DNA from: Natator depressus
Taxonomy: Eukaryota
DNA length: 64,000 nt
Direction of reading: 5' to 3'
Assembly (NCBI RefSeq): GCF_965152275.1
Contig: NC_134234.1
Coordinates: 39,522,920 to 39,586,919 of the forward strand
Shown here: positions 1-64,000 of the stretch, piece after piece
How the letters are laid out: every line of letters begins with the position of its first letter
Position numbering within the stretch: position 1 is the stretch's first letter
Notes under the pieces: model-generated
What the model was told of the DNA's origin: nothing
What the model saw: only the letters and a program-made list of their open reading frames with translations
The model's database searches: none
Program-made: the position numbers and the translations under genes

Positions 1-2439
1 TGAAAGACTGAATGAAAGAACAAACATTTATGCCAAATTCATCTCTGATGTAAAGGAAGTCTATCCAGTTAAGTAGGGATGAATTTGGCTGATTATCCCA
101 GTCTCTCTGCCTGAAAGAAATTTGCAGGTTAAATAGTTTTTAGTTAGAGTCAATACTGTTTTCCATCAACTCATCTCCATTTTTTCATTCTTGGATGGGT
201 TTAAAAGTGGGACATTAAAAATTGGTAGGCTTTGCTGCAATTTAAAACATATTTATGCCACATGCTATCTTCACAAGGAAACAAACTAGGATGCCGGTGC
301 CTTAAGAGCAAGAAAGTCTGCAACATGTACGTGCTTGTATAACAAGAAAAGCTTCTAAGTCTGTGGTTTGTGAAGAAGCTTTCGTAATGTAAACTGATGC
401 ACCAGTACAGACTGAAATAATAATATGAATAGAAGGTAAACTTTCCTTCCTTCATCTTCATTAACTATATTAATAGCAACATGTAACCATTTCACTGATC
501 ATGATGCAGCCTGCACATGTCCATCTACAGCGCAACTAGACAGACGTGGCACGGCCTGACATTCCATAGGAAACTACGCTGGAATATATTAAAATCCCAG
601 CAGCAGTAAAGTCAGTCAAACAAGCAAGTGGTTTGGGTTTTTTGCCCCTACAGGAAAAGGATATCTCTGCCATTTTCCCCTGGACTCTTCTGTAGAAAAC
701 AAAGATATCTGACCAGAGCTGGGATTGTCTTTAAACATCACTTGATTATTTCCAGATGTAAAATACTACTCAATTTAAAAAAATTAACTGAAGTGCTTGT
801 TAAATTCCTCCTTCCCAACCTTACACAGGCAATCTCTGTATTTTCAAACCCCTCTGTGGAAAAAGCAGTGTCTGTTTCTGTTTCCATTGCTGCTGCCCAG
901 TGCTTGTCAAGGAGTAACAGCAAAGAAATTGATGTGATCTTTGTCAGTTTAGCACTGCTAGTTCACTGAAAAGGAGCTATGGCTAGCATCAGCTCAGGCG
1001 GGATCATCTGCTGCAGCTGGGAGAGGATTCCTCTCTCTACCACCACCCCCCAAAAAAACTTCTGACCCTCCCCATCACTGGTGAAGGACCACATTTATGT
1101 CTCTGTTGTATAGACCATTACTCCTAGAGATACCCACCAGCAACAGTAGAGCAAACCAGATAAGGATCACAGCATGTTCACACTAGAGCTACTGTCACTG
1201 AAGAAGCAGGGTGGCTGCCTAGAACCATGTTATATCAAGAACGGGAGGATGGACAGAGAGATCCAACAATGGGGAAGAAAAAAAACAAAACAAGGGGAGA
1301 TGGGAAGGACAAGGAAATATATGAGAGGGAGATAGGTAGACTGAAAGCAAGGGATAGCTGCATGTCTAGGAGAGCTCATATTAGTTTGGCACTAGCTTCT
1401 TGGGTGCATAGGGCCTATGAACACTAAAACAGCATACTCTGCCCACCAGATGAGCCAAGCATCTTGTACCACTCTTATACAACCCCCTTTGGCTGACTGA
1501 ATGTGCAGCATTTACAAGCTAAAAAGTAATCTGTAGGCTGCCAAAATCTTACTGTGATAATGATTTTACATTTAGGATCCATTTTTCATTCTGGATTACT
1601 ATTTATATAGTATCCTAAATCTGATGGGACTGTACATCAAAGTAATAAAATGTGCCTGCCACAAAGAGCTTATAGTAGGGGTTCCAAATGATTTATAAAC
1701 AGTAATGCCCACCCCAAGCATTCTATAATAATGAGTCAAGACCCAAAATCATGAGTTAGCTAAAAATAATAAAATGTGGGTTCTTTTTATTTGACTAAGG
1801 GCTGGTCAACACTGAAAAGTTATATCAGCATAGCTTTGTCTCTCAGGGGTTTGATGTAGTTAAGACAATCTAACTTCTAGTTTTGACAGGCTGGGTTGAT
1901 GAAAGAATTTTTCCTTCTAACTAGCTACCCCTCTTGGGGATGTGGATTATCTACAGCAACAGGAGAATCCCTCCCATCACTGTAGTAAGTCTACACTGAA
2001 GCACTGCTGCAGTGTATGTGCCACTGAAGCTATGCCATTGTAGCATTTTAATTACTCCTGGGAGAATATTGCACTACCACACAAGTGCAGAATTAATGTC
2101 ACCCTCAGTTCCCCCCCCCCCCCGCAGAATAATTGCTTCTGATGGGGAGGCAAAGGGAAGCTGCAATTATACCTTTCACTCACCAGGGACTGATGTGGTG
2201 CCAGAAGAGAGGGCAGCTAGCTTACTGGCTAGCCAGCCATGGAGAAGGAGGGGCAGAGGTTGCCTTCCTCACAGCGCCGTGCCCATGGGACCAGGTGAGG
2301 AGGCATGGATTATGGGGGTTGGACAGGGCAGGTCACAAGGGGCTGCTGCGGTGGCGGGGTCACACAGACTGGGGTTCAAAAGGGCTAGTGGGGAGGACAG
2401 ACTGGGCCAGGAGAACAGGAGTTAGTGTGGTGACATTGA

Positions 2440-2720
2440 GCCAGGCACTGAATGGCAGTGGAGGTGCAGGGCCACATGGGGGTGGGGGGAAAGAGGTGGC
2501 TGAGTGTGGCTGCAGGGACACATGGGAACAGGGACAGCTATGCCTGGTTGAATGGTGAGTGGGGGGTGCAATGCCACATGGAGATGGGAGGAAGTGGGGG
2601 TACAGGGCCACATGGGGACACATGCAGCTATCCCTGGCTCAAGAGACATGGGGGTGCAAGGACACATGGGGATGGGGCAGATGTGCTTGGCTGAATGGGA
2701 GAGGCACTGCATGGGGGATG
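2440..2720. repeat. Degenerate G-rich minisatellite (units of about 60-120 bp built on the motif GGTGCARGGMCACATGGGG)
   Basis: Recurring motifs (ggtgcagggccacatggggg, ggtgcaatgccacatggag, ggtacagggccacatgggga, ggtgcaaggacacatgggga) in tandem. This explains the spurious overlapping ORFs on both strands between 2012 and 2879. Confidence 0.6.
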
Positions 2721-3954
2721 ATCGCCAACTCCCTAACAATCCCCCTCTTCCCCCGCAAAAAACTGTTCCATACTTCTTCCACCCACACTCAGCAACCCTC
2801 CAGGTTCAATCCCAGGCTCCTTCCAGCAATTACTTCCCTCTCCCACCCTGACTCCCCCAAGCCTTTGTGCTGCTTGTGAGGGGCATGGGTAATACACTTA
2901 TGTATTGTAGTTTAAATGAATTATTGCTCAAAGTTCTATATTAATATGCCTAGTAAGGAATATATTTGTCAAAAAAACATTCCCTGAATCTTTTTTTGTT
3001 CTCTGTATTGTTACAGACATAATTGCTGACAAGTATTTTGAAATAAAGACAAAAATAAGTGAAACTGCCATGATTATATTGTGTTATTTTGACAAACAAA
3101 ATATGCAGAATTTTACAGAATTTTTAAAATTGTGTGCAGAATTTTTAATGTTTTGGCACAGAATTCCCCCAGGAGTATTAAGTGTAGACATAGCATACGT
3201 GATTTCTGAGCTTTAGGGTACACTTGGTTCACATTTGCTGGCTATTCTCTGCAACATGAAGGCTAATAAGGTTTTCTGGGTCTTATAAATGAAAATTGAG
3301 ATTCTTAGCTTCAGGACCTGGGGCTATAAGAAGCACAGTAAATATTGTGAGACTCATATTGCCAATGCTATAGAAACTATAGAGAGTTCACATTATCCAC
3401 CTCTGAAATGAAGCCACTTCTAACATGAAACACAATAATGAAAATATGCAGTAGTTTAGAACAGGAAGTGATAATACTGTGCCCATCAGCCTTTGCAGGT
3501 GATATGGGTGATGGATTGTACAACATCCTAGATAAGAAGGTTCTGATCCTGATTGGGATCTCTAGGCATTATTGTAATACAATACTAATAATCAATGTGG
3601 GCACAGAGGTATGCATGGGGGAGGGGGGGCAAGTAGGAGAACAGCCCTCTCCCAGTCATCGGGGGCACAGAACTCCTCCAGTCCTAAGGCCGCGGTGGCA
3701 GAGAGAGGGAGCTCCTCCTGCCTGGGGCTGCAGGGAGGAGAGTGAGCTCTTCCTGGACCCAGGGCAGGAGAGAGGGAAGAGCGAGTCCTGCCAGAGCTGG
3801 GGCAGGAGGGAAGAGCTGAACATGCCCCCCCAAAAGGGGTCAAAATTGAATTTCTGTGCACGCCCCTGTGTGAGCAGAAAGCAATTACTATGAGTATAAT
3901 GTGGCGAGTACACTTGAATTAATGTGACAGCTTTCATCTTTGCCAACACACTGG

Positions 3955-4100
3955 AAATTGCACTGAGGACCTCCAGAGTTGAATAGCAAAAAGAACAGGA
4001 GTACTAACAAATTTGTTCATCTCTAAGGGTGCCACAAGTACTCCTGTTCTTTTTGCAGATACAGACTAACACGGCTGCTACTCTGAAATCTGAGAGTTGA
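3955..4100 (+). mobile_element. Fragment of a Penelope-like-element tail repeat (hairpin-containing)
   Basis: tctaagggtgccacaagtactcctgttctttttgcagatacagactaacacggctgctactctgaaa closely matches the tail that follows the Penelope element at 51200-51240 (tctctaaggtgccacaagtactcct). It contains the inverted repeat aaaagaacaggagtac/gtactcctgttcttttt. Confidence 0.5.
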
Positions 4101-5213
4101 ACAGATGAATCGCTGGAGACCGAGTCAAGAAGCTGGCTTTGTAGATGAGGCTCTAATAGACACAGAACCTCTGTGAATTCAACCCTTGATGGTCAAGATA
4201 TTAAAATTGTGACAAAACTATGGGACCTTGTGCAGGGCATTGAAGGAGGGGCCCTCTGAGATCAGTACACCACACTCCCCTTGGCTAGTACGGTCACATC
4301 CTGAAGGTGTTTACACTGGCCCGAAGCTGACCGCCTGCGACAATCTGGTTGATCCTCCTCCTAGCTGAAATGGCCAAGAGCTTCTCTGCTGCTGAGGCAA
4401 GTGACCAATGAAACCCTGAGAAAGGGCCATTCCCGACAGTATCCTGCAGGTTGTGGCAAAAGAGAACCTAGCCAGAGATCAATCCGGCTTCTGCTTTGGT
4501 ATCTGCCCCGATGATGACGGCGACCAAGCATCGCACCTTCTGAACGCTGAGGGTAATTAACCATTGGCACAACCGACACAGGGCTAGGGGCTCTCCACCT
4601 CTGGCAATTTATAAATAAAGATCAGGTGTTTTTCCTTAAAGATAGGCTCCAGTTCCAACGGGAAGTCCTACGGCCTGCGTTACACAGGAGGTCAGACCAG
4701 ACCATCACCGTGCTCCCTTCCTGGCCCTGGGACCCCTGCCGGGGCTGCGGGCGGCAGCGCTGTGCCCGGGACGCACGGCTCGGCCCGGCAAGCGGCGGGC
4801 ACCGAAGGGCAGGGAGGGGCCCGCTAGAGGAGGGGAAAGAGTCGCCACAGCAGCCCCGCCCTTTGCCAGGGGCAGGTCTGCGGCTGCTCGCGGCCCCCGC
4901 CACCGGCCCCACCCCGTGATCAGACCAGCGCCTCCCGAGCGCCGCCCTGCCCACCCGCTGCGGGAACTTCTCCCCGCCCCGCCCCTTTGCTCCTCTTCTT
5001 CTGCTGGGCTCTTCCCTGCGGCGCCACCGATTGGCTAGTTGGACCTGTCACTCTAAACGCCGAGCGGCTCCTGGGATTGACCCCGCAAAGGGGCTACGTT
5101 GCGCTTCGGCTCGCTGATTGGCTGCAGAGGCTGCGTCACGACGCTGCCCGCCTGGCCGTGGCTGTGGCTGTCGCAGCGCTTTTCGCTTGTAGTCCCTTGA
5201 AATTCACCCCAAC

Positions 5214-5390
5214 ATGGCGGCGGCCGGGAGCGGGGAGGAGGCAGTGGCGGCGGCGGCCGAAGCCGAGGCGGAGAAGGAGAAGGAAGCGGCGGCGGGGTCT
5301 GGCAAGGCCGGGGGCGATGCGGGCGGCGAGAGCGAGGAGGAGGAGGACGTGTTCGAAGTGGAGAAGATCCTGGATGTGAAAACGGAGGGG
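5214..5390 (+). CDS. MPHOSPH8: MPHOSPH8 coding exon 1 (start codon, acidic N-terminus, start of chromodomain)
   Basis: ORF 5214..5402 translates MAAAGSGEE...SEEEEDVFEVEKILDVKTEG. The human MPP8 N-terminus ends ...GEDVFEVEKILDMKTEG. GTGGGT donor at 5391. Phase 0 continues into exon 2 (TEG|GKILYKVRWKG). Confidence 0.85.
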
Positions 5391-5512
5391 GTGGGTGAAT
5401 GAGGGGAGCCCCGGCCCGGCGGGGACCGGGGACCGGGGGGTGGGGTGAATGAGGGGAGCCCCGGCCCGGCGGGGACCGGGGACCGGGGGGTGGGGTGAAT
5501 GAGGGGGGCCCA
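5391..5512 (+). repeat. Tandem 50-bp repeat (about 2.4 copies) starting exactly at the exon-1 splice donor
   Basis: The unit GTGGGTGAATGAGGGGAGCCCCGGCCCGGCGGGGACCGGGGACCGGGGGG is present at 5391-5440 and 5441-5490 (TGGGGTGAAT variant), with a partial third copy to about 5512. Each copy regenerates a GTGAAT/GTGGGT donor-like site. Confidence 0.85.
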
Positions 5513-6775
5513 AGACTCCTCAGCTTTCCAACTAGCAGGAGCTAGCTGCTGTTGTGGACCCTTCCCTGCCTCTTGCCTCTTCCATTCATTCCCTTCTTTT
5601 TTCCTTTCCCCCAGAAGCTCCCTGACTTCCTCCCTTCTCCCATAGTCCCTGCCTCCTGTGTCACTCTTGTCTCACCCTCTCTCTCCCGTGGCCACATATT
5701 CCTCGCATTCCTGTGTTCTGCACCTGAGTCTTAGACCCCTGGCTAGACTAAAGGTGAGGGGCTGTGAGGGGAGCAGCCAAACAGCTGATGCCTTCAGGTG
5801 GGCTGACTCCCCATCTCTTCCCCTCACAACACAAATGCCTTTGTTTTCTAATAGTATAACCAAAGGTAGCAGGGCAGCATCTTGCACAGGCTTGAATTTG
5901 GGTTTCAGTTCTTTTTGTTTCCACCTTCATGGGCCACTTATAACTCAAGCTGCCTGAAGCTAATTTAAAACACTTTGCTTTAGGTACTTCATTTAGCATA
6001 ACTGTCTCTACCCAGTGGATCAGTTAGTCTGGGATCTCAAGCTGGGAGTGTCAAATCCTTTCTTTATGGCTACATGAAGTGGTGAAACTCTTCTGTGTAA
6101 CATGGAATAAAGGCACAAAGGAGAATCACTTTTAAAGTGACACCGACAGAAAATTGTTCCTAAAATACCTTCATTTTTGAGTCCCAATCATAAAACCAAC
6201 AAAGACACACAGGTGCCAATATTTGAGGTTATATGGATTCTTGTGGGTCAGGTTTGTCTGGGGTGATTTTTTTTGTTGTTTTTGTTTTACTTGGGCTATA
6301 AGCCCATGAAAACAGTGCTGTATCTTAATGCTTTTATTATATAACCCCAAATATAAAATATGCTTTTTGTAGCTTTGCATGAAAGAATTATTAGGAAAAA
6401 AATTTTTTTGACATTTTTCCTGGTAGTTGCAGTGGTAAAATACATTGTGAAAATACCCATTTTCTGGGTCAGTGGATCACTGGTATAAGATTCTGACAAA
6501 TGTGGTCAGCTGGTAAATGTATTATCTCAGTGAACACATTGTTTAATCCATCTTGAACTTCCAGTTGTTTCTGAATATAACTTAAATCATCAAAAGTATT
6601 CTAAGTTCCCACTGCTGTTGTATAAAGTTACTTTCCCTGTAGTGATTTCTAGGTAGTTTTCATGGATCCGTTTGGGGCACAGAATCTCTCAGGCCAGGAA
6701 TACAATTTTAGAGACAGCAGGAATGTCTTTCACAACTTAAGTTAGCTTTTCTTTGAAATGTTGAGCTACTCTTAG

Positions 6776-6950
6776 GGCTTGTCTACACTGCACCTGCGCC
6801 GCTGTTGTGCTTCAGTGCTTTCTCCTGTCAGCCTAGCTAAACCGCCGCTGTTGTGCTTCAGTGCTTTCTCCTGTCAGCCTAGCTAAACCACCGTTTACAC
6901 GGGTGGTTAGGTCAGTTTATTTGCTTCATTCAGGGAGGTGGATTTTTTAT
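6776..6950. mobile_element. MITE-like element with gtctacac-type termini and an internal 46-bp tandem duplication
   Basis: Termini gggcttgtctacactg ... ctagtgtagaccaagc are near-inverted. The internal unit ccgctgttgtgcttcagtgctttctcctgtcagcctagctaaacc is duplicated at 6801-6846 and 6847-6892. Similar gtctacac/gtgtagac-ended elements occur at 13616-13881, about 13980-14190 and 14345-14480. Confidence 0.45.
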
Positions 6951-7774
6951 GGAGAAACACAGTTATACTGACCTAATTTCCTAGTGTAGACCAAGCATTA
7001 GGGTTTGAACTCTGAAGTTTGTTGAGTAGTATTCTGTGTGTTTTTATATAGGTTGAATTCTGCATCACTTATACAATTTTTATAGGCATGTTGATTGTGG
7101 AGAAATAGCCAAAATATACAGGGAAAACTAAATAATCCTTCAGATTAAAACTGAAGTGCAAAAGCTTCAAGATTTATTACATTTATGTGCAGCTTGTTGA
7201 TGCTCACTATCTGGCAGATCTGTAACACCTCATCTTAGAACTCTTCTGTGTTGGCTTATGGAGTTAGCCTTAATTTCATGAATTTTGCTACTTAAAACAT
7301 CTAACTTTTTACTAACATATACCCCAGTGTAAGATGTATCTCCTTCTGAAGTCCATGTTCACTTGCACCAAAACAAAAGGGTGAATTATTTTGGCTCCCA
7401 GTTTCTGTGTAGACAAACCTTAAGGGTGCTCAGTAAATGAAGGCAGGGATGCAACATTTTAGAAATAACTTTAGAAGTGAAAAGCGCACAGTAAAATTGC
7501 TATGGCATACAAAAATAAAGTCTCTAGACAGACTAAATAAATCTTTAAATGTGTTAAATATCAATTTGGCTATATTCATGAATTATTTTAATCTTTGTTA
7601 ATTGCTTCATTCACTACATGCTGTTCATCATGTGCTCTAAAGGCCAAATTATGTTCAGATACTCCGGTGTAATAAATGTAAGCCCACTGACTACATTCAA
7701 TAGATGGAAGTATGCTCCAAAACCCTCAAGCTTGGTCAGCACTAGGAATTCATATTGGTATTGCTGCATCCCTC

Positions 7775-7790
7775 GGGGGGGGGGGGGGGG
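7775..7790. repeat. Poly(G) tract (16 nt)
   Basis: Uninterrupted G run adjacent to a MITE-like palindrome (ggtcaatggaagaattcttccattgacc at about 7850-7880). Confidence 0.9.
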
Positions 7791-7939
7791 TTAAAATTCA
7801 TACCCCTGAGAGATGTCGCTATACTGACTTGACTTCTGGTGTTGACCAATGCTAGGTCAATGGAAGAATTCTTCCATTGACCTAGCTACTGCCTTTTGGA
7901 GAGGTGTAGTACCTACACAGATAGGAGAACCCCTCCTGT

Positions 7940-8585
7940 CAGTGTAGTCGGGGTAGACAAACTACGGCCTGCAGGCCGGATCTGGCCCACCAGCCGTTTT
8001 AAGCCGGCCCTCAAGCTCCCGCTGGGGAGCAGGGTCTAGGGCTCGTCCCCGTCCAGTGCTCCAACGGGGGAGTAGGGTCAGGGGTCGTTCCACGCAGCTT
8101 GCCCTCCACACTCCAATGGGAACTGCAGGGGCGGTGCCTGCGGACGGGGCAGTGTGCAGAGCCGTCTGGCCGCACCTCCACTTAGGAGCCAGAGAAGGGA
8201 CATGTCGCTGCTTCCGGGAGCTGCTTGAGGTAAGCACCTCCTGGAGTCTGCACCCCATAGCCTCTCCCCAACCCCCTTTCCCCGCCCTGATCCCCCTCCG
8301 AACCCCTTGATCCCAGCCTGGAGCACCCTCCTGCACCCCAAACCCCTCATCCCCGCCCCAGAGCCTGCACCGCCAGCTGGAGCCCCCCCCACATACCACT
8401 GCCCCACCCCAGCCTGGAGCCCCCTCACACACCCTGAGCTGATTTCTGGCCCCACCCCAGAGCCCTCACCCCCTCCCACACCCCAACCCCAATTTTGTGA
8501 GCATTCATGGCCCGCTGTACAACTTCTATTCCCAAATGTGGCCCTCGGGCCAAAAAGTTTGCTGACCCCCGGTGTAGGTTGTCTC
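7940..8585. mobile_element. GC-rich MITE (about 640 bp) with imperfect TIRs GGGGTAGACAAACTACGGCC / GGCCAAAAAGTTTGCTGACCCC
   Basis: The left end ggggtagacaaactacggcctgcaggccggatctggcccac pairs with the right end gtggccctcgggccaaaaagtttgctgacccccgg. The body is a C-rich low-complexity stretch (ccccagagcc.../cacccc motifs). It is a relative of the perfect-TIR MITE at 34361-34661 and of 18296-18990. Confidence 0.45.
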
Positions 8586-9449
8586 TCCACTGTAGTGCTA
8601 CAGTGATGCAGCTGCGCTGCTGCAGCATTTTAAATGCAGATACACCCTCAGTGCGCAGCACCAGTGGCTGCATGGCAGGCTAGAGTGCTGTAGATTTGTA
8701 CCCCAGCGTGCTGTGCCCTAAGACTTCATGTAGACACACCCTATTTTTGTAATTTCAAAAAGAAGCTAGAATTAAAGCACCTTTAGTTCTCTGAGACTCT
8801 CTGGTATGTATTGCTTAGTGCATTAATAACCTTAAAAAGGAGGGTAAAGCAGACAGGTGAACATTTTGGAAATTTGTTTAAAGAAATGTGACCCCCGCTC
8901 CCTCCCACAACAAATTTGATTTTCAAAATATCCTTGACAAAGTTCATTACAAGAATCTGTAAGGAAGTTAAGTATTAAATAAAGTACTGTCTTGAATTAG
9001 GCGCTGTCTGTATCACATCATTTATCGTGGCACATCATATATATGCTGCCGTAATGCTTCCAGTGAAGACACTCTGCCATCGGCTTAATAACTCCTGCCT
9101 CCAGGAGATGCAGTAGCTACGTCAGTGTGAGACACTCTCCTGCCAACATAGCGCGTTCTGCACTGGTGCTTAGATCAGTATAATTTACATTGCTTATAGG
9201 GTGTGGATTATTCACACCCCTGAGTGATGTAATTTGTAGTGTGGACATAACCTTAGAAACTGACCTGTATAGAAAACAAATGGGAATAAATGGTCAGTGT
9301 TCAACAGTGTAAAAGATTAAGTGGGATGTAACAAGGTTGTGTACTAGTGTTTAATATATTAAAGGATCCGCAAAAGGGGATGAACAGTGAGATACAGAGC
9401 TTGCAGATGACAAATTTATTTAGGATAGTCAAGAGTAGCAAAGTTTCTT

Positions 9450-9700
9450 TTGAAACTTCTCTTTCCAAAATTGTTGGAAAACAATGTAATTTTTGAAAAC
9501 CACTGCTCTCTGTTGAGGGAAAGTAACAAAATCCTCTTGCATCTAAAGTGCTTTAATCCAGAGCCAATAGTGAAATTGTCTCATGTCATGGATATTCTGA
9601 CATGGAGTGTATTTAATAAAGAATTAAAATACGGTAGCATAATTAATACCAATCAGCATGGTCTTATGGAAAATGGTCTTGTCAGACAGACTTGATACTG
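9450..9700 (+). mobile_element. LINE (CR1/L2-like) reverse-transcriptase fragment
   Basis: ORF 9450..9695 contains ...INTNQHGLMENGLVRQT, which resembles the conserved CR1 RT motif [16 protein letters not shown]. Short and degenerate. Confidence 0.3.
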
Positions 9701-9829
9701 TTTTTTGGTGAGATTGGTTGATAATGGTAACCACGTTAACAGAATTATATATTCTGTTAATCATATATATAATTAAAATCATATATATTCTGTTAATCTG
9801 TGTTATGTATAAAATTCTGTTAATCAACC

Positions 9830-10905
9830 ACCATTCTTCTTTGGTGCTTCCATGCTGATGATGGGTTCTGCTCGATAACTATCCAAAGCAGGGCAGACTG
9901 AGGCATGTTCATTTTCATCATCTGAGTCAGATGCCACCAGTAGAAGGTTGATTTTCTTTTTTGGTGGTTTGGGTTCTGTAGTTGCCGCATCAGTGTTGCT
10001 CTTTTAAGACTTCTAAATGCATGCTCCAGACCTTGTCCCTCTCAGATTTTACATGGCACTTCAGATTCTTAAACCTTGGGTTGAGTGCTGTAGCTATTTT
10101 TAGAAATCTCACATCGGTACTTTCTTTGCGATTTGTCAGTTCTGCTGTGGAAGTTTTCTTAAAACGAAACGTGCTGGTCATCATCCGAGACTGCTATAAC
10201 ATGAAATATATGCAGAATGCGGGTAAAACAGAGCAGGAGACATACAATTCCCCCCCCCCCCCCCCCCAAGTAGTACAGTCACAAATTTAATTGACACATT
10301 TTTTTTAACGAGCATCATCGGCATGGAAGCATGTCTTCTGGAATGGTGGCTGAAGCATGAAGGGACATATGAATCTTTAGCGCATCTGGCATATAAATAT
10401 CTTGCAATGCCGTGCAAACACCTGTTCTCACTTTCAGGTGACATTGTAAATAAGAAACAGGCAGCAGTATCTCACGTAAATGTAAACAAACTTAGCGATT
10501 GGCAGAATAAGAAGTAGGACTGAGTGGACTTGTAGGTTCTTAAGTTTTACACTGTTTCGTTTTTGAGTGGTGTTCTGTAACAAAAAAAACCCCTGCATTT
10601 GTAAGTTATACTTTCACGGTAAAGAGATTGCGCTTCAGTACTTAGTATTTTTCAATTCACGTCATACATCTTTTGTTTGTCATTTTTACAGTGCCTATAT
10701 TTGTAATAAAAATAATATAAAGTGAGCATTGTGCACTTTGTGTTCTGTGTTGTAACTGGAATCAATATTGAAAATGTAGAAAAACATTCAAAAACATTTC
10801 ATAAATTTCAGTTGGTATTCTATTAAGTGCAATGAATTGCAATTAATTTTTTTTAGTTAATCGTGTGAGTTAACTGCGATTAATTGACAGCCCTAATTTA
10901 TTTAT
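9830..10905 (+). mobile_element. Palindromic hAT-derived non-autonomous element, copy A (lacks the left arm)
   Basis: Collinear with 40170-42060 and 57790-58775. Carries a hAT C-terminal dimerisation fragment (ORF 10323..10517, LLEWWLKHEGTYESLAHLAYKYLAMPCKHLFSLSGDIVNKKQAA) and ends ...gttaactgcgattaattgacagccctaa, the reverse complement of the tagggctgtca... left terminus seen in copies B and C. Confidence 0.7.
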
Positions 10906-10925
10906 TTATTTATTTATTTATTTGC
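10897..10925. repeat. (ATTT)n microsatellite abutting the right end of hAT element copy A
   Basis: aatttatttatttatttatttatttatttg. Confidence 0.9.
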
Positions 10926-11430
10926 TCCACCCTGCACTTCAGTTCAAGTGCTTCTGGGCACGTGTCCTGCAGCGTGAAGCCAGGAAAGGAAAAAACTGAA
11001 TTCTTGTAGCAGACTTCGTTCTTGTGAGGTTGAGTAGTCGATATGTGTCCCCCATCAAGGTGTATCCTGATCTAGGAAAGTGATTTGTTCATCATTGTAA
11101 TGTGAAATTGCTAAATTTGTTTGGAGAAGCAGCAAAGAACTTTGGGCAAAACCAAATGGTTAACAGACCTTTAGTGAACTACTGTAAGAAATAAGTCTTA
11201 TACTCACTGTACTTAAAACCTCTTTTGTGTAATACTTCAAACTATGAGAACATGTTTGCATGAATGATTATAGCAAAACATGGCTCATCTCCCTTTTTAG
11301 AATTAACATTTTCATCCTATAAAATGACATTAGACTAAATCATTATACGTTAAGATTCACAAGAGCAAGTCGATACTGTAGAAACCCCCCCTATAAACTC
11401 TTGTTTTATAAGTACTTTTTGCTCTCTCAG

Positions 11431-11586
11431 GGTAAAATTCTGTACAAAGTGCGGTGGAAGGGATATACCTCGGACGATGATACCTGGGAACCAGAGGTTC
11501 ATCTGGAAGACTGTAAGGAAGTGCTGCTTGAATTCCGAAAAAAAATAGTGGATAGTAAGCCTAAGCCTGTTAAGAAGGACATACAG
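11431..11586 (+). CDS. MPHOSPH8: MPHOSPH8 exon 2 (chromodomain)
   Basis: AG acceptor at 11429-11430. Encodes GKILYKVRWKGYTSDDDTWEPEVHLEDCKEVLLEFRKKIVDSKPKPVKKDIQ, near-identical to the human MPP8 chromodomain (GKVLYKVRWKGYTSDDDTWEPEIHLEDCKEVLLEFRKKI...KDIQ). GTATGT donor at 11587. Confidence 0.93.
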
Positions 11587-12226
11587 GTATGTCTGCTTTT
11601 CCCCCACCTTCCTTTAAAGACGTCTTTCCCTTTTTAGGCCTCATTTTCTGGTATTAAATGTTCTATGGAGTTGTGTTCAGACTCTAAAATATAATCAAAA
11701 TTTCTTTTTAGTAGAGGCCTTTATTATTGGAATGACCATTGCTTGCTCGCTTGGGAGTTGCTATTAATTAAAGTTTGGGTAATATTACAAAAATCTCTTA
11801 AATTAGGAAAAAATACCATAAGTGCTCCTTTTGGCCAAGCTTGTGAGGTCCTTACATTTAATTTGATGGCATTTCTCTTTATGTAACGTGATAACTTGTG
11901 AACTCAGCATACGATCAATTCCAAAGTTATTGGGAATGTTTAAGGCGTCAGTGGCCAGAACCTTACTGATTCTGGGGGGAAATTGGAAAACCAAAAGGCG
12001 AGAAATGGAAACCCTACCATCAGATTACTACAATCACTGTTTCAGGCACCTCTGCAATTGTATATAGTTCAAGCAGCCAGCTGATGACATCAGTTAATGC
12101 CTTGTGGCATAAAAATACTCCTGCTTGGCTTCTTAATACAGTTTAACATGTAACAAGATGCCTTGACTGACTAATCACCCAGATAGATTGGGAGTGTCTG
12201 GCGTAGGGGAAAGGGACTGGTGGTGA

Positions 12227-12404
12227 ATCATAGAATATCAGGGGTGGAAGGGACCTCAGGAGGTCATCTAGTCCAACCCCCTGCTCAAAGCAGGACCAAT
12301 CCCCAATTTTTGCCCCGGATCCCTAAATGGCCTCCTCAAGGATTGAACTCACAACCCTGGATTTAGCAGGCTAATGCTCAAACCACCTAGCTATCCCTCC
12401 CCCC
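12227..12404 (-). mobile_element. tRNA-derived SINE with CR1-type 3' tail (tortoise PolIII/SINE-like)
   Basis: The reverse complement reads ggggagggatagctaggtggtttgagcattagcctgctaaatccagggttgtgagttcaatccttgaggaggccatttagggatccggggcaaaaattggggattggtcctgctttgagcagggggttggactagatgacctcctgaggtcccttcc...ctgatattctatgat. It has a tRNA-like A box (tagctaggtgg) and B box (gagttcaatcc), and its 3' end carries the CR1 (ATTCTATG)n microsatellite. Confidence 0.65.
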
Positions 12405-13615
12405 TCATTTGGGGAGAAGGAGGTGAAATAAGGGTGCACACAGAGCTCCTGTCATAGGTGATAGAGAATGGGGGACCCGGGAAGTGGGGGCCATACAGCC
12501 CTTGCCATGGCAGGGGGAGAGAAGCTGGGCCTGGGGCATGCAAAACCCATGGTAGCAGGGAGATTGTGAGGAGTTGCAATGAATCCCTGAAAAAGAAGGG
12601 GAATGTGCAAGTGCAACACAGAGACCTTGTAGGGGAAGATGGAAGGAACCTCTGGTTTGTGCAATAAACTCAGCCTATACAAGAAATAAAGTGTGTGACC
12701 TGCTAGTATAGTTCTTTTCTCCTAGAATAGTCATAAACAGTCACATTTTTCTACATTTCTATATAAAATTGGCTCTCCTATTAGAGTAGTTTGAAAACAT
12801 TCCTTAACACTTAAGTTTTGATGGGTATATGGGAACATATAATCTTCTTTTAAAGCCTACTGTAGGTTTTCATGCTTTCCTGCTGGTTTTGATATCCTTA
12901 CAGTGTAAGACGAGAGATTCATTTTGTATATTGGAATGCTTACTTTTCAGTCCATATTGTGAAACAAGATTAACTAGATTTCTGAATATTTACACAGCAG
13001 TTATCTTCTGAAAGCTAGAATTACAGCTAGGAACTGTTTTTTTCTCATTAATAGTAACAGTTATGTGTCTATACCAGTGAAATAATTGTAGGCACAGAAT
13101 GCAGAATCTGATATCAGTCTTACCACCATTTTCTTCTCTCTCTTGTAGACTAAGCTTTTGCAGGGAGGGCAGCAGAAACGGAGACCATTTTGGATAGTCT
13201 TTTTAGTTTAAAGCACTGCTCTGTTTTGCTCTACTTTTTTTGTTTTTTTTTTAAAACCTCAGCCTTGCTATTATTGTTTGTTTTTAGACAGTTTTCTGCA
13301 TCAGCCAGGGAATGAATTTACCCTACCCAGATTCATCTCAAAGTTCAATTAAGCCCAAAGTTAAATGGTAAGGAGCCAGTCTAATCAACACTCAGCAGGC
13401 AGTTAAACGCAAATCTTTCTACCATCCCCACACCCAAACCCTATCCTCTTCCAGTGAGAACTCTTTGCTCACTCATTCTTTGAAGCAGTACTTTCGCTCC
13501 CTGCCTTGTTTGGATATTCTTTGCCCACTAATCCCTGGGAATTTTTCTTTGTTCCTGTTTAGTTTATAGTAAATGTAATGGATGATGGGACATGGGTTTT
13601 TAAGAGGCTCTTATA

Positions 13616-13881
13616 GGGTATGTCTGCATTGCAATAACACGCTGCAGTTGGCCCATTTCGGCTGACTTGGACTCATAGGGCTCAGGTGGCAACGCTATAA
13701 AATTGCAATGTAGATGCTCAGGCTGGAGCCTCAGGTCTGGGACCCTCTCCCCCTTGCTGGGCTCCAGTCTAAGCCCAGATGTCTACGCTGCAGTTTTATA
13801 GCCCTGGGGCCTGAGCCCCCCAAGCCAGAGTCAGCTGACTCAGGCCAGCCTTGGCTGTTTTATTGTAGCGTGGACATACCC
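13616..13881. mobile_element. MITE (about 265 bp) with about 22-bp imperfect TIRs GGGTATGTCYRCRYTGCAATAA
   Basis: The left end gggtatgtctgcattgcaataacacgc matches the right end ...ttttattgtagcgtggacataccc (reverse complement gggtatgtccacgctacaataaaa). Confidence 0.55.
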
Positions 13882-14698
13882 ATGTGCTTTAAAATAACCT
13901 ACAACAGGTTTCTTTGGAATCTTGTGCGTTTCTTCTGAAGAATCAGTAGATCACCTTCGCAATATCAAGTTAATTAGACCATGTCTACATTATGGGTGCT
14001 ACAGCGGCACAGCTGCAGCTATGCCACTGTAGCACTGTAATGTAGACACTTTTTACATTGACAGGGTATTTACTGAAGGAGAGGAAATCCACCTCCCCAA
14101 GACATGGTAGCTAAACTGATGGAAGAATTCTTCTGTCAACCTAGTCGTCTCTACACTGGGGGTTATGTCAGACTACACTTTAAGTGTAGACCAGCACTGA
14201 CTCTTGCAGCAAGGAAGAGTCCAGAATCAAGTTTGTGCTCTATTTTGCTGCTCAACATAGCTACCCAGATACATCCTGCCTGTTTTTATTTTATTTTTTT
14301 TCCCTCCATGTGCCTATTAATGCCACTTCCAGAGGTAGTAACTTGAGTAAGGGCTTGTCGACACAAATAATTCGTTCGCAGTAAGCAGGGGTGTGAATTT
14401 CCCCTGCACTATTCTGCCGTGGATTATCTGTCCACGTGGACCCTGCTGGCATGCATTAAGTTTGTTAATGCACTTTGATCTAGTCCTGTTTCAGAGAGGA
14501 CTTAGTAATGATGAGCTAGAATGGGAACAACCACTACAAGCTACAGTTGTTTAAAAATTTGAAATCTTGCACTACCCTGGGTTTGGGCTCTATGGATTTA
14601 AGCATGTATAACACTGTTGTGCACTGAAGTACATAAATAATAAAGTTTAATTGGGAAAGGAGGAAAGAAATGTTTTTCTGTTTTTCTTCATTTTATAG

Positions 14699-15550
14699 AA
14701 ACTGTCTTTAAATGATGAATTATTTGAGGCAGAATCTGACAGTGACTTGCAAAGTGAAGCAAAAGAAGACACATCACCGAAGAAGAAGAAGAAAAAATCA
14801 AAAGATGGTGAGGATAGAAGCCCAGATGATTTGAAAAAGAAAAAATCAAAGTCTGCAAAATTCAAAGAGAAACCCAGGCTGGAACGTGAAAACTCCTCAG
14901 ATAGTTTGATTTTAGATTCGAAACCAAAAAAAAGAACTTCAGAAACCAAGGAAGATTCAAAAGATCCTAAGAAGCAGAAGAAAGAAGATTCTAAAGAACT
15001 CAAGAAAAAGAAGGGAGAAATTAAAGATTTAAAGACAAAATGTAAAGAGGATTCTAAAGAAAGTAAAAAATTGCGAAAGGAGAAACATGGTGACCTTCAG
15101 TTTGACTCTGAGTCAAGCACCCTAGATGATTCGTTTTCTCAAGTAGCTGACAATGAAAATTCAGACTTGTGTTCTGAGGGTAGAGAGGAGAAACACAAGA
15201 TAAAAAGTGGAAAAGAGAAATCTGAACAGGAAATGGTTATGAAGGATTCCATTGCTGACAGGCAGCCAGATGGGTCAGCAAGTACTGAAGAGGACAGCAT
15301 TGAGCTGAAGGTTAAAAGGAAAAAGAAGAAACTTAAAAAGACTGAAGATTACAAAGAGGAAAGTAAAAAAGTGGAAACAAAGGACAACTATTTGGAGAAG
15401 AAAAATATGCACAAAAAACAAAAAGCTCAAGAAAAGGCAAAATCTTCTGCAGAGTTAGACAAAGTTTCACCTACACCTGCTCCAGTGCAAAAAAGTTTGA
15501 AATTGTGCACTGATGAAAAAGGGCGCAAGTCGACTGATTCAGTTGGGGAG
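14699..15550 (+). CDS. MPHOSPH8: MPHOSPH8 exon 3 (large K/E/S-rich disordered region)
   Basis: Acceptor ttttatag at 14691-14698. Encodes KLSLNDELFEAESDSDLQSEAKEDTSPKKKKKKSKDGEDRSPDDLKKKK...KGRKSTDSVGE (284 codons, phase 0 to phase 0). Colinear with human MPP8 KLSLNNDIFEANSDSDQQSETKEDTSPKKKKKK...STDSAEE. GTAAGC donor at 15551. Confidence 0.85.
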
Positions 15551-15939
15551 GTAAGCAGTGTTTTGAAATTTGAAAAACAAAGTTTAAATCAGACAAATAT
15601 TATGCCAGGGACATACCTCAGACACCTCAAAAGCCTACTATTTCTGATCGCAAAGACAAAAATATAATTGGGAGAGTTAATGAGGATAAAATGAAAGAAG
15701 CCCACTGCACACTCTATAGGGGAGACTCTGTTTGAAAAATTTTCTCTGTATACTGAACATAATAAAGAAGGGAGCATGTTAGGAGAGAAGCCTGTCTCTA
15801 AATGTTATCTGAATGTGGCGGATGTGTCAAAGGGAAGAGGCACTTTATCAAAGGTAATCCTAAAACTGTTCAGAAAGTAAGTATTGTACATTAAGTTAGC
15901 TTGTCTTTAGTTTAGTGTTCAGTAGAGTTTAAGTCAGTA

Positions 15940-16290
15940 CCTATGGAGAGATTTAATGAGTTGCCAGGGCATGCTCGACCCTCCCCCCGCTCTGCCCCAG
16001 GCCCTGCTCTCACTCTGCCCCTCCCTACAAGCTCCCACCCTGCATGTTCCTGCCCCTGTCCCGCCCACACTCCACCCCTTCCCCTGCCTCTTCCCGCCCC
16101 CTCACCCACCTCTTCCTGCCCCTGCAGCTGATCTGCGGTGGGAGGGAGTGGGAGGAGCTGATTGGCGGGGCCGCAGGTGAGTAGGAAGTGCTGGGGGGAG
16201 GAGGCGCGACCTGCAGGGCTGCCAGTGGGTGCTGAGCACCCACTGTTTATTTTCCATGGGTGTTCCAGCCCCAGAGCATCCATGGAATCA
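15940..16290 (-). repeat. GC-rich interspersed repeat (family shared with 36330-36520), containing the palindrome GTGGGTGCTGAGCACCCAC
   Basis: The reverse complement of 16120-16290 aligns to 36375-36480 (gggactggaacacccacggggg...gtgggtgctcccccagcagcggccccactgatcagctcctcccc). The palindrome cagtgggtgctgagcacccactg lies at 16223-16245. Explains ORFs 15912..16283 and others. Confidence 0.5.
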
Positions 16291-17514
16291 CGCCTGTGAA
16301 TCTCTCCAGCTTCCTGTTTTCAGTTGCTTGAGAACTGGTTAGGTTTCATTCTAAACAACCTTTGTACTATCTGTTTTAGCCACTTGTCCGTTACATTGCA
16401 CCTCTGACCACCTTCGGTTTGGCATTCTTCCCCTTATTTTATAGTAAGGCATTCAGCCGTCTAGTGAGTGTCCAGTTATTATCATGCTATGAAGTGTTCT
16501 TATGTGGCATGGCTAACATGCCATCTCTGTGTTTTTAAGTATACCATTACTGTAATTTGTGTATTTTGGTATCTAACTAGGAATTGGAATCCTGAAATCA
16601 CTTATATTGGAATCACTGAAATCACCCGAGTCTCCCAAATAGCTGTGCAGCAGGCTTGTCTCGCTAGAGTTTCTTTTTGTTGTTTTTAGATATAATGTAG
16701 ACAATACAGAATAAAAACCTGAAATTCAGCATTTAAGACACACCCTTCAGATTAATCTAAAAACATTTCTGAAGCAGTACGTTTCTTTGCTTTGAAGTAC
16801 TATTATGTTCCTCACTGAGCACAAGATTATATTTTAAGGAGGATCTGGGGTAGAAAAGGTATAGAATAAGTGTACAGTATTGGGAAAACTAAAATGGCCT
16901 TCTATGAAAAATGCTATTGAACAATGTAATGTTGTTTAGCTGCCTGAGACCACTGCATCGCTGCTTGCAGTTTGTGCACATAGCAACTGGCATTCTGATT
17001 GTAGCAAAAATTACAGACAAAACTCCTCAAAAGTAACATTCTTTTCAGTGATCAGTGGCAAATATGTCTGTATCATTAGTTCAGCTCCGGTACTCTAAAC
17101 AAGGTAATTGCATACATTCCCTGAGCACCTTTGAGTGGGCAAATCAGGTTCAAAAACAGAATATAAATATCAAATGTAGATACTGCCTTCAGAGGAAGAA
17201 AACAAAAGTGGAACTAGAGAAGCTGAAACCCTGTCCCTACTAGAGTTTAATGATTGTGACAGCTATTCTAAACATGGTTAAGCCAAGCAACTTGGATGGG
17301 GCATAGCCGTATTTAAAACATTGTGGTGGGTTGTTTTTTTTTTTTTAAATAAGCCTTCTGTTCTTCCTAGTCCTGTAGCAGTTGCCTAAACATTGTTAAA
17401 GACTGAGATCTTCTTCATGTTAGCTGGCTTAAGTGTTAAATCCTGTGTAAAACTTTTACAGCAAATAGTTCAAATCTAGAAAGTATTCAGCCAAAAATGA
17501 GAGAGACAAAGTGA

Positions 17515-17665
17515 ATCAGGTAGTATCTTTTATTGGACCAGCTTCTGTTGGTGAAAGAGAGACACTTATTCTCATCAACAGAAATTGGTCCTATTAAAGA
17601 GATTACCTGACCCATCTTGTGTCTCTAATATCCTGGGACTGACACGGCTAAAACCATACTGCATT
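17515..17665 (+). repeat. Copy of the Penelope/hammerhead-associated short repeat (tail portion)
   Basis: ttattggaccagcttctgttggtgaaagagagaca...tctctaatatcctgggactgacacggctaaaaccatactgcat matches the arms of the inverted pair at 46975-47525 (caacagaagttggtccaacaaaagatattacct...ctccaatatcctgggactgacatggctacaactacgctgcata). Confidence 0.5.
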
Positions 17666-18295
17666 CAGACAAAAATTACACCGGCTGACAGGAATAAATT
17701 TAAGCAAACAAGCTCTGTCTAAACAAGGAATTTGAAAGTTTTTCAGAACAAGTCCTCTCTGAACAAGTGTTGAAAACAAAACTCGTAGACAAGAAGGCAT
17801 AATTGAGTCTGTCAGGATTTTTGTCTGACCTGAATTAGTACATAAATGTTCTCAGCAGCAGCTCAAGAAGATTTGTCAGCAAAGGGTCAGTTTCTTTTTG
17901 TAGTCAGGACTTTATCTACTTAAAAAAAAAAAAAAAAGAGAGAGAGACTTGGTAGAACTGACTGGAAAATGCAAGAGAACTCCCAAATGGAGTTGCTGTC
18001 TTATCCAGGTACTTATTTAGGAAATTCAAGTTCTTGGATATTTAACTTGAGATCACTTAGCACGAAGTATAAACATGTACAAACAGTAAGTTTGCAAAGT
18101 GTGTTATACTTACTGATCCAAGTAATCTGAAGATTTAGAAGTTCTAGAACAATAATGAGAAATGATCATGTGTTTGAAAAATTATTCAGTTCCTAAAAAT
18201 CTTTTAAAAGCCACTGTATTTGTATTACTGGAAAACCTTAAATCCCACCATTTGTACCTTCTGCAGACTCTAAAGGCCTGTTTGTCACTTACTTT

Positions 18296-18990
18296 AGGGG
18301 TGGGGAACCTATGGCACGAATCTGGCCCACTGCTTAATTTCATCCGGCCCCCAGCAAGTCTCCATTCAGTGCCGTTAAAAGTCCAGTCAGCTCCATGTAG
18401 CTTCCGGAAGCGGCTGGCATTTCCTTGCGTCCCCTTGGCGGAGGGGCAATCAGGGAAGCTCCGTGTGCTACCCCCACCCCCAGCAGCAGCTCTGCAGTTC
18501 CTTGGCCGGGAACCTTGGCCAATGGGAGCTATGGGGGTGGCTCCTGCAGATGCGGGCACCGCACAGAGCTGCCTGGCCACACCTCCTTCTAGAGGCCAGA
18601 CATGCCGGCCGCTTCTGGGAGCAGCACAGAGCCAGGGCAGGCAGGAAGCCTGCCTTAGTCATGCTGTGCTGCCAACTGGGAGCTGCCTGCAGTGAGCTCT
18701 GCCCGGCCGGAGCCTGCACCCTGAACCTCCTGCCCCAGGTCAGAAACCCCTCCCGCACCCTAACTCCCTCCCAGACCCCACACCCCCAACCCCTTGCCCC
18801 AGCCCTGAGCCAAATTCCTGCACTCCAAACCTGTTGGCCCCAGCCCGGAGCCCTCTTCTGTATCCCAAACCCCTCATCCTGAGCCCCAGCCCAGAGCCAG
18901 CACCCCTGGCTGGAGCCCTCACCCCCTACTGTGCCCCAGCCTAGAGCCTCCTCCTGCACCCTGAACCCCTCATTTCTCTCCCCACCCTAA
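18296..18990. repeat. GC-rich MITE-related repeat (GGGGAACCTATGGCAC-type left end), truncated or degenerate
   Basis: The left end aggggtggggaacctatggcacgaatctggcccac resembles the termini of the MITEs at 34361 and 7940. The C-rich body (cccagagcc..., cctgcacc...) is like 8280-8500. No convincing right TIR. Confidence 0.35.
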
Positions 18991-20097
18991 GGGAAGCCCA
19001 GAGCGTCCATGGCCTTCCCCCCCCCCCCCCCCCGGGGCTGTGTGAGGCCCATGACTGATTTTTTTTTTCTGTGTGTCAGTGGCCCCGATAGGAAAAAAAA
19101 GTTCCCTACCCCTGCCGTACATGGACTACTCCTGCATAGTGAACAAGGATTGGCAAGATTTTCATTGTTACATTTCCACTACATGGTTTCCTTGAGGACA
19201 GGGTTTGCCACCCCTTAAACGGATCACTGTTCAGTGCACCTTTTCTGGATCTTATGAGTCATGCTACCAGGAATACCTCTGTTGTCCTTCCAGGAAGTCC
19301 TCCAGGTTTGAGAACGGTAAAAGAGGATGGGCAATATCCTGCCCCCTCCCACAGGATAGACCATGCCATAATGGATGTGGATTTTTTTTTTTTTGGTTTG
19401 TTTCTGCCTGCCTCCCCCTCCATCAATGGCAACCTCTGTTGCTGCACACACCCCAATCTGATTTGAAGCTCCATGACTGTAGCTGTGAAACCTACTGGCA
19501 AAATGTGTATTCTTCCTCATCTAGAGGCTGATCTGCTTAAAGGAAAACCGCCTACTACTCTTACAAGTTACTTAAATTTGGTGGTAGAGATCTGTGCTGT
19601 GGGTCTAAGGTCCAAACCTTGCTGATGACCTATCAGATTTGGGGGTAGAAGTGGTCACTGTGGTTTCTCATGATTTAATTTCTATGCTTTTTTTAACAAG
19701 CAAACTGAAACTTAAGCTACATTTAAAAACTATATTAAAAGAATATTAAAGTTGCAAATTTAATTCATCCTGTCGTGTATACATTATGATATAATCTTTA
19801 ATGGTCACATGTTATGTTTCATAAGACTCTTGTGTCATTCAGTATGTAGTATGAATGGTGCTCAGGGAATGTATCAAAGTTGTGTAATATGGAGGCTATA
19901 TGACCTTTTCCTTGTTTGTTCTACAATTTGAAATTTGTAGGGACTGAGGCAAGGGAATGCAGGAAGGAAGGGAGGTCTCTTGGTTGAGGCCACTGAATGC
20001 TACCTTGGAGAATTGGATTATATCCCTGCCTCTGCCACAAAGTTCCTATGTGATGTTGGATGAGTTACTTAAACCATACTTACTTTACAGGTGGCTA

Positions 20098-20283
20098 CTA
20101 ATTAATCCTGGGGGAATTCTGTGCCAAAAAATTAAAAATTCTGCACACAATATTTTAAAATTCTGAATTTTTTTATTGTCAAAATAACACAATATAATCA
20201 CTCCAATTTCAATTATTTTGGTAATTTATTTCTAAGTACTTGTCAACAATACAGACAACAGAAAAAAAATTCCCCCAGGAGTA
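20098..20283. mobile_element. Small AT-rich MITE with TIRs CTGGGGGAATT...AATTCCCCCAGG. A partial copy in the opposite orientation lies at 3040-3180.
   Basis: Left end ctgggggaattctgtgccaaaaaatt, right end aaaattcccccaggag. 3060-3170 (cagaattttacagaatttttaaaattgtgtgcagaatttttaatgttttggcacagaattcccccagg) is the same family, inverted. Confidence 0.5.
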
Positions 20284-22195
20284 GAAAGTTAAAGAAACTC
20301 CTATGACAACCAAGTTCCAGGTGGGGGTGAAGGTGGCTGCATGGGGCCCCCAGAGTCCAGACCTCCGCACCCCCTTTACCCCCAGAGCCCAGATACCTGC
20401 AACCCTCTCCCCTCCAGAGCCCAGCCATGGGGGCCTCCCCCAGAGCCTTTACTCCCTCCAGCTTCTTTACTGTCCCGCTGGGGGATGTGGTGCAGTACAG
20501 CCCTGCCCTACCCTTCTTCACCCTTTGACAGAGCTGGCTGTCCGGAGCCCTCTCATGCCCAGGAGAATGAGGATTGGGGGTCAAACCTGGCAGCCAGAGC
20601 ATGCAGCCTCCATCCCTGCCAGGATGGGTGCTCTGCTCACTGCGAGCTGGCCTCTGCAGACCCCTAGTGGTGGCCAGCAGTGCTGCAACCCCAATTCTGT
20701 GGGAGAATTCTGCGCAAATTTTGCATTACACAGTAATGCAGTATTCCCACAGGAATAACTAATCTTCCTTATTTTCTATATGCCCAAGTTACCAAACAGG
20801 CACCAGGTTTATCAGAGTTGCTGAGCCTTTGCAACTGGAGATTGTCAGTAGGAACTTACAATTTTGGTCTTAATTTCTGACTGTAAAATTGGGTATAATT
20901 CCATCTTGCCTCACAGAGGTGTTGTAAAGATAAATATGCATCTGTGTTTTTATGTAATCAAAGAATCTTTGGATTGGATCTTTCGTTAACCTTTTCTGAC
21001 TTATTGTAGTGATGATTCCTTAACATGTTAAATAATCCTAATCACTGTTTCCTCAGTGCCCATAAATGAATTTGTAGTAATTACTTTTGAAGACATTAAC
21101 ACTACATCATGTAGGTGGATTGATTTAAATCACCAGTTCTTCTTCGAGTGCTTGCTCGTATTGATTTCAATTAGGTGTGTGCGCGCCGCATGCACAATCG
21201 TCGTAAGATTTTTACCCCAGCAACACTCAGTGGGTCGGATGAGGCACCCCCTGGAGTGGCGCCTTCATGGTGCCGGATATATGCTCCAGCTGACCCAGTG
21301 CCCCCTCAGTTCCTTCTTACCACCCGTGACAGTCGTTAGAACTGTGGAGCGCAGCGTAGCTGATCTCCATTCTCCCTAGCTTTCTCTCTTAGTACCTGTT
21401 AATAGTTGTAACTAGTTGTTAGTAGTTAGTGTACTTAGTTGGGTGGAGCGGGGTCTTCTCCCCTCTACCTGTCCTGATACAGGGGCCCATGCCTAGGTCT
21501 CCGGGCTTCAAACCCTGCTTGGCTTGCCTGAAGCCGATGCCAACGGGAGACTCCCCACGACCCTTGCCTAAGGTGTCTGGGGGAATCCCACCAAGCGGAC
21601 AAGTGCCACAATTGCAAAGCCTTCAAGCCGAGGACCAAAAAGGAGCGGGACTTTAGACTCCTTATGGAGGTGGCACTTAGCCTGATCCCTTCCTCCGCGC
21701 ACTGGGACTTGGCATAGTCTTCGGTGTGGAGTGCCCCTGCGGCACCGACTGGTGTGGCACCACGTTCGGACTTTGCTAAAGACTTGTGGCGTCATGCCCC
21801 TCCGGCACATCCACCACCGCGGTGCCAGTCCCTGTCTCCGGGCCAGAAGAAGAAGCAGCTCAAGCAGGTGCCGACTGCTTCTTCTTTGTCGGTTCAACAG
21901 CCACCAACACTTCCCGCACCGCAGCCGGGGCCGCATCCATTGCTGGAGCACACAGGACAAGTAACGGCTCCTACACCGTTGACTCCGACACCGTAAGGGC
22001 TGTCTAGTCCGGTGCCTGTTAACTCCCCAGTGCACACTGCAGTCGAGCTAAGGCTCCCCTCCGCGCCAGAGACCTTCTCTATAGCGCGGGACTTGATCGC
22101 GCTCACAGAGCCGACTCCCTTGCAGCCAGTGGCACCTCTGGTGCGGGCGGTGCCATCGAAGGGAAAACCATCCCTGATACAATCACCGTTGCCGA

Positions 22196-23218
22196 GTGAA
22201 GCAGGGCAGCACCAGTCCTGGTCCCAGTCTTGGTCCCGGCACCTTTCATGGTGTCGCTCGCAGTCCCGGCACCAATCCCGTTCTCGGCGCCAGTCATACT
22301 CGCGATGCTGCTCCGGCTCGCAAAGATCAGAATCGCGATACAGCCGGTACCGATGGGACTCTTGGCACCACTCCCGGTACCGGTCAGAGCGGTGCTCGAC
22401 CCAGAGCCAATCCCAGCGCCGGTCTCGTCAAAGGTCGCCATCGAGATCCAGATCAGGCTCCCGGTATCGATACAACCGCAGGCACCGATCGACATCTCGG
22501 TACTGTTCTACATCTCGCCACCAGTCGCTGGCACCATGGCACCGTACAGCACCGGCGGATTCTGCGCCAACACGTTCAGCACCGCCTTGGCCACCTCGCT
22601 CCACCTCCACGTCGTCACGCTCACAAGGTGGCTCTCTCACCCATGACTGGGGCAAGGATGGTGCAGGCCAGTGGCTGGACGAAGGCCAGGACTCAGGCCA
22701 AGGACCTCCACAGTGGTCTTTTTAGACCCCCTGGGCATACCATCAGGCCCAAGGGATTCCTTTGGGGGCTTCCCGTTCCACCCCTTCGGAGCCCCGAATC
22801 CCAGAGGTCACTGTGTCTCGCCCCCCCAGGAGGTTCTGAGGGGACTGCTCCAGTGTCAACACAGGCCCACGCCCCTAGTGTGGTGGACCTTGGGCAACAA
22901 GTTCCTCCAAATGAGGACCCCACGCAGGATCTCTTAGTCCCGGGGGTATCTTCCTCATCCTCGCCTGATGAGGTAGTGGCAGGGACTACGGTTTTGGGCC
23001 CTCCTCCTATGGACCTCCGCACCCACCAGGAGCTGTTCTGCAGGGTGGCGCACAATATGAACCTCCAGGTAGAGGAGGTGGTGGAGGAAGAGGACCTGGT
23101 GGTTGACATTCTGTCCCTGGAGGCACCGTCCAGGGTGGCCCTCCCAGTCATACGGACTATACAGACCAATGCCAAGACAATCTGCCAGCCTCTATTCCAC
23201 CTACGGCCAAGGGGGTGA
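22196..23218 (+). CDS. DIRS ORF1 (gag-like protein, N-terminal part), degenerate
   Basis: 340-aa ORF inside the DIRS element. Its KRKYFVP..YEYLYMHP segment recurs in the second DIRS copy (37832..38323). It overlaps an arginine/serine-rich alternative frame (22012..22725). Confidence 0.5.
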   Translation: MKQGSTSPGPSLGPGTFHGVARSPGTNPVLGASHTRDAAPARKDQNRDTAGTDGTLGTTPGTGQSGARPRANPSAGLVKGRHRDPDQAPGIDTTAGTDRHLGTVLHLATSRWHHGTVQHRRILRQHVQHRLGHLAPPPRRHAHKVALSPMTGARMVQASGWTKARTQAKDLHSGLFRPPGHTIRPKGFLWGLPVPPLRSPESQRSLCLAPPGGSEGTAPVSTQAHAPSVVDLGQQVPPNEDPTQDLLVPGVSSSSSPDEVVAGTTVLGPPPMDLRTHQELFCRVAHNMNLQVEEVVEEEDLVVDILSLEAPSRVALPVIRTIQTNAKTICQPLFHLRPRG

Positions 23219-23330
23219 AAAGGAAGTACTTTGTCCCCTCAAAGGACTACGAGTACCTCTACATGCACCCCCAACCGTGTTCCCTTGTCATGGCTTCGGT
23301 TAACAAGAAGAAACGGCATGGTCAGCCCAG

Positions 23331-23954
23331 GTGCACAAATCAAAGGACGCTAGACGCCTAGACTTGTTTAGGCGCAAGGTGTATTTGGCTGGAGGCTTGC
23401 AGCTCAGGGTGGCCATCCAGCAGGCACTCCTGAGCAGATACAATTATAATTCGTGGCACTCTATGGAGAAATTCAAAAAAGAGTTGGTTCCACAGGAGTC
23501 CAGAGAGGAATTTGGGGCCCTAGAGGAGGAGGGCAAGAAGGTGGCCAGAACCTCCCTGCAAGCCTCTCTGCACGCGGCGGCTAGGACCCTAGCCTCGGGC
23601 ATAGCCATGCGCCACATCTCGTGGCTGCAGGTCTCTGGCTTACCACCAGAGTTGCCGCAGACCCTCCAGGACCTACCCTTTGATGGCCAAGGCCTATTCT
23701 CAGACAAAACAGACTCAAGGCTGCAGAGTCTGAAGGACCTGAGAACTATTATGCGCTCTCTGGGAATGCATATCCCAGTAACGCAGAGAAGGCCCTTCAG
23801 ACCGCAGCCTCGGAGGTCCTACCCTCCCCCTTGGCCAAGACAGGACTTCTTTAGAAGATGCGGCCGAGGTGGTAGAAGACGAGAAACTGGTCACCAAGCC
23901 AGCCAAGGCCATGGCCCTCCCAAGCCATTGCCTAGGCCTAAGCAGAACTTTTGA
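23331..23954 (+). CDS. DIRS gag-like ORF (C-terminal part)
   Basis: DLFRRKVYLAGGLQLRVAIQQALLSRYNYNSWHSMEKFKKELVPQESREEFGALEEEGKKVARTSLQ... is homologous to the second DIRS copy (DLFGKKSTPLGGLQLRIANQQVLLGRYDFNKWYSMLKSKDLLPQEARLEFSLVEEEKSIMRVSLQ). Confidence 0.55.
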   Translation: MHKSKDARRLDLFRRKVYLAGGLQLRVAIQQALLSRYNYNSWHSMEKFKKELVPQESREEFGALEEEGKKVARTSLQASLHAAARTLASGIAMRHISWLQVSGLPPELPQTLQDLPFDGQGLFSDKTDSRLQSLKDLRTIMRSLGMHIPVTQRRPFRPQPRRSYPPPWPRQDFFRRCGRGGRRRETGHQASQGHGPPKPLPRPKQNF

Positions 23955-24192
23955 AGGTGCGCCCAAGGACGGAGCACCAGTCTCCATACAGGATCCTTCC
24001 CTGCCTTTCCAAGATCGTCTCTCCCATTTCCTCCGTGCATGGTCTCATGTAACATTAGACTGTTGGGTCCTTTGCACCGTGGAAAGGGGTTAATCCCTTC
24101 AATTTGCTCCCCCCCATCCTCCTACCCCATCCCTCTTCAGGGACCCTTCTCACGAGCACCTCCTTCTACAGGAGGTCCAATCACTCCTAGCT

Positions 24193-25357
24193 GTGGGGGC
24201 GATAGAGGAGGTTCCAAGAGAGTCAAGGGGCAGGGGTTTTTACTCCCGCTACTTCCTAATCCCCAAGGCCAAGGGCAGGCTTCGGCCTATCCTGGACCTA
24301 CACGGACTCAACAAATTCATAGTAAAGTTGAAGTTCTGCATGGTCTCTCTAGGTACCATTATTCCTTCGTTAGATCCTGGAGACTGGTACGCCACCCTCG
24401 ACATGAAGGACGCATACTGCCACATTGTGATCTACCCAGTGCACAGACACTTCCTTCGTTTTGTGGTCAATCAACAGCACTTTCAATTCACCGTCCTTCC
24501 TTTTGGCTTATCTATGGCCCCCAGGGTGTTTTACCAAGTGTATGGCTCTTGTGGCTGCCTCCCTTCGTTGACAACGGATCCAGCTGTTCCCATACCTCGA
24601 CGACTGGTTTATTCGGGGCCACTCCAGGGATCAGGTGCAGTCTCATGTCCAGCTCACCATAAACATGTTCAATCGACTGGGCCTCCTGCTCAGTCACAAA
24701 ATCTACTCTGGTACCAACCCAGAAGATAGAATTCATAGGAGCAGTCTTAGACTCAGGCCTAGCCCGGGCACTTCTGCTGGAAGCACGCTTCCAATCCCAG
24801 GTGAACGTCGTCCACAGCCTGCAAAACTTCCCAACCTCGACCATGAAGACATGCCTGTGCCTCCTGGGACATATGGCCTCGTGCACGTATGTGACCATGC
24901 ACGCCAGGCTGCGGCTACGTCCACTCCAAGCCTGGCTATCAACAGTATACCGCTCGGGTCAGGACAGCTTGAGCACGGTGGTTACTGTCCCACCAGGATA
25001 TTCGCCTCTCTAGACTGGTGGCTGGACCCCAAATCAGTGTGCAAAGAGGTGCCATTTCACACCCCGCAGCCCTCCATGTCCCTAGTCACGGATGCGTCAT
25101 CCCTGGGATGGGGAGCCCACCTCGGGGTCCTCTGTACACAGGGGCTATGGTCGGCAGGAGAGTTATCCCTGCACATTAACGTACGGGAGCTCAGAGCTGT
25201 GCACCTGGTGTGTCAGGCATTGCAAGAGTGCATTCAGGGCCATTGTGTTGCAGTCCTCACAGACAACACAACAGCCATGTTTTACATCAACAAGCAAGGG
25301 GGAGCCCAGTCGTCCCCCCTCTGTCAGGAGGCCACTCATCTGTGGAATTCTGTATAG
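24193..25357 (+). CDS. DIRS reverse transcriptase - RNase H (split over two frames: 24193..24729 and 24635..25357)
   Basis: RT motifs YSRYFLIPKAKGRLRPILDLHGLNKFI, DMKDAYCHIVIYPVHRHFLRF, TVLPFGLSMAPRVF. RNase H motif TDASSLGWGAHLG...AVLTDNTTAMFYINKQGG. A frameshift near 24650-24730 separates the two ORFs. Confidence 0.8.
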
Positions 25358-25866
25358 CCCACTTGATCCATCTGGTGGTGTCATTTCTCCCAGGAGTCCA
25401 GAACACCTTAGCGGACCACCTCAGCAGATCATTTCAGACTCACGAGTGGTCGGTTCTCCCGGACATCATCCACTCTGTCTTCCTGAAGTGTGGCTTTCCC
25501 CTGATAGACCTATTCGCCTCTCGTGAGAATCGGAAATGCCAAGTGTTCTGCTCTCTACAAGGACGCTCTCCGGGTTCCCTGTCAGACACCTTCCTAATAC
25601 AGTGGAAGGATCACCTGTGCTACGCCTTCCCTCCATTCCCACTAGTCTACAGGGTCCTGCTCAAGCTGTGCAGGGACAGAGCCCGTCTGATTTTGGTTGC
25701 CCCGGCGTGGCCTAGGCAACACTGGTATACCACTCTCCTAGAGCTGTTGGTGGACACTCCAGTTCCACTCCCGCTGTGGACAGACCTGACCACTCAGGAC
25801 CACGGACAACTCTGTCATCCCGACCTGCAATCTCTCCACCTCACAGCGTGGATGCTGCATGGCTAA
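25210..25866 (+). CDS. DIRS methyltransferase-like (MT) domain ORF
   Basis: NTLADHLSRSF...EWSVLPDIIHSVFLKCGFPLIDLFASRENRKCQVFCSLQ...WKDHLCYAFPPFPLVYRVLLKL...LILVAPAWPRQHWYTTLLEL matches the conserved N..AD.LSR / IDLFAS / YAFPP / LV.P.W block that lies between RNase H and the recombinase in DIRS elements. Confidence 0.65.
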   Translation: MSGIARVHSGPLCCSPHRQHNSHVLHQQARGSPVVPPLSGGHSSVEFCIAHLIHLVVSFLPGVQNTLADHLSRSFQTHEWSVLPDIIHSVFLKCGFPLIDLFASRENRKCQVFCSLQGRSPGSLSDTFLIQWKDHLCYAFPPFPLVYRVLLKLCRDRARLILVAPAWPRQHWYTTLLELLVDTPVPLPLWTDLTTQDHGQLCHPDLQSLHLTAWMLHG

Positions 25867-26560
25867 CTCAATCTGAGTTGTGCTGCTCTCGCTTCGTACA
25901 GCAGGTCCTTTTGGGTAGCAGGAAGCCCTCTACCAGGTCCACGTACTTAGCCAAGTGGAAGCGTTTTTCCTGCTGGTGCACTCAGTCATATGGCCCCGGT
26001 ACAGGCGTCAGTACCTATCATCTTGGACTACCGCCTGTCCTTAAAACAGTAGGGCTTGGCGATTATCATCCATCAGAGTACACCTGGCAGCTATTTCGGC
26101 TTTCCACCCGGGCGAAAACGGGCGTTCGATCTTCTCCAATCCCATTGTCAGCAGATTTCTCAAGGGGTTGGAGCGCCTGTTCCCACGAATTTGACAACCG
26201 GTCCCTACGTGGGATCTTAACCTGGTTCTCTCCAAACTCATGGCTGCCCCGTTCGAGCTGATGGCCACCTGCTCACTCCTGTACCGTTCCTGGAAGACAT
26301 CCTTCCTTGTAGCTATCACTTTGGCAAGGTGCGTGTCTAAGTTCAGGGCACTCACATCAGAACCACCATATACAGTATTCCATAAGGACAAGGTACAGCT
26401 GCGACCCCACCTGGCTTTCCTCCCTAAGGTGGTGTCTGCCTTCCATCTCAACCAGGACATCTTCCTCCCTGTCTTCTACCCGAAGCCACATGACTCTCAA
26501 CGGGAACAACAGCTGCACTCCCTGGACGTTCGCAAGGCCCTCGCCTTCTACATCGAGTGA
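25776..26560 (+). CDS. DIRS tyrosine recombinase (split: 25776..26261 and 26240..26560)
   Basis: N-terminal SAM-like segment RKPSTRSTYLAKWKRFSCWC. Catalytic region ...VAITLARCVSKFRALTSEPPYTVFHKDKVQLRPHLAFLPKVVSAFHLNQDIFLPVFYPKPHDSQREQQLHSLDVRKALAFYIE. One frameshift near 26240-26260. Confidence 0.75.
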
Positions 26561-28851
26561 ATTAAACCTTTCAGGAAAACATTGCAGCTGTTTGTTGCTG
26601 TGGCAGACCAGATGAAGTCTCCTCCCAGTCCAGTCTCCTCCCAGCGCATCTTGTCCTGGATCACATCATGCGTCCGTTCGTGCTATCACTTGGCTGGTGT
26701 CCCAACTATGCACCTTACCACTCACTCCACATGGGCTCAGGCTTCATCTTCTGCTTTTCTGGCACACGTACCCATACAGGAGATATGTAGGGCAGCTACT
26801 TGGTCATTGGTGCATACCTTCGCCCACTAAGCGATAATTCAGCAGTCCGGGGTGATGCTGCATTTGGTTCAGCGGTCCTTTACTCGGCGACATCTCACTC
26901 CAACCCCACCGCCTAGGTAAGGCTTGGGAGTCACCTAATTGGAATCGATATGAGCAAGCACTCGAAGAAGAAAGACGGTTACTCACCTTTATAACTGTTG
27001 TTCTTCGAGATGTGTTGCTCATATCCATTCCAAACCCGCCCTCCTTCCCCTCTGTTGGAGTAGCCTGCAAGAAGGAACTGAGGGGGTGCTGGGGCATATA
27101 TCCGGCACCATGAAGGCGCCACTCCAGGGGGCGCCTCAGCTGACCCACCGAGTGTTGCTGGGGTAAAAATCTTCCGACGATCGTGCACGTGGCGTGCACA
27201 CACCTAATTGGAATGGATATGAGCAACACATCTTGAAGAACAACAATTACAAAGGTGAGTAACTGTCTTTTTTTAATCATTATTCAAATCAGCAAGGTGG
27301 AAATCTTGATTTAAATGACCTTTTTTTTTAGAATCATTTTTCATTTACTTTTTTGCATTGTATTTCTAAAGAGTTTGATTGTCATAGGTTGGTCACTATT
27401 AAAACATGTTGATTTGCCACTAAATACAGTCTTTAGACTACATTTGGTTCTTTTTGTTAAAGAGAAAATTATACTATGTATACTCATTTAAGCAATGATG
27501 TAACTTAATATACGTTTAGTCATCTTAAGATTCTTAGTTTTTTACTTTGTTAGAAAATGGTGAATGATACATTCCTTTACTAGATTATTTTTTACTTGTG
27601 ATTTATGTCAAGGTCTGTTTGGATGGAAATTCAATTAAAAATGTACAAAGCCAGCGTTTTAAATTTTTTTTAACCTACCTAAAATGTGCTGGTTACATAA
27701 GAAAAATGATTTATTTAAACAAAGGAAGTATGATCTGTAGTTAGTGAATTGAACTGTTTGTTTCTAGTTTCATGTTCTTCAAGATTTTACAAGTAGTAGG
27801 AATCTCATCTCACACCAAGTTTGTTTTTTTTAATTCATAGATTGGAAAAGGGAAACAAGCTTTCCATTTTCAACTCACAATTGGTTTCTTAACTTTGAAT
27901 GAACTGGAAGTCATTGAACTGAACTAGTTGAATAAACTGAAATGAAGAAAATATTCTCTCCATCTGCAGAAGAGGGTATTGCTATCAAAGGCTGGTTTAA
28001 TACTTCAGCAAACTCTGGTTCCAGGGGTTTAGCCAGTGACTTTCACCAGTTCATTGTTTTGATTTTCTTTAAAACTTGGCAGAAAAATGTACTGCTTAAT
28101 ATTTTTTGTATTCAATATATTATGATACCCTATGTTTATTTTTTAAAATCTACATTTAATTTTAATTTTTAAAAAATTTGATTTTTAATTTTTTAACTAT
28201 TCTTCTCCATCTGCACATCAAGATGTGAATGTTTTCATTGAGTAATAGCAAGATCTTTTTGTAACCTGTGGCTTCTATCACACTTTCTCCTCCCTATAGT
28301 TTGTCCTAATTTTAGACGTATCACAAGAAGGGAAACTGTAAGGTCTTTGAAACAGAGACTATGTGTATTTTTCATGCTAGAAAAGCACCCAGCATACTTG
28401 GGGTATTGAAAGAACAAGAAATGTGGATGCTAATAGTTTCTGCTCTCTTCCAATGTAAAGTAATTGTAGTATAAATTGCTTAAAGCTTTGATTGAAAAGT
28501 GCTAATGTTGGTGGTAATTTTACCATGTGAACATCTGTTCAATAGGAGCTGGACTAAGGGCACTAAACATTTTTAATGTAAGTTTGTGACAGATCAGATT
28601 ACTTTTATTCACTAGCAACCTTGTCTGGATTTTAAATCAGCAAATCAAATGTGAAAGGCTTTGTATCCCACTATAGGTCACCTGTGCTGTTCACTCTCCA
28701 TTTTATTATCCCCCTGTTCCCCACACTAATCTAATGTTAGTGATGGCTCTGGCAGAGAAATGCAGAACTCTGACTTTGGTTCTTGGCAGTTGAAAACTGA
28801 TCATTTCACTTTAATATAGCATAGCACTTTAATTTTATCTTTTGCCTTCAG

Positions 28852-28957
28852 TACCAGGAAAAGGAAGTAAAGAAAAATGAAATAAAAGAAAAACCTCAGA
28901 AACGATATGACTCCGAAAAGGAAGAAAAAGGCAGAAAAGAGCAGAAGGGATTAAAAA
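28852..28957 (+). CDS. MPHOSPH8: MPHOSPH8 exon 4
   Basis: Acceptor ttgccttcag ends at 28851. Encodes YQEKEVKKNEIKEKPQKRYDSEKEEKGRKEQKGLK (human: ...KEKYQKRHDSDKEEKGRKEPKGLKTLK). GTAAGT donor at 28958. Phase 1 carries over to exon 5. Confidence 0.8.
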
Positions 28958-29899
28958 GTAAGTTATAATCAAGGGTTTTGCACAGTTAGAGAGAACAAAG
29001 AGCTTTTAGACCAGTGGTCCCCAACCAGTTGATCCTGGAGCCTCTGAGTGGCAATCCTGGTCTTAGTCCCCCATCTCGTCCCGCCACCCCCTTCAGGATC
29101 ACAGCCAGCTAGGGGAGTACATCCCATCCACCCTACCATGCTCTCAGCCAAAGAGGTGGTTTTCCAACAGTAGACGGTGCTTTAACAAAGTGCACGCTGC
29201 AGGGACAGTACAGCCCAAATGCTAGATGCGCCCGCTGAACTCACAGTACAGCTGAGATGCGGCTCTCTATCCGAAGCACAGGCTGCAATGCCAGTCAAAG
29301 GAAGCCCCAGTTTGAGAACTGTCCTGATTAAACAAGCAGCCGCAGACAGGTTAATTTACACACATGCAAGGCGCATACCAACCCCATCCCAAACAGATCA
29401 TCAGCCTTAGCCTAACAGAGACTGCAGGGTGTTAACAACAACAGCCACCTTGGTAATTGTCATGACATGAAATGAAATACTCCAGTCTCCTGACTGGGGC
29501 TTTGAAATACCATTAATGGAACAGAGCCTGTTTCCAGTGCAAAACCTGGTGCTCCCAGCCAGGCAGGGGAACGAAATAATTGATTGCCTTCTCGCTATGA
29601 ATTCAAAATGGTGTTTGATGTCCGGTCATTCATTGTTGTAACTGGAATAACAACACAATTCATTTGGCTAATTTGGGATGATGAATGAGCCATTTGGGGT
29701 GCCATTAATGCTGAATAAGGAGAAGGGACTGGCAGGGAAGAGGCTGCACTAATCTCAGAGAGGGGAGGGACAGTGCTTCTGCCTTCCCGAAGAAAATCCA
29801 GTCACTTCCCAGGGTGTTCAGCAAGGCTGTTTTGAAAGTTCAGTGGTCATGTTTTACTAAACCAGCAGCAAAAGGGGAGGCTTCTACTGAAGCATCGTT

Positions 29900-30897
29900 T
29901 CGTGTTTGCCGTCTGCTGGCAAAACACAAGAAATAGTTTACGGATGGAGAAGTATTTAAAGAGGCAATGACTGTGGCAGCGGACTCCTTATTTAAAGATT
30001 TCAAAAACAAAAATAAAGAGGAAATAATGACGGCAATTCAGAGCATATCACTTGGTGCTTCCATAGTAGCAAGACGGGTGGAATGTTTGTCCGAAGACCT
30101 CTTTCAGCAGCTACCGCAGGATTTGAATGACTGTGGATGCTTTTCACTGCAGTTTGATGAATCAGTTGACGTGACTGACACAGCCCAAGTAGTTATTTTT
30201 GTTCAAATGGTTTTTAAGGATGAGATAACTAAAGACTGTTTTGCCTCTTAAAGAGAGAACAAGAGGTGAAGATATCTACAACGAATTCAAAAAGTACATG
30301 CTTGAGAGAGTCATTCCAATCAAGTAACTTGTTTTGATCATAACGGATGGTGCACCCTCCATACTTGGCGCACATGCAGGCTTTATTGCATTTTGCAGAA
30401 ATGATCCAGATTTTCCTTCATTTGTGAATTACCACTGTATAATCCACCAGCAAGCAGTAGCGAGTTAAGTTATGGACTTCTCATATGTAATGAAAATAAC
30501 AGAATTGTAAACTTGATTGGCGCAAGAGCCTTCCAGCACTGCCTGTTTTAAATCTTTACTTGACGAAGTGGATACTGCTTACGGTGAGCTGCTCCTCCAT
30601 GCAGATGTGAGGTGGTTAAGCAGGGGGAAAGTCCTGCAACGATTTTTTGGATCTAATGCCCAAAATCGTCACTCTTCTGAAATCGAGGAATAAAGTGTGC
30701 AATGAGATGTCAGACAATGCATGGCTGCTAGACTTCAGGTTCCTTACTGACATAACGTCCAAATGGAACGAACTGAACTGCGAACTGCAGGGAAAGGACA
30801 GACTTATCACATATGATCAGTGCGGTGAATGCATTCAAATTGAAACTGAGTCTGTGATCCTCCCAGTTAAAGGATAAAATGCTGCAACACTTCCCGA
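29900..30897 (+). mobile_element. hAT (Tip100/Charlie-like) DNA-transposon remnant, 5' part, interrupted by a CR1 insertion
   Basis: ORF 29967..30251 (...CFSLQFDESVDVTDTAQVVIFVQMVFKDEITKD...) is a hAT transposase core. The downstream frames carry the decayed catalytic region (ITDGAPSILGAHAGFIAFC...HCIIHQQA). The element continues at 32789 on the far side of the CR1. Confidence 0.6.
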
Positions 30898-32788
30898 GTC
30901 TGGAGAAAATAGAATCATAGAATATCAGGGTTGGAAGGGACCTCAGGAGGTCATCTAGTCCAACCCCCTGCTCAAAGCAGGACCAATCCCCAATCAAATC
31001 ATCCCAGCCAAGGCTTTGTCAAGCCTGACCTTAAAAACTTCCAAGGAAGGAGATTCTACCACCTCCCTAGGTAACGCATTCCAGTGTTTCACCACCCTCC
31101 TAGTGAAAAAGTTTTTCCTAATATCCAACCTAAACCTCCCCCACTGCAACTTGAGACCATTACTCCTTGTCCTGTCCTCTTCTACCACTGAGAATAGTCT
31201 AGAACCATCCTCTCTGGAACCACCTCTCAGGTAGTTGAAAGCAGCTATCAAATCCCCCCTCATTCTTCTCTTCTGCAGACTAAACAATCCCAGTTCCCTC
31301 AGCCTCTCCTCATAAATCATGTGTTCCAGACCCCAATCATTTTTGTTGCCCTTCGCTGGACTCTCTCCAATTTATCCATATCCTTCTTGTAGTGTGGGGC
31401 CCAAAACTGGACACAGTACTCCAGATGAGGCCTCACCAATGTTGAATAGAGGGGAACGATCACGTCCCTCGATCTGCTCGCTATGCCCCTACTTATACAT
31501 CCCAAAATGCCATTGGCCTTCTTGGCAACAAGGGAACACTGCTGACTCATATCCATCTTCTTGTCCACTGTAACCCCTAGGTCCTTTTCCTCAGAACTGC
31601 TGCCTAGCCATTCGGTCCCTAGTCTGTAGCTGTGCATTGGGTTCTTCCGTCCTAAGTGCAGGACCCTGCACTTATCCTTATTGAACCTCATCAGGTTTCT
31701 TTTGGCCCAATCCTCCAATTTGTCTAGGTCCCTCTGTATCCTATCTCTGCCCTCCAACGTATCTACCACTTCTCCCAGTTTAGTATCATCCGCAAATTTG
31801 CTGAGTGTGCAATCCACACCATCCTCCAGATCATTTATGAAGATATTGAACAAAACCGGCCCCAGGACCGACCCCTGGGGCACTCCACTTGACACCGGCT
31901 GCCAACTAGACATGGAGCCATTGATCACTACCCGTTGAGCCCGACAATCTAGCCAACTTTCTACCCACCTTATAGTACATTCATCCAGCCCATACTTCTT
32001 TAACTTGCTGACAAGAATACTGTGGGAGACCGTGTCAAAAGCTTTGCTAAAGTCAAGAAACAATACATCCACTGCTTTCCCTTCATCCACAGAATCAGTA
32101 ATCTCATCATAGAAGGCGATTAGATTAGTCAGGCATGACCTTCCCTTGGTGAATCCATGCTGACTGTTCCTGATCACTTTCCTCTCGTGTAAGTGCTTCA
32201 GGATTGATTCCTTGAGGACCTGCTCCATGATTTTTCCGGGGACTGAGGTGAGGCTGACTGGCCTGTAGTTCCCAGGATCCTCCTTCTTCCCTTTTTTAAA
32301 GATTGGCACTACATTAGCCTTTTTCTAGTCATCTGGGACTTCCCCCGTTCGCCACGAGTTTTCAAAGATAATGGCCAATGGCTCTGCAATCACATCCGCC
32401 AATTCCTTTAGCACTCTCGGATGCAACTCGTCCGGCCCCATGGACTTGTGCACGTCCAGCTTTTCTAAATAGTCCCTAACCACCTCTTTCTCCACAGAGG
32501 GCTGGCCATCTACTCCCCATGTTGCGATGCCCAGCGCAGCAGTCTGGGAGCTGTCCTTGTTAGTGAAGACAGAGGCAAAAAAAGCATTAGCTTTTTCCAC
32601 ATCCTCTGTCACTAGGTTGCCTCCCTCATTCAGTAAGGGGCCCACACTTTCCTTGGCTTTCTTCTTGTTGCCAACATACCTGAAGAAACCCTTCTTGTTA
32701 CTCTTGACATCTCTTGCTAGCTGCAGCTCCAGGTGCGATTTGGCCCTCCTGATTTCATTCATACTAGAAAAAATTGAAGACAAAGGAA
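30898..32788 (-). mobile_element. CR1 LINE, 5'-truncated, with intact-looking RT C-terminal ORFs
   Basis: The minus-strand 3' end carries (ATTCTATG)n, seen as catagaatcatagaat on the + strand at 30898-30915. ORFs 32325..32783(-), 31317..32309(-) and 30994..31320(-) encode classic CR1 ORF2 (HKSMGPDELHPRVLKELADVIAEPLAIIFENSW; [48 protein letters not shown]; FADDTKL; [21 protein letters not shown]). Confidence 0.9.
31317..32309 (-). CDS. CR1 ORF2 reverse-transcriptase domain
   Basis: 330-aa ORF with RT motifs ([38 protein letters not shown]). The upstream ORF 32325..32783(-) continues the protein across one frameshift or stop. Confidence 0.9.
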
Positions 32789-33250
32789 AATGGTTCCACC
32801 CAGAAACATTCTGTGCACAGCTGACAAATTAGCAGAGGAATTCAACAGGCTATTTCAAGAATTACACATGATGATTGACTCCATCATGTCTATCTCAAAT
32901 CCATTCCTTCCAGCAGACATTGGTGGGTTGGCTGCAACAATCAGGTGTTTGATTTACAAAGTAGTGGAATTGATATGGAGATAATTACCATGCAAAGTGA
33001 CATTGAGCTGAAAGCCAGATCAAGGGGGAGCGATTTTTGGGGACTCATAAACCAAGACAAGTATACCCTTCTATTGTCCTGTGCTTTAAAAGTGAAAGCT
33101 TGCTTTGGTTCCACCTATCTGTGTGAGATGGCGTTTTCACAAATGAAGATTATCAAGTCCAAGTATCGCACCCGCCTCACAGATGCACATCTGCAGGACT
33201 GCATCTGACTAGCTATTTCAAATTACAACTCGAATTTCAAGACATTGGTA
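32789..33250 (+). mobile_element. hAT (Tip100/Charlie-like) remnant, 3' part with hATC dimerisation domain
   Basis: ORFs 32790..32984 and 32945..33208 encode ...SDFWGLINQDKYTLLLSCALKVKACFGSTYLCEMAFSQMKIIKSKYRTRLTDAHLQDCI, the C-terminal domain of hAT-Tip100/Charlie transposases (STYLCE.AFS....IKTK.RNRL...). Same element as 29900-30897, split by the CR1. Confidence 0.6.
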
Positions 33251-34269
33251 GATAATGTGCAGTTACAGATGCCACGCTGAGACTCAGTAAGCAGGGAAAA
33301 TGTATAATTATGTATATTAAGCAATTGATCTCCACTTTATATAACATCATAAAATGTTGTTTCTACATTTTCTTTGAGGTAAATCCTGGGTTGTACTTAA
33401 ATTCAAAAGGTGATCTTGTGCTTAAAAAGGTTAGAGACCTGTTTTACATCAATAAAGCCTATCCAGTCCTACAGAGTAGAATATAGTTCTATATATAATA
33501 TAGAATGCACATGAGAATTTACACTTATGCTATACTTAATGTTAGCTTCATTGCACCTTTTAGTACTTTGGTTCTGGTGGCTTTTCAAGAAGTAAAAGCA
33601 ACTCCATGACTTAACATTTGGTGGTTTTGTAATTTCTTAATTTCACTTTCTAGATTTATTTTTTACATCCTATACTTTAAATCTTAGAACACAGCTGAAT
33701 ATTAAAATCCAATGCATCTTCTCCACCTTGAATTGCAGATTCTTCTTCTCTTCCCCTCTAGGAGTGTCAGCCATATTTGCATATCATACTCTTAGTAATA
33801 AACTGTGTGTGCTTATGTCATGTTTTAAGACTGGGTATTCCAGGAGTTGTTCTACCCTGTAGACGCACCTGTTGAATGTTAGGGGAGTGTTTACTGAGCT
33901 TTCTCTGACTGTTTTCTTGATGGCTGTTACTGCAGTTTAGAGTATGAGTAAGTTCATGGTTCATGTGCTGTAGCTCACAAAGATAAGTTGGTGACTCTGA
34001 AACCTCAGAAGATTCTCTCTCAGCCTGGTGACAGATTTTCATTTAAAACAGTATAATAGACTGGTGATGTTCTCAGGCCTACTTCACTTAGTAAAATTAT
34101 ATAAAAATGTGTTCTGAAATTATGGTTAATATTTTGGAGCCACTGACCCTGGCAGTGGCTGCCTGCCATAACTCTTAGTACCAGCTAGGTTGAGAGAAAC
34201 ACCGTTGGGCCTTTCTTTAAAAAGATTAAGGTTCATGTCTTGAATTAGGCTTAAATTTTTTTACCGTAC

Positions 34270-35990
34270 ATAGAATCATAGAAATGTAGAATTGCAGTGG
34301 ACCTTGAGGTCTTCTAGTCCAGTCCCCTGCAAACAAGGCAGGACTAAGTATTATCTAGACCAGGGGTCGGCAACCTATGGCACGTGTGCCAAAGGCGGCG
34401 CGCGAGCTGATTTGCAGGGGCACTCACACTGCCCGGGTCCTCGCCACCCGTCTGGGGGGCTCTGCATTTTAATTGAAGCTTCTTAAACATTTTTAAAACC
34501 TTATTTACTTTACATACAACAACAGTTTAGTTATATATTATAGACTTATAGAAAGAGACCACCTAAAAATGTTAAAATGTATTACTGGCACACAAAACTC
34601 TTAAATTTGAGTGAATAAATGAAGACTCGGCACACCACTTCTGAAAGGTTGCCGACCCCTGATCTAGACCATCCCTGGCAGGTGTTTGTCTAACCTGCTC
34701 CTAAAAACCTCAAATGAAGGAGATTTCACAACCTTCCCAGGCAGTTTATTTCCGTGCTTAACTATCCTGACAAGAAGTGTTTCCTAATGTCCAGCCTAAA
34801 GTCCCTTGCTGCAATTTAAGAACATAAAACCAGCCACACTGGGTCAGACCAAATGTCCATCTAGCCCAGTAGTCTGGCTTCTGACAGTGTTCAATGCCAA
34901 GTGCTTCAGAGGGAATGAACAGAACAGGTAATCATCAAGGGATATATCCCCTGTTGCCAATTCCTAGCTTCTGGCAAACAGAGGCTAGGGACACCATCCC
35001 TGCCCATCCTGGCTAATAACTATTGATGGACCTATCCTCCATGAATTTATCTAGTTTTTTTTTAACCTTATTATAGTCTTGGCCTTCACAACATCCTTTG
35101 ACAAAGAGTTCCACAGGCTGACTGTGCATTGTGTGAAGAAATACTTCCTTTTGTTTGTTTAAAACCTGCTGTCTATTAATGTCATTTGGTGAACCCCCAG
35201 TTCTTGTGTTATGAGAGAGTAAATAACGCTTCCTTATTTACTTTTTCCACACCAGTCAGGATTTTATAGACCTCTTATCATATCCCCCCCTTAGTTGTCT
35301 CTTTTACAAGATGAAAAATCCCAGTCGTTTTTAATCTCTCCTCATATGGCAGCTGTTCCGTATCCCTAATAATTTTTGTTGCCCTTTTCTGTATGTATGC
35401 CTATTCCAATTCTTTTTTTTATGTATTCTTTTTTGAGATGGGTGACCAGATTTGTACGCAGTATTTAAGATATGGGCATGCCATGGATTATATAAACACA
35501 CTATATTTTCTGTCTCATTATCTATCCCTTTCCTAATGATTCTCCCAACATTCTGTTTGCTTTTTTGACGGCTGAGCGGATTGAGCGGGAACATTGAGTG
35601 GATGTTTTCAGAGAACTATCCACAATGACTCCAAGATATTTTTCTTGAGTGATAACAGCTAATTTAGACCCCATCATTTTATATGTATAATTGGGATTAT
35701 GTTTTCCGATGTGCATTACTTTGCATTTATCAACATTGAGTTTCATCTGCCATTTTGTTCCCCAGTCACCCAGTTTTGTTAGATACTTTTGTAGCTCAAA
35801 GGCTGTTAAACTGGGAGTGGGACTGTTTTGCTGTGTCCCGGAAAGTCTCATCTATGTACCTCTGTCACCCATAGCTCCAGTTCGGCCACTCTGGTCTCTG
35901 AGGGCCAGAAGCAACTTGCACCAAATGCGCGTGCACACCGCCCTCCCAGTAGGCTCATTCTTTCTTGTCCTGTCCTCAGAGGTTAACTAA
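34270..35990 (-). mobile_element. Second CR1-like LINE, degenerate, carrying a MITE insertion
   Basis: The + strand starts catagaatcatagaaatgtagaat, the reverse complement of the CR1 3' octamer repeat. ORFs 35522..35851(-) and 35331..35594(-) encode the CR1 RT C-terminal region (WQMKLNVDKCKVMHIGKHNPNYTYKMMGSKLAVITQEKYLGVIVDSSLKTSTQCSRSIRSAVKKANRMLG). Interrupted by the MITE at 34361-34661. Confidence 0.7.
34361..34661. mobile_element. MITE (301 bp) with perfect 15-bp TIRs CAGGGGTCGGCAACC and 8-bp TSD ATCTAGAC (hAT-like)
   Basis: Left end caggggtcggcaacctatggcacg, right end ...gaaaggttgccgacccctg. The flanking atctagac is present on both sides (34353-34360 and 34662-34669). Inserted into the CR1 3' region, so it is younger than that CR1. 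Confidence 0.85.
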
Positions 35991-36002
35991 AACAGTTTTT
36001 CT

Positions 36003-39000
36003 TCTTCAAGTGCTTGCGTACGTCCATTCCAATGTAGATGTTTGCGTGCCCCAAATACAGTTGCTAGAAATTTTCCTCTCAGTGGTATCTGTAGGGTCAG
36101 CTCTGGCACCTTCTGGTGCTGTGTACTCATAACGCTGGTATAAAGGGCCCCTCAGTTCCTCCTTATCGCCCGTGACAGTTGCTGGAACTGTTCTAACTTG
36201 CTATCACAAGTTTCTCAGTGGACTGTGGTTTTTTCTGTTAATTGCATATAGTTCTCTTTATAGTTTAGTTTTTCTCTATTAGCAGAGCTTAGGACTTCAA
36301 GTCTTGTGCCCCCTACAACGAGGCTATGCCCCTGAGTGACCTGCACTTCAGATAATAGGTGCTGACTACATGGGTGCTTTGGGACTGGAACACCCACGGG
36401 GGAAAAAATAGTGGGTGCTCCCCCAGCAGCGGCCCCACTGATCAGCTCCTCCCCCTCCCTTCTGCCAGTGATCAGCTGTTCAACGGCATGCAGGAGGCAC
36501 TGAGGGGGAGGAGCAGGGGCAGAAAGAGGCAGGGTGAAGTGGGGGCAGGGCCTGCGGTGGAGCGGGAGTCAAGCACCCCCAGGGAAACCAGAAAGTCCAC
36601 ACCTCTGCTTCAGATGCCTGACATGCTTGGGTGGGGCTCACACCAAGGACCCACTGCAAGATTTGCAGGGATTTTAAGCCCCTTACCAAGAAGGATCAGG
36701 AGGCCAGCTTGAAGTCCCTGCTGTTGGAGGCTGTGCTGAGACCTTCCTTGGAGCCGTGCCGATCGGACTTGCCACTGAGCACTTCATCATGGGTGAGGAG
36801 TGCTCCTCCCACCATGGCAGTCTTGGCACCATTCAGCATCCCCAGTGCCAAGGAAGAAGCAGAAGAAGCTGCAGCTGAGAGAGGTCGTTTCCCATCCCCA
36901 AAGGAGGAAAGGCACGGAGAGCAGAACGGAGTGCGACCTGTGTCAGGCCACTCCTGCCCCGGCAGCCCAGAAGCTGGTGCCGTTGATTCTGGCCCTTATG
37001 TGGGTACCATTGAGTCTGGCTCTGGAAGACCCACCCACACTGGAAGGTCGGCACTGTACCAGTGCTGATGACATAGATGGCACTGCAAAGACGTTTGTTG
37101 CCACCAGGGACATGCTTTCGCTGTCGGTGCTGGCATCACTGGCAGTTCAGGAGTCAGTGATGTCGGTGCCAGGGAGCACAAGGGAGTATGCAGTCACTGG
37201 TCACCATTCGGAGGCCTGGTGCCATTGAAAGGGTAACTGTCCATTTGGTCCCACCACAGTCTTCCCCACCTCAGCACCGATTTCCAGTATCTCTGGGAAC
37301 TACTCATGGTCACCAAGCAGAGACTCATCCTCTGAGTCGGGGTCATACTCCTCCCATCTGAGGAGTTGACCGTGACATGCCTCCAGACATCCCTACCCAG
37401 CTGTGGACTTGGGCTCAGGAATGACATTGGGTTCTTTGCCTCCTGGGTATTGGCCCATGCCCATGCAGTGGCTTTTTTGGAAACTGTGGGCATTTCCATC
37501 TGTGCAGGGGCCCCAGTCGAGGTGCTCCTGATCGGTGGCCTCCGAAAGAGGAGCACCGCCATTCCTTAAGGCAGCGCCTCATCTGGACTCCAGTACCAAG
37601 CTCAGTGCCGAATATCAGGAGCTGGTGCTGTGGGATCAGGTCGGCGAGGAGTGCCATCAGCCGGTATCAGCGTCCACCTCCTCTGCTGCTCAGGCCATGT
37701 CAGGAGCAGGCATGTTACCTTCCCATGATGACTACAAGACACACCAGGAATTACTGAAAAGGGTTGCCAAAATTTGGGGTTACAGGTGGATGTAGTAAGA
37801 GTCCTCAAATAGTCTGGTCAGCATCCTGCTCATGGTGGGCCCATCAAGAGTACCCCTCCCCCACCCCTCAGTGAGGCCATATGGATCTGTTTCCCTACCT
37901 CCCATGGCTAAGAGTGCCAAGAGGAAGTACTTTGTCCCTGCTCACGGCCATGAATTTCTATATATTCATTATTGTCGTCCTCCCCGCTCCCCTCCCCACC
38001 TCACCCCTTGCAGATCCATGGTGGTCTCCCAACGGAAGGGCTCCAAGGCAAAGGACTCCAAGAATCTGGACCTGTTTGGAAAAAAGTCTACCCCACTGGG
38101 GGGTCTGCAGCTTAGGATTGCTAACCAGCAGGTGCTGCTGGGCAGATATGACTTCAACAAGTGGTACTCCATGTTGAAGTCCAAGGACTTGCTGCCACAG
38201 GAAGCTAGACTGGAGTTCTCCCTGGTGGAGGAGGAGAAATCCATAATGAGGGTTTCCCTGCAAGCAGCCCCTGATGCAGCAGATTTGGCAGCCAGGTCCA
38301 TAGCATCTGTGGTAGCCATGTAAGTGTTTGTGGCGTCAGTCCTCCGCCTTCCGCAGGAGGTTCAGTATACCCTCCAGAACCTACCCTTTGAGGGTACTTC
38401 ACTTTTTTCGGAGTAGACCAATACAAAGCTTCACTGTGTGAAAGACTCCAGAGCAACCCTTAAGTCCCTGGGTTTGCATACCCCCGCTACATTGAGGAAG
38501 CACTTCAGATTGAAGCAATCCTCCTGGTTCTTTGACCCTCCCACCCACAGAGGAAACAGAGCTGGGACTTCAGGCATAGGCCACCGCTCCCCCACCGCTT
38601 CAGTCTGCCCCTTGCAGTCACTTGGGCAGCCCTAAGTCCCTTGACGGGACACTCAAGGACGTTGTATCAGTTTGATTTTCCGGATCCTGTTTCCCCTTTG
38701 TTTACAGACTGCTCGTCCCACTTCAAGTGGGCATGCTTCCATAAAACTACAGGCGGTTGTGTGTTGAACATGGTGGAAGTGGGATATACTATCCAGTTCA
38801 GTTCTACCCCTCCTTTCCAGTCCCTCTTCAGGGACCCCTCTCATAAGCAACTTCTGGACTACAACATTCAGCTGCTCCTTTGGGTGGGAGCCGTGGAAGA
38901 CGTTCCACAGGATCTAAAGAGGAAAGGGGTTTATTCCCATTATGTCCTAGTTCCAAAAGCCATCCTGCGCCAGCTCAACAGCTACCTTAAGAAACTGACG

Positions 39001-39300
39001 TTTTACATAGTCTCCTTGGTTTCCATTATTATTCCCTCTGGATCCAGGGGACTGGTCCACCGCCCTCAAATTTGAATGATTCCTACTTTCACATATCTAT
39101 CTTCGAGGTCACAGAAGGTTCCTCACGCACTAGCAATTTGCAGTTCTCCTGTTTGGCCTGTGAGTATTTACAAAGTGCATGGTAGTAGTAGCAGCCTACT
39201 TGAGGAGACAAGGGGTACCCGTATATGGACGAGGCTGGTCAGGGGTCAGTATAGCATCCACTTTATCCGGTCAACATTCAAGGCTCTAGCCTGCTAATAA
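36003..39300 (+). mobile_element. Second DIRS-like element, truncated and degenerate (left ITR, gag-like, start of RT)
   Basis: 36003-36210 (cttcttcaagtgcttgcgtacgtccattccaat...ctcagttcctccttatcgcccgtgacagttgctggaactgttctaac) matches the left ITR of the DIRS at 21128. ORF 37832..38323 (KRKYFVPAHGHEFLYIHY...DLFGKKSTPLGGLQLRIANQQ...) parallels the gag ORFs at 23200-23954. ORF 38641..39075 (LDYNIQLLLWVGAVEDVPQDLKRKGVYSHYVLVPKA) parallels the RT N-terminus (LQEVQSLLAVGAIEEVPRESRGRGFYSRYFLIPKA). Confidence 0.7.
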
Positions 39301-40628
39301 ACTTTTAGAAATTCACTCTCACTCTGGTGCAGAGGATAGTTTATTGGAGCGGTGCTCAACTCTACCCAAGCCCCAGAGCCTTCCTCCCAGAAGTCCAGTT
39401 TCAGGTGATAGTGTTCTTGATCATACACCTCAAGAACCTGTAGCCCAATCTATAGATTAAATTATATATAACCCATATATATAAATTATAGGTTACTTAA
39501 GAATCCCCATTTATCACTTGGAGGGTTGACAGATTTCGGGCTAGAAATAAGTGAATTAATTATGCTTTTTTTGGTCAAATGTTTCTTTTCTCCTATCTTA
39601 AGAAGTTAGCATAGCCAGTGCTACACTGCCATCTAACAAACAATGAGGTCAATAGTGAGAATACATAAAAGGTAGGGCTGTCACGCAATTAAACAATAAT
39701 AGAATACCATTTATTTAAATATTTTTGGGTGTTTTCTACATTTTCAAATATTGATTTCAATTACAACACAATACAAAGTGTACAGTGCTCACTTTTTAAA
39801 TTACAAATATTGGCACTGTAAAAAACAAAAGAAATAGTATTTTTCAGTTAACCTAATACAAGTACTGTAGTGCAGTCTCTTTATCATGAAAGTTGAGCTT
39901 ACAAATACAGAATTTTTACAAAAAAACTGCATTCAAAAATAAAACAATGTAAAACTGTAGAGCCTACATGTCCACTCAGTCCTACTTCAGCCACTCAGGC
40001 AAACAAGTTTAGTTACAATTTGCAGGAGATAATGCTGCCCACTTCTTGTTTACAGTGTCACCTGAAAGTGAGAACAGGCATTCGCATGGCACTGTTGTAA
40101 CTGGTGTTGCAAGATATTTATGTGCCAGATGTACTAAAGATTCATATGTCCCTTCATGCTTCAACCACCATTCTAGAAGATATGCATCCATGCTGGTGAT
40201 GGGTTCTGCTCGATAATGATCCAAAGCAGAGTGGACCGAAGCATGTTCATTTTTATCATCTGAGTCAGATGCCACCAGCAGAAGGTTGATTTTCTTTTTT
40301 GGTGGTTTGGGTTCTGTAGCTTCTGCATCTGAGTGATGCTCTTTTAAGAATTCTGAAAGCATGCTTCACATCTCGTCCCTCTCAGATTTTGGACGGTACT
40401 TCAGATTCTTAAACCTTGGGTCGAGTGCTGTAGCTATTTTTAGAAATCTCACGTTGGTACCTTCTTTGCATTTTGTCAGATCTGCTGTGGAAGTGTTCTT
40501 AAAATGAACATGTGCTGGGCCATCATCTGAGATTGCTATAACACGAAATATATGGCAGAATGCAGGTAAAAGAGAGAGCAGGAGACATACAATTCTCCCC
40601 CAAGGAGTTCAGTCACAAATTTAATTAA

Positions 40629-40630
<2 letters not shown>

Positions 40631-40659
<29 letters not shown>
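40631..40659. repeat. Poly(T) tract (29 nt) inside hAT element copy B
   Basis: Uninterrupted T run. Confidence 0.95.
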
Positions 40660-40663
<4 letters not shown>

Positions 40664-41014
40664 CGAGCATCATCAGCATGGAAGCATGTCCTCTGGAATG
40701 GTGGCTGAAGCATGAAGGGGCATTCGAACTTTAAGCATATCTGGCACATAAATACCTTGCACTGCCGGCAACAAAAGTGCCATGCGAATGCCTTTTCTCA
40801 CTTTCAAGTGACATTGTAAATAAGAAGCAGGCAGCAGTATCTCCTATAAATGTAAACAAATTTGTTTGTCTTAGTGATTGACTGAACAAGAAGTAGAACT
40901 GCGTGGACTTGTAGGATCTAAAGTTTTACATTGTTTTGTTTTTTGAGTGCAGTTATGTAACCCCAAAAAACTACATTTGCAAGTTACACTTTCATAATAA
41001 AGAGATTGCACTAC

Positions 41015-41835
41015 AGTACTCGTATGAGGTGAATTGAAAGCAAATACTCACAAGCAGCTACACACCACAACTAGAAATACTAAAAAAGAAATACTACACA
41101 CAGAAATACTAACCCAGGAACCAGTCCCTGTAACAAACCCCATTGCCTACTCTGTCCCCATTCTACTCTAACGACACCATCGGAGGACCTAACCATATCA
41201 GCCACACCATCAGGGGCTCATTCACCTGCACCTCTACTAATGTGATATGTGCCAGCAATGCCCCTCTGCCATGTACATTGGCCAAACCGGACAGTCTGTA
41301 TGTATAAGAATAAATGGACACAAATCAGATGTCATGAATGGTAACACACAAAAGCCAGTAGGAGAACAGTTCAGTGTCCCTGGACATTCAATAACGGATT
41401 TAAAAGTAGCCACCCTTCAACAAAAAAAATTCAAAAACAGACTTCAGAGAGAAACTGCAGAGCTACAATTCATTTGCAAATTTAAAACCATTAATTTGGG
41501 CTTGAATAGGGACTGGGAGTGGCTGGCTCACTACAAAACAACAGATTTATTTGGGCATAAGTTTTCGTAGGTAAAAAACCCCACTTCAGATGCATGGAGT
41601 GAAAATTACAGATGCAGGCATAAATTATACTGACACATGAAGCAAAGGGAGTTACCTTACAAGTGGAGAACCAGTGTTAACAAGGCCAATTCAGTCAGGG
41701 TGGATGTGGTCCACTCCCAATAATTGATGAGCAGGTGTTAATACCAAGAGAGGGAAGATTGTGTCTTTAAGGTGCCACCGGATTCCTCGTTGTTTTTGTG
41801 GATAGAGACTAACATGGCCACCCCTCTGATACTTG
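41015..41835 (+). mobile_element. Penelope-like element 3' fragment (GIY-YIG endonuclease + tail) inserted into hAT element copy B
   Basis: ORF 41247..41570 (MCQQCPSAMYIGQTGQSVCIRINGHKSDVMNGNTQKPVGEQFSVPGHSITDLKVATLQQKKFKNRLQRETAELQFICKFKTINLGLNRDWEWLAHY) is about 75% identical to the GIY-YIG domain at 50400-50700. The tail ...ctttaaggtgccaccggattcctcgttgtttttgtggatagagactaacatggc follows. Copy B sequence resumes at about 41850. Confidence 0.8.
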
Positions 41836-42416
41836 AAAAATACTATTTTTTGTTTATCATTTTTACAGTGCAAATATTTGTAATAAAAAAAATAAAGTGA
41901 GCACTGTACACTTTGTATTCAGTGTTGTAATAGAAATCAATGTATTTGAAAATGTCAAAAGACGAAAAAAAATTTTAATTGGTGTTCTATTGTTTAACAG
42001 TGCGATTAATTGCGATTAATTTTGTTAATCAGGATTAATTTTTGAGCTAATTGCATGAATGCACTGCAATTAATCAACAGTCTTACAAAGAAGCAATATA
42101 CTTTCATATTATAATTCTAGTTAAATTAACATTCTAAAGGGGGATGAAATTAGGTTTTGAATCTAGTCAGGATTCAGACTTGCATAGGGTAATCACAGGT
42201 AAATAATCTTCACTGAATTTGGCTTTTGCACATACTTAAGTGATCTAATTTGTTAACCTGGCTCCAGGCCTTGGTATTGATAACCTCTAAAAGGTAAATT
42301 AAAAACTTAAAATCTGGCTGTTTCAGCCAACCACCAATCAGGACTACTTATTTAATAAACTTCTGTGGCTTGTATATGTAGTCAGTCCCATTAAACATCT
42401 CTCAATTATATTCTAG

Positions 42417-42671
42417 GTTTGAAGGAGAACAAAAGTGCTTTTGATTTGTTTAATATATCTTCAGAAGAAAAAAATGAATACTCTGAGAATAACCGAAAAA
42501 GAGAGGACTCTTCAGTGGACTATAAATTCATAGAAGAATTCAAATCAAAAGAAAATAAACAATTATACAAGGAAAGGAGGAGCATAAGAGATGAGACCGA
42601 TACCTGGACGTACATTGCTGCAGAAGGTGATCGGGAAGTGGACAATGTATGTCAAATGGAGGAGAATTCTG
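42417..42671 (+). CDS. MPHOSPH8: MPHOSPH8 exon 5
   Basis: Acceptor ttctag ends at 42416. Encodes (S)LKENKSAFDLFNISSEEKNEYSENNRKREDSSVDYKFIEEFKSKENKQLYKERRSIRDETDTWTYIAAEGDREVDNVCQMEENS (human: LKEIRNAFDLFKLTPEEKNDVSENNRKREE...RDETDTWAYIAAEGDQEV...ENSD). GTAAGT donor at 42672. Confidence 0.85.
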
Positions 42672-44217
42672 GTAAGTAATAAAAACAAGTCCACTATTTT
42701 TGCTGTGCAAAAATTGAGTCATACTGAGTTCTACAAAGTTGTATGGCTGTAACTGCCCACTCACATTGCTCTCATCTGAGGAATCTGTTTTTCTGGACTG
42801 ACACCCAGTATTGGAGTCTTGGCAAAGGATCTAAATTTCTAGGGTTCTGCACTAGTCTGTACAGGCAGTATAGCATTGTCTAGACCAGTGTTTCTCAAAT
42901 ACAGACCCCTATGGCCACCAGAGCCTTTTTCTTGCGATCACTGCCTCCTGGGCTGTGATGGGGGCGTACAGAGCAGTAGCCCCTCTCCCAGGGCTGCCAG
43001 CAGTGGTTGGGCCCTGCCCCGCTCCAGAGACAGAAATGCTGGAGGTGCAGGCAGCTGATGAATTCTCCACTTTCCCCTAGGGTAGGGGAGGCAGGCTTTG
43101 GCCATGGGGCTTCGGGGTCCATCCATGCAGTGGCAGGTTCTGGTTCAGGCTTTGGCCCCAGACTCACCTCCCATTCCACCGTCCCTGGGCCCCGCTGCTT
43201 TTATGCCCATCTCCCCATCTAGGGCTTAATTTGTCCCAGGGCTTGCCGGAGCTGAGTAAGTCTACTGTGAAAAGTGATATTAACAAACATACTAATATCA
43301 CTTTTCACAGCAGAAGACTTACCAGCTAGCAAGTCTTGGAGAAAGGGCAACCAAAAAAGCAAAAAAAAAAAACAAAAACAAAAACCCCCAAAACAAGACA
43401 GAACATGCAAAACACTTTGTATTTCTATTCTGTTAATGTCCAGTAAAGAATAGAGACAACTGTAAATTATTTTTATTACTGAGTCTGAAAAAACCCTATA
43501 TAAATAAATTACGATTTGGACATGTATATGTGCATATATTTGTTTTTCCTAAAGTTAATTAAGTGTTTTAGGAAAAATTGTCGGCATGGCCACCAGCCAG
43601 AGTTGGTGGCCACATTCTGAGGCCACCAAAAAATTTGTTGTGAGAACCCCTGGCCTAGACTGCAGAGTTCATGGTCTGTTTACTTTGAGCCCTAAGAAAT
43701 TTGAAGCACGGGGTTAATGAACAACTTCGGAGCAAATTAACTTGGTTATTACACAAAAGGTATTCACACCTGCTGAAATGGATTGATCATTTTAATGATG
43801 TTAAATGTCAGGACTAAACAAGCATTAACTTCTTTGACACCATCTCCTAAAACATCTTTCTTCTCACTTTTAAAAAAAAAAAGGGGGGGGACGGGGGGGT
43901 AATAGTAGGTGGTTTTTTAGCCTGATTAAATTCTTGGGTCAAGGAAATAGTTCCTGCCAGTAAAATCATTGTGTATCTTTTAATTGGTTAGCTCTGCTTT
44001 TGACCACTCAGGTTACTGAACACTTGTGCCAATTTGTAATGTAACATACTATTTGGCGTTTTACCCCACTATGGATCATTACCTCCAGTTTGGCTCTGAA
44101 AAAATAAATGTGCAGGATTCTGTGCACATTATACTGCCAGTCAGTACAGACAGCAGGCAGTGATTACATTTTGGTGGTTAGACAAAACAAGTAACTCATT
44201 TGGGGTTTGTATGATAG

Positions 44218-44343
44218 ATGGCAGGCAGCAAGTCTTGAGTTTGGGAATGGACATGCAATTAGAATGGCTGACCCTGGAAGACTTTCAGAAGCATTTGGAT
44301 GGAGAAGATGAGACTCATTCTTCAACAGAACCAATATCAAGTA
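44218..44343 (+). CDS. MPHOSPH8: MPHOSPH8 exon 6
   Basis: Acceptor atgatag ends at 44217. Encodes (D)GRQQVLSLGMDMQLEWLTLEDFQKHLDGEDETHSSTEPISS (human: DGRQQILSLGMDLQLEWMKLEDFQKHLDGKDEN...). GTAAGT donor at 44344. Confidence 0.85.
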
Positions 44344-44425
44344 GTAAGTAATTTTTGGGAAGAGGGAAAAATTTCTTATCTGGTGTTCTAAAGCGAATAT
44401 TCCAATTGAATGAATTTTCTTTCAG

Positions 44426-44514
44426 CTCTACTGAGGGATGCTGTTAAAAATGGAGACTATGTTACAGTAAAGATGGCGCTTAATTCAAATGAAGAATATA
44501 ATCTGGATCAAGAG
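44426..44514 (+). CDS. MPHOSPH8: MPHOSPH8 exon 7
   Basis: Acceptor ttcag ends at 44425. Encodes (T)LLRDAVKNGDYVTVKMALNSNEEYNLDQE (human: NVLRDAVKNGDYITVKVALNSNEEYNLDQE). GTAATA donor at 44515. Confidence 0.9.
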
Positions 44515-45247
44515 GTAATATCTGTAAAGAGGAGGTATTGAAGGGAAATTTTTTACAAATCCAGTGTATGGAAGAGGAGACTTTACTTAGAGCTCTTCAG
44601 GTTAAACTGTTCAGATTTGAAATTGGTAAGCAAATATGTGCGTAGTTAAATATTACAAATATACTTAAATAGAACCCTAGATTCTAAATTGGCAGGTAAG
44701 CAGGAGCTAACTTTCAGGTATTTGGTTTTTAAATCTGACTAGCTTATATTTAGCATACACATATAGTTGTGTTTTGGGTATTTTAAATGGTTATTGATCT
44801 CTTCTCCATTTCCTTTAAGTAAAACAGTCAGTTAACTCTTTGGGGTTCGTTTCTATTGCAAATGACTGTATGCTGTAAAACTTGACAAGTATTTCTAAAA
44901 TGTATGTACTTCTAAAACATATATATTATATAAAAGCATGAGAAATGGATGGACTTAAATCACTGATTTTTCACCATGATTTAAATCAGCAAGCAGGAAA
45001 CACTGATTAAATCGTGGGTTTTAATCTTGTTTTGCATCTGTACTTTTTAGTTATTTTCCTAAAGAAATGTTGATTCATTGGCTGGTATCCATTACAACAT
45101 GTTGATTTGCAACTAAATACAGCATTTACACTAAATTTGGTAAGTCTTGCTAACCAGGAGGATACATTATATCTATACCAGAGCTTGTGGGAATGATTTG
45201 AATGTGGCCTGGTTATAGTGCACTTGTCCCCCCCAAGCCCATTTACA

Positions 45248-45278
45248 TATGTCTTGCTTTTTTTTTTTTTTTTTTTTT
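45248..45278. repeat. Poly(T) tract (about 31 nt) in MPHOSPH8 intron 7
   Basis: Uninterrupted T run. Confidence 0.95.
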
Positions 45279-45487
45279 GTTTAAATGTAGGTGATCCATG
45301 ATGGTATCCCTGAACTGTGCTGAAGCACTGGGCTATCAAAGATTGTAGCACATTTCAGAGACTTCATTGTGGTCCAACCTATACTTACATGGAACTGTGT
45401 TGTAACTGGGTGCCTTTACAGGTGTAGTTAGTGTAAACAGGCTCCCATTTGTAGATTTTTGACTGAAAAGTAAACAATTTGTTGCAG

Positions 45488-45628
45488 GATTCAAGTGGAA
45501 TGACGCTAGTGATGCTTGCTGCTGCGGGAGGGCATGATGACCTCCTCCGGCTCCTTATCAGAAAAGGAGCTAAAGTCAACTGTAGACAGAAAAATGGAAC
45601 AACTGCATTGATACACGCAGCTGAAAAG
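45488..45628 (+). CDS. MPHOSPH8: MPHOSPH8 exon 8 (ankyrin repeat 1)
   Basis: Acceptor ttgcag ends at 45487. Encodes DSSGMTLVMLAAAGGHDDLLRLLIRKGAKVNCRQKNGTTALIHAAEK, near-identical to human DSSGMTLVMLAAAGGQDDLLRLLITKGAKVNGRQKNGTTALIHAAEK. GTTAGT donor at 45629. Confidence 0.93.
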
Positions 45629-46305
45629 GTTAGTTCCCTTCAACAGTATTCCTACATCTTGGCTTTTATTTTATGTTCAAACTCTCATTGCTCAGCTTGC
45701 TGCATCTAGTTAATTGAAGTATTTGTTCCAAATTTGCATCTGCGCCAGCTACTCAGATTGGTTAGTTGACTGGTGACCTTCAACTGATATTTCTGAATGT
45801 AGTTAATGAAGACAATCTGTTGCAATATGAATGTTTGCTTGAAAATTGTAAATATCAAACTGCTGCTTGTGAAGACTTACTGACAAAGCAGGCAACGTTG
45901 ATCCTATGACAAAACTTCTGTTTTATTTAATCATTTTCTTACTGTGTTTAAGTAAATGAAATAAGACAGTATCAATTTATTTGAAACTTCAAAAGATAAA
46001 ACACCTTACTGTAAAGTTTTATATGTAACAAAGTGTCAGCTATTTCATTTGGAAGTTTAGCTGTTCATGAATTATCTTGTCTTCATTCAGAACGAAAATC
46101 CTCCTGTTCATGACTTGTTGGGGGGACTGTTAAAAGCTTGCAAGTGAACCTGACATTCAGGGGTAACGCAGTACCACTTTGATGCCTTATTTTAGGGTCT
46201 TACACGCTACTAAAATCTTAATCATTCTACATTCTGTATTTAGCTTACTGTCTGAAATATTTTTAAATTTTAAAGTTTAACTGTTCTGTTCTTTTCTTTT
46301 TTAAG

Positions 46306-46392
46306 AACTTTCTAACTACAGTGGCCATTCTTTTGGAAGCTGGGGCTTATCTTAACGTCCAACAGAGCAATGGTGAAACTGCTTTAATGAAG
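46306..46392 (+). CDS. MPHOSPH8: MPHOSPH8 exon 9 (ankyrin repeat)
   Basis: Acceptor ttttttaag ends at 46305. Encodes NFLTTVAILLEAGAYLNVQQSNGETALMK (human: NFLTTVAILLEAGAFVNVQQSNGETALMK). GTAAAT donor at 46393. Confidence 0.93.
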
Positions 46393-46974
46393 GTAAATGC
46401 AGTTTTAGCCTGACGTTGTTTGATATTGTCTAATATTCAGCATTTTAGCAAGCATACTGTAGGAGGACGACAGTGTGGTATGTACAGGTATGTCTGTGGC
46501 CAGGTCTGTTTCCATGGTCTTCTTTCTCAAACCACATTTTAGCTTTAAATATAGGACAAAGATCTACTGTGTGTGTCAAAGCCCTCAGACCGCTGTCATT
46601 AGTGCAGTAATCTTTCAGTCAGTGTACTAATGCATCTCTTACTAAATGGAAAAGCTTATGATAATGCAACAGTAAAGTTGCATGTTGCATGTAATCCCAA
46701 AATACACGTGTCATCTGCACACGGGTTTAACTGCAGGTTGGTTTCTCTGTTCACTTCCCAGATCAAGAGAATGTGAGTTGAGGATTGCAGGCCAGTCTGG
46801 TTCCTTAGCAGGAGGGCAAAAATGCCAAAAAGTGAGATGCCTCCACACCCAATTATTTTTGCCCCCAGGTGATAACCCAGAGTAGGGTTTTCCTGTACTT
46901 GTTTTCTAGCAAGAGAAGGTCGGTCAGTGTTGTAATGGGGAAATGCTGAGACCCTCAATGTCCCTGGGAAGAAC

Positions 46975-47525
46975 AAGGTTGGTGAGGTAATGTCTTTTAT
47001 TGTGCCAACTTATGTTAGCAAGAGAGACAAGCTTTCAAGACACACAGCGCTCTTCTTCAGGTCTGGGAAAGGTAGGTACACCCAGATTCACAGCAAAATG
47101 CAAGGAGGAACAGATTGTTTAGCGTAAGTAGCAAGCAAATATTGTAAGGGACCATTCAAGGTAGAGTGGTCCATTAACACCTCTGCAGCCATAGGACAAA
47201 GAGTGTTGTAATAAGCCATAAATTCAGTGTCTCTGTTCAGTTCATGATTTTTAGTGTCTAGCAGAGTAATGAATATAAGCTCCCAGACTCGTCTTTTAAA
47301 AGTGCTGTGCGGGTTTCCTTTGAGTATGATATCATTCTACTTTGCATTTTGCTGTGATGCTGGGAGTACCTTTCCCAGGCCTGAAGAAGAGCTCTTGTGT
47401 GGTTTGGAAGCTTCTCTTGCTCACCAACAGAAGTTGGTCCAACAAAAGATATTACCTCCCTCACCTTCTCTCTCCAATATCCTGGGACTGACATGGCTAC
47501 AACTACGCTGCATACAACCTGGGAA
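46975..47525. mobile_element. Inverted pair of Penelope-associated hammerhead-type short repeats (palindromic, about 550 bp)
   Basis: Left arm 46983-47085 (...agcaagagagacaagctttcaagacacacagcgctcttcttcaggtctgggaaagg). Right arm 47371-47520 (tttcccaggcctgaagaagagctcttgtgtggtttggaagcttctcttgctcaccaacagaagttggtccaac...ctccaatatcctgggactgacatggctacaac). The arms are reverse complements. Each carries a CUGAAGA...GAAAGCUUGUCUCU hammerhead-like core, partly mutated. Confidence 0.6.
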
Positions 47526-47942
47526 GAACGGTCAGACAGGTGGACTGTATTTAATGTTCTATCCAGCGACTCATTACATCAGCTCTCACAAGGAATGTTG
47601 AAGTTCTCATACTAGGGTTAGATTGTCCATGGTAAGTGAAATGCATAACTTTTGTGGACAGCATAATCTATTTAGAGGGAATCATCAAGAATATGGATGA
47701 CACGTATGATAGGTTTATAAGTAGGAGACTTGTAATTTAAAATCTGAAATTAACATCCAGAAAGAATTAAAAGTACTGGAGTGTAACCTGTAACTATTGT
47801 GATTGAGTTCAATTTTATGAACTCCTCAATTCCCAGTTAGTTTTTAAAATACTGATTCTGCTGTAATTCAGTTCTCATTATGAAGTATTTTGCTACTTCA
47901 CGTGTGTGTGTGTGTGTTGTTTTTTTCCCCTTTCATGTGTAG

Positions 47943-48097
47943 GCTTGTAAGAGAGGAAACTCTGACATTGTACGACTTATGATTGAAAGTGGAGCAGATT
48001 GTAACATTTTGTCAAAGCATCAGAACAGTGCACTTCATTTTGCTAAACAGTGTAATAATGTACTGGTGTATGATCTGCTCAAGAGTCACTTGGAAAC
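47943..48097 (+). CDS. MPHOSPH8: MPHOSPH8 exon 10 (ankyrin repeat)
   Basis: Acceptor tttcatgtgtag ends at 47942. Encodes ACKRGNSDIVRLMIESGADCNILSKHQNSALHFAKQCNNVLVYDLLKSHLET (human: ACKRGNSDIVRLVIECGADCNILSKHQNSALHFAKQSNNVLVYDLLKNHLET). GTAAGT donor at 48098. Confidence 0.93.
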
Positions 48098-48828
48098 GTA
48101 AGTAGTCCGTGTAGTTCTTCATTGTCTGAAACTTCAGATGTGGTTCATGTACCGCATGATTTTGGCTTAAGTCACTGAGAAGAAAGAGAAATGCTAGGGA
48201 AAAATGCAAGTTTCCCCTAGACAGAAAAAATAAATTAAGCGGTCCCAAAATCACCCAGGGATCGGCAACCCAACAGTTTCTGAAACATTGAATAAAAGTG
48301 CAGAAAGAGGAGGCAACTGACAAGCAGCTTGGGCTAACGTATTTCACTTTATAAAAATGTGCCTGTGTAGTGCTCTGGGGGCTCTGTTATTCAGTAGCAC
48401 CCACAGTGTGCTAGGTACTGGTCAAACACCTGAACACAGTCTGTGAGTTGAAGAGTTTTCAGTATAATACCACCACCTTTATGAAGAGAGGGGAGGCGGT
48501 ATAAAGATGTATATATTTTTAACTACACATTTTTATATAAGTGTCAGTTATTCCTACCTGCCCATCAGTCTACCTATTATTAGTTGACTAAATCTTTTAG
48601 CACTGCTAGGTAGAGGGGAAGAAACAATTAAAACTAAACAAATAGACCAATATCAAGCAAACTAGGCCCTTCCAAATCCTCAAAGTCCTTCAGATCCAGA
48701 ACTCACTATTTTCCCTCTAGGTCTGTCATGAGAAAACCAGAGGTTTTAGTTTGAGTTCTGGAGATAGTCTCAACTACCACAGACAGGGAGAGGGTGATCA
48801 CTGAATAGGAATAATTTAAAGCTTTAAA

Positions 48829-49818
48829 TTGAAACCAGTGCCCCATAACCTCAGCCGTGCAGAACACAATGCCATCCACAGCCTCAGAAACAACTCTGAC
48901 ATCATAATCAAAAAGGCTGACAAAGGAGGTGCTGTTGTCATCATGAATAGGTCGGAATATGAACAAGAGGCTGCTCGGCAGCTCTCCAACACCACTTTTT
49001 ACAAGCCATTACCCTCTGATCCCACTGAGAGTTACCAAAAGCATCTACAGCATTTGCTCAAGAAACTTCCTGAAAAAGCGCAAGATCAAATCCGCACAGA
49101 CACACCCCTGGAACCCCGACCTGGGATATTCTATCTACTACCCAAGATCCATAAACCTGGAAATCCTGGACGCCCCATCATCTCAGGCATTGGCACCCTG
49201 ACAGCAGGATTGTCCGGCTATGTAGACTCACTCCTCAGGCCCTACGCTACCAGCACTCCCAGCTACCTTCGAGACACCACTGACTTCCTGAGGAAACTAC
49301 AATCCATTGGTGATCTTCCTGATAACACCATCCTGGCCACTATGGATGTAGAAGCCCTCTACACCAACATTCCACACAAAGATGGACTACAAGCCATCAA
49401 GAACACTATCCCCGATAATGTCACGGCTAACCTGGTGGCTGAACTTTGTGACTTTGTCCTTACCCATAACTATTTTACATTTGGGGACAATGTATACCTT
49501 CAGATCAGCGGCACTGCTATGGGTACCCGCATGGCCCCACAGTATGCCAACATTTTTATGGCTGATTTAGAACAACGCTTCCTCAGCTCTCGTCCCCTAA
49601 CGCCCCTACTTTACTTGCGCTATATTGATGACATCTTCATCATCTGGACCCATGGAAAAGAAGCCCTTGAGGAATTCCACCATGATTTCAACAATTTCCA
49701 TCCCACCATCAACCTCAGCCTGGTCCAGTCCACACATGAGATCCACTTCCTGGACACTACAGTGCTAATAAACGATGGTCACATCAATCAACACCACCCT
49801 ATACCGGAAACCTACTGA
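48829..49818 (+). CDS. PLE reverse transcriptase ORF
   Basis: 329-aa ORF with Penelope-type RT motifs. The N-terminal part of the protein is probably truncated or decayed upstream. Confidence 0.8.
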   Translation: MKPVPHNLSRAEHNAIHSLRNNSDIIIKKADKGGAVVIMNRSEYEQEAARQLSNTTFYKPLPSDPTESYQKHLQHLLKKLPEKAQDQIRTDTPLEPRPGIFYLLPKIHKPGNPGRPIISGIGTLTAGLSGYVDSLLRPYATSTPSYLRDTTDFLRKLQSIGDLPDNTILATMDVEALYTNIPHKDGLQAIKNTIPDNVTANLVAELCDFVLTHNYFTFGDNVYLQISGTAMGTRMAPQYANIFMADLEQRFLSSRPLTPLLYLRYIDDIFIIWTHGKEALEEFHHDFNNFHPTINLSLVQSTHEIHFLDTTVLINDGHINQHHPIPETY

Positions 49819-50707
49819 CCGCTATTCCTACCTACATGCCTCCAGCTTTCACCCTGACCACACCACACGATCCATCGTCTACAGCCAAGCTCTGCGATAC
49901 AACCGCATTTGCTCCAACCCCTCAGACAGAGACAAACACCTACAAGATCTCTATCAAGCATTCTTACAACTACAATACCCACCTGCGGAAGTGAAGAAAC
50001 AGATTGATAGAGCCAGAAGAGTTCCCAGAAGTCACCTACTACAGGACAGGCCTAACAAAGAAAATAACAGAACGCCACTAGCCGTCACCTTCAGCCCCCA
50101 ACTAAAACCCCTCCAACGCATTATTAAGGATCTACAACCTATCCTGAAGGATGACCCAACACTCTCACAAATCTTGGGAGAAAGGCCAGTCCTTGCCTAC
50201 AGACAGCCCCCCAACCTGAAGCGAATACTCACCAACAACCACATACCACACAACAGAACCACTAACCCAGGAACCTATCCTTGCAACAAAGCCCGTTGCC
50301 AACTGTGCCCACATATCTATTCAGGGAACACCATCACAGGGCCTAACAACATCAGCCACACTATCAGAGGCTCGTTCACCTGCACATCCACCAATGTGAT
50401 ATATGCCATCATGTGCCAGCAATGCCCCTCTGCCATGTACATTGGTCAAACTGGACAGTCTCTACGTAAAAGAATAAATGGACACAAATCAGATGTTAAG
50501 AATTATAACATTCATAAACCAGTCGGAGAACACTTCAATCTCTCTGGTCACGCAATCACAGACATGAGGGTCGCTATCTTAAAGCAAAAAAACTTCAAAT
50601 CCAGACTCCAGCGAGAAACTGCTGAATTGGAATTCATTTGCAAATTGGATACTATTAATTTGGGCTTGAATAGAGACTGGGAGTGGCTAAGTCATTATGC
50701 AAGGTAG
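49775..50707 (+). CDS. PLE RT C-terminal linker + GIY-YIG endonuclease ORF
   Basis: 310-aa ORF. The GIY-YIG core IYAIMCQQC..YIGQTGQSLRKRINGHK...N...GLN fits the Penelope EN domain. Overlaps the RT ORF in a different frame, so a single indel is presumed. Confidence 0.8.
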   Translation: MVTSINTTLYRKPTDRYSYLHASSFHPDHTTRSIVYSQALRYNRICSNPSDRDKHLQDLYQAFLQLQYPPAEVKKQIDRARRVPRSHLLQDRPNKENNRTPLAVTFSPQLKPLQRIIKDLQPILKDDPTLSQILGERPVLAYRQPPNLKRILTNNHIPHNRTTNPGTYPCNKARCQLCPHIYSGNTITGPNNISHTIRGSFTCTSTNVIYAIMCQQCPSAMYIGQTGQSLRKRINGHKSDVKNYNIHKPVGEHFNLSGHAITDMRVAILKQKNFKSRLQRETAELEFICKLDTINLGLNRDWEWLSHYAR

Positions 50708-51150
50708 CCTATCTCCCCTTGTTTTTTTCCTACAAACCCCCCCCCCCCCCAAGACGTTCTGGTTAAACTTGGATTATTGCTGTGCACATTGTAAGATGAG
50801 CTATTGCCAGCAGGAGAGTGAGTTTGTGTGTGTGGTTTTTGGAGGGGTGTGTGTGTGTGTGGGGGGGTGAGAAAACCTGGATTAGTGCTGGAAATGACCC
50901 ACCTTGATTATCATGCGCATTATAAAGAGAGGTTTCAAAGAGGGATGGGCTATTACCAGCAGGAGAGTGAGTTTGTATGTGTGTCTGGGGGGGGGGGAGG
51001 GTGAGAAAACCTGGATTTGTGCTGGAAATGGCCTTCCTTGATGATCACTTTAGATAAGCTGTTAGCAGCAGGACAGTGGGGTGGGAGGAAGTTTTGTTTC
51101 ATGGTCTCTGTGTGTATATAATGTCTTCTGCAGTTTCCACGATATGCTAT

Positions 51151-51192
51151 GCATCCGATGAAGTGAGCTGTAGCTCACGAAAGCTCATGCTC
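51151..51192 (+). ncRNA. Hammerhead-ribozyme-like motif in the PLE tail (minimal helix III type)
   Basis: CCGATGA-A-GTGAGC-TGTA-GCTCAC-GAAA-GCTCATGC-TC. It has the GAUGA core, a perfect 6-bp helix II with a 4-nt loop, GAAA, a very short helix III and a UC cleavage-site candidate. It deviates from the CUGAUGA consensus at one position (U to C), so catalytic competence is uncertain. Confidence 0.35.
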
Positions 51193-52094
51193 AAATAAAC
51201 TGGTTAGTCTCTAAGGTGCCACAAGTACTCCTTTTTCTTTTTTCTTTTTAGTGTCTGTAAAGTTGAGAACCAAGAACCCTGGAGTTCTAATTCAGCCCCT
51301 GACCTTGGTTAAGTCATTTAACCCCTGTCTGTTTCAGGATTCCCTGTTTCATATGGGTGTTTAGTAACTACTTGTAAAGGTCTAAAATGCTAAATATTAT
51401 TGACAGATGCTGTCTTTCCCTTTGAAAGTTCGGTTGTCTGCTGCTAGTAGAAAGGCTTTGTCTGACTCCCTCATCACAGTCACTGCACAAATCAACTCTT
51501 CAGTGGGAGTCTTATCTCTCTTAAATTGAATTTTTACTCAACATGAATTGGGAACTCTGTCTGTTCTCACATGCAGCATCATAAGTAAAACTACAAATCA
51601 GCCTGGCTGCAAGCAAAGTGCTAATCAGTACAGTAGAGATGCTGTCTCTGCCTGGCCATTGAGTTATTCCAAGGGCACTGAGTATTTCCTGTTGTTGGAA
51701 TTTTGTTTCTGTATTGGAGAACTTTCCAGACCTGTCACCAATTTGAATTTTTTGAAGATTCTGCGGTGTACCTGTCTCAAGCTCATTGTGGTATTTAACA
51801 TCTGCAGACCAGACATAAGCAAGCAAATCTCACAACCAAACTAGATTCCGGATAAAATTTGATAGCAGCTCCTCATTTCTAGGAATTGGGATATTCCTCC
51901 TTTTAAATGTAAAGCAGGATGTATTAGCTTTTGGAATTCGGAATCCTAAATCTTACTCTCTAGAATCCTTCTGTGCTTCAATAACTGGTACATCTATTAC
52001 TGATAGTAATCTTTGTACAGTGATATGATCCTTATCTAGAAGGGAATACAGTTGCTCTAAATCTACTGTAAGCATCATTTCTTTGCTTATTTAG

Positions 52095-52249
52095 GCTCTC
52101 AAGAGTAGCAGAAGATGCAATTAGGGATTACTTTGAAGCTCGTCTTGCCTTGTTGGAGCCTGTCTTTCCGATTGCATGTCACCGTCTCTGTGAAGGACCA
52201 GATTTTTCTATGGATTTCAACTATAAACCCCCACAGAATGTGCCAGAAG
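52095..52249 (+). CDS. MPHOSPH8: MPHOSPH8 exon 11
   Basis: Acceptor tatttag ends at 52094. Encodes LSRVAEDAIRDYFEARLALLEPVFPIACHRLCEGPDFSMDFNYKPPQNVPE(G) (human: LSRVAEETIKDYFEARLALLEPVFPIACHRLCEGPDFSTDFNYKPPQNIPEG). GTAAGA donor at 52250. Confidence 0.93.
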
Positions 52250-52916
52250 GTAAGATTAGAATCTGTTTCTAATCTGCAGCTAAAACAATGTATGGTATTA
52301 CACAACGCTAATTTAACCATAAATTCCATCTTTTCAGAAACGTCCCCTTAGTTATTTTTTTTTAACCAAACATCCTCCCTACTTCATTCCTTTTGGCCTT
52401 ATAACTCACTCATTTTTCAGGGCCTTCCTTCTACTTGTTAGTCAGGTCCTTTCTTTACAACATACATTTCCGTTGCCAAACTTAAGCTAACTCTAATTCT
52501 TTAATTTCATATTTATCCTACACCTTGCCCCAATGACAAAGGCGGTCATCCTGCAATGAGCTTGCTTTCCATTAGTTTGGGAGTCTAGAATCTTTGTGGT
52601 TTTGAACAGCAACACTATGGACTAGTTATGCATCACCAAAGCAGTAAAATTTAGTATTTGTCAATATTTGCCAACAACCAAAATGGCGATCTTATAATAA
52701 TGTACAGTGTATTAGTATGAAGTTCTGTTTTGTTTAAAAACAAAAACCACAGTACCCTCCATCTAAATAAGGATTTAGTCAAGATACAGTGGATCTAGTT
52801 TTTGGTCTCCTTTACCAGTTTGGGGATGGGGGTGTAACTTTTTAAAATCATAAACCTTCTAATTTCAGATTGATCAATTTCATAAAGAAAATGTGATCTA
52901 ATTGTCCTCTCTTTAG

Positions 52917-53044
52917 GATCTGGAATTCTTCTGTTTGTTTTCCATTCAAACTTCTTTGGTAAAGAAGTCATTGCTCGGCTCTGCGGACCATGCAGTGTGC
53001 AAGCAGTGGTTTTAAATGATAAATTCCAGCTTCCTGTATTTTTG
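52917..53044 (+). CDS. MPHOSPH8: MPHOSPH8 exon 12
   Basis: Acceptor ctctttag ends at 52916. Encodes (G)SGILLFVFHSNFFGKEVIARLCGPCSVQAVVLNDKFQLPVFL (human: GSGILLFIFHANFLGKEVIARLCGPCSVQAVVLNDKFQLPVFL). GTAAGT donor at 53045. Confidence 0.93.
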
Positions 53045-53763
53045 GTAAGTATTGTTCATTTAACTAGTTAATCTGCTTTTATAGCACCTCTACAAAAAAC
53101 AAACTTGTAATCTGTGTAATTTCAAGGGATTTGAGGTGTACTTCAGTCCCAGAATATTTCTCGTGACAGACCTTTTAATATAGTAAATTGCAGAGGTTTC
53201 TTCGTTTCAGAACAGATTTAAAAAAAAAAAAAACACTGTAGAGAAACTGCAGTAGAAATGGTTATTAAATATTCCCATTTTCCTGTCTTCAAGGCTAGTG
53301 AAGATCAGAGATGAAGCACTGTCAATAGGGAGTTGAGCAGGAAGTGGGCAAATTGTCAATCTTAGTACCTTTTCTGGTCAGCTTCAGTCAATGACATGAG
53401 AATTTCAAAAGCTCAAGAATCCCAGTCTCTTAGCCATGAAAGAACTAAGTTTGAGTTAAACTGCTTTGTATTAAGTATACTATCCTGAAATTTGTAGCAA
53501 TTAAACTTGTATTCCTAAGTTTACCTTTCATTAGTGCTTCAATATAATCACATTCCCTAGTTCTGTTTCTTCACAGAGAATGATGCACGTACCCCAAAGG
53601 GCTTAATTAATGTTGTCTCTGAACTATCTTTCCAAAAATACACTTGTAGCTATGGATGAGATGTTCTTAACTCCGATCTCTGTGCTTCTCTGGGCACTTT
53701 GAGGTTAAATGCAGAAGTGTTTGCCACACACCAACACTAACTTATTGTAATTTTTTCTTTTAG

Positions 53764-53847
53764 GATAGTCACTTTATTTATTCCTTCAGTCCTGTTACAG
53801 GCCTTAACAAGCTTTTTATACGGTTGACAGAAGCGCCTGCTGCCAAG
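53764..53847 (+). CDS. MPHOSPH8: MPHOSPH8 exon 13
   Basis: Acceptor ttttcttttag ends at 53763. Encodes DSHFIYSFSPVTGLNKLFIRLTEAPAAK (human: DSHFVYSFSPVAGPNKLFIRLTEAPSAK). GTGAGA donor at 53848. Confidence 0.93.
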
Positions 53848-54942
53848 GTGAGACATGCTTACCTGTCCAAAATGTGCGTAATAAGGTGGTGGTAGAGCGA
53901 TTTTTATTTTGACAGATGTTTCAATGTCTTTCTCTTCCAGGAGTCTCAGTACTACAAATTATAGGCCTGGCCTATAAATGTAAAATTATTTAAGGTGTTC
54001 CTTATTTCCTTCCCTTCAATTCAGTAGCCAACCCTTTTCAGCCCCTGTCCCACTCTATCTGTGATTTTGCCAAAAGTCACTTAGGGTCACTGCTGAGGAG
54101 ATTCACTTTGAAGTTGGAAATATTTCCATCATGAATAAACAATAGCCAGAGTAATTCATACCCCAGAACAAAGTGCTTAAATTGCAGTAGGACTAAATTA
54201 TTGCAAATGGTGTTTACTAGGTCAGTAATAGGGAGCAAGTAAAGGTAGCAGCTACCAGATGTGCACTGAATGATGTGGGCACAGACCAACTACCAGCCAT
54301 CTTTTGTTAAACCTGTGTAACTGGTTTCAGTGCTATGGAAAGTTCAGAAGCTGTTACTCAAGAGCATGCATTGAAGTGAGGGTGTGCAATTTCCTTTTTA
54401 GAAGTGTAGAAAGTCTGCTAGATGCTGCCAGATAGTTCCTGCAGTGGTCACAATAGTCACCACAAGAGTAACGATAGTTTGATTCTGTCTAATAACACTT
54501 CTGGGAGGAGGAGTTGTGGTTCTTATTCGCTCTAGCACTACAGAATAATGAGGTTTTCCTGTATTTAATTATGCTGCCTATCAAATACAGTAGCATTTCA
54601 TCCAAAAAGCTTTTCTAACAACCTGATTGCTGGCTAACATGATAAAGGAAGGTAATTCTATTGAAGCTCCTGGTCAAGGTTTGGAGTACGCTAATTTACA
54701 AACTTGTTTGCTGTATGAACAGAGGATGCTTAAAGTACTTTACTTTCCTTTTTAATTTTGATTTTCAAACTGTTCATTTTAGAATATGGGTCCAAAAAAT
54801 TCTGATCCACCAAGTACAGATTATATAAACTCCATTTTCTTCAGTTACTAGCAAGTTTCCTCCACCTCCCCTTTACTCAGTATTTTTACCTTTGTGCAAG
54901 ATATATGGATAGTCATTTGAAGCATTTTTTCCCTTCTTACAG

Positions 54943-54984
54943 GTAAAGTTGCTAATGGGGGCATACAGAGTGCAGTTGCAGTGA
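54943..54984 (+). CDS. MPHOSPH8: MPHOSPH8 terminal coding exon 14 (with stop codon)
   Basis: Acceptor ccttcttacag ends at 54942. Encodes VKLLMGAYRVQLQ then TGA at 54982-54984 (human C-terminus VKLLIGAYRVQLQ*). The 3' UTR follows. The nearest AATAAA candidates are at about 55761 and 55779, but I cannot place the poly(A) site from sequence alone. Confidence 0.88.
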   Translation, partial: VKLLMGAYRVQLQ

Positions 54985-57194
54985 CCTCATGAAGTTGCAA
55001 GAATAATGATTTCACTGAACTCTTTGGACATACTTCTGGTTCCTCCCTCCATTTAAAGACTGATAAAGCAGTTTGGAACTTTTGGCACATCCACTATTCT
55101 CAGATCGTGTTCCCACTTTAACACATTTAATCAGGCAATCTATATTTGAAAGTACCTGTTGGATAGCTGATCAATGTTCTACTCGAATTGGTGGGACAGG
55201 TGTCAATTTTATTTTGTACAGGTGTAGATGTAAGTATTTGTGCCAATACCTGTAATTCCATTTTTTCTTTAATATGTAGAGTGAGCCCAGACTGCATATT
55301 TCAGCTTTTCCACAATGTGGAATGGTGCATATAAGAGCTAGTTAAGAAAATTAGAGGAAATGTCCTTTTTTTTTATAGTAATTATGAAGATCTTCACTTG
55401 TAAACTAAAATTTTCTACTTGTCCTAATGGTAATGTTTCTATGTAAAATGCAAAGCTGTCATATTCTTGGAGCAGTGGGCAGAACTAACTTCAAAGTTGC
55501 TGCATTACAGACTTAACCTTGAGTTGCTAAGGGCTGCATTCTTAATGGTGGATAAAGGAGATCTGTCATCAGTGGGACTTCATGTCAAGAATAAGCTAGC
55601 AGTTACACTTAAATGATGATTCCTTCAAGTAATGCCTACATTTGTTTTGAAAGTATAGTTTATATTAAAGTTTAAAATCTACTTTTATATTGGAGAAACA
55701 ATTGATAGTTTTACAGATAATCTGAATCTTTCAGGTCGTCTTGTGTAGACATAGAGGAAAATAAACACATACCTACCAATAAACTAGAAAACTTGTAATT
55801 ACTTTCAATAGCCAGATGATACTTTTGTAGACAAAAGGATGCTCACCGGGTTCAGACCATCTAAAACCTTTGAAGTGGGATTTCATATATTACCCTCTAA
55901 TCCAGACATTAGTTCCTCAATGCAAAGAGCTGCTATCTTTTATCTTTAAATGACCTGTTTTATCAGATGACAGCATTTCTGGAATGGTTTTGTGCTGTTA
56001 AATACAGATGTAAAACTTCTGCATGAAGTATAGAACAATATTTTTGTTTGTAAATTAAACGTCACTTTGAAAGGTAAAAATCCAGATTGTGCCTTTGCTG
56101 TTCTGGTTGCTGTGTGTAATTTACATGCCGCTATGTGCCTATATTGTTACCAAAACTATTTGTGGAAGAAATGCTTATTGTATTAGAGTGCTCACCATTA
56201 AAACAGTGCAACTGTATTATGTATCCTTTTTAAGAACTGTGATTTTATGTAACTTCAAACAGATTAACTTCTGGTTCTGAAAGAAAAGCTAAAGGATTTA
56301 ACTTTTTAAAAACATGAAACTTTTTAGATACCAAATTACAATAGTTTTAATTAAAGCACATGATTTCAGTCTTGTGGAATGTCACATTAAACTCAATAAA
56401 ACTAGAACAGTGACATATGCCCTTTGCAAATATACATTCTACTTTGGATCAAAATAGCTGTTTATCCTTTTTTATTTAAACACTATGTATGGAAATTAAC
56501 AAATGTGTTCTGGGGGAGATGTAGCTACTCTGCAAACATTTTGTAATGTTATACCTCACTTATTACTTCACTTTCACACATCATATTATTATGTTGAACA
56601 CCAGTTCAGGATCAAGTACATTTGGGAATCTTGTATAAGTGCACTTTTCATATTTTGTGTGTTGCCTTGTTAGCAGTTTACTCATCTTAAACTCTGCTGT
56701 TGTGAAATAAACCTGAGTTTCAGAGGGCTTGCTCCAATAGAAGTCAGAAGCAAAACTTGCATTGATTTCAATAGGAACAGGATCTGTTCCTGAATGCCTC
56801 AATTTTCCTATTTCAGAAGTTTTTTTTCATACGTGTAGTGGACTAGAGTAGTCATTTCTCAGTTAGTTTTACAATTCCATATGTATGCATAGTACCTTCA
56901 ACAAAATGTGATTGATGTGCCAGAGTGCATTACAGAGTGACATCTCTTTTCTACTGAAATCTTCAATGATGGAGGTTTGAGGAATTCAAGAGCTGTGTGA
57001 GGACTGGGACAAAAGATCTTTTAACAGATTACCTTAAGCAGTCTTATTTTATAAACATAGCCACCACTTGGAAATTACTCTCTCCAGTGCAAGGTACATA
57101 AAACTAACCTAAAACATTTCCAGGAACATCCGTTGCTGCTCTCCAAGTTACCATGGTTTGTCAGTGCTTGGAGGTTTTCTTTGGGGGGAGGGGA

Positions 57195-58775
57195 AGAAAT
57201 AAGCAAATTGATGCTTTTTTTGGTCAAATGTTCTTTTTTCCTATCAAACAATGAGATCAAGAGTGAGACTACATAAACGATAGGGCTGTCAAGGATTAAT
57301 CACGCTGTTAATAATAAATACCATTTATTTAAATATTTTTGGATGTTTTCTACATTTTCAAATATTGATTTCAGTTACAACACAGAATATGTGTACAGTG
57401 CTCACTTTGCTTTTTACAATGTAAATGTAATCAAAAATAAAAAATTGTATTTTTCAATTCACCTAACACAGGTACTGTAGTGCATTGTCTTTATCCTGAA
57501 AGTTGAACTTACAAATGTAGAGCTTTTACCAAAAAAAACCCTGCATTTAATGTAAAACTGTAGAGCCTATACATCCACTCAGTCCTACTTCAGCCAATCA
57601 CTCAAACAAGTTTTGTTACAATTTGCAGAAAGTAATGCTGCCTGCTTCTTGTTTACAATGTCACTTGAAAGAAAGAATAGGCATTCACATGGCACTGTTG
57701 TAGCCAGTGTTGCAAGATATTTACATGCCAGATGCGCAAAAGATTCATATGTAACTTCATGCTTCACCATTCCAGAGGAGATGCATCTATGCTGATCGAT
57801 TACGATCTAAAGCAGAGCGGACTGATGCATGTTCATTTTCATCATCTGAGTCAGATGCCACCAGCAGAAGGTTGATTTTCTTTTTTGGTGGTTTGGGTTA
57901 TGTAGTTTCTGTATCTGAGTGTTGCTCTTCTAAGAATTCTGAAAGCATGCTGCACACCCCTTCCCTCTCACATTTTGGAAGGCACTTCAGAGTCTTAAAC
58001 CTTGGGTCAAGTGCTGTAGCTATTTTTAGAAATCTCACATTAGTACCTTCTTTGTGTTTTGTCAAATCTGCTGTGGAAGTGTTCTTAAAATGAACAACGT
58101 GCTGGGTAATCATCCGAGACTATTATAACATGAAATATATGGCAGAATGCAAGTAAAACAGAACCGAGACATACAATTCTCCGCACAAGGAGTTTGGTCA
58201 CAAATTTAATTAACACTTAAAAAAAAGGCATCAGCCGCATGGAAGCATGACGGGGCATACAAAGGTTTAGCATATCTGGCACGTAAATACCTTGCAATGC
58301 TGGCTACAAAAGTGTCATGCAAATGCCTGTTCTCATTTTCAGGTGACACTTTAAATAAGAACTGGGCAGCATTATTTCCCGTAAATGTTTGTCTTGGCAA
58401 TTGGCTGAACAAGAAGTAGGACTGAGTGGTCTTGTAGGCTCTAAAGTTTTGCATTGTTTTGTTTTTGAGTGCAGTTAGGTAACACAAAATCTACACTTGT
58501 AAGTTACACTTTCACAATAAAGAGATTGCACTACAGTACTTAAAATACTATTTCTTTTGTTTACAAATATTTGCCCTGTAAAAATGATCAAAAATAATAT
58601 AAAGTGAGCACTGTACATTCTGTGTTGTAATAAATCAATATATTTGAAAAATGTAGAAAAACATCCCAAAATATTTAAATTCCAAGTGGTATTCCATTGT
58701 TTAACAGTGCAATTCATCATGATTAATTTTTTTGAGTTAATCACGTGAGTTAGCAGCGATTAATCAACATCCCAA
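57195..58775. mobile_element. Palindromic hAT-derived non-autonomous element, copy C (complete, uninterrupted, about 1.6 kb)
   Basis: Collinear with copy B over its whole length apart from the Penelope insertion. Left arm with hATC on the minus strand (ORF 57585..57770: VKHEVTYESFAHLACKYLATLATTVPCECLFFLSSDIVNKKQAA). Right arm 58230-58400 in plus orientation (HGSMTGHTKV*HIWHVNTLQCWLQKCHANACSHFQVTL..). Termini tagggctgtcaaggattaatcacg (57281) and ...gttagcagcgattaatcaac (about 58770). Confidence 0.75.
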
Positions 58776-60949
58776 TGCTTTGTCTCCTCTCCTGGATGAA
58801 TGGAGACTATTTCAGCACATAACTTCCATCCTAATGCTTCAATACTCAAAGAAATCAATGGACATAATGAAAAGTTGGAAGAAGGCTGAAGTAAAGCACC
58901 TACTGTCTAGGTTCCCAGTGCCCAGAGAGGAAAGCCTACCTTGTATCCTTATTGACCCCATAAGATTAGTCTCCACTGGTGGTGGCAACATGATGTCCTG
59001 GTGTCTTAGTGTTGCTCTGCCTCAGCTCTTTACAAAGCCTCCATAAACGTATGCTACTTCCTCCTGCACGTTTCAGCTTCTCTTAGCAAAATGCCAGTAC
59101 GCTGGCATTTGAGGTCTTGTTTGCTTCCCCCCACACCCTGTGGCAGCCAGTTTAACTTGGGAGGGTTCCTCTTTGCTGTCCATGGTTGTCAAGGTTCCTC
59201 CCCCACTCTGAACTCTAGGGTACAGATGTGCGGACCTGCATGAAAACCTCCTAAGCTTACTTCTACCAGCTTAGGTTAAAACTTCCCCAAGGTACAAATT
59301 AATTTTATCCTTTGTCCTTGGAATATCCACTGCCACCACCAAACTCTAACTGGGTTTACTGGGAAATGTAGTTTGGACACGTCTTTCCGCCCAAAATCCT
59401 CCCAACCCTTGCACCCCACTTCCTGGGAAAGGTTTGGTAAAAATCCTCACCAATTTGCATAGGTGACCACAGACCCAAATCCTTGGATCTGAGAACAATG
59501 AAAAAGCATTCAGTTTTCTTACAAGAAGACCTTTAACAGAAATAGAAGTAAATAGAGGTAAAGGAATCACCTCTGTAAAATCAGGATGGTAGATACCTTA
59601 CAGGGTAATTAGATTCAAAACATAGAGAATCCCTCTAGGCAAAACCTTAAGTTACAAAAAAGACACACAGACAGAAATAGTCATTCTATTCAGCACAATT
59701 CTTTTCTCAGCCATTTAAAGAAATCATAATCTAACACGTACCTAGCTAGATTACTTACTAAAGTTCTAAGACTCCATTCCTGGTCTATCCCCGGCAAAAG
59801 CAGCATACCGACAGACACAGACCCTTTGTTTCTCTCCCTCCTCCCAGCTTTTGAAAGTATCTTGTCTCCTCATTGGTCATTTTGGTCAGGTGCCAGCGAG
59901 GTTACCTTTAGCTTCTTAACCCTTTACAGGTGAGAGGATTTTTCTTCTGGCCAGGAGGGATTTTAAAGGGGTTTAACCTTCCCTTTATATTTATGACAAT
60001 GGTGTAATCCTGTTTCCCACATTTAGTGCTTCCTATTGCTATGTCTTGTTGGAAAAGCACTAGCTGCACCTCCTTGCTTCTTACATGGGGCAGGGGTGCA
60101 ATTTTCCACAGGTGCAACCTCTCTATTAATTGGCTCAGGAAGTGGAAACAGAATCTGTGCATTCAGTTTTTTTTTTCCTCCCAGATAATACTGCTGTGGT
60201 GGTTTTGCTGGGAGTCCTTGCAATGGGGTTTTGGACTGGTATTTGAGTGAGGTGCTCAATTATGCTTTAAGGGGGTAATTTGCGAGGGAGGGAACCTGCC
60301 TTCATCTACCTTATGATCTTATTTTTCAAGCAGTAGTTTCCAGAGGCCTCAGCATGTTTAATACTGTTAGAAGTACATGACCCCCAGAAACTTAGTTTAA
60401 TTATTCACTCTTTCTGTAGCTGCTTGCTACATGAGAGGTGTTGGTTTTGCACTAGCTTATATAGCATTGTCTCAGGACAGAAGAGAAGGGGCTCTCCAAA
60501 AGGGAAGTTACTTACCTTTTTGTCACTTGAGTTTTTTGACGTGTGGTCCCTATCTGTCTTCCATTGTAGGTATACATGTGCCTGGAGCCTGCAAACTTTT
60601 GCCAGCTGTATCTGTTGGTCTGTACCTGTGCCCCAGATCTCCTTGTGTTTCAAAACAAGTGTATAAGGGGCAGAAACGATGCCACTAAAGTTTCTTGTAC
60701 CCTGCTAGACTGTGCCCTTACCCCATGTGGAGGAAAAAGCTGTGCCAACTAAAGTAGCATACAACCAGAGATCCACGTCAATTCTCTGAGCATAGTTTGG
60801 CCCCAGACTCATTGGCAGGTAAAACCCCAGTGCTTGTCGCATGTTGAAATAATGTCTCCTCACGACACACTGGGCTTCAGAAAAAATGCAGGTAAATTAA
60901 TCTGACTGGTTTACGTGAAAATCTGAAGCTATTTTACGAGAGAATTTTG

Positions 60950-62880
60950 GGTGTAGTCATAGCAAGACTTTGTTTTTATGGAATAGTGTGTATGGAGGAC
61001 CAGCTGTTAGGGTCCTGAGTTTGCCTACCCTTCTGGCCAAGGTGATGGCAATGAAGAATGCAATCTTTCTTGACAGGAGGGAGAGGGAACATATAGCTAG
61101 CGGTTCAAAGGATGACTTAGTGAGTGCTGTAAGTACTACGGTAAGGTCCCAGTGAAGAGTTGGTTTCTTCACTGGAGGGAAGATTCTACTGGGTGTTTGT
61201 TACTGGGTGAATAAAAATTGAGTACCTATCCGTTGATGGCTGACGTGCTGACAGGTGGACCTACAGGGAGTTCAGGGAGAGAGCTGTTGTTTTAAGCAAA
61301 AGATCATGTAGAATAACACAAATAGCCACTGGTGCTGGAGATGTATGCTTTTGCGGGGTCCAGATACCAGAAACATTTCACTTGGCTAAGTTGCATTTTC
61401 TGGTGGGATCCTTTCTGCTATTAAGGACAATTTATATGGCTTTGGAGAAGGGACATTATGGATGTGATGCCCAGCCAAATACCAAGCAAGAAGATGAACT
61501 GTTGCAGTGTTGGGATGCTGGACCCTGCCACTCTCCTGGGTCAAGAGATTCAGGAAGGACTGAACGTTGATTGGCAGGCAGGATGACATTCATAGAAGAC
61601 TTGGAAAGCAGAACTGCTTGGGCTGACTGGGGGTAATGAGGATGACTCACGCCTTATCCTGTTGAATTGTCTGTAGGATGTGAGGCAGTAGTGCGATGTG
61701 AAGGCATGATTCAAGGCATTAGGAGAACATTGCCTCTGGAGTGCTGCCTTTGAGCTCCCTCGATCAGTAAATGCTGCATTTCCTATTTGATACTTAAGCA
61801 AGTCCAAAGTGTGGCATTCCCCACTCAAAGAAAATGTTACACAATTCAGTAGTGAGCATGTTCCACTCATGAGCGATATTGAAATGTCTGCTGAGGCTGT
61901 CTACCAATAAATCCTATGTTCCTGGAAGGTACTTTACTGATAGGGTGATCTGGTTTCTGATGCACCAGTTTCATAAAGTGACCGCTTCTACATAGAGAGG
62001 AGTAGTTCTTGCTCCTGCTTGCTTAGTTATGTTGCATGATTTGAGTACATGATGAAAGCAGATGAATGGTAGAAAGGCTTTGCAAACTTTCTGGGCTGCC
62101 TGGAGTCCCTGAAGATTGATGTGCATTCTTCTTGGGGTGTCCAAAGTGCCCTGAGCCCTGTGACTGTCCATAATGATCTTCTTGTCAGGTGTGGGGGAGA
62201 GGAATGGAGCACTCATACATACTCTTTCGGTATGTTCCCACTATGGTAGTGAGGACTTGACATTGGAGGAAGTTGTTACTATGGTATTCCTATTGTGTGT
62301 GTTTTGTGTGTATAATGTTCACAGCCAAGCCTTCAGGCGGCAAAGGTGGAATCTGGTGAACAGTGTGATGTAAATGTGTGAAGCCATGTGTCCGAGGAGA
62401 GAGAGGCAAATCCAAACTGACATTCGAGGGTTTCACATAACCTGGTCTATCAGATTGCTGAGGGAGTGGAATCTGATGTTTGAGAGATAAGCCCTTGCCC
62501 AAATTGAATCTATGGTCACTACTATGAATTCTATAGCCTGCGATGGAGTTGAGATAGACTTTTCTAAACTCCCACAGATTAGGAAATATGAGAGCTGAAG
62601 CATCAAGAAAGTTGACATGAGGGCTTCTTTGTGGCAAGAAGCATGAGGTTTTGGGGAAAATACTGGTAAGCAGATGGTTTGATTTTGTGAGAAACTTATT
62701 TTAGGAATGAATTTTGGATGGCGATGAAGAGAGACCTTCTCTTTATGAAAAGTGGTATATAGTTGGATCTGCCACAAGGGTCTGACTTTTCTCTGGGTTT
62801 GGCAGAATTCACACCCTATTACTATTGTCAAAATTTTTGTACAAGATATGCCTTGTATCATTAGAAAACTCATAATTTGC
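60950..62880 (-). mobile_element. Degenerate DIRS-like tyrosine-recombinase remnants (two fragments)
   Basis: ORF 60957..61172(-) ...IAITLARRVGKLRTLTAGPPYTLFHKNKVLL and ORF 62433..62873(-) ...YTTFHKEKVSLHRHPKFIPKISFSQNQTICLPVFSPKPHASCHKEALMS both match the recombinase segment VAITLARCVSKFRALTSEPPYTVFHKDKVQLRPHLAFLPKVVSAFHLNQDIFLPVFYPKPH of the DIRS at 26240-26560. Confidence 0.55.
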
Positions 62881-64000
62881 TGGTCAGTATTGTCCTAATA
62901 AAATGTGTGGCAACACTGTATTTGAAGTTATAAGATTTCCCTGTATGATATTAACACATGTTCCAAACCCCACAGCCCCAGCCACGCAGAAGTCAGGTCT
63001 GTCTTGAAGGAATGTGTGCTTGCCTTAATTTGCATTTAAACAGGAAACAGGGTCATCAAGCAGTGAGGGAAAACAAAGAAAGTTCAAACTGGTGGGGAAA
63101 AAAACCAGCAGGGAATATTCTTCCATGTAGACTTGTCTCCTGGGTCTCAGATGGAAATGTTTCTCCAGAGGGGGACTGAAACTATAAAAAGGAGGTACAA
63201 ACACTCCGAAGAAGCTCATCTCTCTCTCTCTCTCCCTGCCCATCACATTCTCTGCACCTGAGAGGACAAAAGAAAACAGCTGTTGAAAAGTTTGGTCAGT
63301 AATCTGCTGGAGCATGTGGTGAGAGAATTTGCTTTGCAACTGAGAGTTTCTTAAGTAAAGATAAAGATAAAAGGCTTACTAATATCTATTTTTCTTGTAA
63401 CCATTCTGACTTTTATGTCTCATTACTTATACTCACTTAAAATCTCTTTGTAGTTAATAAACTTGTTTTACTCTTTATCTAATCCACTGTGTTGAAGCAT
63501 TTGGATAACTATTTAAGGTAATAAAGTGGCATATTGTGGCATAGGGATTAATATATTTGTACTGTCCAGGAGAGGGCTGGGAGTACAGGACATGCGTTTC
63601 TGGGGGAAAATCTGGGACTGGGGGTGTGTTGGGGTCACCCTGCAGTATAACCAAGGCTGTTGAGAGCCAGGGTGTAGCTGGCAGACTGCAGTTATACAGA
63701 CCCTCAGGGTGTGGCTTGTGGGAGCTACTTCAGCAAGGCATTGTAAGGCATCCAAGGTTGCAGGGCAGGGGTAACAGAGCCTCCCACTACTCTAAATTGT
63801 ACCCCAGTATGTTACAGGCTCCAGCTCATTCACCCTTATGGCTGATGTGATGGTGACTAGGAAGGCAACTTTCATCGAGAGGAGGGACATAGCACATGTG
63901 GCTATTGGTTTGAAGGGAGGTCTTAAATACTGAAATGACAAAATCAAAATTCCCTTGCAGTGTTGGTTTCATCACTAGTGCGAAAGTTCAGATGAGTCTC

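What the first reader, a model, noticed from the sequence alone, without database searches (positions are those of the whole stretch)
5214..54984. The MPHOSPH8 (HUSH complex) gene sits inside a very dense retroelement field
All 14 coding exons of MPP8 are recoverable with clean GT/AG boundaries and continuous reading frame (about 850 aa versus 860 aa in human). The introns carry at least three DIRS insertions or remnants, a near-intact Penelope element, two CR1s, a hAT-Tip100 remnant, three palindromic hAT elements and several MITEs. MPP8 is the chromodomain reader of the HUSH complex, which is known to silence young intronic retroelements in transcribed genes, so the reader's own locus is a concentrated set of potential HUSH-type targets. 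Sense-oriented DIRS and Penelope elements occupy introns 3, 4 and 10.
Basis: partly seen in the sequence, partly recalled or inferred. Interest (0 to 1): 0.5.

Follow-up and report, generated by a model that had tools for sequence, protein, structure and literature searches.

The report
Sea-turtle MPHOSPH8 gene with ordinary intronic transposons
This is the already annotated MPHOSPH8 (MPP8) gene of the flatback sea turtle, and its introns carry about the same load of old, broken transposons as the rest of a sea-turtle genome, so nothing marks it as a special target of the silencing complex it helps to form.

Summary
A 14-coding-exon gene lies on the + strand at 5214-54984. All 13 introns are GT..AG and the frame is continuous. 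The 850-aa product is identical to RefSeq XP_074814024.1, MPHOSPH8 of Natator depressus. Most of the transposon inventory is also right: two sense DIRS copies (introns 3 and 4), a small antisense DIRS fragment, two antisense CR1s, a sense Penelope (intron 10), a hAT transposase remnant and palindromic hAT elements.

Three corrections are needed. The Penelope is not near-intact: it starts inside its ORF, has no promoter and carries a frameshift. One palindromic hAT and one DIRS copy lie downstream of the gene. The 'very dense' claim fails: identified transposons cover at least 43-46% of the gene, against 41.6-55.5% genome-wide in a related sea turtle.

The HUSH self-target idea has no support here. 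The sense DIRS copies are degenerate, tens of millions of years old and A-poor (about 22% A, against 41% for L1 ORF2). Only the 2.4-kb Penelope is recent and mildly A-rich.

One new detail: comparison with three other turtles shows exactly two Natator-specific insertions, a CR1 and the Penelope, each with a clean empty site. The verdict is an ordinary, already known gene.

The parts
4600..5700 (+). CpG-island promoter region and 5' end of MPHOSPH8, containing coding exon 1
   Evidence: GC 66%, CpG o/e 0.70 against 0.31 for the window. Promoter function is inferred from composition only.
5214..5390 (+). Coding exon 1: ATG, acidic N-terminus and start of the chromodomain
   Evidence: The donor is GT. 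The spliced protein is an exact RefSeq match.
11431..11586 (+). Coding exon 2: chromodomain core
   Evidence: tblastn; AG/GT boundaries; Pfam Chromo E=1.8e-15; PDB MPP8 chromodomain 3lwe E=1.1e-31.
14699..15550 (+). Coding exon 3: 852-nt Lys/Glu/Ser-rich disordered region
   Evidence: The sense strand is 44.5% A.
28852..28957 (+). Coding exon 4
   Evidence: The alternative acceptor 6 nt downstream gives an 848-aa protein that is not in the database, whereas the 850-aa form is.
42417..42671 (+). Coding exon 5
44218..44514 (+). Coding exons 6 (44218-44343) and 7 (44426-44514), separated by an 82-nt intron
45488..48097 (+). Coding exons 8 (45488-45628), 9 (46306-46392) and 10 (47943-48097): ankyrin repeats
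   Evidence: Pfam Ank_2 E=3.6e-25.
52095..54984 (+). Coding exons 11 (52095-52249), 12 (52917-53044), 13 (53764-53847) and 14 (54943-54984, including the stop): C-terminal domain
   Evidence: Residues 535-850 align to PDB 8qfb_B (MPP8) at E=4.2e-189.
9845..10893 (.). Palindromic hAT-derived element, intron 1
   Evidence: 75-81% identical to the copies at 39.6-42.0 kb and 57.2-58.8 kb, on both strands. hAT dimerisation-domain remnants lie on both arms (Pfam E=2.7e-4, just below the cut-off). Partly shared with Gopherus and Chrysemys.
12221..12409 (-). Short CR1 3'-end fragment, intron 2
   Evidence: 83 bp are 98.8% identical to the 3' end of CR1a. Absent at the orthologous place in Gopherus and Chrysemys and present in Chelonia.
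16060..16290 (-). Small DIRS-related fragment, intron 3, antisense
   Evidence: 70-73% identical to 36363-36549 of DIRS B on the opposite strand.
21126..27273 (+). DIRS A: 6.1-kb DIRS1-type retroelement, sense, intron 3, degenerate
   Evidence: Inverted terminal repeats at 21136-21318 and 27069-27244, 84-90% matched. An internal region, 26932-27033, is complementary to both ends. RVT_1 E=3.9e-7; RNase H weak. The tyrosine-recombinase ORF at 26195-26827 has one in-frame stop. Its homologues are turtle proteins that UniRef names 'Tyr recombinase domain' or 'Core-binding domain', and a profile of them hits Cre/Tre at E=1.5e-4. The ORFs are split over several frames. Present in Chelonia; absent at the orthologous place in Gopherus and Chrysemys.
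29715..33205 (+). Old hAT transposase remnant, intron 4, interrupted by CR1a
   Evidence: Transposase-like frames. Dimer_Tnp_hAT E=4.6e-4 at 32879-33205; DUF4371 only E=0.013-0.077. Flanks shared with all three other turtles.
30912..32760 (-). CR1a: 5'-truncated CR1-type LINE, antisense, intron 4, Natator-specific insertion
   Evidence: RVT_1 E=1.8e-37 in an open 335-aa frame. A clean empty site, GGAGAAAATA|CTAGAAAAAA, is seen in Chelonia, Gopherus and Chrysemys. The 3' end carries the ATTCTATG repeat; its assignment to CR1 is from my own knowledge.
34667..35851 (-). CR1b: older CR1-type fragment, antisense, intron 4
   Evidence: tblastn to the CR1a RT, 42-64%. RVT_1 E=6e-4, below the cut-off. 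Shared with Gopherus.
35988..39160 (+). DIRS B: 5' half of a DIRS element (left ITR, gag-like region, start of RT), sense, intron 4
   Evidence: Left ITR homologous to that of DIRS A. gag-like and RT N-terminal regions are 47-49% identical to DIRS A at protein level. Shared with Gopherus and Chrysemys.
39633..42026 (.). Palindromic hAT-derived element, intron 4, with a nested Penelope fragment at 41091-41534 (+)
   Evidence: Long inverted arms. Dimer_Tnp_hAT E=1.2e-11. The Penelope fragment is 79% identical to 50243-50688, with a weak GIY-YIG match at E=0.016. Shared with Chrysemys and Gopherus.
46975..47516 (.). MITE-like inverted pair, intron 9
   Evidence: 46975-47103 against 47467-47342, 79%; inverted arms. 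A related copy lies at 17571-17667.
48841..51249 (+). Penelope-like element: 2409 bp, sense, intron 10, Natator-specific, 5'-truncated
   Evidence: RVT_1 E=4.1e-11 and GIY-YIG E=9.2e-5. One frameshift near 49785. Full-length relatives align only from their residues 257-351 onward. Flanked by an AGTG duplication, with a clean empty site in three turtles.

Best explanation
The window holds the orthologous, intact, already annotated MPHOSPH8 (MPP8) gene of the flatback sea turtle Natator depressus. It has a CpG-island 5' end and 14 coding exons. The 850-aa protein has the family's chromodomain, ankyrin repeats and conserved C-terminal domain.

The introns hold an ordinary turtle complement of dead transposons that built up over more than 100 million years:
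- Layers shared with tortoises and pond turtles: DIRS B, CR1b, the hAT elements and a Penelope fragment.
- A layer shared only with the green turtle: DIRS A and a CR1 tail.
- Two insertions specific to the flatback lineage: a 1.85-kb antisense CR1 and a 2.41-kb sense Penelope. Both were 5'-truncated on arrival.

These elements are most likely passive passengers, transcribed as part of the pre-mRNA and removed with the introns. Nothing in the sequence singles out this locus as a target of HUSH. The gene model, the TE identities and the relative ages are shown here. That the TEs are functionally inert is inferred.
For: Gene model and identity:
- GT..AG at all 13 introns and a continuous frame.
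- Exact identity of the 850-aa product to RefSeq XP_074814024.1, MPHOSPH8 of Natator depressus. Its 90%-identity cluster consists of MPHOSPH8 from other turtles.
- Chromo and ankyrin domains in Pfam.
- PDB MPP8 C-terminal domain at E=4.2e-189 and MPP8 chromodomain at E about 1e-31.
- About 80 named top hits are all MPHOSPH8, and the next hits are bacterial ankyrin proteins with far lower scores.

TE load and age:
- Identified TEs cover 43% of the span, against 41.6-55.5% genome-wide in hawksbill.
- The gene spans 45.5, 44.9 and 47.9 kb in Chelonia, Gopherus and Chrysemys.
- Natator and Chelonia are collinear at 96.5-97.6%, apart from two insertions whose sizes (1849 + 2409 bp) account exactly for the length difference.
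- Divergence dates are 33.6 and 104 My.
- The sense DIRS copies are A-poor and frameshifted.
- The Penelope begins inside its ORF.
Against: - No RepeatMasker library was available, so the TE fraction is a lower bound. It is compared with another species' genome-wide figure, not with matched Natator introns.
- By bases, sense retroelements outweigh antisense ones (12.2 kb against 3.5 kb). By count they are 4 against 4.
- The recent sense Penelope is longer than 1.5 kb and mildly A-biased (31.5% A, 21.6% T). It carries an AATAAA near its 3' end. An effect on transcription or polyadenylation therefore cannot be excluded from sequence alone.
Confidence: 0.9

Rival explanations
1. Self-targeting or feedback. 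The sense-oriented intronic retroelements, above all the recent Penelope, are recognised by HUSH on the nascent MPHOSPH8 transcript. H3K9me3 then dampens expression of the complex's own reader, giving a negative feedback loop.
For: The Penelope is sense-oriented, 2.4 kb long (above the roughly 1.5-kb length threshold in PMC8770142), mildly A-biased and recent. HUSH is reported to act on L1s within transcribed genes.
Against: - The DIRS copies have only about 22% A and are GC-rich, old and degenerate.
- The Penelope has 31.5% A against 41% for L1 ORF2, and it is a promoterless truncated copy.
- PMC8770142 reports that HUSH ignores older degenerate elements and that intron sequence protects against HUSH.
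- TE density is average.
- Chelonia, Gopherus and Chrysemys lack the Penelope, so any such loop would be limited to Natator.
- No paper in the searchable library names the MPHOSPH8 locus as a HUSH target.
Confidence: 0.03
2. The locus is a real insertion hotspot, or a region of relaxed purifying selection, with TE density above that of comparable turtle genes.
For: Two lineage-specific insertions in 33.6 My within one 50-kb gene. Nested insertions are present: CR1a lies in a hAT remnant and a Penelope fragment lies in a hAT element.
Against: The 43-46% coverage is within the genome-wide range for a confamilial species. The flanks carry a similar identified load, 5.5 of 14.2 kb. Gene length is stable at 45-50 kb across four turtles separated by about 104 My.
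Confidence: 0.05
3. Some of the intronic elements are co-opted, for example as alternative exons, a premature poly(A) site in the Penelope tail, or regulatory DNA in the GC-rich DIRS A.
For: An AATAAA lies in sense orientation at about 51195 in the Penelope tail. DIRS A has a raised CpG o/e of 0.54. Other turtles have shorter annotated isoforms of 792 and 807 aa.
Against: The RefSeq product equals the 14-exon model with no TE-derived residues. The TE ORFs are decayed. No expression data are available.
Confidence: 0.04

Closest known systems
MPHOSPH8 / MPP8 (human Q99549; RefSeq XP_074814024.1 of Natator depressus)
   Same: The 850-aa product is identical to the Natator RefSeq protein. It has the same chromodomain, ankyrin repeats and C-terminal domain as human MPP8. 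The C-terminal 316 residues align end to end with PDB 8qfb_B at E=4.2e-189.
   Different: Nothing at protein level. The central Lys/Glu-rich region is only about 49% identical to my recalled human sequence, as expected for a disordered linker.
DIRS1-type tyrosine-recombinase retroelements of turtles
   Same: Inverted terminal repeats plus an internal complementary region, a gag-like ORF, RT, RNase H-like region and a C-terminal tyrosine recombinase with a core-binding domain.
   Different: All copies here are dead. DIRS A is frameshifted, has an in-frame stop, and by eye has substitutions at recombinase motif positions (ARC for ARR, HSTW for HSTR). DIRS B is only a 5' half. The third intronic piece is 230 bp.
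Penelope-like elements (RT plus GIY-YIG endonuclease)
   Same: RT followed by a GIY-YIG domain in one reading direction. 94% identical to a database relative (P0210; the 95% hit P0211 is a chimeric prediction) and 42-49% identical to full-length 880-980-aa PLE proteins. Short target-site duplication.
   Different: It lacks the first roughly 255-350 residues of the ORF and any upstream repeat or promoter. It has one frameshift. The hammerhead-like motif in its tail has a changed core position and no Rfam match.
HUSH-targeted intronic young L1s of human genes (Liu et al. 2018, cited from my own knowledge; Seczynska et al. 2021, PMC8770142)
   Same: Retroelements in sense orientation inside introns of a transcribed gene, three of them longer than 1.5 kb.
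   Different: They are not L1 and not full-length, and their ORFs are degenerate or truncated; whether any keeps its own transcription was not tested. Sense-strand A is 21.5-31.5% against 41%. Most are tens to more than 100 My old. No chromatin evidence exists.

Membership tests
MPHOSPH8 (MPP8) orthologue | N-terminal H3K9me3-reading chromodomain | tested here: met
   Pfam Chromo E=1.8e-15 at residues 47-97. PDB MPP8 chromodomain chains 3lwe, 3qo2 and 9h77 at E=1e-31 to 7e-33. Methyl-lysine binding itself was not tested.
MPHOSPH8 (MPP8) orthologue | Ankyrin repeats followed by the conserved C-terminal domain | tested here: met
   Ank_2 E=3.6e-25. Residues 535-850 align to all of PDB 8qfb_B (MPP8) at E=4.2e-189.
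MPHOSPH8 (MPP8) orthologue | Best database hits are MPHOSPH8, and the model equals an annotated protein | tested here: met
   All named top hits are MPHOSPH8. Exact match to XP_074814024.1 of Natator depressus.
MPHOSPH8 (MPP8) orthologue | Assembly with TASOR and periphilin, and a silencing function in turtles | not testable with these tools
   Needs biochemistry or genetics in turtle cells.
DIRS retroelement (DIRS A, 21126-27273) | Reverse transcriptase | tested here: met
   RVT_1 E=3.9e-7, 30.4 bits against a cut-off of 29.6.
DIRS retroelement (DIRS A, 21126-27273) | Tyrosine recombinase in place of an integrase | tested here: met
   Pfam found nothing directly. Homologues of the 26195-26827 ORF carry the UniRef names 'Tyr recombinase domain-containing' and 'Core-binding (CB) domain-containing'. 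A profile of ten of them hits Tre/Cre recombinases at E=1.5e-4 to 4e-3. The support is moderate and covers mainly the core-binding domain.
DIRS retroelement (DIRS A, 21126-27273) | Inverted terminal repeats with an internal complementary region | tested here: met
   Arms 21152-21290 and 27088-27226 are 90% complementary. The internal region 26932-27033 pairs with both ends.
DIRS retroelement (DIRS A, 21126-27273) | RNase H domain | tested here: inconclusive
   RT_RNaseH E=0.0011, 19.5 bits, below the cut-off of 24.8.
Penelope-like element (48841-51249) | RT plus C-terminal GIY-YIG endonuclease | tested here: met
   RVT_1 E=4.1e-11. GIY-YIG E=9.2e-5, 23.1 bits against a cut-off of 22.6.
Penelope-like element (48841-51249) | Full-length ORF, as implied by the 'near-intact' claim | tested here: not met
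   The element starts inside the ORF at the insertion boundary. Relatives of 881-981 aa align only from residues 257-351. There is a frameshift near 49785.
Penelope-like element (48841-51249) | Hammerhead ribozyme in the terminal repeat | tested here: not met
   No Rfam match at the gathering threshold or at E<=10. A CCGAUGA-stem-GAAA motif at 51153-51190 is visible by eye only.
CR1-type LINE (30912-32760) | LINE reverse transcriptase, 5' truncation and a CR1 3' octamer repeat | tested here: met
   RVT_1 E=1.8e-37. The 3' end reads ...ATTCTATGATTC on the element strand. The link between this octamer and CR1 rests on my own knowledge. No RT phylogeny was done.
hAT DNA transposon (39633-42026 and relatives) | hAT C-terminal dimerisation domain and terminal inverted structure | tested here: met
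   Dimer_Tnp_hAT E=1.2e-11. Long inverted arms. The 8-bp target duplication was not examined.
hAT-Tip100 subgroup (29715-33205) | Tip100-type transposase | tested here: inconclusive
   DUF4371 E=0.013-0.077, far below the cut-off. Dimer_Tnp_hAT E=4.6e-4, 20.3 bits against 21.4. It is a hAT remnant; the subgroup was not shown.
HUSH target (as defined in PMC8770142) | Long element, more than about 1.5 kb | tested here: met
   DIRS A is 6.1 kb, DIRS B 3.2 kb and the Penelope 2.4 kb.
HUSH target (as defined in PMC8770142) | High A content on the sense strand (L1 ORF2: 41% A, 20% T) | tested here: not met
   DIRS A has 21.5% A and 23.0% T. DIRS B has 22.1% A and 24.8% T. The Penelope has 31.5% A and 21.6% T.
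HUSH target (as defined in PMC8770142) | Young, full-length, transcriptionally active element | tested here: not met
   All copies are truncated or frameshifted. DIRS A is at least 33.6 My old and DIRS B at least about 104 My. Own-promoter activity cannot be tested here.
HUSH target (as defined in PMC8770142) | HUSH-dependent H3K9me3 and periphilin binding of the transcript | not testable with these tools
   Needs ChIP or CUT&RUN and RIP in turtle cells.

The most novel reading that the evidence does not exclude
In the flatback turtle lineage, the recent sense-oriented 2.4-kb Penelope insertion in intron 10 (perhaps together with the sense DIRS copies) makes the MPHOSPH8 transcript itself a HUSH substrate. 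The silencing complex would then tune the dose of its own chromodomain reader through an intronic retroelement. This would be a species-specific autoregulatory loop, and it would show that HUSH recognises non-L1 retroelement classes in reptiles.
Probability: 0.03. Interest if true: 0.55.

Novelty: already known. Interest (0 to 1): 0.1.

Why it matters
It matters little. The gene is already annotated in RefSeq with exactly this structure. Its intronic transposon load is what a sea-turtle genome predicts.

There are two modest gains. First, two retroelement insertions are cleanly dated: a CR1 and a Penelope, both younger than the Natator/Chelonia split of about 33.6 My, each with an empty site in three other turtles. 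This shows that both families were active in the flatback lineage. Second, the analysis shows why the 'HUSH guards its own gene' idea does not follow from the sequence.

If turtle HUSH did act on these elements, that would extend HUSH substrate rules beyond L1. Nothing here points that way.

Tried and rejected
- Pfam did not detect a tyrosine recombinase in the DIRS ORFs, even at E<=10. This was resolved through homologues and a profile search of PDB.
- An Rfam scan of the whole window at gathering thresholds found nothing. So did a relaxed scan of the Penelope tail, with no hammerhead and only a chance lncRNA hit at E=2.8.
- ARAGORN found no tRNA genes.
- I tested whether the GC-rich repeats at 7.95-8.65 kb and 18.3-19.0 kb are DIRS remnants. 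They are related to each other, and weakly to 1.9-2.0 kb, but not to any DIRS copy by blastn or tblastx. They remain unclassified.
The exact-sequence cluster look-up worked instead.
- P0211, a 95%-identical 'relative' of the Penelope ORF, turned out to be a chimeric database protein (CR1 + Penelope + unrelated tail). It was not used to judge truncation.
- The alternative exon-4 acceptor 6 nt downstream (848 aa) was rejected because that protein is not in the database, whereas the 850-aa form is.
- My recalled human MPP8 sequence served only as a tblastn guide to locate exons. All conclusions rest on database and PDB matches.
- A literature search for the MPHOSPH8 locus as a HUSH target returned nothing.

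Full report
**Observation.** The window is vertebrate DNA of 43.5% GC with a GC-rich CpG island at about 4.6-5.7 kb. The large open frame at 14747-15667 finds M-phase phosphoprotein 8 of tuatara, birds and mammals. I located exons by tblastn, using database MPP8 fragments and my recalled human sequence as a guide only. I then read the boundaries directly and assembled a 14-coding-exon model on the + strand from 5214 to 54984. Every one of the 13 introns begins GT and ends AG, the frame is continuous, and the CDS is 2553 nt, giving 850 aa.

**Identity of the gene.**
- Pfam finds a chromodomain at residues 47-97 (E=1.8e-15) and ankyrin repeats at 556-697.
- In the PDB sequence search, residues 535-850 align over their full length to the MPP8 chain of 8qfb (E=4.2e-189), and residues 44-104 align to MPP8 chromodomain structures.
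- A search with the C-terminal 420 residues returns about 80 named hits, all MPHOSPH8, from lamprey to mammals. Bacterial ankyrin proteins follow at far lower scores.
- The 850-aa sequence is an exact match to RefSeq XP_074814024.1, M-phase phosphoprotein 8 of Natator depressus. It sits in a cluster of MPHOSPH8 proteins of 843-854 aa from other turtles. The alternative acceptor 6 nt downstream in exon 4 gives an 848-aa protein that is not on record.

The window is therefore flatback sea turtle, and the gene model is already annotated exactly as reconstructed.

**Transposon inventory.** Evidence comes from self-comparison, protein-level comparison between copies, Pfam and repeat finding.

- Intron 3 holds DIRS A (21126-27273, sense).
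  - It has inverted terminal repeats that are 84-90% matched, and an internal region (26932-27033) complementary to both ends. This is the DIRS1 architecture.
  - It has a gag-like frame, an RT just above the Pfam cut-off and a weak RNase H.
  - Its C-terminal frame has closest relatives in turtle proteins that UniRef names 'Tyr recombinase domain' and 'Core-binding domain'. A profile of these hits Cre/Tre recombinases.
  - Its coding capacity is split across several frames and carries an in-frame stop.
- Intron 3 also has a 230-bp antisense DIRS fragment at 16060-16290.
- Intron 4 holds six features:
  - a hAT transposase remnant at about 29.7-33.2 kb;
  - CR1a (30912-32760, antisense), inserted into that remnant;
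  - CR1b (34667-35851, antisense);
  - DIRS B (35988-39160, sense, 5' half only);
  - a palindromic hAT element (39633-42026);
  - a Penelope fragment (41091-41534), nested in that hAT element.
- Intron 1 has another palindromic hAT copy (9845-10893).
- Intron 2 has a 189-bp CR1 tail.
- Intron 9 has a MITE-like inverted pair.
- Intron 10 holds the Penelope element (48841-51249, sense), with RT and GIY-YIG domains.
- A third palindromic hAT (57241-58773) and a further DIRS copy (60816-62828, antisense) lie downstream of the stop codon.

**Is the Penelope near-intact?** No. Its two open frames (332 and 311 aa) are separated by a frameshift near 49785. Full-length Penelope-like proteins of 881-981 aa align to it only from their residues 257-351 onward. 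The empty-site comparison shows that the element begins at 48841, inside the ORF. It arrived as a 5'-truncated copy without upstream sequences.

**Ages, from orthologous loci.** I fetched the MPHOSPH8 loci of Chelonia mydas, Gopherus evgoodei and Chrysemys picta. Their CDS spans are 45.5, 44.9 and 47.9 kb, against 49.8 kb here.

- Natator and Chelonia are collinear at 96.5-97.6% identity, apart from exactly two Natator-only segments: CR1a (1849 bp) and the Penelope (2409 bp). Their sum, 4258 bp, equals the length difference between the two genes.
- Both segments have clean empty sites in all three other turtles. The Penelope is flanked by an AGTG duplication.
- The Natator/Chelonia split is dated at 33.6 My and the split of sea turtles from other Durocryptodira at 104 My (PMC12448945). 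These two insertions are therefore younger than about 34 My.
- DIRS A is older than 34 My. It is absent at the orthologous place in the two testudinoids. The breakpoints there are not clean, so deletion in those lineages is not excluded.
- DIRS B, CR1b and the hAT element with its nested Penelope fragment are shared with testudinoids, so they are about 100 My old or older.

**Is the field unusually dense?** The identified elements sum to 21.5 kb, or 43% of the span. That rises to about 46% once the whole hAT remnant is counted. Retroelements alone make up 31%. A confamilial sea turtle, the hawksbill, is reported at 41.6% TE by RepeatMasker and 55.5% combined, with LINE plus LTR-class at 25-41% (PMC10492850). 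In human genes, TEs occupy about half of intronic space (abstract of PMC10901741). The window's flanks carry a similar identified load. The density is therefore average. This comparison is approximate: my figure is a lower bound, the comparator is a different species, and introns are not matched.

**The HUSH interpretation.** According to PMC8770142, HUSH repression depends on transcription, on length (short inserts up to about 1 kb escape; most cDNAs above about 1.5 kb are hit) and on high A content of the sense strand (L1 ORF2: 41% A, 20% T). Its targets are young, full-length L1s. It ignores older degenerate copies, and intron sequence protects against it.

Measured on the gene's sense strand:

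| Element | A | T | GC |
|---|---|---|---|
| DIRS A | 21.5% | 23.0% | 55.5% |
| DIRS B | 22.1% | 24.8% | 53.1% |
| Penelope | 31.5% | 21.6% | 46.9% |

The DIRS copies thus fail the composition and age criteria. Only the truncated Penelope goes part of the way. No paper in the searchable library describes the MPHOSPH8 locus as a HUSH target. The idea stays untested speculation. I put it at about 3%.

**Mechanism, committed.** The gene works as an ordinary MPHOSPH8 orthologue. Transcription starts from a CpG-island 5' region (inferred from composition). Fourteen coding exons are spliced (shown by sequence and by identity to RefSeq). The protein has a conserved H3K9me3-reading chromodomain and a conserved ankyrin/C-terminal domain (shown by homology; binding is inferred). 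The intronic elements are relics that are co-transcribed and spliced out (inferred). My confidence is about 0.9.

Noticed in passing
window 30912-32760 and 48841-51249; L001 28693-28695 and 44755-44758: These are the only two large differences between the flatback and green-turtle MPHOSPH8 genes. One is a 1849-bp antisense CR1 and the other a 2409-bp sense Penelope. Each has a clean empty site in Chelonia, Gopherus and Chrysemys, and the Penelope is flanked by an AGTG duplication. Both families were therefore active in the Natator lineage within about the last 34 My.
   Followed up: yes
window 51153-51190: The Penelope tail contains a hammerhead-like core, CCGAUGA, then a 6-bp stem with a 4-nt loop, then GAAA. 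It carries a C where the consensus has U. Rfam gives no match, so this is seen by eye only. An AATAAA follows at about 51195 in sense orientation.
   Followed up: partly
window 14699-15550: MPHOSPH8's own exon 3 is an 852-nt exon with 44.5% A and 19.1% T on the sense strand. That is more A-rich than any transposon in the locus.
   Followed up: no
window 16987-28211: An 11-kb block that includes DIRS A has no counterpart in Chrysemys; in Gopherus the gap is 18899-27557. The block is present in Chelonia. The breakpoints do not coincide with the DIRS ends, so several events, or deletions in testudinoids, are involved.
   Followed up: partly
window 7950-8650 and 18300-19000; a short weak match at 1938-2012: A GC-rich repeat family (63% GC at 7.95-8.65 kb) has long spurious open frames on the minus strand. 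The two copies are related to each other but not to the DIRS copies or to any Pfam family. It remains unclassified.
   Followed up: partly
window 29715-30911 and 32761-33205: CR1a inserted into an older sense-oriented hAT transposase remnant, whose two halves resume exactly at the insertion boundaries. This is a nested insertion.
   Followed up: yes
window 60816-62828 and 63832-63989: Downstream of the gene lies an antisense DIRS copy with RNase H-like, following and tyrosine-recombinase regions. Near the window end there is a further short recombinase-like fragment.
   Followed up: partly
protein P0211: This 699-aa database protein is 95% identical to the Penelope RT. It is a chimera of CR1, antisense Penelope, sense Penelope and an unrelated C-terminus, which makes it a gene-prediction artefact in some turtle assembly.
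   Followed up: partly
window 15551-15865: The tuatara UniProt entry A0A8D0GNG4 (504 aa) aligns past the exon-3 donor into intron 3 of this window. This suggests a read-through or retained-intron model in that annotation. In the window, the frame stops at 15665-15667.
   Followed up: no

What the first reader, a model, noticed from the sequence alone, without database searches (positions are those of the whole stretch)
21128..27246. Textbook DIRS architecture (ITRs + internal complementary region) in a 6.1-kb intronic copy
The element has about 230-bp inverted terminal repeats that are about 90% identical. A 90-bp internal segment (26943-27035) has two halves that are complementary to the outermost tips of the left and right ITRs respectively. 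This is the hallmark ICR that DIRS elements use to regenerate termini via a circular intermediate. All expected domains are present in order (gag-like, RT, RNase H, MT-like, tyrosine recombinase), and the coding region is broken by only about 5 frameshifts. That points to a relatively young family with likely intact master copies elsewhere in the genome. DIRS elements are sparsely annotated in amniotes.
Basis: seen in the sequence. Interest (0 to 1): 0.6.

Follow-up and report, generated by a model that had tools for sequence, protein, structure and literature searches.

The report
Dead DIRS1-like retrotransposon in MPHOSPH8 intron
This is an old, mutation-riddled copy of a well-known kind of jumping gene (a DIRS1-like retrotransposon of the type common in turtles), lying inside an intron of the host gene MPHOSPH8; its repeat structure is textbook, but it is ordinary and inactive.

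Summary
The structural observation holds. Window 21137-27270 (+ strand) is a full-length DIRS1-like tyrosine-recombinase retrotransposon.

- **Repeats:** inverted terminal repeats of about 180 nt (139-nt core at 90%), a 26-nt right extension, and a two-part internal complementary region (26932-27033). The two halves are the reverse complements of the left tip (41 nt, 93%) and the right tip (66 nt, 92%).
- **Coding order:** GAG (LAP2alpha-like), RT, RNase H, Dam-like MT, then a Cre-like tyrosine recombinase.
- **Relatives:** turtle copies in Chelydra and Chrysemys begin and end at the same bases and have the same geometry.
- **Insertion:** it landed in a T-run without a target-site duplication, and a paralogous empty site lies at 44946-45141. 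It is in the sense orientation in an MPHOSPH8 intron.

- The ends are 9 nt (left) and about 24 nt (right) off, and the ITRs are about 180 nt, not 230.
- There are 11 frameshifts and at least 10 in-frame stops, not about 5 frameshifts.
- The recombinase has lost both catalytic arginines and its tyrosine (now a stop).
- Arm-to-arm and tip-to-ICR divergence is 7-10%, against 0-3% in the turtle copies.

DIRS1-like elements in turtles and Anolis are already published. Verdict: a correctly recognised but ordinary, dead copy of a known element type.

The parts
21137..21318 (+). Left terminus / left ITR. The tip 21137-21177 pairs with the left ICR; the core 21152-21290 pairs with the right ITR.
   Evidence: Alignments to the Chelydra (L001) and Chrysemys (L003) elements begin at 21135-21137.
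21537..23954 (+). ORF1 (GAG-like) remnant. It contains a CX2CX4HX4C knuckle (21565-21606), an Ser/Arg-rich stretch (about 22190-22600) and a LAP2alpha-like domain (about 22950-23800). It carries 4 frameshifts (21552, 22846, 23183, 23335) and 4 stops (21715, 21994, 22723, 22837).
   Evidence: Frameshift-aware alignment to the Chelydra 842-aa ORF1 and to Chrysemys XP_065448406. The family profile hits LAP2alpha 2v0x at E 4.3e-12. Pfam LAP2alpha is matched by 13 of 20 relatives.
23869..25866 (+). pol remnant: RT (about 24259-24745, YLDD retained), RNase H (about 25082-25345) and Dam-like MT domain (25351-25863, uninterrupted). It carries 4 frameshifts (24529, 24692, ~24993, ~25346) and stops at 24091 and 24569.
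   Evidence: RVT_1 scores 68.7 bits on the stitched translation. RT_RNaseH is weak. Dam PF05869 gives E 0.053 here and is matched by 16 of 20 relatives.
25737..26913 (+). Tyrosine recombinase ORF remnant, whose 5' part overlaps the end of pol in another frame. It carries 3 frameshifts (~25986, ~26063, 26846) and 4 stops (26050, 26192, 26558, 26828). Catalytic changes: RVSEL Arg to Cys, HSTR to HSTW, and the nucleophile Tyr to a stop.
   Evidence: The family profile matches Tre/Cre recombinase at E 8e-8 to 2e-6.
26932..26972 (+). Left ICR: reverse complement of the left tip 21137-21177 (41 nt, 3 transitions).
26971..27033 (+). Right ICR: reverse complement of the right tip including the right extension. 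It overlaps the left ICR at the A-rich circular junction (GAA/AAA).
27069..27244 (+). Right ITR
27245..27270 (+). Right extension (rE). It is complementary only to the right ICR. The exact end is ambiguous by about 3 nt inside a T-run.
   Evidence: Alignments to the Chelydra and Chrysemys elements end at 27272-27274.
44946..45141 (+). Paralogous 'empty site'. This is another copy of the host repeat into which the DIRS inserted. The joined flanks (…21136 + 27271…) align across the junction.
14705..15550 (+). Upstream flanking exon of the host gene MPHOSPH8. The next clear exon is at 42410-42676.

Best explanation
Window 21137-27270 is one full-length but degenerate genomic copy of a DIRS1-like tyrosine-recombinase retrotransposon. 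It belongs to the lineage found in turtles. It sits in the sense orientation in the intron of MPHOSPH8 that follows that gene's large exon.

**How an active element of this kind works (established knowledge plus inference).**
- Its RNA is reverse-transcribed by the element's RT/RNase H.
- On the single-stranded cDNA the two ends anneal side by side to the internal complementary region, which restores and joins the termini into a circle junction. This is the Cappello model; the ICR was shown to be essential in Dictyostelium (PMC7192593).
- The Cre-like recombinase then recombines the short junction (here T-rich, TT/TTT) with an identical T-run in the target. No target-site duplication results.

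**What is shown here.** The repeat geometry; the domain content and order; an insertion into a T-run without a duplication; and the same architecture with perfect tip/ICR complementarity in a young Chrysemys relative.

**What is inferred.** The replication steps themselves, and the age of the copy (probably tens of millions of years).

This copy cannot move on its own. All three ORFs are broken and the recombinase active site is destroyed.
For: - **Geometry:**
- **Same ends and same lITR/lICR/rICR/rITR/rE layout in relatives:**
  - Chelydra L001 4792-11069: ITR 97%, tips/ICR 97-98%.
  - Chrysemys L003 6934-13168: ITR 98%, tips/ICR 100%.
- **Tip and ICR change together between families** (window and Chrysemys ATCGATT versus Chelydra ATGTATT; CACCTTT versus CACCGTA).
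- **Domains:** RVT_1 at 68.7 bits. Dam-like MT in 16 of 20 relatives. The YR profile matches Cre/Tre with the conserved RVSEL, LPKV, HSTR, ATW and HY motifs. The ORF1 profile matches LAP2alpha, as published for DIRS1-like GAG (PMC4495291, PMC9210276).
- **Closest proteins are all from turtles**.
- **Element size and repeat lengths match the Anolis elements:**

| Feature | This copy | AcDIRS1/2 (PMC3266345, Table 3) |
|---|---|---|
| Element length | about 6.13 kb | 5.9-6.0 kb |
| ICR halves | 41 / 63-66 nt | 39-40 / 58-60 nt |
| Right extension | 26 nt | 26-28 nt |
| Junction | T-rich ends, A-rich junction | TTT / AAA |

- **No duplication, and an empty-site paralog**.
- **Decay:** 11 frameshifts and at least 10 stops. 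ITR mismatches 14/139 and tip/ICR mismatches 8/107, mostly transitions and many at CpG. CpG observed/expected is 0.54, against 0.76 in the Chelydra copy.
Against: - This copy's YR and GAG give no significant Pfam hit on their own. Their identity rests on family profiles.
- The MT assignment for this copy is only E 0.053.
- The empty-site alignment is strong to the right of the junction but weak to the left (the left flank adds about 30 score units).
- The exact ends are ambiguous by 2-3 T residues.
- The source species and the family's copy number in it could not be examined.
Confidence: 0.97

Rival explanations
1. It is a young, nearly intact DIRS copy that may still be mobile, with only a handful of frameshifts.
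For: The full-length architecture is retained. YLDD and the RNase H motifs are present, and the MT domain is uninterrupted. Relatives in Chelydra and Chrysemys have long ORFs.
Against: There are 11 frameshifts and at least 10 stops. The YR catalytic Arg I, Arg II and Tyr are lost. Arm and tip/ICR divergence is 7-10%, against 0-3% in the turtle copies. This copy is only about 73% identical in nucleotides to those copies.
Confidence: 0.01
2. It is a different repeat-bounded retroelement: Ngaro, PAT-like, or a Ty3/gypsy LTR element.
For: The RT/RNase H are gypsy-related (RVT_1 and RT_RNaseH hits). Ngaro and PAT elements also encode a YR.
Against: There are no terminal or split direct repeats; the only long repeats are inverted, plus the ICR. 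A Dam-like MT domain is present, which Ngaro lacks. There is no DDE integrase and no target-site duplication.
Confidence: 0.01
3. It is a chance or composite arrangement: unrelated TE fragments (for example a retroelement plus a Crypton-like YR transposon) bracketed by a fortuitous foldback.
For: The window is TE-dense: CR1-like LINE, Penelope-like element, hAT and other DIRS fragments.
Against: Collinear alignment from the first to the last base with independent elements in two other turtle genomes, which have the same termini and ICR. Shuffles give at most 42.8 bits against 198 bits for the inverted match.
Confidence: 0.005
4. The insertion has been co-opted by the host, for example as a GAG/LAP2alpha-derived exon or a regulatory module of MPHOSPH8.
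For: It is in the sense orientation in an MPHOSPH8 intron. DIRS1-like GAG was domesticated twice in mammals (PMC4495291).
Against: Every ORF is broken, including GAG with 4 frameshifts and 4 stops. The mutation pattern is neutral-looking, with transitions and CpG decay. No MPHOSPH8 protein aligned to any part of it.
Confidence: 0.01

Closest known systems
Vertebrate DIRS1-like elements with published fine structure: Anolis AcDIRS1/AcDIRS2 and Xenopus XtDIRS2/3 (Piednoel et al. 2011, PMC3266345; Xenopus families in PMC9210276)
   Same: The layout is the same: lITR … lICR-rICR … rITR-rE. Sizes are near-identical (element about 6 kb; ICR halves about 40 and 60 nt; rE 26-28 nt; conserved ITR about 140 nt). 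Termini are T-rich with an A-rich circular junction. The ORF set is GAG(LAP2alpha) / RT-RH-MT(Dam) / YR, and the YR ORF overlaps pol. A short motif is shared by both ITRs and both ICRs (TTGCTCATAT..ATTCCAA here).
   Different: It is a different host lineage (turtle-type). Protein identity is only about 44-50% to Pogona, Eublepharis, Sceloporus and Xenopus relatives. This copy is degenerate.
Turtle DIRS1-like elements (Chrysemys picta and Pelodiscus sinensis; Abascal et al. 2015, PMC4495291); the Chrysemys L003 and Chelydra L001 copies examined here
   Same: Collinear from end to end, with the same first bases (TTCTTCTTCGAGTGCTTGCTC…) and the same ICR. GAG is 81% identical to Chrysemys XP_065448406 over the matched C-terminal 205 residues. 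YR is 74-81% identical to Gopherus and Chelydra proteins.
   Different: Only about 73% nucleotide identity to those two copies. It is therefore a different or older subfamily, and far more decayed.
Dictyostelium DIRS-1 (Cappello et al. 1985; Malicki et al. 2020, PMC7192593)
   Same: This is the defining architecture: inverted, non-identical terminal repeats, and an ICR whose first part complements the left end and whose second part complements the right end. The ICR is experimentally essential for retrotransposition.
   Different: In DIRS-1 the gene order has the YR ORF overlapping pol more extensively, the ITRs are longer (about 300 nt), and insertion is preferentially into other DIRS-1 copies. 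There is no meaningful sequence similarity outside the enzyme cores.

Membership tests
DIRS1-like retrotransposons (order DIRS) | Inverted terminal repeats bounding the element | tested here: met
   139-nt core at 90%; about 180 nt with gaps at 84%. Shuffle control.
DIRS1-like retrotransposons (order DIRS) | Two adjacent internal complementary regions just upstream of the right ITR. The left ICR complements the left tip; the right ICR complements the right tip plus its extension; the two overlap at a short circular junction. | tested here: met
   26932-26972 versus 21137-21177 (93%). 26968-27033 versus 27208-27273 (92%). 26-nt rE.
DIRS1-like retrotransposons (order DIRS) | pol with RT and RNase H related to Ty3/gypsy | tested here: met
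   RVT_1 at 68.7 bits (cut-off 29.6). RT_RNaseH is weak at 17.1 bits for this copy, but 19 of 20 relatives match it.
DIRS1-like retrotransposons (order DIRS) | Methyltransferase-like (Dam-like) domain after RNase H | tested here: inconclusive
   For this copy, Dam PF05869 gives E 0.053 and 13.6 bits, below the cut-off. The segment is homologous (37-49% identical) to relatives, of which 16 of 20 match Dam (best 8.7e-8).
DIRS1-like retrotransposons (order DIRS) | Tyrosine recombinase ORF at the 3' side, instead of a DDE integrase | tested here: met
   The family profile matches Tre/Cre at E 8e-8 to 2e-6, in both the core-binding and the catalytic regions. The conserved RVSEL/LPKV/HSTR/ATW/HY motifs are in the alignment. 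Pfam Phage_integrase is matched only weakly, by 6 of 14 relatives and not by this copy.
DIRS1-like retrotransposons (order DIRS) | Insertion without target-site duplication, at a short sequence identical to the circle junction | tested here: met
   There is no direct repeat at the junctions. The joined flanks align across the junction to a paralogous empty site containing a T-run. The Chelydra and Chrysemys copies also abut a T-run on the right. This is a single locus, so support is moderate.
DIRS1-like retrotransposons (order DIRS) | ORF1 GAG-like protein (LAP2alpha-type in vertebrates) | tested here: met
   The profile hits 2v0x at E 4.3e-12. Pfam LAP2alpha is matched by 13 of 20 relatives. 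The single sequence alone gives no hit.
DIRS1-like retrotransposons (order DIRS) | Autonomous competence (intact ORFs and catalytic residues) | tested here: not met
   11 frameshifts and at least 10 stops. YR Arg to Cys, Arg to Trp, Tyr to stop. This is not a membership criterion; it shows the copy is a fossil.
Ngaro / PAT-like YR retrotransposons | Split direct repeats at the termini | tested here: not met
   No terminal direct repeats. The only direct family touching the ends (D2, 26 nt) is the ICR/ITR shared motif.
Ty3/gypsy LTR retrotransposons | Direct LTRs, a DDE integrase, and a 4-6 bp target-site duplication | tested here: not met

The most novel reading that the evidence does not exclude
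The copy could represent a turtle DIRS1-like subfamily that is not individually described. It is about 26% diverged in nucleotides from the Chrysemys and Chelydra copies examined. Its GAG starts with a conserved CX2CX4HX4C knuckle followed by a Ser/Arg-rich tract. Intact, still-active masters might exist in the source genome. I could not check Repbase, Dfam or the source genome, so this is not excluded.
Probability: 0.2. Interest if true: 0.15.

Novelty: already known. Interest (0 to 1): 0.1.

Why it matters
It matters little beyond annotation. It is a clean worked example of the DIRS1-like lITR/lICR/rICR/rITR/rE layout in a reptile, with an informative empty-site paralog and a T-run target. 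It could serve as a positive control for structure-based DIRS finders. It adds no new mechanism. The host gene, MPHOSPH8, encodes a subunit of the HUSH retroelement-silencing complex (my own knowledge, not checked here), which is an amusing coincidence with no evidence of significance.

Tried and rejected
- **Pfam on raw ORFs.** Only RVT_1 was significant, with a weak RT_RNaseH hit. There was nothing for GAG, MT or YR. The stitched GAG alone gave no Pfam or PDB hit. Family profiles were needed.
- **The D6 direct repeat** (TTGATTTAAAT… at 21120 and 27306) was considered as a possible target-site duplication. I rejected it: the right copy lies 36 nt beyond the element, and the motif recurs inside the host repeat and its paralog.
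- **Plain tblastn** merged frames and hid two frameshifts, so I wrote a frameshift-aware aligner.
- **Exact-sequence look-ups** of six window ORFs, meant to identify the source species, found nothing.
- **The MPHOSPH8 exon search** returned no turtle protein. This is probably because low-complexity words saturated the candidate list, so the species stays inferred.
- **Locus L002 (Macrochelys)** was not available to the script, and its blastn comparison was empty.
- **Rfam** gathering scan of the window found nothing.
- **Not run:** structure prediction and fold search, because the sequence profiles were decisive.
Full report
**1. Observation**

A self-comparison of 20500-27900 gives four inverted pairs that define the structure:
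- I1: 21152-21290 with 27088-27226 (139 nt, 90%).
- I4: 21291-21318 with 27069-27096.
- I3: 21137-21177 with 26932-26972 (41 nt, 93%).
- I2: 26968-27033 with 27208-27273 (66 nt, 92%).

Gapped blastn joins the arms into 21136-21318 versus 27069-27244 (84% over 185 columns). The element therefore has these parts:
- ITRs of about 180 nt.
- A right end that runs 26 nt beyond the ITR (27245-27270).
- An internal segment, 26932-27033, made of two abutting halves. The first is the reverse complement of the left tip. The second is the reverse complement of the right tip including that extension.

Thirty mononucleotide shuffles of the element gave inverted self-matches of at most 42.8 bits, against 198 bits for the real sequence.

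The start is 21137, not 21128. The end is about 27270, not 27246. The ITRs are about 180 nt, not about 230. The ICR is 26932-27033.

**2. Boundaries and insertion site**

Three independent lines agree on the ends.
- **Related elements.** Alignments to elements in Chelydra serpentina (L001) and Chrysemys picta bellii (L003) start at 21135-21137 and stop at 27272-27274.
- **The ICR junction.** The reverse complement of the ICR reads …GTC-TTT-CTTCTTCGAG…, which is the right end joined to the left end.
- **An empty-site paralog.** The left flank joined to the right flank aligns across the junction to another copy of the same host repeat at 44946-45141. There the junction corresponds to …AAATCACTGA-TTTTT-CACC….

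There is no target-site duplication. The T-run makes the exact crossover ambiguous by 2-3 nt.

The Chelydra and Chrysemys copies likewise begin with TTCTTC directly after a non-T base, and they end in a T-run. This fits the published model of recombination between a 3-bp junction and an identical target trinucleotide, TTT/AAA in AcDIRS2 and XtDIRS3 (PMC3266345). The left-side part of the empty-site alignment is weak, so I rate this as supportive rather than conclusive.

**3. Coding content**

*pol.* A stitched translation matches RVT_1 at 68.7 bits and RT_RNaseH weakly. The best database proteins are all from turtles: Macrochelys, Chelydra ('ORF 3, partial'), Chrysemys and Pelodiscus. Pleurodeles, Pogona and many metagenomic DIRS-type pol proteins follow.

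*MT-like domain.* The segment after RNase H (25351-25863) is uninterrupted. It matches Pfam Dam only at E 0.053, but 16 of 20 relatives match Dam.

*Tyrosine recombinase.* The 3' ORF is 74-81% identical to turtle proteins that UniRef labels 'Core-binding' or 'Tyr recombinase domain-containing'. A 14-sequence profile matches Tre/Cre recombinase at E 8e-8 to 2e-6 in both domains. The alignment shows the RVSEL, LPKV, HSTR, ATW and HY motifs. Pfam Phage_integrase is matched only weakly, by 6 of 14 relatives and not by this copy.

*GAG.* ORF1 has 704 relatives in the 50%-identity representative library. The closest is Chrysemys XP_065448406, 81% identical over the matched C-terminal stretch. A profile of 20 relatives hits the LAP2alpha structure 2v0x at E 4.3e-12, and 13 of 20 match Pfam LAP2alpha. 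This is as published for DIRS1-like GAG (PMC4495291, PMC9210276).

The domain order GAG, RT, RNase H, MT, YR is confirmed.

**4. State of the copy**

I ran frameshift-aware alignments to the long ORFs of the Chelydra element, to Pelodiscus pol, to Gopherus YR and to Chrysemys GAG.

| Region | Frameshifts | In-frame stops |
|---|---|---|
| ORF1 (GAG) | 4 | 4 |
| pol | 4 | at least 2 |
| YR | 3 | 4 |

The change of frame between pol and YR is native: the two ORFs overlap, as in many DIRS1-like elements.

In the recombinase, the RVSEL arginine is Cys, HSTR is HSTW, and the nucleophile tyrosine codon is a stop.

ITR mismatches are 14/139 (11 transitions, 8 in CpG context). Tip/ICR mismatches are 8/107, all transitions. 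CpG observed/expected is 0.54, against 0.76 in the Chelydra copy and 0.2-0.3 in the flanks.

| Copy | ITR arms | Tip / ICR |
|---|---|---|
| Chrysemys L003 | 98% | 100% |
| Chelydra L001 | 97% | 97-98% |
| This window | 90% | 92-93% |

If these pairs are identical at insertion, as the young copies suggest, this copy has accumulated roughly 4-5% change per sequence. With slow reptilian substitution rates (my own knowledge, approximate), that points to tens of millions of years. This is an inference.

'Only about 5 frameshifts' and 'relatively young' are not supported.

**5. Evidence that the tip/ICR pairing is maintained**

Where the families differ, tip and ICR differ together.
- Window and Chrysemys have ATCGATT in both the left tip and the left ICR. 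Chelydra has ATGTATT in both.
- The window has CACCTTT and ATATCCATT in the right tip and right ICR. Chelydra has CACCGTA and ATATCTATT in both.

A core motif (TTGCTCATAT..ATTCCAA) is shared by both ITRs and both ICRs, as described by Piednoel et al.

**6. Context**

The 306-aa K/E/S-rich ORF at 14747-15667 is the large exon of MPHOSPH8. tblastn places exons on the + strand at:
- 11431-11598 (chromodomain) and 14705-15550
- a weak candidate at 28855-28959
- 42410-42676, 44205-44345, 44425-44514, 45476-45628, 46303-46395 and 47943-48020 (ankyrin region)

The element is therefore intronic and in the sense orientation.

The source is most likely a turtle. [quoted passage not shown] I could not identify the species.

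**7. Mechanism**

*Shown here:* the architecture, the domains, an insertion at a T-run without a duplication, and co-variation of tips and ICR.

*From the literature:* the ICR is essential for DIRS-1 retrotransposition, and the cDNA intermediates are single-stranded (PMC7192593). The Cappello model has the ends annealing to the ICR to give a circle junction, which the YR then recombines with the target (PMC3266345).

*Inferred:* the ancestor of this copy used that route.

**8. Comparison and novelty**

Element size, ICR half-lengths, extension length and T-rich termini match AcDIRS1/2 and XtDIRS2/3 almost number for number (PMC3266345, Table 3). DIRS1-like elements with ITRs have already been described in painted turtle and soft-shell turtle (PMC4495291).

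This is a fossil copy of a known element type: already known, and of low interest. The only open point is whether its subfamily (about 73% nucleotide identity to the two turtle copies examined) is individually catalogued, and whether it is still active in the source genome.

Noticed in passing
window 11431-11598, 14705-15550, 42410-48020 (+): The host gene is MPHOSPH8 (MPP8): a chromodomain exon, a large charged exon and ankyrin-repeat exons. MPP8 is a subunit of the HUSH retroelement-silencing complex (my own knowledge). At least four TE families sit in its introns here.
   Followed up: partly
window ~36150-39230 (+): A second, more diverged DIRS-like fragment: a knuckle-like 'CKICRDFKPLTKK', GAG 39% identical to Chrysemys GAG, and the start of RT, truncated near 39226. 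36148-36191 is 86% identical to 21302-21345 of the main element.
   Followed up: partly
window 60816-62759 and 63819-63947 (-): Further DIRS-like fragments on the minus strand: RT C-terminus/RNase H/MT (36% to Pelodiscus pol), plus YR pieces (47-58% to Gopherus YR). The apparent duplication of YR pieces suggests nested or rearranged copies.
   Followed up: partly
window 48829-50707 (+): A Penelope-like element with two long overlapping ORFs, split by one apparent frameshift: RVT_1 (E 4e-11) and GIY-YIG (E 8.7e-5). It looks much less decayed than the DIRS copy.
   Followed up: partly
window 31317-32783 (-): LINE reverse transcriptase ORFs (CR1-like by my reading of the sequence): RVT_1 at E 1.7e-37 in a 330-aa ORF, plus an upstream 152-aa ORF.
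   Followed up: partly
window 40009-40362 (-): A fragment of the hAT transposase C-terminal dimerisation domain (Dimer_Tnp_hAT, E 1.2e-11).
   Followed up: partly
window 21565-21606; L001 ~5230-5275: The N-terminus of DIRS ORF1 carries a conserved CX2CX4HX4C (zinc-knuckle spacing), followed by 'KAFKPRTKKERDFRL' and, further on, a long Ser/Arg-rich tract. It is conserved between the window copy and the Chelydra copy. It gives no Pfam zf-CCHC hit. It is not mentioned in the two DIRS papers I text-searched for 'zinc' and 'CCHC' (PMC3266345, PMC9210276).
   Followed up: partly
L001 7817-10705 versus 7458-9656: In the Chelydra element, the 962-aa ORF that ends in the YR stays open for about 1.8 kb in a second frame over the pol ORF. 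This resembles the 'long ORF overlap' reported for some DIRS1-like elements. That copy has HSTQ instead of HSTR.
   Followed up: no
window 27271-27460 and 44946-45141: An unclassified AT-rich host repeat with internal TGATTTAAATCA palindromes, in two copies about 72% identical. The DIRS element is inserted in one of them.
   Followed up: partly
window ~4000-6000: A GC-rich block (58.5% GC) upstream of the chromodomain exon. It is probably the CpG island and first exon of MPHOSPH8. This was not verified.
   Followed up: no

What the first reader, a model, noticed from the sequence alone, without database searches (positions are those of the whole stretch)
39545..42060. Palindromic hAT-derived element family carrying transposase C-terminal coding fragments in both arms (3 copies in 64 kb)
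Copies lie at 9830-10905 (truncated), 39545-42060 and 57195-58775. Each complete copy is a long inverted repeat of about 1.5 kb. Both arms contain the hAT dimerisation-domain sequence (LLEWWLKHEGTYESL.HLA.KYLA.P...CECLFSLSGD.VNKK), once on each strand. This is not a simple short-TIR MITE but a foldback-like derivative of an autonomous hAT transposon. Two copies sit in MPHOSPH8 introns (intron 1 and intron 4), where pre-mRNA transcription would produce a perfect hairpin of several hundred bp, a potential dsRNA/siRNA source. Copy B was later hit by a Penelope insertion, which dates the hAT family as older than that Penelope copy.
Basis: seen in the sequence. Interest (0 to 1): 0.55.

Follow-up and report, generated by a model that had tools for sequence, protein, structure and literature searches.

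The report
Old palindromic hAT transposon remnants, turtle
Three decayed copies of an ordinary, long-dead "cut-and-paste" hAT transposon family lie in and just after a turtle MPHOSPH8 gene; the family has an unusual mirror-image build, and one copy was made from its neighbour, dragging a piece of that neighbour's flank along.

Summary
The window is a turtle MPHOSPH8 locus holding three copies of one ~1.65 kb repeat: A 9826-10897 (left-truncated), B 39673-42085 (preceded by 128 bp of imported flank, 39545-39672) and C 57281-58775.

Each full copy has a TAGGGCTGTCA terminus, a ~570 bp left arm, a ~440 bp unique centre and an inverted right arm. On the minus strand, centre plus left arm encode the last ~215 codons of a BED-finger hAT transposase. 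The right arm repeats the last ~70 codons inverted. All five arm translations match Pfam Dimer_Tnp_hAT, three of them above Pfam's cut-off.

Unrelated Chelonia mydas copies have the same plan, two with perfect 8-bp target duplications. Arms group by side, not by copy, so the palindrome formed once, before amplification.

- The arms are now only 81-85% complementary (69-76% counting gaps), not a perfect hairpin.
- C lies 2.3 kb past the stop codon, not in an intron.
- B is not an independent insertion. Its left extension is native flank of locus C, as the Carettochelys empty site shows.

No autonomous parent was found in turtles. This is ordinary transposon biology of low interest.

The parts
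9826..10897 (.). Copy A. It is left-truncated and keeps ~20 bp of the left arm, the centre and the whole right arm. The right terminus is ...TTGACAGCCCTA at 10897. The element is absent at the orthologous site of Carettochelys.
9826..10288 (-). Copy A: decayed transposase coding remnant (KFVTVLLGG ... RAEPIISMEA), cut off at the truncation point.
10335..10517 (+). Copy A right arm: inverted second copy of the hAT dimerisation-domain codons (LLEWWLKHEGTYESLAHLA...VNKK...NKK*).
39545..39672 (.). Imported flank, not transposon sequence. It is a copy of the DNA that natively lies left of copy C (57195-57280). It still holds 41 bp that C's flank has since lost. It is 85% identical to the element-free orthologous site in Carettochelys (L004 50152-50247).
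39673..40201 (.). Copy B left arm, with terminus TAGGGCTGTCA at 39673.
39982..40622 (-). Copy B: decayed open reading frame for the last ~215 residues of a BED-finger hAT transposase (KFVTELLGGE...LDPRFKNLK...LEWWLKHEGTYESL...CECLFSLSGD.VNKK...WLK*). It aligns to residues 373-591 of the 593-aa Oryzias ZBED1-like protein P0254 and spans the centre and the inner left arm.
40202..40667 (.). Copy B unique, non-palindromic centre. A T28 run at 40635-40662 marks the junction with the right arm.
40668..41048 (.). Copy B right arm, inner part. It carries the inverted second copy of the dimerisation-domain codons (40690-40896, + strand).
41049..41833 (+). Later insertion into B's right arm: a 5'-truncated Penelope-like retroelement tail with a GIY-YIG nuclease remnant (about 41215-41537). 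A related copy lies at 50243-50688. The insertion is also present in Caretta.
41834..42085 (.). Copy B right arm, outer part. The terminus is ...TCAACAGTCTTA at 42085.
57281..58775 (.). Copy C, complete: left arm about 57281-57796, centre, right arm about 58242-58775. Termini are TAGGGCTGTCAAGG and ...TCAACATCCCAA. An empty orthologous site exists in Carettochelys. C lies 2.3 kb downstream of the MPHOSPH8 stop codon (54981).
57585..58207 (-). Copy C: decayed transposase C-terminal coding remnant, with frameshifts and stop codons.
58240..58419 (+). Copy C right arm: inverted second copy of the dimerisation-domain codons (LAYLARKYLA...NWLNKK*).

Best explanation
These are fossil copies of one non-autonomous hAT DNA-transposon family. 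So far it has been seen only in hard-shelled cryptodiran turtles.

Structure. The ~1,647-bp unit has hAT termini (TAGGGCTGTCAA...). Read on the minus strand of the window, the centre plus the left arm are the 3' third of the lost autonomous element. They hold the last ~215 transposase codons, the stop codon, the 3' untranslated and sub-terminal region, and the terminus. The other arm is an inverted second copy of the last ~70 codons plus the 3' end. It stands where the parent's 5' end and first ~370 codons (BED finger and catalytic core) would be.

Origin (inferred). This inverted duplication plus deletion happened once. It probably arose by template switching or fold-back during gap repair, or in a parent that already had long inverted ends. 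The defective element was then amplified in trans by a hAT transposase, making 8-bp target duplications. It has since decayed by 7-10% from its consensus.

This locus. A and C inserted after the split from soft-shell and pig-nose turtles (Trionychia). B is a secondary product of the C locus. It carries ~128-145 bp of C's native left flank joined to the element, ends exactly at the element's right terminus, and has no target duplication.

Mechanism for B (inferred). Most likely a transposase-induced break or one-ended reaction was repaired by copying from C out through its left end into C's flank. The product was then joined at the B site, where a short G-run of microhomology is visible.

Function. 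Nothing suggests a present function. Intronic transcripts of A and B could fold into long, imperfect hairpins.
For: Copies and arms.

hAT identity:
- Pfam PF05699 matches on all five arm translations, three above the curated cut-off.
- The remnant aligns to residues 373-591 of the 593-aa BED-finger transposase-like protein P0254, 41% identity, E = 8e-47.

Family-wide plan. Unrelated Chelonia mydas loci L002, L005 and L007 have the same left arm, centre and right arm.

Transposition signature:
- Perfect 8-bp duplications CAATTTAG (L005) and TTAAGAAC (L007).
- An imperfect pair TAGATAAG / ATAATAAG in L002, inside a CR1 element.

Palindrome made once, before the burst:
- Left-left and right-right arm identity is 0.847 each. 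Left-right identity is 0.820 within a copy and 0.814 between copies.
- There are 7 fixed and 9 nearly fixed left/right differences.
- The consensus arms are 92.6% complementary.

Age. Copies are 7-10% from the consensus. All three are present in Caretta at 95-97% locus identity. No copy of the element is detected anywhere in the Carettochelys MPHOSPH8 locus.

Empty site for C and native status of the shared flank.

B and C flanks. They share nothing beyond that segment. Local alignment scores of the remaining flanks are no better than shuffled sequence.

Transposase gene. Turtles yield only short or chimeric fragments at 70-83% identity. Full-length relatives appear only in teleosts, at 46-50%.
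Against: - No autonomous parent was recovered. The order of events (inverted duplication versus internal deletion) and the origin of the outermost ~45 nt of the left end are therefore unproven. That stretch differs from the right end.
- Neither B nor C shows an 8-bp target duplication. About 18 bp of target appear to be missing at C's left junction relative to Carettochelys.
- B's element body shares no excess of derived sites with C: 5 of 1,429, within the range of random pairs. The data cannot say whether the whole of B or only its left junction was copied from C.
- The empty site for B could not be resolved in the single outgroup.
- The consensus rests on only eight copies from two species. 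Genome-wide copy number is unknown.
Confidence: 0.85

Rival explanations
1. The autonomous parent already had long inverted ends that had recruited the last part of its own transposase gene, as described for Galileo of the P superfamily. This family would then be a plain internal-deletion derivative, not a one-step fold-back product.
For: - The two arms had already diverged by ~7% in the master copy, with 7 fixed and 9 nearly fixed differences. That fits an inverted duplication that lived for a long time in a replicating lineage before the burst.
Against: - No full-length turtle element was found to show it.
- The one full-length teleost relative examined (L008) has no long inverted ends. It is only 41% identical and may be domesticated, so this says little.
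Confidence: 0.3
2. The three loci are products of segmental duplication within the MPHOSPH8 region rather than of transposition.
For: B and C share ~128-145 bp of left flank. The three copies lie within 49 kb of each other.
Against: - The same element sits at unrelated Chelonia loci with perfect 8-bp target duplications.
- B's and C's right flanks, and their left flanks beyond the shared piece, are unrelated. The shared unit ends exactly at the transposon terminus.
- A's right flank differs from both.
- B is no closer to C than to copies from other chromosomes.
Confidence: 0.05
3. B arose by aberrant but transposase-executed transposition of C. The true right end was paired with a pseudo-end in C's flank, so ~130 bp of host DNA travelled with the element (flank transduction).
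For: - The unit ends exactly at the right terminus.
- The imported flank contains GAATTAAT about 10 nt from its outer edge. This resembles the sub-terminal GATTAAT/AATTAAT motifs of the element ends.
- The event dates to the period when the family was active, as the star phylogeny shows.
Against: - No 8-bp target duplication flanks B.
- The outer edge lacks a TAG.. terminus in the donor.
- In Caretta the shared segment runs further left into a G-run that may also exist at the B target. That looks like microhomology joining.
Confidence: 0.25
4. The intronic palindromes are functional sources of double-stranded RNA (siRNA or editing substrates) that act on MPHOSPH8 or on related transposons.
For: Predicted RNA folds are far more stable than shuffled sequence. 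B with the insert removed gives -722 kcal/mol (z about -28). C gives -568 kcal/mol (z about -48). Each has 400-465 long-range pairs.
Against: - The stems are imperfect. The longest uninterrupted helix is 26 bp (B) and 19 bp (C).
- B's arm is further split by a 785-bp insertion.
- A lacks one arm, and C is not intronic.
- The copies decay like neutral sequence, 7-10% from consensus with frameshifts and deletions.
- No expression data were available.
Confidence: 0.04

Closest known systems
Non-autonomous hAT elements (internal-deletion derivatives such as maize Ds, and vertebrate hAT-N / MER1-type fossils)
   Same: hAT-type termini (TAGGG...), 8-bp target duplications, loss of the catalytic part of the transposase, mobilisation in trans, and amplification in a burst followed by neutral decay.
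   Different: Here one end is replaced by a ~600-bp inverted copy of the other end that includes the last ~70 transposase codons. The unit is therefore a near-palindrome around a 440-bp unique core, not a simple deletion derivative.
Galileo (P superfamily, Drosophila), a 'foldback-like' transposon with long inverted ends
   Same: Long inverted ends that in some copies have recruited the final piece of the transposase ORF. Structural variants are attributed to abortive gap repair, slippage or template switching (PMC4168063).
   Different: A different superfamily (P, 7-bp duplications) and a different host. In Galileo the long ends also occur on nearly complete copies. Here no complete copy is known.
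Foldback (FB) elements and palindromic MITEs
   Same: The overall hairpin-forming shape.
   Different: FB arms are built from tandem sub-repeats, and none are found here. MITEs are short and non-coding, whereas this unit is 1.65 kb with a recognisable 215-codon remnant.
hAT-6_XT in turtles (Hassan et al. 2024, PMC11008031)
   Same: A hAT transposon described in turtle genomes, with derived non-autonomous forms in fish.
   Different: hAT-6_XT copies are under 1% diverged and were recently transferred horizontally. The present family is 7-10% from its consensus and shared by orthology between two turtle lineages, so it is a different and much older family.
Alternative or aberrant Ac/Ds transposition and ectopic gap repair after P-element excision (from general knowledge)
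   Same: These processes produce transposon copies joined to stretches of donor-site flank, as in copy B.
   Different: Known from genetic experiments in maize and Drosophila. Here the event is only inferred from one fossil junction.

Membership tests
hAT superfamily transposon (non-autonomous member) | 8-bp target-site duplication | tested here: met
   Perfect duplications CAATTTAG (L005) and TTAAGAAC (L007), and a 5/8 match in L002. No duplication is seen for window copies B and C. A is truncated, so it cannot be tested.
hAT superfamily transposon (non-autonomous member) | Short terminal inverted repeats starting with the hAT-type YARNG motif | tested here: met
   TAGGGCTGTCAA at both ends of L002, L005, L007, B and C, and at A's right end. 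That YARNG is the hAT motif comes from general knowledge.
hAT superfamily transposon (non-autonomous member) | Sequence homology to a hAT transposase, including the C-terminal dimerisation domain | tested here: met
   PF05699 matches with E down to 1.4e-11. The remnant aligns to residues 373-591 of a zf-BED + Dimer_Tnp_hAT protein.
hAT superfamily transposon (non-autonomous member) | No intact transposase gene (non-autonomous) | tested here: met
   Only the last ~37% of the ORF is present, with stop codons and frameshifts in every copy.
Foldback (FB) elements | Long inverted arms composed of tandem sub-repeats | tested here: not met
   No direct-repeat families of 30 nt or more in B or C. The arms are unique transposon 3'-end sequence.
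MITE | Small size (under about 800 bp) and no coding remnant | tested here: not met
   The consensus is 1,647 bp with a 215-codon transposase remnant.
Penelope-like retroelement (the insert in B) | GIY-YIG endonuclease domain at the C-terminus of the element's protein | tested here: inconclusive
   The Pfam GIY-YIG match is weak (E = 0.031, below the cut-off). Close homologues carry PF01541 or are named GIY-YIG domain proteins.
Penelope-like retroelement (the insert in B) | Reverse transcriptase upstream of the GIY-YIG domain | tested here: not met
   The 785-bp insert is 5'-truncated and holds no reverse-transcriptase sequence. The assignment rests on GIY-YIG being, in vertebrate repeats, typical of Penelope-like elements (general knowledge).
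Penelope-like retroelement (the insert in B) | Hammerhead ribozyme motif in the terminal repeat | tested here: not met
   The Rfam scan of 39000-42600 at E <= 0.1 found nothing.

The most novel reading that the evidence does not exclude
Copy B records a vertebrate hAT event that carried ~130 bp of host flank from one site to another 16 kb away in the same gene, either by pseudo-end transposition or by one-ended, repair-coupled copying. That would be a natural example of DNA-transposon-mediated transduction of host sequence in a reptile. In addition, a near-palindromic transposon sits in introns of MPHOSPH8, a subunit of the HUSH transposon-silencing complex (general knowledge), and might feed double-stranded RNA into that gene's transcripts.
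Probability: 0.25. Interest if true: 0.35.

Novelty: new member of a known kind. Interest (0 to 1): 0.2.

Why it matters
It matters little for biology at large. This is a decayed, non-autonomous hAT family of a structural type (ends extended by inverted duplication of the transposase 3' end) that is already documented for other DNA transposons.

It has three modest uses.
- Annotation: fragments of the family are mis-called as proteins or exons in several turtle gene models, including KLF13, TBC1D12, a ZNF354B-like gene and PDZ-domain genes.
- Phylogeny: the insertions could serve as presence/absence markers. All three are present in two durocryptodiran lineages, and no copy is detected in the Carettochelys locus.
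- Mechanism: copy B is a clean fossil of an aberrant event that copied donor flank together with the element.

Tried and rejected
- Rfam scan of 39000-42600 for ribozymes or other RNAs found nothing.
- Look-ups of P0001, P0122 and P0121 failed because they are not the longest isoforms. The X1 isoforms found through cluster listing worked.
- I first took the sequence left of the TAGGG terminus in B and C for part of the element or a degenerate 5' end. The Carettochelys empty site rejects that.
- I first noted a 'shared' sub-terminal deletion in the left ends of B and C. The family alignment shows two different deletions, so that point is withdrawn.
- The B empty site in Carettochelys stayed ambiguous. 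About 350 bp there cannot be aligned.
- A test for a closer B-C relationship by shared derived sites found no excess.
- The search for the autonomous parent used word-indexed and exhaustive protein searches. It found only fragments in turtles and full-length relatives at 46-50% identity in teleosts.
- The teleost relative's locus (L008) was checked for long inverted ends. None were found, but this is uninformative.
- hAT-6_XT, the published turtle hAT, was considered and rejected as the same family on grounds of age.
Full report
**Context.** The window is a vertebrate gene region.
- tblastn with a recalled human MPP8 sequence located exons on the + strand: a chromodomain exon at 11431-11586, then 14705-15550, 28855-28959, 42419-42670 and onward, with the last coding exon ending at 54981.
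- A database search with the translated exons returned proteins named M-phase phosphoprotein 8. The best were Lepidochelys kempii (97%) and Carettochelys insculpta (89%).
- The Caretta caretta MPHOSPH8 locus (L003) is colinear with the window at 95-97% identity. The window therefore comes from a cryptodiran turtle a few percent diverged from Caretta.
- Relative to these exons, copy A lies in the intron before the chromodomain exon and copy B lies in the intron between 28959 and 42419. Copy C lies 2.3 kb downstream of the stop codon, in the 3' UTR or intergenic DNA.

- Self-blastn finds three related segments, and within B and C each half matches the other in reverse complement.
- Termini can be read directly. 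The right ends are ...TTGACAGCCCTA (A, 10897)...TCAACAGTCTTA (B, 42085) and ...TCAACATCCCAA (C, 58775). The left ends are TAGGGCTGTCA at 39673 (B) and 57281 (C).
- A is cut off on the left at about 9826, next to an AT-rich 18-bp tandem repeat.
- B's right arm is interrupted at 41049-41833.

**Anatomy.**
- On the minus strand, B's centre and left arm translate into a decayed but continuous reading frame: KFVTELLGGELYVSCS..LPAFCHIF..HFKNTSTADL..LDPRFKNLK..SDSDDKNEH..LEWWLKHEGTYESL..CECLFSLSGDTVNKK..WLK* (40622 down to 39982).
- This frame aligns over its whole length to residues 373-591 of P0254, a 593-aa zf-BED plus Dimer_Tnp_hAT protein from Oryzias melastigma annotated as ZBED1 (41% identity, E = 8e-47).
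- The element therefore keeps only the last ~37% of a hAT transposase.
- The right arm starts about 70 codons before the stop and repeats that stretch, plus the 3' non-coding end, in inverted orientation.
- All five arm translations match Pfam PF05699, three above Pfam's cut-off. C's two arms score just below it.

**It is a family with a fixed plan, moved by a hAT transposase.**
- A protein search with the consensus remnant returned ~80%-identical short or chimeric predicted proteins from many turtles: Malaclemys, Caretta, Chelonia, Chrysemys, Eretmochelys, Lepidochelys, Natator, Macrochelys and Mauremys. Teleost ZBED1/ZBED4-like proteins followed at 55-66%.
- I fetched the DNA of five Chelonia mydas hits.
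  - L002, L005 and L007 hold complete copies with the same left arm, centre and right arm.
  - L001 holds a truncated copy. The L006 copy runs into an assembly gap.
- L005 and L007 are flanked by perfect 8-bp duplications (CAATTTAG and TTAAGAAC). L002 sits inside a CR1 element with an imperfect pair TAGATAAG / ATAATAAG.
- A consensus of 1,647 bp was built, and copies differ from it by 7-10%.

**The palindrome was made once, before amplification.**
- Left arms resemble other left arms (mean identity 0.847) and right arms resemble other right arms (0.847). Both values exceed the identity between a left arm and the right arm of the same copy (0.820) or of another copy (0.814).
- There are 7 fixed and 9 nearly fixed left/right differences.
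- The consensus arms are 92.6% complementary over ~570 bp. The outermost ~45 nt differ more.
- This rules out independent fold-back formation in each copy and rules out homogenisation within copies. It also means the master was never a perfect hairpin during its burst.

**Present-day hairpins are imperfect.**
- B's arms (insert removed) are 85% complementary without gaps and 76% with gaps, with a longest perfect run of 23 nt. C's arms are 81% and 69%, with a longest run of 16 nt.
- RNAfold still predicts long-range pairing. MFE is -722 kcal/mol for B and -568 kcal/mol for C, far below shuffled controls, with 400-465 inter-arm pairs. The longest uninterrupted helices are 26 bp (B) and 19 bp (C).
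- 'Perfect hairpin of several hundred bp' is therefore wrong.

**Are the three copies independent? Not all.**
- B and C share sequence to the left of their left termini (39545-39672 against 57195-57280).
- No copy of the element is detected in the Carettochelys locus (L004). It does contain this very sequence, at the position orthologous to C's left flank (L004 50152-50247, 85% identical to B's copy). That stretch is followed directly by the orthologue of C's right flank...GAGAATATGTAACTCTTGCCTC|TGCTTTGTTTCC....
- The segment is therefore native DNA of locus C, and L004 is an empty site for C. B carries a copy of C's flank, including 41 bp that C has since lost.
- In Caretta the shared stretch runs ~15 bp further left into a G-run.
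- Beyond it, the left flanks and the right flanks of B and C are no more alike than shuffled sequence.
- Neither B nor C has an 8-bp duplication, and about 18 bp of target seem to be missing at C's left junction.
- B's body shares no excess of derived substitutions with C: 5 of 1,429, within the range of random pairs. The event therefore dates to the family's active period, or only the junction was copied.
- I conclude that B is a secondary product of locus C.
  - It may have arisen by one-ended, repair-coupled copying out of C's left end, followed by end joining. I favour this because there is no target duplication and there is G-run microhomology.
  - Alternatively it arose by pseudo-end transposition.
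  - Both mechanisms are inferences.
- An empty site for B could not be resolved in Carettochelys.
- A is absent from the orthologous Carettochelys position. Alignment resumes right after A's end and a microsatellite.
- All three copies, and the insertion in B, are present in Caretta.

**The insertion in B.**
- The 785-bp insert encodes ...CPSAMYIGQTGQSV.IRINGHKSD...GLNRDWEWLAHYK.
- Its Pfam GIY-YIG match is weak (E = 0.031). Its closest database relatives carry PF01541 or are named GIY-YIG domain proteins in Chelonia and Chrysemys.
- A related copy lies at 50243-50688.
- There is no reverse-transcriptase part and no Rfam hammerhead.

**Autonomous parent.**
- None was found in turtles. All hits of 70% identity or more are short fragments or fragments embedded in unrelated gene models.
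- Full-length relatives (549-912 aa, zf-BED plus Dimer_Tnp_hAT) are teleost ZBED1-like proteins at 46-50% identity.
- The one teleost locus examined shows no long inverted ends.
- I therefore cannot say whether the inverted duplication arose in the deletion derivative or already in the parent.

**Comparison with what is known.**
- The element meets the defining features of a non-autonomous hAT element: termini, 8-bp duplications, transposase homology and a missing catalytic part.
- It is not a Foldback element, because it has no sub-repeat arms. It is not a MITE, because of its size and coding remnant.
- Extension of inverted ends by recruiting the end of the transposase ORF is described for Galileo in Drosophila (PMC4168063).
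- The published turtle hAT-6_XT is a different, recent family (PMC11008031).
- I could not query Repbase or Dfam, so I rate it as a new member of a known kind. It may well already have a library name.

**Verdict.** This is ordinary transposon palaeontology, with one mildly interesting detail (B made from C, with C's flank). Interest 0.2.

Noticed in passing
window 48841-51249: A 2.4-kb block with no counterpart at the orthologous Caretta position (L003 is contiguous there). It contains the second copy of the GIY-YIG / Penelope-like sequence (50243-50688). It is either a lineage-specific insertion or a deletion in Caretta.
   Followed up: partly
window 30912-32760; also 7830-8536 and 59187-59998: Further blocks absent from the orthologous Caretta locus. 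The stretch 30910-31911 is 85% identical to a repeat elsewhere in L003 (64301-65285). Conversely, L003 25988-26902 is absent from the window. These are probably lineage-specific repeat insertions.
   Followed up: no
window 9746-9815: An AT-rich 18-bp tandem repeat (TATATATTCTGTTAATCA...) directly abuts the truncation point of copy A. It is also present in Caretta.
   Followed up: no
window 40635-40662 (B) and 10250-10268 (A): The junction between the centre and the right arm carries unstable homopolymers: T28 in B, a C run of about 18 just before it in A, and only a short A/T run in C and the Chelonia copies.
   Followed up: no
proteins P0381, P0387 (labelled Listeria monocytogenes) and P0014 (labelled MAG Aeromonas sp.): Short contigs deposited as bacterial encode vertebrate transposon proteins: a turtle-like GIY-YIG fragment at 71-76% identity and a fish-like hAT dimerisation domain. 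This looks like host DNA contamination in bacterial assemblies.
   Followed up: no
proteins P0057 (KLF13 isoform X1, Chrysemys), P0245 (TBC1D12, Chrysemys), P0078 (ZNF354B-like, Macrochelys), P0061/P0097/P0100/P0115 (PDZ-domain proteins, sea turtles): Fragments of this hAT remnant appear as terminal or internal coding segments of turtle gene models. This is either exonisation or annotation artefact.
   Followed up: no
L007 10381-10804: A ~420-bp GC-rich insertion, probably another repeat, interrupts the left arm of that Chelonia copy.
   Followed up: no
L004 31907-32258: At the Carettochelys position corresponding to the B site lie ~350 bp that cannot be aligned with the window. They begin TAGGGGGTATACC, which is hAT-terminus-like. 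This could be a different small element or ancestral sequence lost in the window's lineage.
   Followed up: partly
window 14062-14268: This stretch matches an extra coding exon used by Caretta MPHOSPH8 isoform X1 (residues 108-176). My recalled human sequence has no match to it.
   Followed up: no

What the first reader, a model, noticed from the sequence alone, without database searches (positions are those of the whole stretch)
48700..51240. Near-intact Penelope-like element with a hammerhead-like ribozyme core in its tail
RT and GIY-YIG endonuclease ORFs total about 640 aa and are interrupted by a single frameshift near 49790. Downstream, the tail carries about 150-bp tandem repeats and the motif CCGAUGA-A-GUGAGC-UGUA-GCUCAC-GAAA-GCUCAUGC at 51151-51192. 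That motif has the architecture of the minimal (short helix III) hammerhead ribozymes reported in Penelope-like element repeats, with one core substitution. Related hammerhead-like cores (CUGAAGA...GAAAGCUUGUCUCU) occur in the inverted repeat pair at 46975-47525.
Basis: partly seen in the sequence, partly recalled or inferred. Interest (0 to 1): 0.55.

Follow-up and report, generated by a model that had tools for sequence, protein, structure and literature searches.

The report
Truncated Penelope element with hammerhead motif
This is a dead, 5'-truncated copy of a Penelope-like retrotransposon in an intron of a sea-turtle gene; its tail carries that family's already described minimal hammerhead-ribozyme motif, here with one core mutation, so it is real but ordinary.

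Summary
The described sequence is there. Window 48839-51242 (+) is one copy of a Penelope-like element (PLE) that is 94-97% identical to copies in cheloniid sea turtles. [quoted passage not shown]

It is not near-intact. Homology to twelve other copies starts at 48839, and about 205 N-terminal codons and the upstream pseudo-LTR are missing.

The motif at 51151-51190 has every architectural hallmark of the PLE minimal hammerhead (Cervera & de la Pena 2014, who already reported it in turtles):
- a 4-bp helix I and a 6-bp helix II
- a bulged A after A9
- a G10.1-C11.1 pair
- GAAA followed by a palindromic AGCU and C17

Its only deviation is U4 to C.

Rfam hammerhead models find nothing, but they also miss relatives with canonical cores. 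A covariance model trained without the window scores the motif at 70 bits (E about 7e-18). Across turtles, a gecko, a shark and two unidentified eukaryotes, 8 of 10 pairs show compensatory changes.

The inverted pair at 46973-47525 holds two decayed hammerhead tails of a second PLE family.

Verdict: an already known kind of element. The only mild curiosity is that the C4 variant recurs in many cheloniid and emydid copies.

The parts
48839..51242 (+). One 5'-truncated, frameshifted copy of a Penelope-like element (ORF remnant + 3' pLTR part + hammerhead + tail)
   Evidence: blastn against copies from Lepidochelys, Chrysemys and Gopherus: homology starts at 48839 in all three and ends at about 51242. 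Upstream DNA does not align.
48839..49786 (+). ORF part 1: end of the N-terminal region and the RT core (YIDD present)
   Evidence: Pfam RVT_1 4e-11. 95-97% identical to sea-turtle proteins. Aligns to residues 212 onward of the intact 832-aa P0043.
49787..49790 (+). Private 4-nt insertion (ATCA duplication) that causes the single frameshift
   Evidence: Absent from all 12 related copies aligned.
49791..50707 (+). ORF part 2: RT C-terminal region and linker, CX4CxxC motif, GIY-YIG endonuclease with internal CxxC, stop codon
   Evidence: Pfam GIY-YIG 8.7e-5, 23.2 bits against a 22.6 cut-off. The motifs are read directly from the translation. The clade criteria come from PMC8557442.
50795..51105 (+). 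Degenerate repeats of about 150 nt (2 full copies plus 1 partial) in the 3' UTR / pLTR part
   Evidence: the repeat finder family D1/D2. The same internal repeats are seen in the Lepidochelys pLTR.
51151..51190 (+). Minimal type-I hammerhead motif. Helix I 51151-54 / 51187-90. Core CCGAUGA 51155-61 (C at 51156 stands where U4 belongs). Bulged A 51162. Helix II 51163-68 / 51173-78, loop UGUA. GAAA 51179-82. Palindromic AGCU 51182-85. C17 51186. Predicted cleavage between 51186 and 51187.
   Evidence: Descriptor scan. Covariation: 8/10 pairs compensatory, 95.9% of cells paired. Model R1, trained without the window, scores 70.3 bits, E 6.9e-18.
51187..51242 (+). Tail: the conserved segment 3' of the predicted cleavage site, with AATAAA at 51194-51199 and ending in a T-rich run. 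This copy has the shorter of the two 3'-end variants.
   Evidence: Alignments A2. Other copies continue with GCGAATACAGACTAAC.... The PLE tail concept comes from PMC11167929 and PMC8557442.
46973..47110 (-). Decayed tail of a second PLE family, with hammerhead remnant 47022-47065 (CUGAAGA-A-...-GAAA-GCU-U; helix I 4 bp, helix II reduced to 3 bp)
   Evidence: Model R1 scores 22.1 bits, E 6e-4.
47335..47525 (+). Head-to-head partner of the previous part. The hammerhead remnant at 47377-47424 is further decayed (GAAA changed to GGAA, helix II broken).
   Evidence: Model R1 gives E 1.7, not significant.

Best explanation
Window 48839-51242 is a dead-on-arrival or later-inactivated insertion of a canonical endonuclease-positive Penelope-like element (Neptune/Nematis-type endonuclease). 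It sits in sense orientation in an intron of an ankyrin-repeat gene of a cheloniid sea turtle.

Shown here:
- RT plus GIY-YIG coding capacity.
- 5' truncation at ORF codon ~206 and one private frameshift.
- A 3' part made of the family's pseudo-LTR sequence.
- That part ends in a ~95-nt module (hammerhead plus tail) that stays nearly identical between subfamilies whose remaining pLTR has diverged by 30-45%.
- The hammerhead part is a type-I minimal hammerhead with no helix III of its own. Its helices I and II covary across turtles, a gecko, a shark and two unidentified eukaryotes. Its catalytic nucleotides are invariant except N7 (free, as expected) and position 4 (U or C).

Inferred from the PLE literature:
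- In active, tandem or pLTR-flanked copies, two such motifs pair through the palindromic A15.1-G-C-U16.1 to build a shared helix III.
- They then self-cleave after C17/U17, slowly and probably with help from the element's own protein. This trims read-through transcripts to unit length.
- Reverse transcription then starts at internal sites near the 3' end, which produces the characteristic tail.

This particular copy has a single motif, no partner on the same strand, and C instead of U4. It is most likely catalytically inert and has no function for the host.
For: - RVT_1 and GIY-YIG hits.
- 95-97% identity to sea-turtle proteins whose precomputed Pfam domains are DUF8422 + RVT_1 + HTH_animal + GIY-YIG.
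- A common homology start at 48839, and alignment to residues 212-831 of an intact 832-aa ORF from a tandem PLE.
- The frameshift is private to this copy.
- The motif sits at the homologous place in every related copy fetched.
- 95.9% of cells are paired, 8/10 pairs carry double changes, 0/500 shuffles reach this, and slid controls give 22-46% paired.
- G10.1-C11.1 is 10/10 in that alignment.
- Model R1, built without the window, scores 70.3 bits at 51149-51194.
- The 49-nt RNA folds into exactly helix I + helix II as its minimum-energy structure.
- The hammerhead + tail module is conserved between otherwise divergent pLTRs.
- Relatives show the typical PLE layouts: upstream pLTR, inverted 5'-truncated copy, tandem ORFs.
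- Literature. Features of PLE min-HHRs and their presence in turtles: PMC4209133. Insertion structure, tail and cysteine motifs: PMC8557442. Internal RT initiation and a protein-assisted hammerhead in the Anolis PLE: PMC11167929.
- Two short inverted tail fragments begin within about 0-4 nt of the predicted cleavage site (L013 18560-18745; window 17501-17667). This fits templates that had been cleaved in vivo.
Against: - No Rfam hammerhead model matches, even at E <= 10.
- The copy has C at the conserved U4. From my own recollection of Ruffner, Stormo & Uhlenbeck 1990 (not checked here), U4 substitutions strongly reduce cleavage in minimal hammerheads.
- In its 101-nt context the predicted minimum-energy fold is a competing hairpin and is no better than shuffles (z = +0.71).
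- No clear target-site duplication was found.
- Self-cleavage was never measured for this family.
- Published PLE min-HHRs cleave poorly in vitro, and cleavage was dispensable for insertion in vitro.
Confidence: 0.9

Rival explanations
1. The conserved hairpin-plus-tail module is kept mainly as the RNA signal that the PLE protein binds to start reverse transcription or to be recognised by the endonuclease. Self-cleavage would be vestigial or dispensable, and the hammerhead likeness would be historical rather than functional in turtles.
For: - The C4 variant is not private. It is present in the window, Lepidochelys, Eretmochelys, Natator and Chrysemys copies, combined with three different N7 bases.
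- In the Anolis PLE, catalytic hammerhead mutants did not affect insertion in vitro, and RT starts next to the tail.
- Naiad/Chlamys PLEs thrive without hammerheads.
- The tail downstream of the cleavage site is at least as conserved as the ribozyme.
Against: - The invariant positions are exactly the catalytic ones (C3, G5, A6, G8, A9, G12-A14, A15.1, U16.1, non-G17). The one position free to vary in hammerheads (N7) takes all four bases.
- The helices are kept by compensation rather than by sequence.
- Fragments start near the predicted cleavage site.
- The Anolis motif does cleave when the protein is present.
Confidence: 0.25
2. The motif is a chance resemblance to a hammerhead core inside an ordinary 3' UTR hairpin.
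For: - There is no Rfam hit.
- There is one core mismatch.
- The thermodynamic fold in context is not better than shuffles.
Against: - The descriptor expects 0.02 hits per 64 kb.
- The same architecture sits at the same place in PLE copies down to 44-50% protein identity, with compensatory changes.
- The independent covariance model gives E about 7e-18.
- The Rfam negative is explained by the missing helix III.
Confidence: 0.01
3. The intronic, sense-oriented hammerhead has been co-opted by the host gene, as proposed for the conserved intronic hammerheads of amniotes, to process or regulate the pre-mRNA.
For: - The element lies in sense orientation about 740 nt downstream of an ankyrin-repeat exon at 47943-48098.
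- It would therefore be transcribed with the intron.
Against: - It carries a core substitution and has no partner motif to build helix III.
- The copy looks like any other decaying family member (ORF about 94% identical to the Lepidochelys copy; tail region 11-15% diverged).
- No conservation test across orthologous loci was possible.
Confidence: 0.03

Closest known systems
Minimal hammerhead ribozymes (min-HHRs) of metazoan Penelope-like elements (Cervera & de la Pena 2014, PMC4209133; Lunse, Weinberg & Breaker 2017, cited in PMC6765202)
   Same: - Type-I topology with no helix III of its own, and a palindromic 15.2-16.2 (AGCU) for dimer formation.
- Long helix II (6 bp) and short helix I (4 bp).
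- An unpaired nucleotide between A9 and G10.1, and a G10.1-C11.1 pair.
- Location in the pLTR, with occurrences as inverted pairs 100-700 bp apart.
- The 2014 paper states that such motifs are conserved in turtles and snakes.
   Different: - This copy has C at position 4. Relatives in Gopherus, Emydura, Carettochelys, a gecko and some sea-turtle copies have the canonical U.
- No cleavage data exist for the turtle family.
Canonical EN+ PLEs of the Neptune/Nematis type (Arkhipova 2006; Craig et al. 2021, PMC8557442)
   Same: [quoted passage not shown]
- An upstream CX2-5CxxC motif (here C-NKAR-C-QL-C).
- 5' truncation.
- Relatives with an upstream pLTR and an adjacent inverted truncated copy.
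- A hammerhead in the pLTR, followed by a tail.
   Different: - Clade assignment rests on motifs only; no phylogeny with named references was made.
- This copy has no upstream pLTR.
PAc, the Poseidon PLE of Anolis carolinensis (PMC11167929)
   Same: - Reptilian PLE with a pLTR hammerhead close to the start of the next unit.
- A tail bounded by RT start sites.
- The hammerhead there is active only with the element's protein.
   Different: - It belongs to a different clade: per PMC8557442, Penelope/Poseidon lack the CX2-5CxxC motif.
- In PAc the ORF overlaps the hammerhead. In the intact relative L005 the motif lies about 80 nt upstream of the ATG.
Animal non-LTR retrozymes (PMC7229834; bioRxiv 10.64898/2026.07.22.740005)
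   Same: - Hammerhead-bearing, PLE-pLTR-related repeats.
- A mini-unit consisting only of hammerhead + tail was seen in Natator (L013 18650-18745).
   Different: - Retrozymes are tandem arrays of canonical type-I hammerheads with loop-loop contacts, and they yield circular RNAs.
- Here there is a single minimal motif attached to a coding PLE remnant.

Membership tests
Penelope-like elements (canonical EN+) | Reverse transcriptase domain | tested here: met
   Pfam RVT_1 4e-11, 43.4 bits against a 29.6 cut-off. YIDD is present in the translation.
Penelope-like elements (canonical EN+) | C-terminal GIY-YIG endonuclease with the PLE-type CCHH motif (two Cys inside the GIY-YIG core) | tested here: met
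   Pfam GIY-YIG scores 23.2 bits against a 22.6 cut-off on ORF 2. It scores 22.2 bits, just under the cut-off, on the merged protein. VIYAIMCQQCPSAMYIGQT...NGH...GEH is read directly from the translation. The criterion comes from PMC8557442.
Penelope-like elements (canonical EN+) | RT groups with PLE/telomerase RTs in a phylogeny | not tested
   No named PLE reference sequences were available. The only support is indirect: the homologs share the same domain string, and one sits in a tandem arrangement with a hammerhead between the ORFs.
Penelope-like elements (canonical EN+) | Pseudo-LTRs: partial tandem and/or adjacent inverted 5'-truncated copy | tested here: not met
   This copy has no upstream pLTR or inverted partner; the DNA upstream of 48839 is unrelated. 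The family does show these layouts in L001, L002, L003 and L005. The second-family pair at 46973-47525 is such an inverted structure.
Penelope-like elements (canonical EN+) | Hammerhead motif in the pLTR, followed by a short tail | tested here: met
   The tail is 51187-51242. Two 3'-end variants exist among copies.
Neptune/Nematis-type PLE endonuclease | CX2-5CxxC motif upstream of the GIY-YIG | tested here: met
   C-NKAR-C-QL-C is read from the translation and conserved in P0043 and P0007. The criterion comes from PMC8557442.
Hammerhead ribozyme (PLE minimal type I) | Core C3-U4-G5-A6-N7-G8-A9 | tested here: not met
   This copy reads CCGAUGA, with C at position 4 (51156). Six of the seven positions fit. 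Relatives carry CUGAUGA, CUGAGGA or CUGACGA. This copy is therefore a mutated member. The family motif meets the feature.
Hammerhead ribozyme (PLE minimal type I) | G12-A13-A14, A15.1...U16.1, and a non-G at position 17 | tested here: met
   GAAA-GC-U-C at 51179-51186. These columns are invariant in alignment A3, and H17 is C or U.
Hammerhead ribozyme (PLE minimal type I) | Helices I and II supported by covariation | tested here: met
   95.9% of cells paired, 8/10 pairs with changes on both sides, 0/500 shuffles as high, slid controls at 46% paired or less.
Hammerhead ribozyme (PLE minimal type I) | Min-HHR hallmarks: extra nucleotide between A9 and G10.1, a G10.1-C11.1 pair, palindromic 15.2-16.2 | tested here: met
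   The bulged A and the AGCU are in all ten sequences of A3, and G10.1-C11.1 is 10/10 there. One Emydura copy outside A3 has G-U at that pair. The hallmarks are listed in PMC4209133.
Hammerhead ribozyme (canonical, Rfam Hammerhead_1/_3/_II/HH9/HH10) | A match to a curated hammerhead covariance model, which requires a helix III | tested here: not met
   No hit at gathering score or at E <= 10. Relatives with a canonical core are also missed.
Hammerhead ribozyme (any) | Site-specific self-cleavage | not testable with these tools
   This needs in vitro transcription of monomer and dimer constructs.

The most novel reading that the evidence does not exclude
The U4-to-C hammerhead core is not a private decay mutation. 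It may be the state of a master lineage that kept amplifying in cheloniid and emydid turtles. It occurs in the window and in Lepidochelys, Eretmochelys, Natator and Chrysemys copies, as CCGAUGA, CCGAAGA and CCGACGA. The neighbouring CpG at C11.1-G12 is intact in nearly all copies of that group.

If this is right, one of two things follows. Either a protein-assisted minimal hammerhead tolerates C4, or PLE retrotransposition in vivo does not need hammerhead catalysis at all.
Probability: 0.3. Interest if true: 0.35.

Novelty: already known. Interest (0 to 1): 0.15.

Why it matters
It matters little beyond annotation. It is a correctly spotted example of a known association (PLE pseudo-LTRs carry minimal, dimer-dependent hammerheads) in a lineage where that association was already reported.

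Two practical points follow:
- Rfam hammerhead models cannot be used to confirm or refute this class of motif. A descriptor or a family-specific model is needed.
- Turtle genomes hold many near-identical copies that differ at U4/C4. A census by copy age could give a natural experiment on whether hammerhead catalysis is needed for PLE spread.

Tried and rejected
- Rfam, whole window at gathering score and both sub-regions at E <= 10: no hammerhead hit, only chance snoRNA/lncRNA noise. Controls on canonical-core relatives were also negative, so this test is uninformative.
- TRF on the tail found only GT and T-rich microsatellites. The ~150-nt repeats needed repeat finder.
- MFE folding of 51140-51240 gives a competing hairpin with z = +0.71, so thermodynamics gives no support in context. 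The isolated 49-mer does fold as helix I + II.
- The dimeric helix III is a pseudoknot relative to helix I and could not be scored. RNAcofold instead prefers a 16-bp intermolecular helix II duplex.
- An ungapped search for a target-site duplication found nothing of 9 nt or more with at most 1 mismatch. A gapped resemblance (TAAATTGAAACCAG upstream, TAAAGTTGAGAACCAAG downstream) was judged unconvincing.
- The first version of my descriptor scan missed the window motif because the UGUA loop can over-extend helix II. This was fixed.
- The metagenome pattern scan gave a single hit, L007.
- No intact second-family copies were found in about 190 kb of fetched loci, and one fuzzy search timed out. 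The second-family consensus I used is recalled from memory. It is supported only by being closer (86-87%) to each window copy than the copies are to each other (79%).
- The Lunse et al. paper and the supplements of PMC4209133 are not held.
- The R1 hit at 40323-40368 (E 0.26) lacks a GAAA box and was rejected.
Full report
**What is there**

The window is vertebrate DNA (CpG observed/expected 0.31). On the + strand, two overlapping ORFs, 48829-49818 and 49775-50707, match Pfam RVT_1 (4e-11) and GIY-YIG (8.7e-5, just above the curated cut-off). They are separated by one frameshift. Alignment with twelve related copies shows a private 4-nt insertion, a duplication of ATCA at 49787-49790. Removing it gives 624 codons without a stop.

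A search of the large protein collection returns 2,319 relatives. The best are 95-97% identical proteins annotated in Lepidochelys, Eretmochelys, Caretta and Natator. Chrysemys (90%), Gopherus (80%) and Pelodiscus (71%) follow, and below them come 40-50% relatives from fish, amphibians, ticks, echinoderms and unlabelled assemblies. The window therefore comes from a cheloniid sea turtle or a very close relative.

The translation shows YIDD in the RT. [quoted passage not shown] According to Craig et al. 2021 these mark canonical EN+ PLEs (the CCHH motif) and, within them, the Neptune/Nematis type (the CX2-5CxxC motif, absent from Penelope/Poseidon).

**Not near-intact**

I fetched the DNA around relatives from Lepidochelys (L001), Chrysemys (L002) and Gopherus (L003). 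Homology with the window begins at 48839 in all three. The three relatives continue to align with each other further upstream, while the window does not.

Against an intact 832-aa ORF that lies in a tandem PLE array (P0043, L005), the window protein aligns from residue 212 to 831. Against the 715-aa Gopherus protein it aligns from residue 78. About 205 codons, the 5' UTR and any upstream pseudo-LTR are therefore missing.

The element spans about 48839-51242, not 48700-51240. No ungapped target-site duplication was found.

The relatives show the layouts described for PLEs:
- an upstream pLTR copy followed by an inverted tail in L001
- an inverted 5'-truncated copy abutting the full copy in L002 and L003
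- tandem ORFs in L005

**The tail**

After the stop codon at 50707 there are about 440 nt of non-coding sequence with degenerate repeats of about 150 nt. Their starts are at 50795, 50944 and 51053, with 83% and 60% identity to the first copy. TRF does not score them, but the same internal repeats occur in the Lepidochelys pLTR.

In hammerhead numbering it reads:
- GCAU: helix I, 5' strand, 51151-54
- C3-C4-G5-A6-U7-G8-A9: core, 51155-61
- an unpaired A: 51162
- GUGAGC / UGUA / GCUCAC: helix II and its loop, 51163-78
- G12-A13-A14-A15.1: 51179-82
- G15.2-C16.2-U16.1: 51183-85
- C17: 51186
- AUGC: helix I, 3' strand, 51187-90

About 50 further conserved nucleotides (the tail) end in a T-rich run near 51242.

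**Is it a hammerhead?**

Rfam says no. There is no hammerhead family at gathering score in the whole window and none at E <= 10 in either sub-region. That test cannot decide the question. The same search also finds nothing in relatives whose cores are perfectly canonical: CUGAUGA in L005 and CUGAGGA in L003. The curated models expect a helix III, and this class has none.

Cervera & de la Pena 2014 defined the PLE minimal hammerhead by the following features:
- a long helix II and a short helix I of 4-5 bp
- an unpaired nucleotide between A9 and G10.1
- a conserved G10.1-C11.1 pair
- a palindromic 15.2-16.2, so that two copies can build helix III together

They state that such motifs are conserved in turtles and snakes. 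The window motif has all of these features.

A strict descriptor written for this report finds the motif once in the window. It expects 0.02 hits per shuffled window.

The same descriptor finds a motif at the equivalent place, downstream of the ORF and just before the tail, in every relative fetched:
- Lepidochelys, Chrysemys, Gopherus, Eretmochelys, Natator, Emydura and Carettochelys
- the gecko Eublepharis
- the shark Heptranchias (relaxed version of the scan)
- an unlabelled ENA eukaryote with tandem PLEs
- one JGI metagenome contig

Helix II changes from GUGAGC/GCUCAC to GUGGGU/ACCCAC, GUGGGC/GUCCAC, GAGAA/UUCUC and GCCCUU/AAGGGC. Helix I changes from GCAU/AUGC to GCAC/GUGC and UUGC/GCGG.

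Counted on a ten-sequence alignment:
- 95.9% of cells form pairs
- 8 of 10 pairs show changes on both sides
- none of 500 column shuffles reaches this
- sliding the partners by 1-3 columns drops pairing to 22-46%

The invariant columns are C3, G5, A6, G8, A9, the bulged A, G10.1, C11.1, G12, A13, A14, A15.1, G15.2, C16.2 and U16.1. N7 takes all four bases, and H17 is C or U.

A covariance model built from nine relatives without the window sequence scores 51149-51194 at 70.3 bits, E about 7e-18. The motif is therefore a genuine member of the PLE minimal-hammerhead motif family by sequence, structure and position. This copy departs at one defining core position (U4 to C), and catalysis is untested.

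**How it most likely works**

The next three points come from the literature, not from this window.
- PLE min-HHRs are inactive as monomers and cleave weakly as dimers through the shared helix III.
- In the Anolis PLE the motif cleaves only when the element's protein is present. Its catalytic mutants do not impair target-primed insertion in vitro.
- Reverse transcription starts at two internal sites that bracket the tail.

In the intact relative L005 the motif lies about 80 nt upstream of the next ORF's ATG. Cleavage of a tandem transcript would thus release a unit-length RNA that begins with the tail sequence.

Three observations made here fit a functional module:
- The ~95-nt hammerhead-plus-tail block is almost identical between subfamilies whose remaining pLTR differs by 30-45%.
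- Copies come with two alternative 3' ends. The window copy stops in the T-rich run. Others continue with GCGAAUACAGACUAAC....
- Two short inverted tail fragments begin within about 0-4 nt of the predicted cleavage site (Natator L013 18560-18745; window 17501-17667 for the second family). This is what cDNA made on a cleaved template would look like. Two cases are anecdote, not proof.

The window copy itself has one motif, C at position 4 and no same-strand partner. In its 101-nt context a competing hairpin is predicted, although the isolated 49-mer folds as helix I + II. I consider it inert.

**The second locus**

At 46973-47525 two tails of a different PLE family face away from each other, with their 5' ends inward.
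- The minus-strand copy keeps CUGAAGA-A, GAAA, GCU-U and a 4-bp helix I, but only 3 bp of helix II. Model R1 gives E 6e-4.
- The plus-strand copy has lost more (GGAA in place of GAAA) and is not significant (E 1.7).

Such opposed pairs 100-700 bp apart were described in 2014. A further decayed hammerhead, with a 3-nt core deletion, lies at 41551-41595 on the minus strand (R1 29.5 bits).

**The C4 variant**

C at position 4 is not private to this copy. Among cheloniid copies it occurs in the window, Lepidochelys L001 (upstream copy), Eretmochelys L010 (two copies) and Natator L013 (three). Chrysemys has CCGAAGA.

U4 occurs in the Lepidochelys inverted copy, in four Eretmochelys copies (three of which share a loop variant and may represent one event), and in Gopherus, Emydura, Carettochelys, the gecko, the shark and both unlabelled relatives. 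U4 is thus ancestral for the wider group.

Within the young cheloniid subfamily, where tails differ by 1-5%, both states occur. CCG to CUG is the favoured CpG decay direction. The neighbouring CpG at C11.1-G12 is intact in nearly all of these copies; the one exception seen is CAGGAAA in Natator L013 at 9880. A C4 master lineage is therefore possible, but the sample is far too small to say so.

**Verdict**

The kind is already described, including for turtles. Interest is low.

Noticed in passing
window 41551-41595 (-): Another decayed PLE hammerhead (AUGCAUCUG---AAGUGGGG...CCUACGAAAACUUAUGCCCAAAUAAAUCUGUU). It has a 3-nt core deletion and a shortened tail. Model R1 scores 29.5 bits, E 4.5e-6.
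   Followed up: partly
window 17501-17667: Two inverted tails of the second PLE family with no hammerhead. Both 5' ends lie at or within a few nt of the predicted cleavage site (…GCUU^GUCUCUC). This would fit cDNA made on ribozyme-cleaved RNA.
   Followed up: partly
L013 (Natator depressus) 18560-18745: A mini-unit made only of hammerhead + tail. It is joined head-to-head to an inverted long-form tail whose 5' end is at the predicted cleavage site (+/-2 nt). It looks like a non-autonomous PLE derivative.
   Followed up: partly
window 51156, and L001, L002, L010, L013: The U4-to-C core variant recurs in many cheloniid and Chrysemys copies, combined with three different N7 bases. The adjacent CpG at C11.1-G12 is kept in nearly all copies.
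   Followed up: partly
window 51194-51199 and the homologous sites in the loci: An AATAAA (ATTAAA in Emydura) lies 7-15 nt after the predicted cleavage site in most lineages: sea turtles, Chrysemys, the gecko, L005 and L007. In the second family it lies about 27 nt after the site. It is absent in Gopherus and Carettochelys. It may be a polyadenylation signal for PLE transcripts.
   Followed up: no
window 47943-48098 (+): A host exon with splice-site-like borders encodes ACKRGNSDIVRLMIESGADCNILSKHQNSALHFAKQCNNVLVYDLLKSHLET, an ankyrin repeat (Pfam Ank 5.6e-7). The PLE therefore lies in sense orientation in the downstream intron.
   Followed up: partly
window 51163-51190: GAGCU/AGCUC occurs three times (helix II 5' strand, helix II 3' strand, and the AGCUC at the cleavage site). 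A competing hairpin and a 16-bp intermolecular helix II duplex are therefore predicted alongside the hammerhead fold.
   Followed up: no
window 50736-50751 and 50983-51000: A C14 run and a G11 run within the pLTR part form an imperfect inverted repeat. (GT)n tracts lie next to the repeat units.
   Followed up: no
L008 and L009 (Lepidochelys kempii): The same chimeric RING-finger/PLE gene model and identical flanks occur twice, about 640 kb apart on one chromosome. This is a segmental duplication or an assembly duplication that includes the PLE.
   Followed up: no
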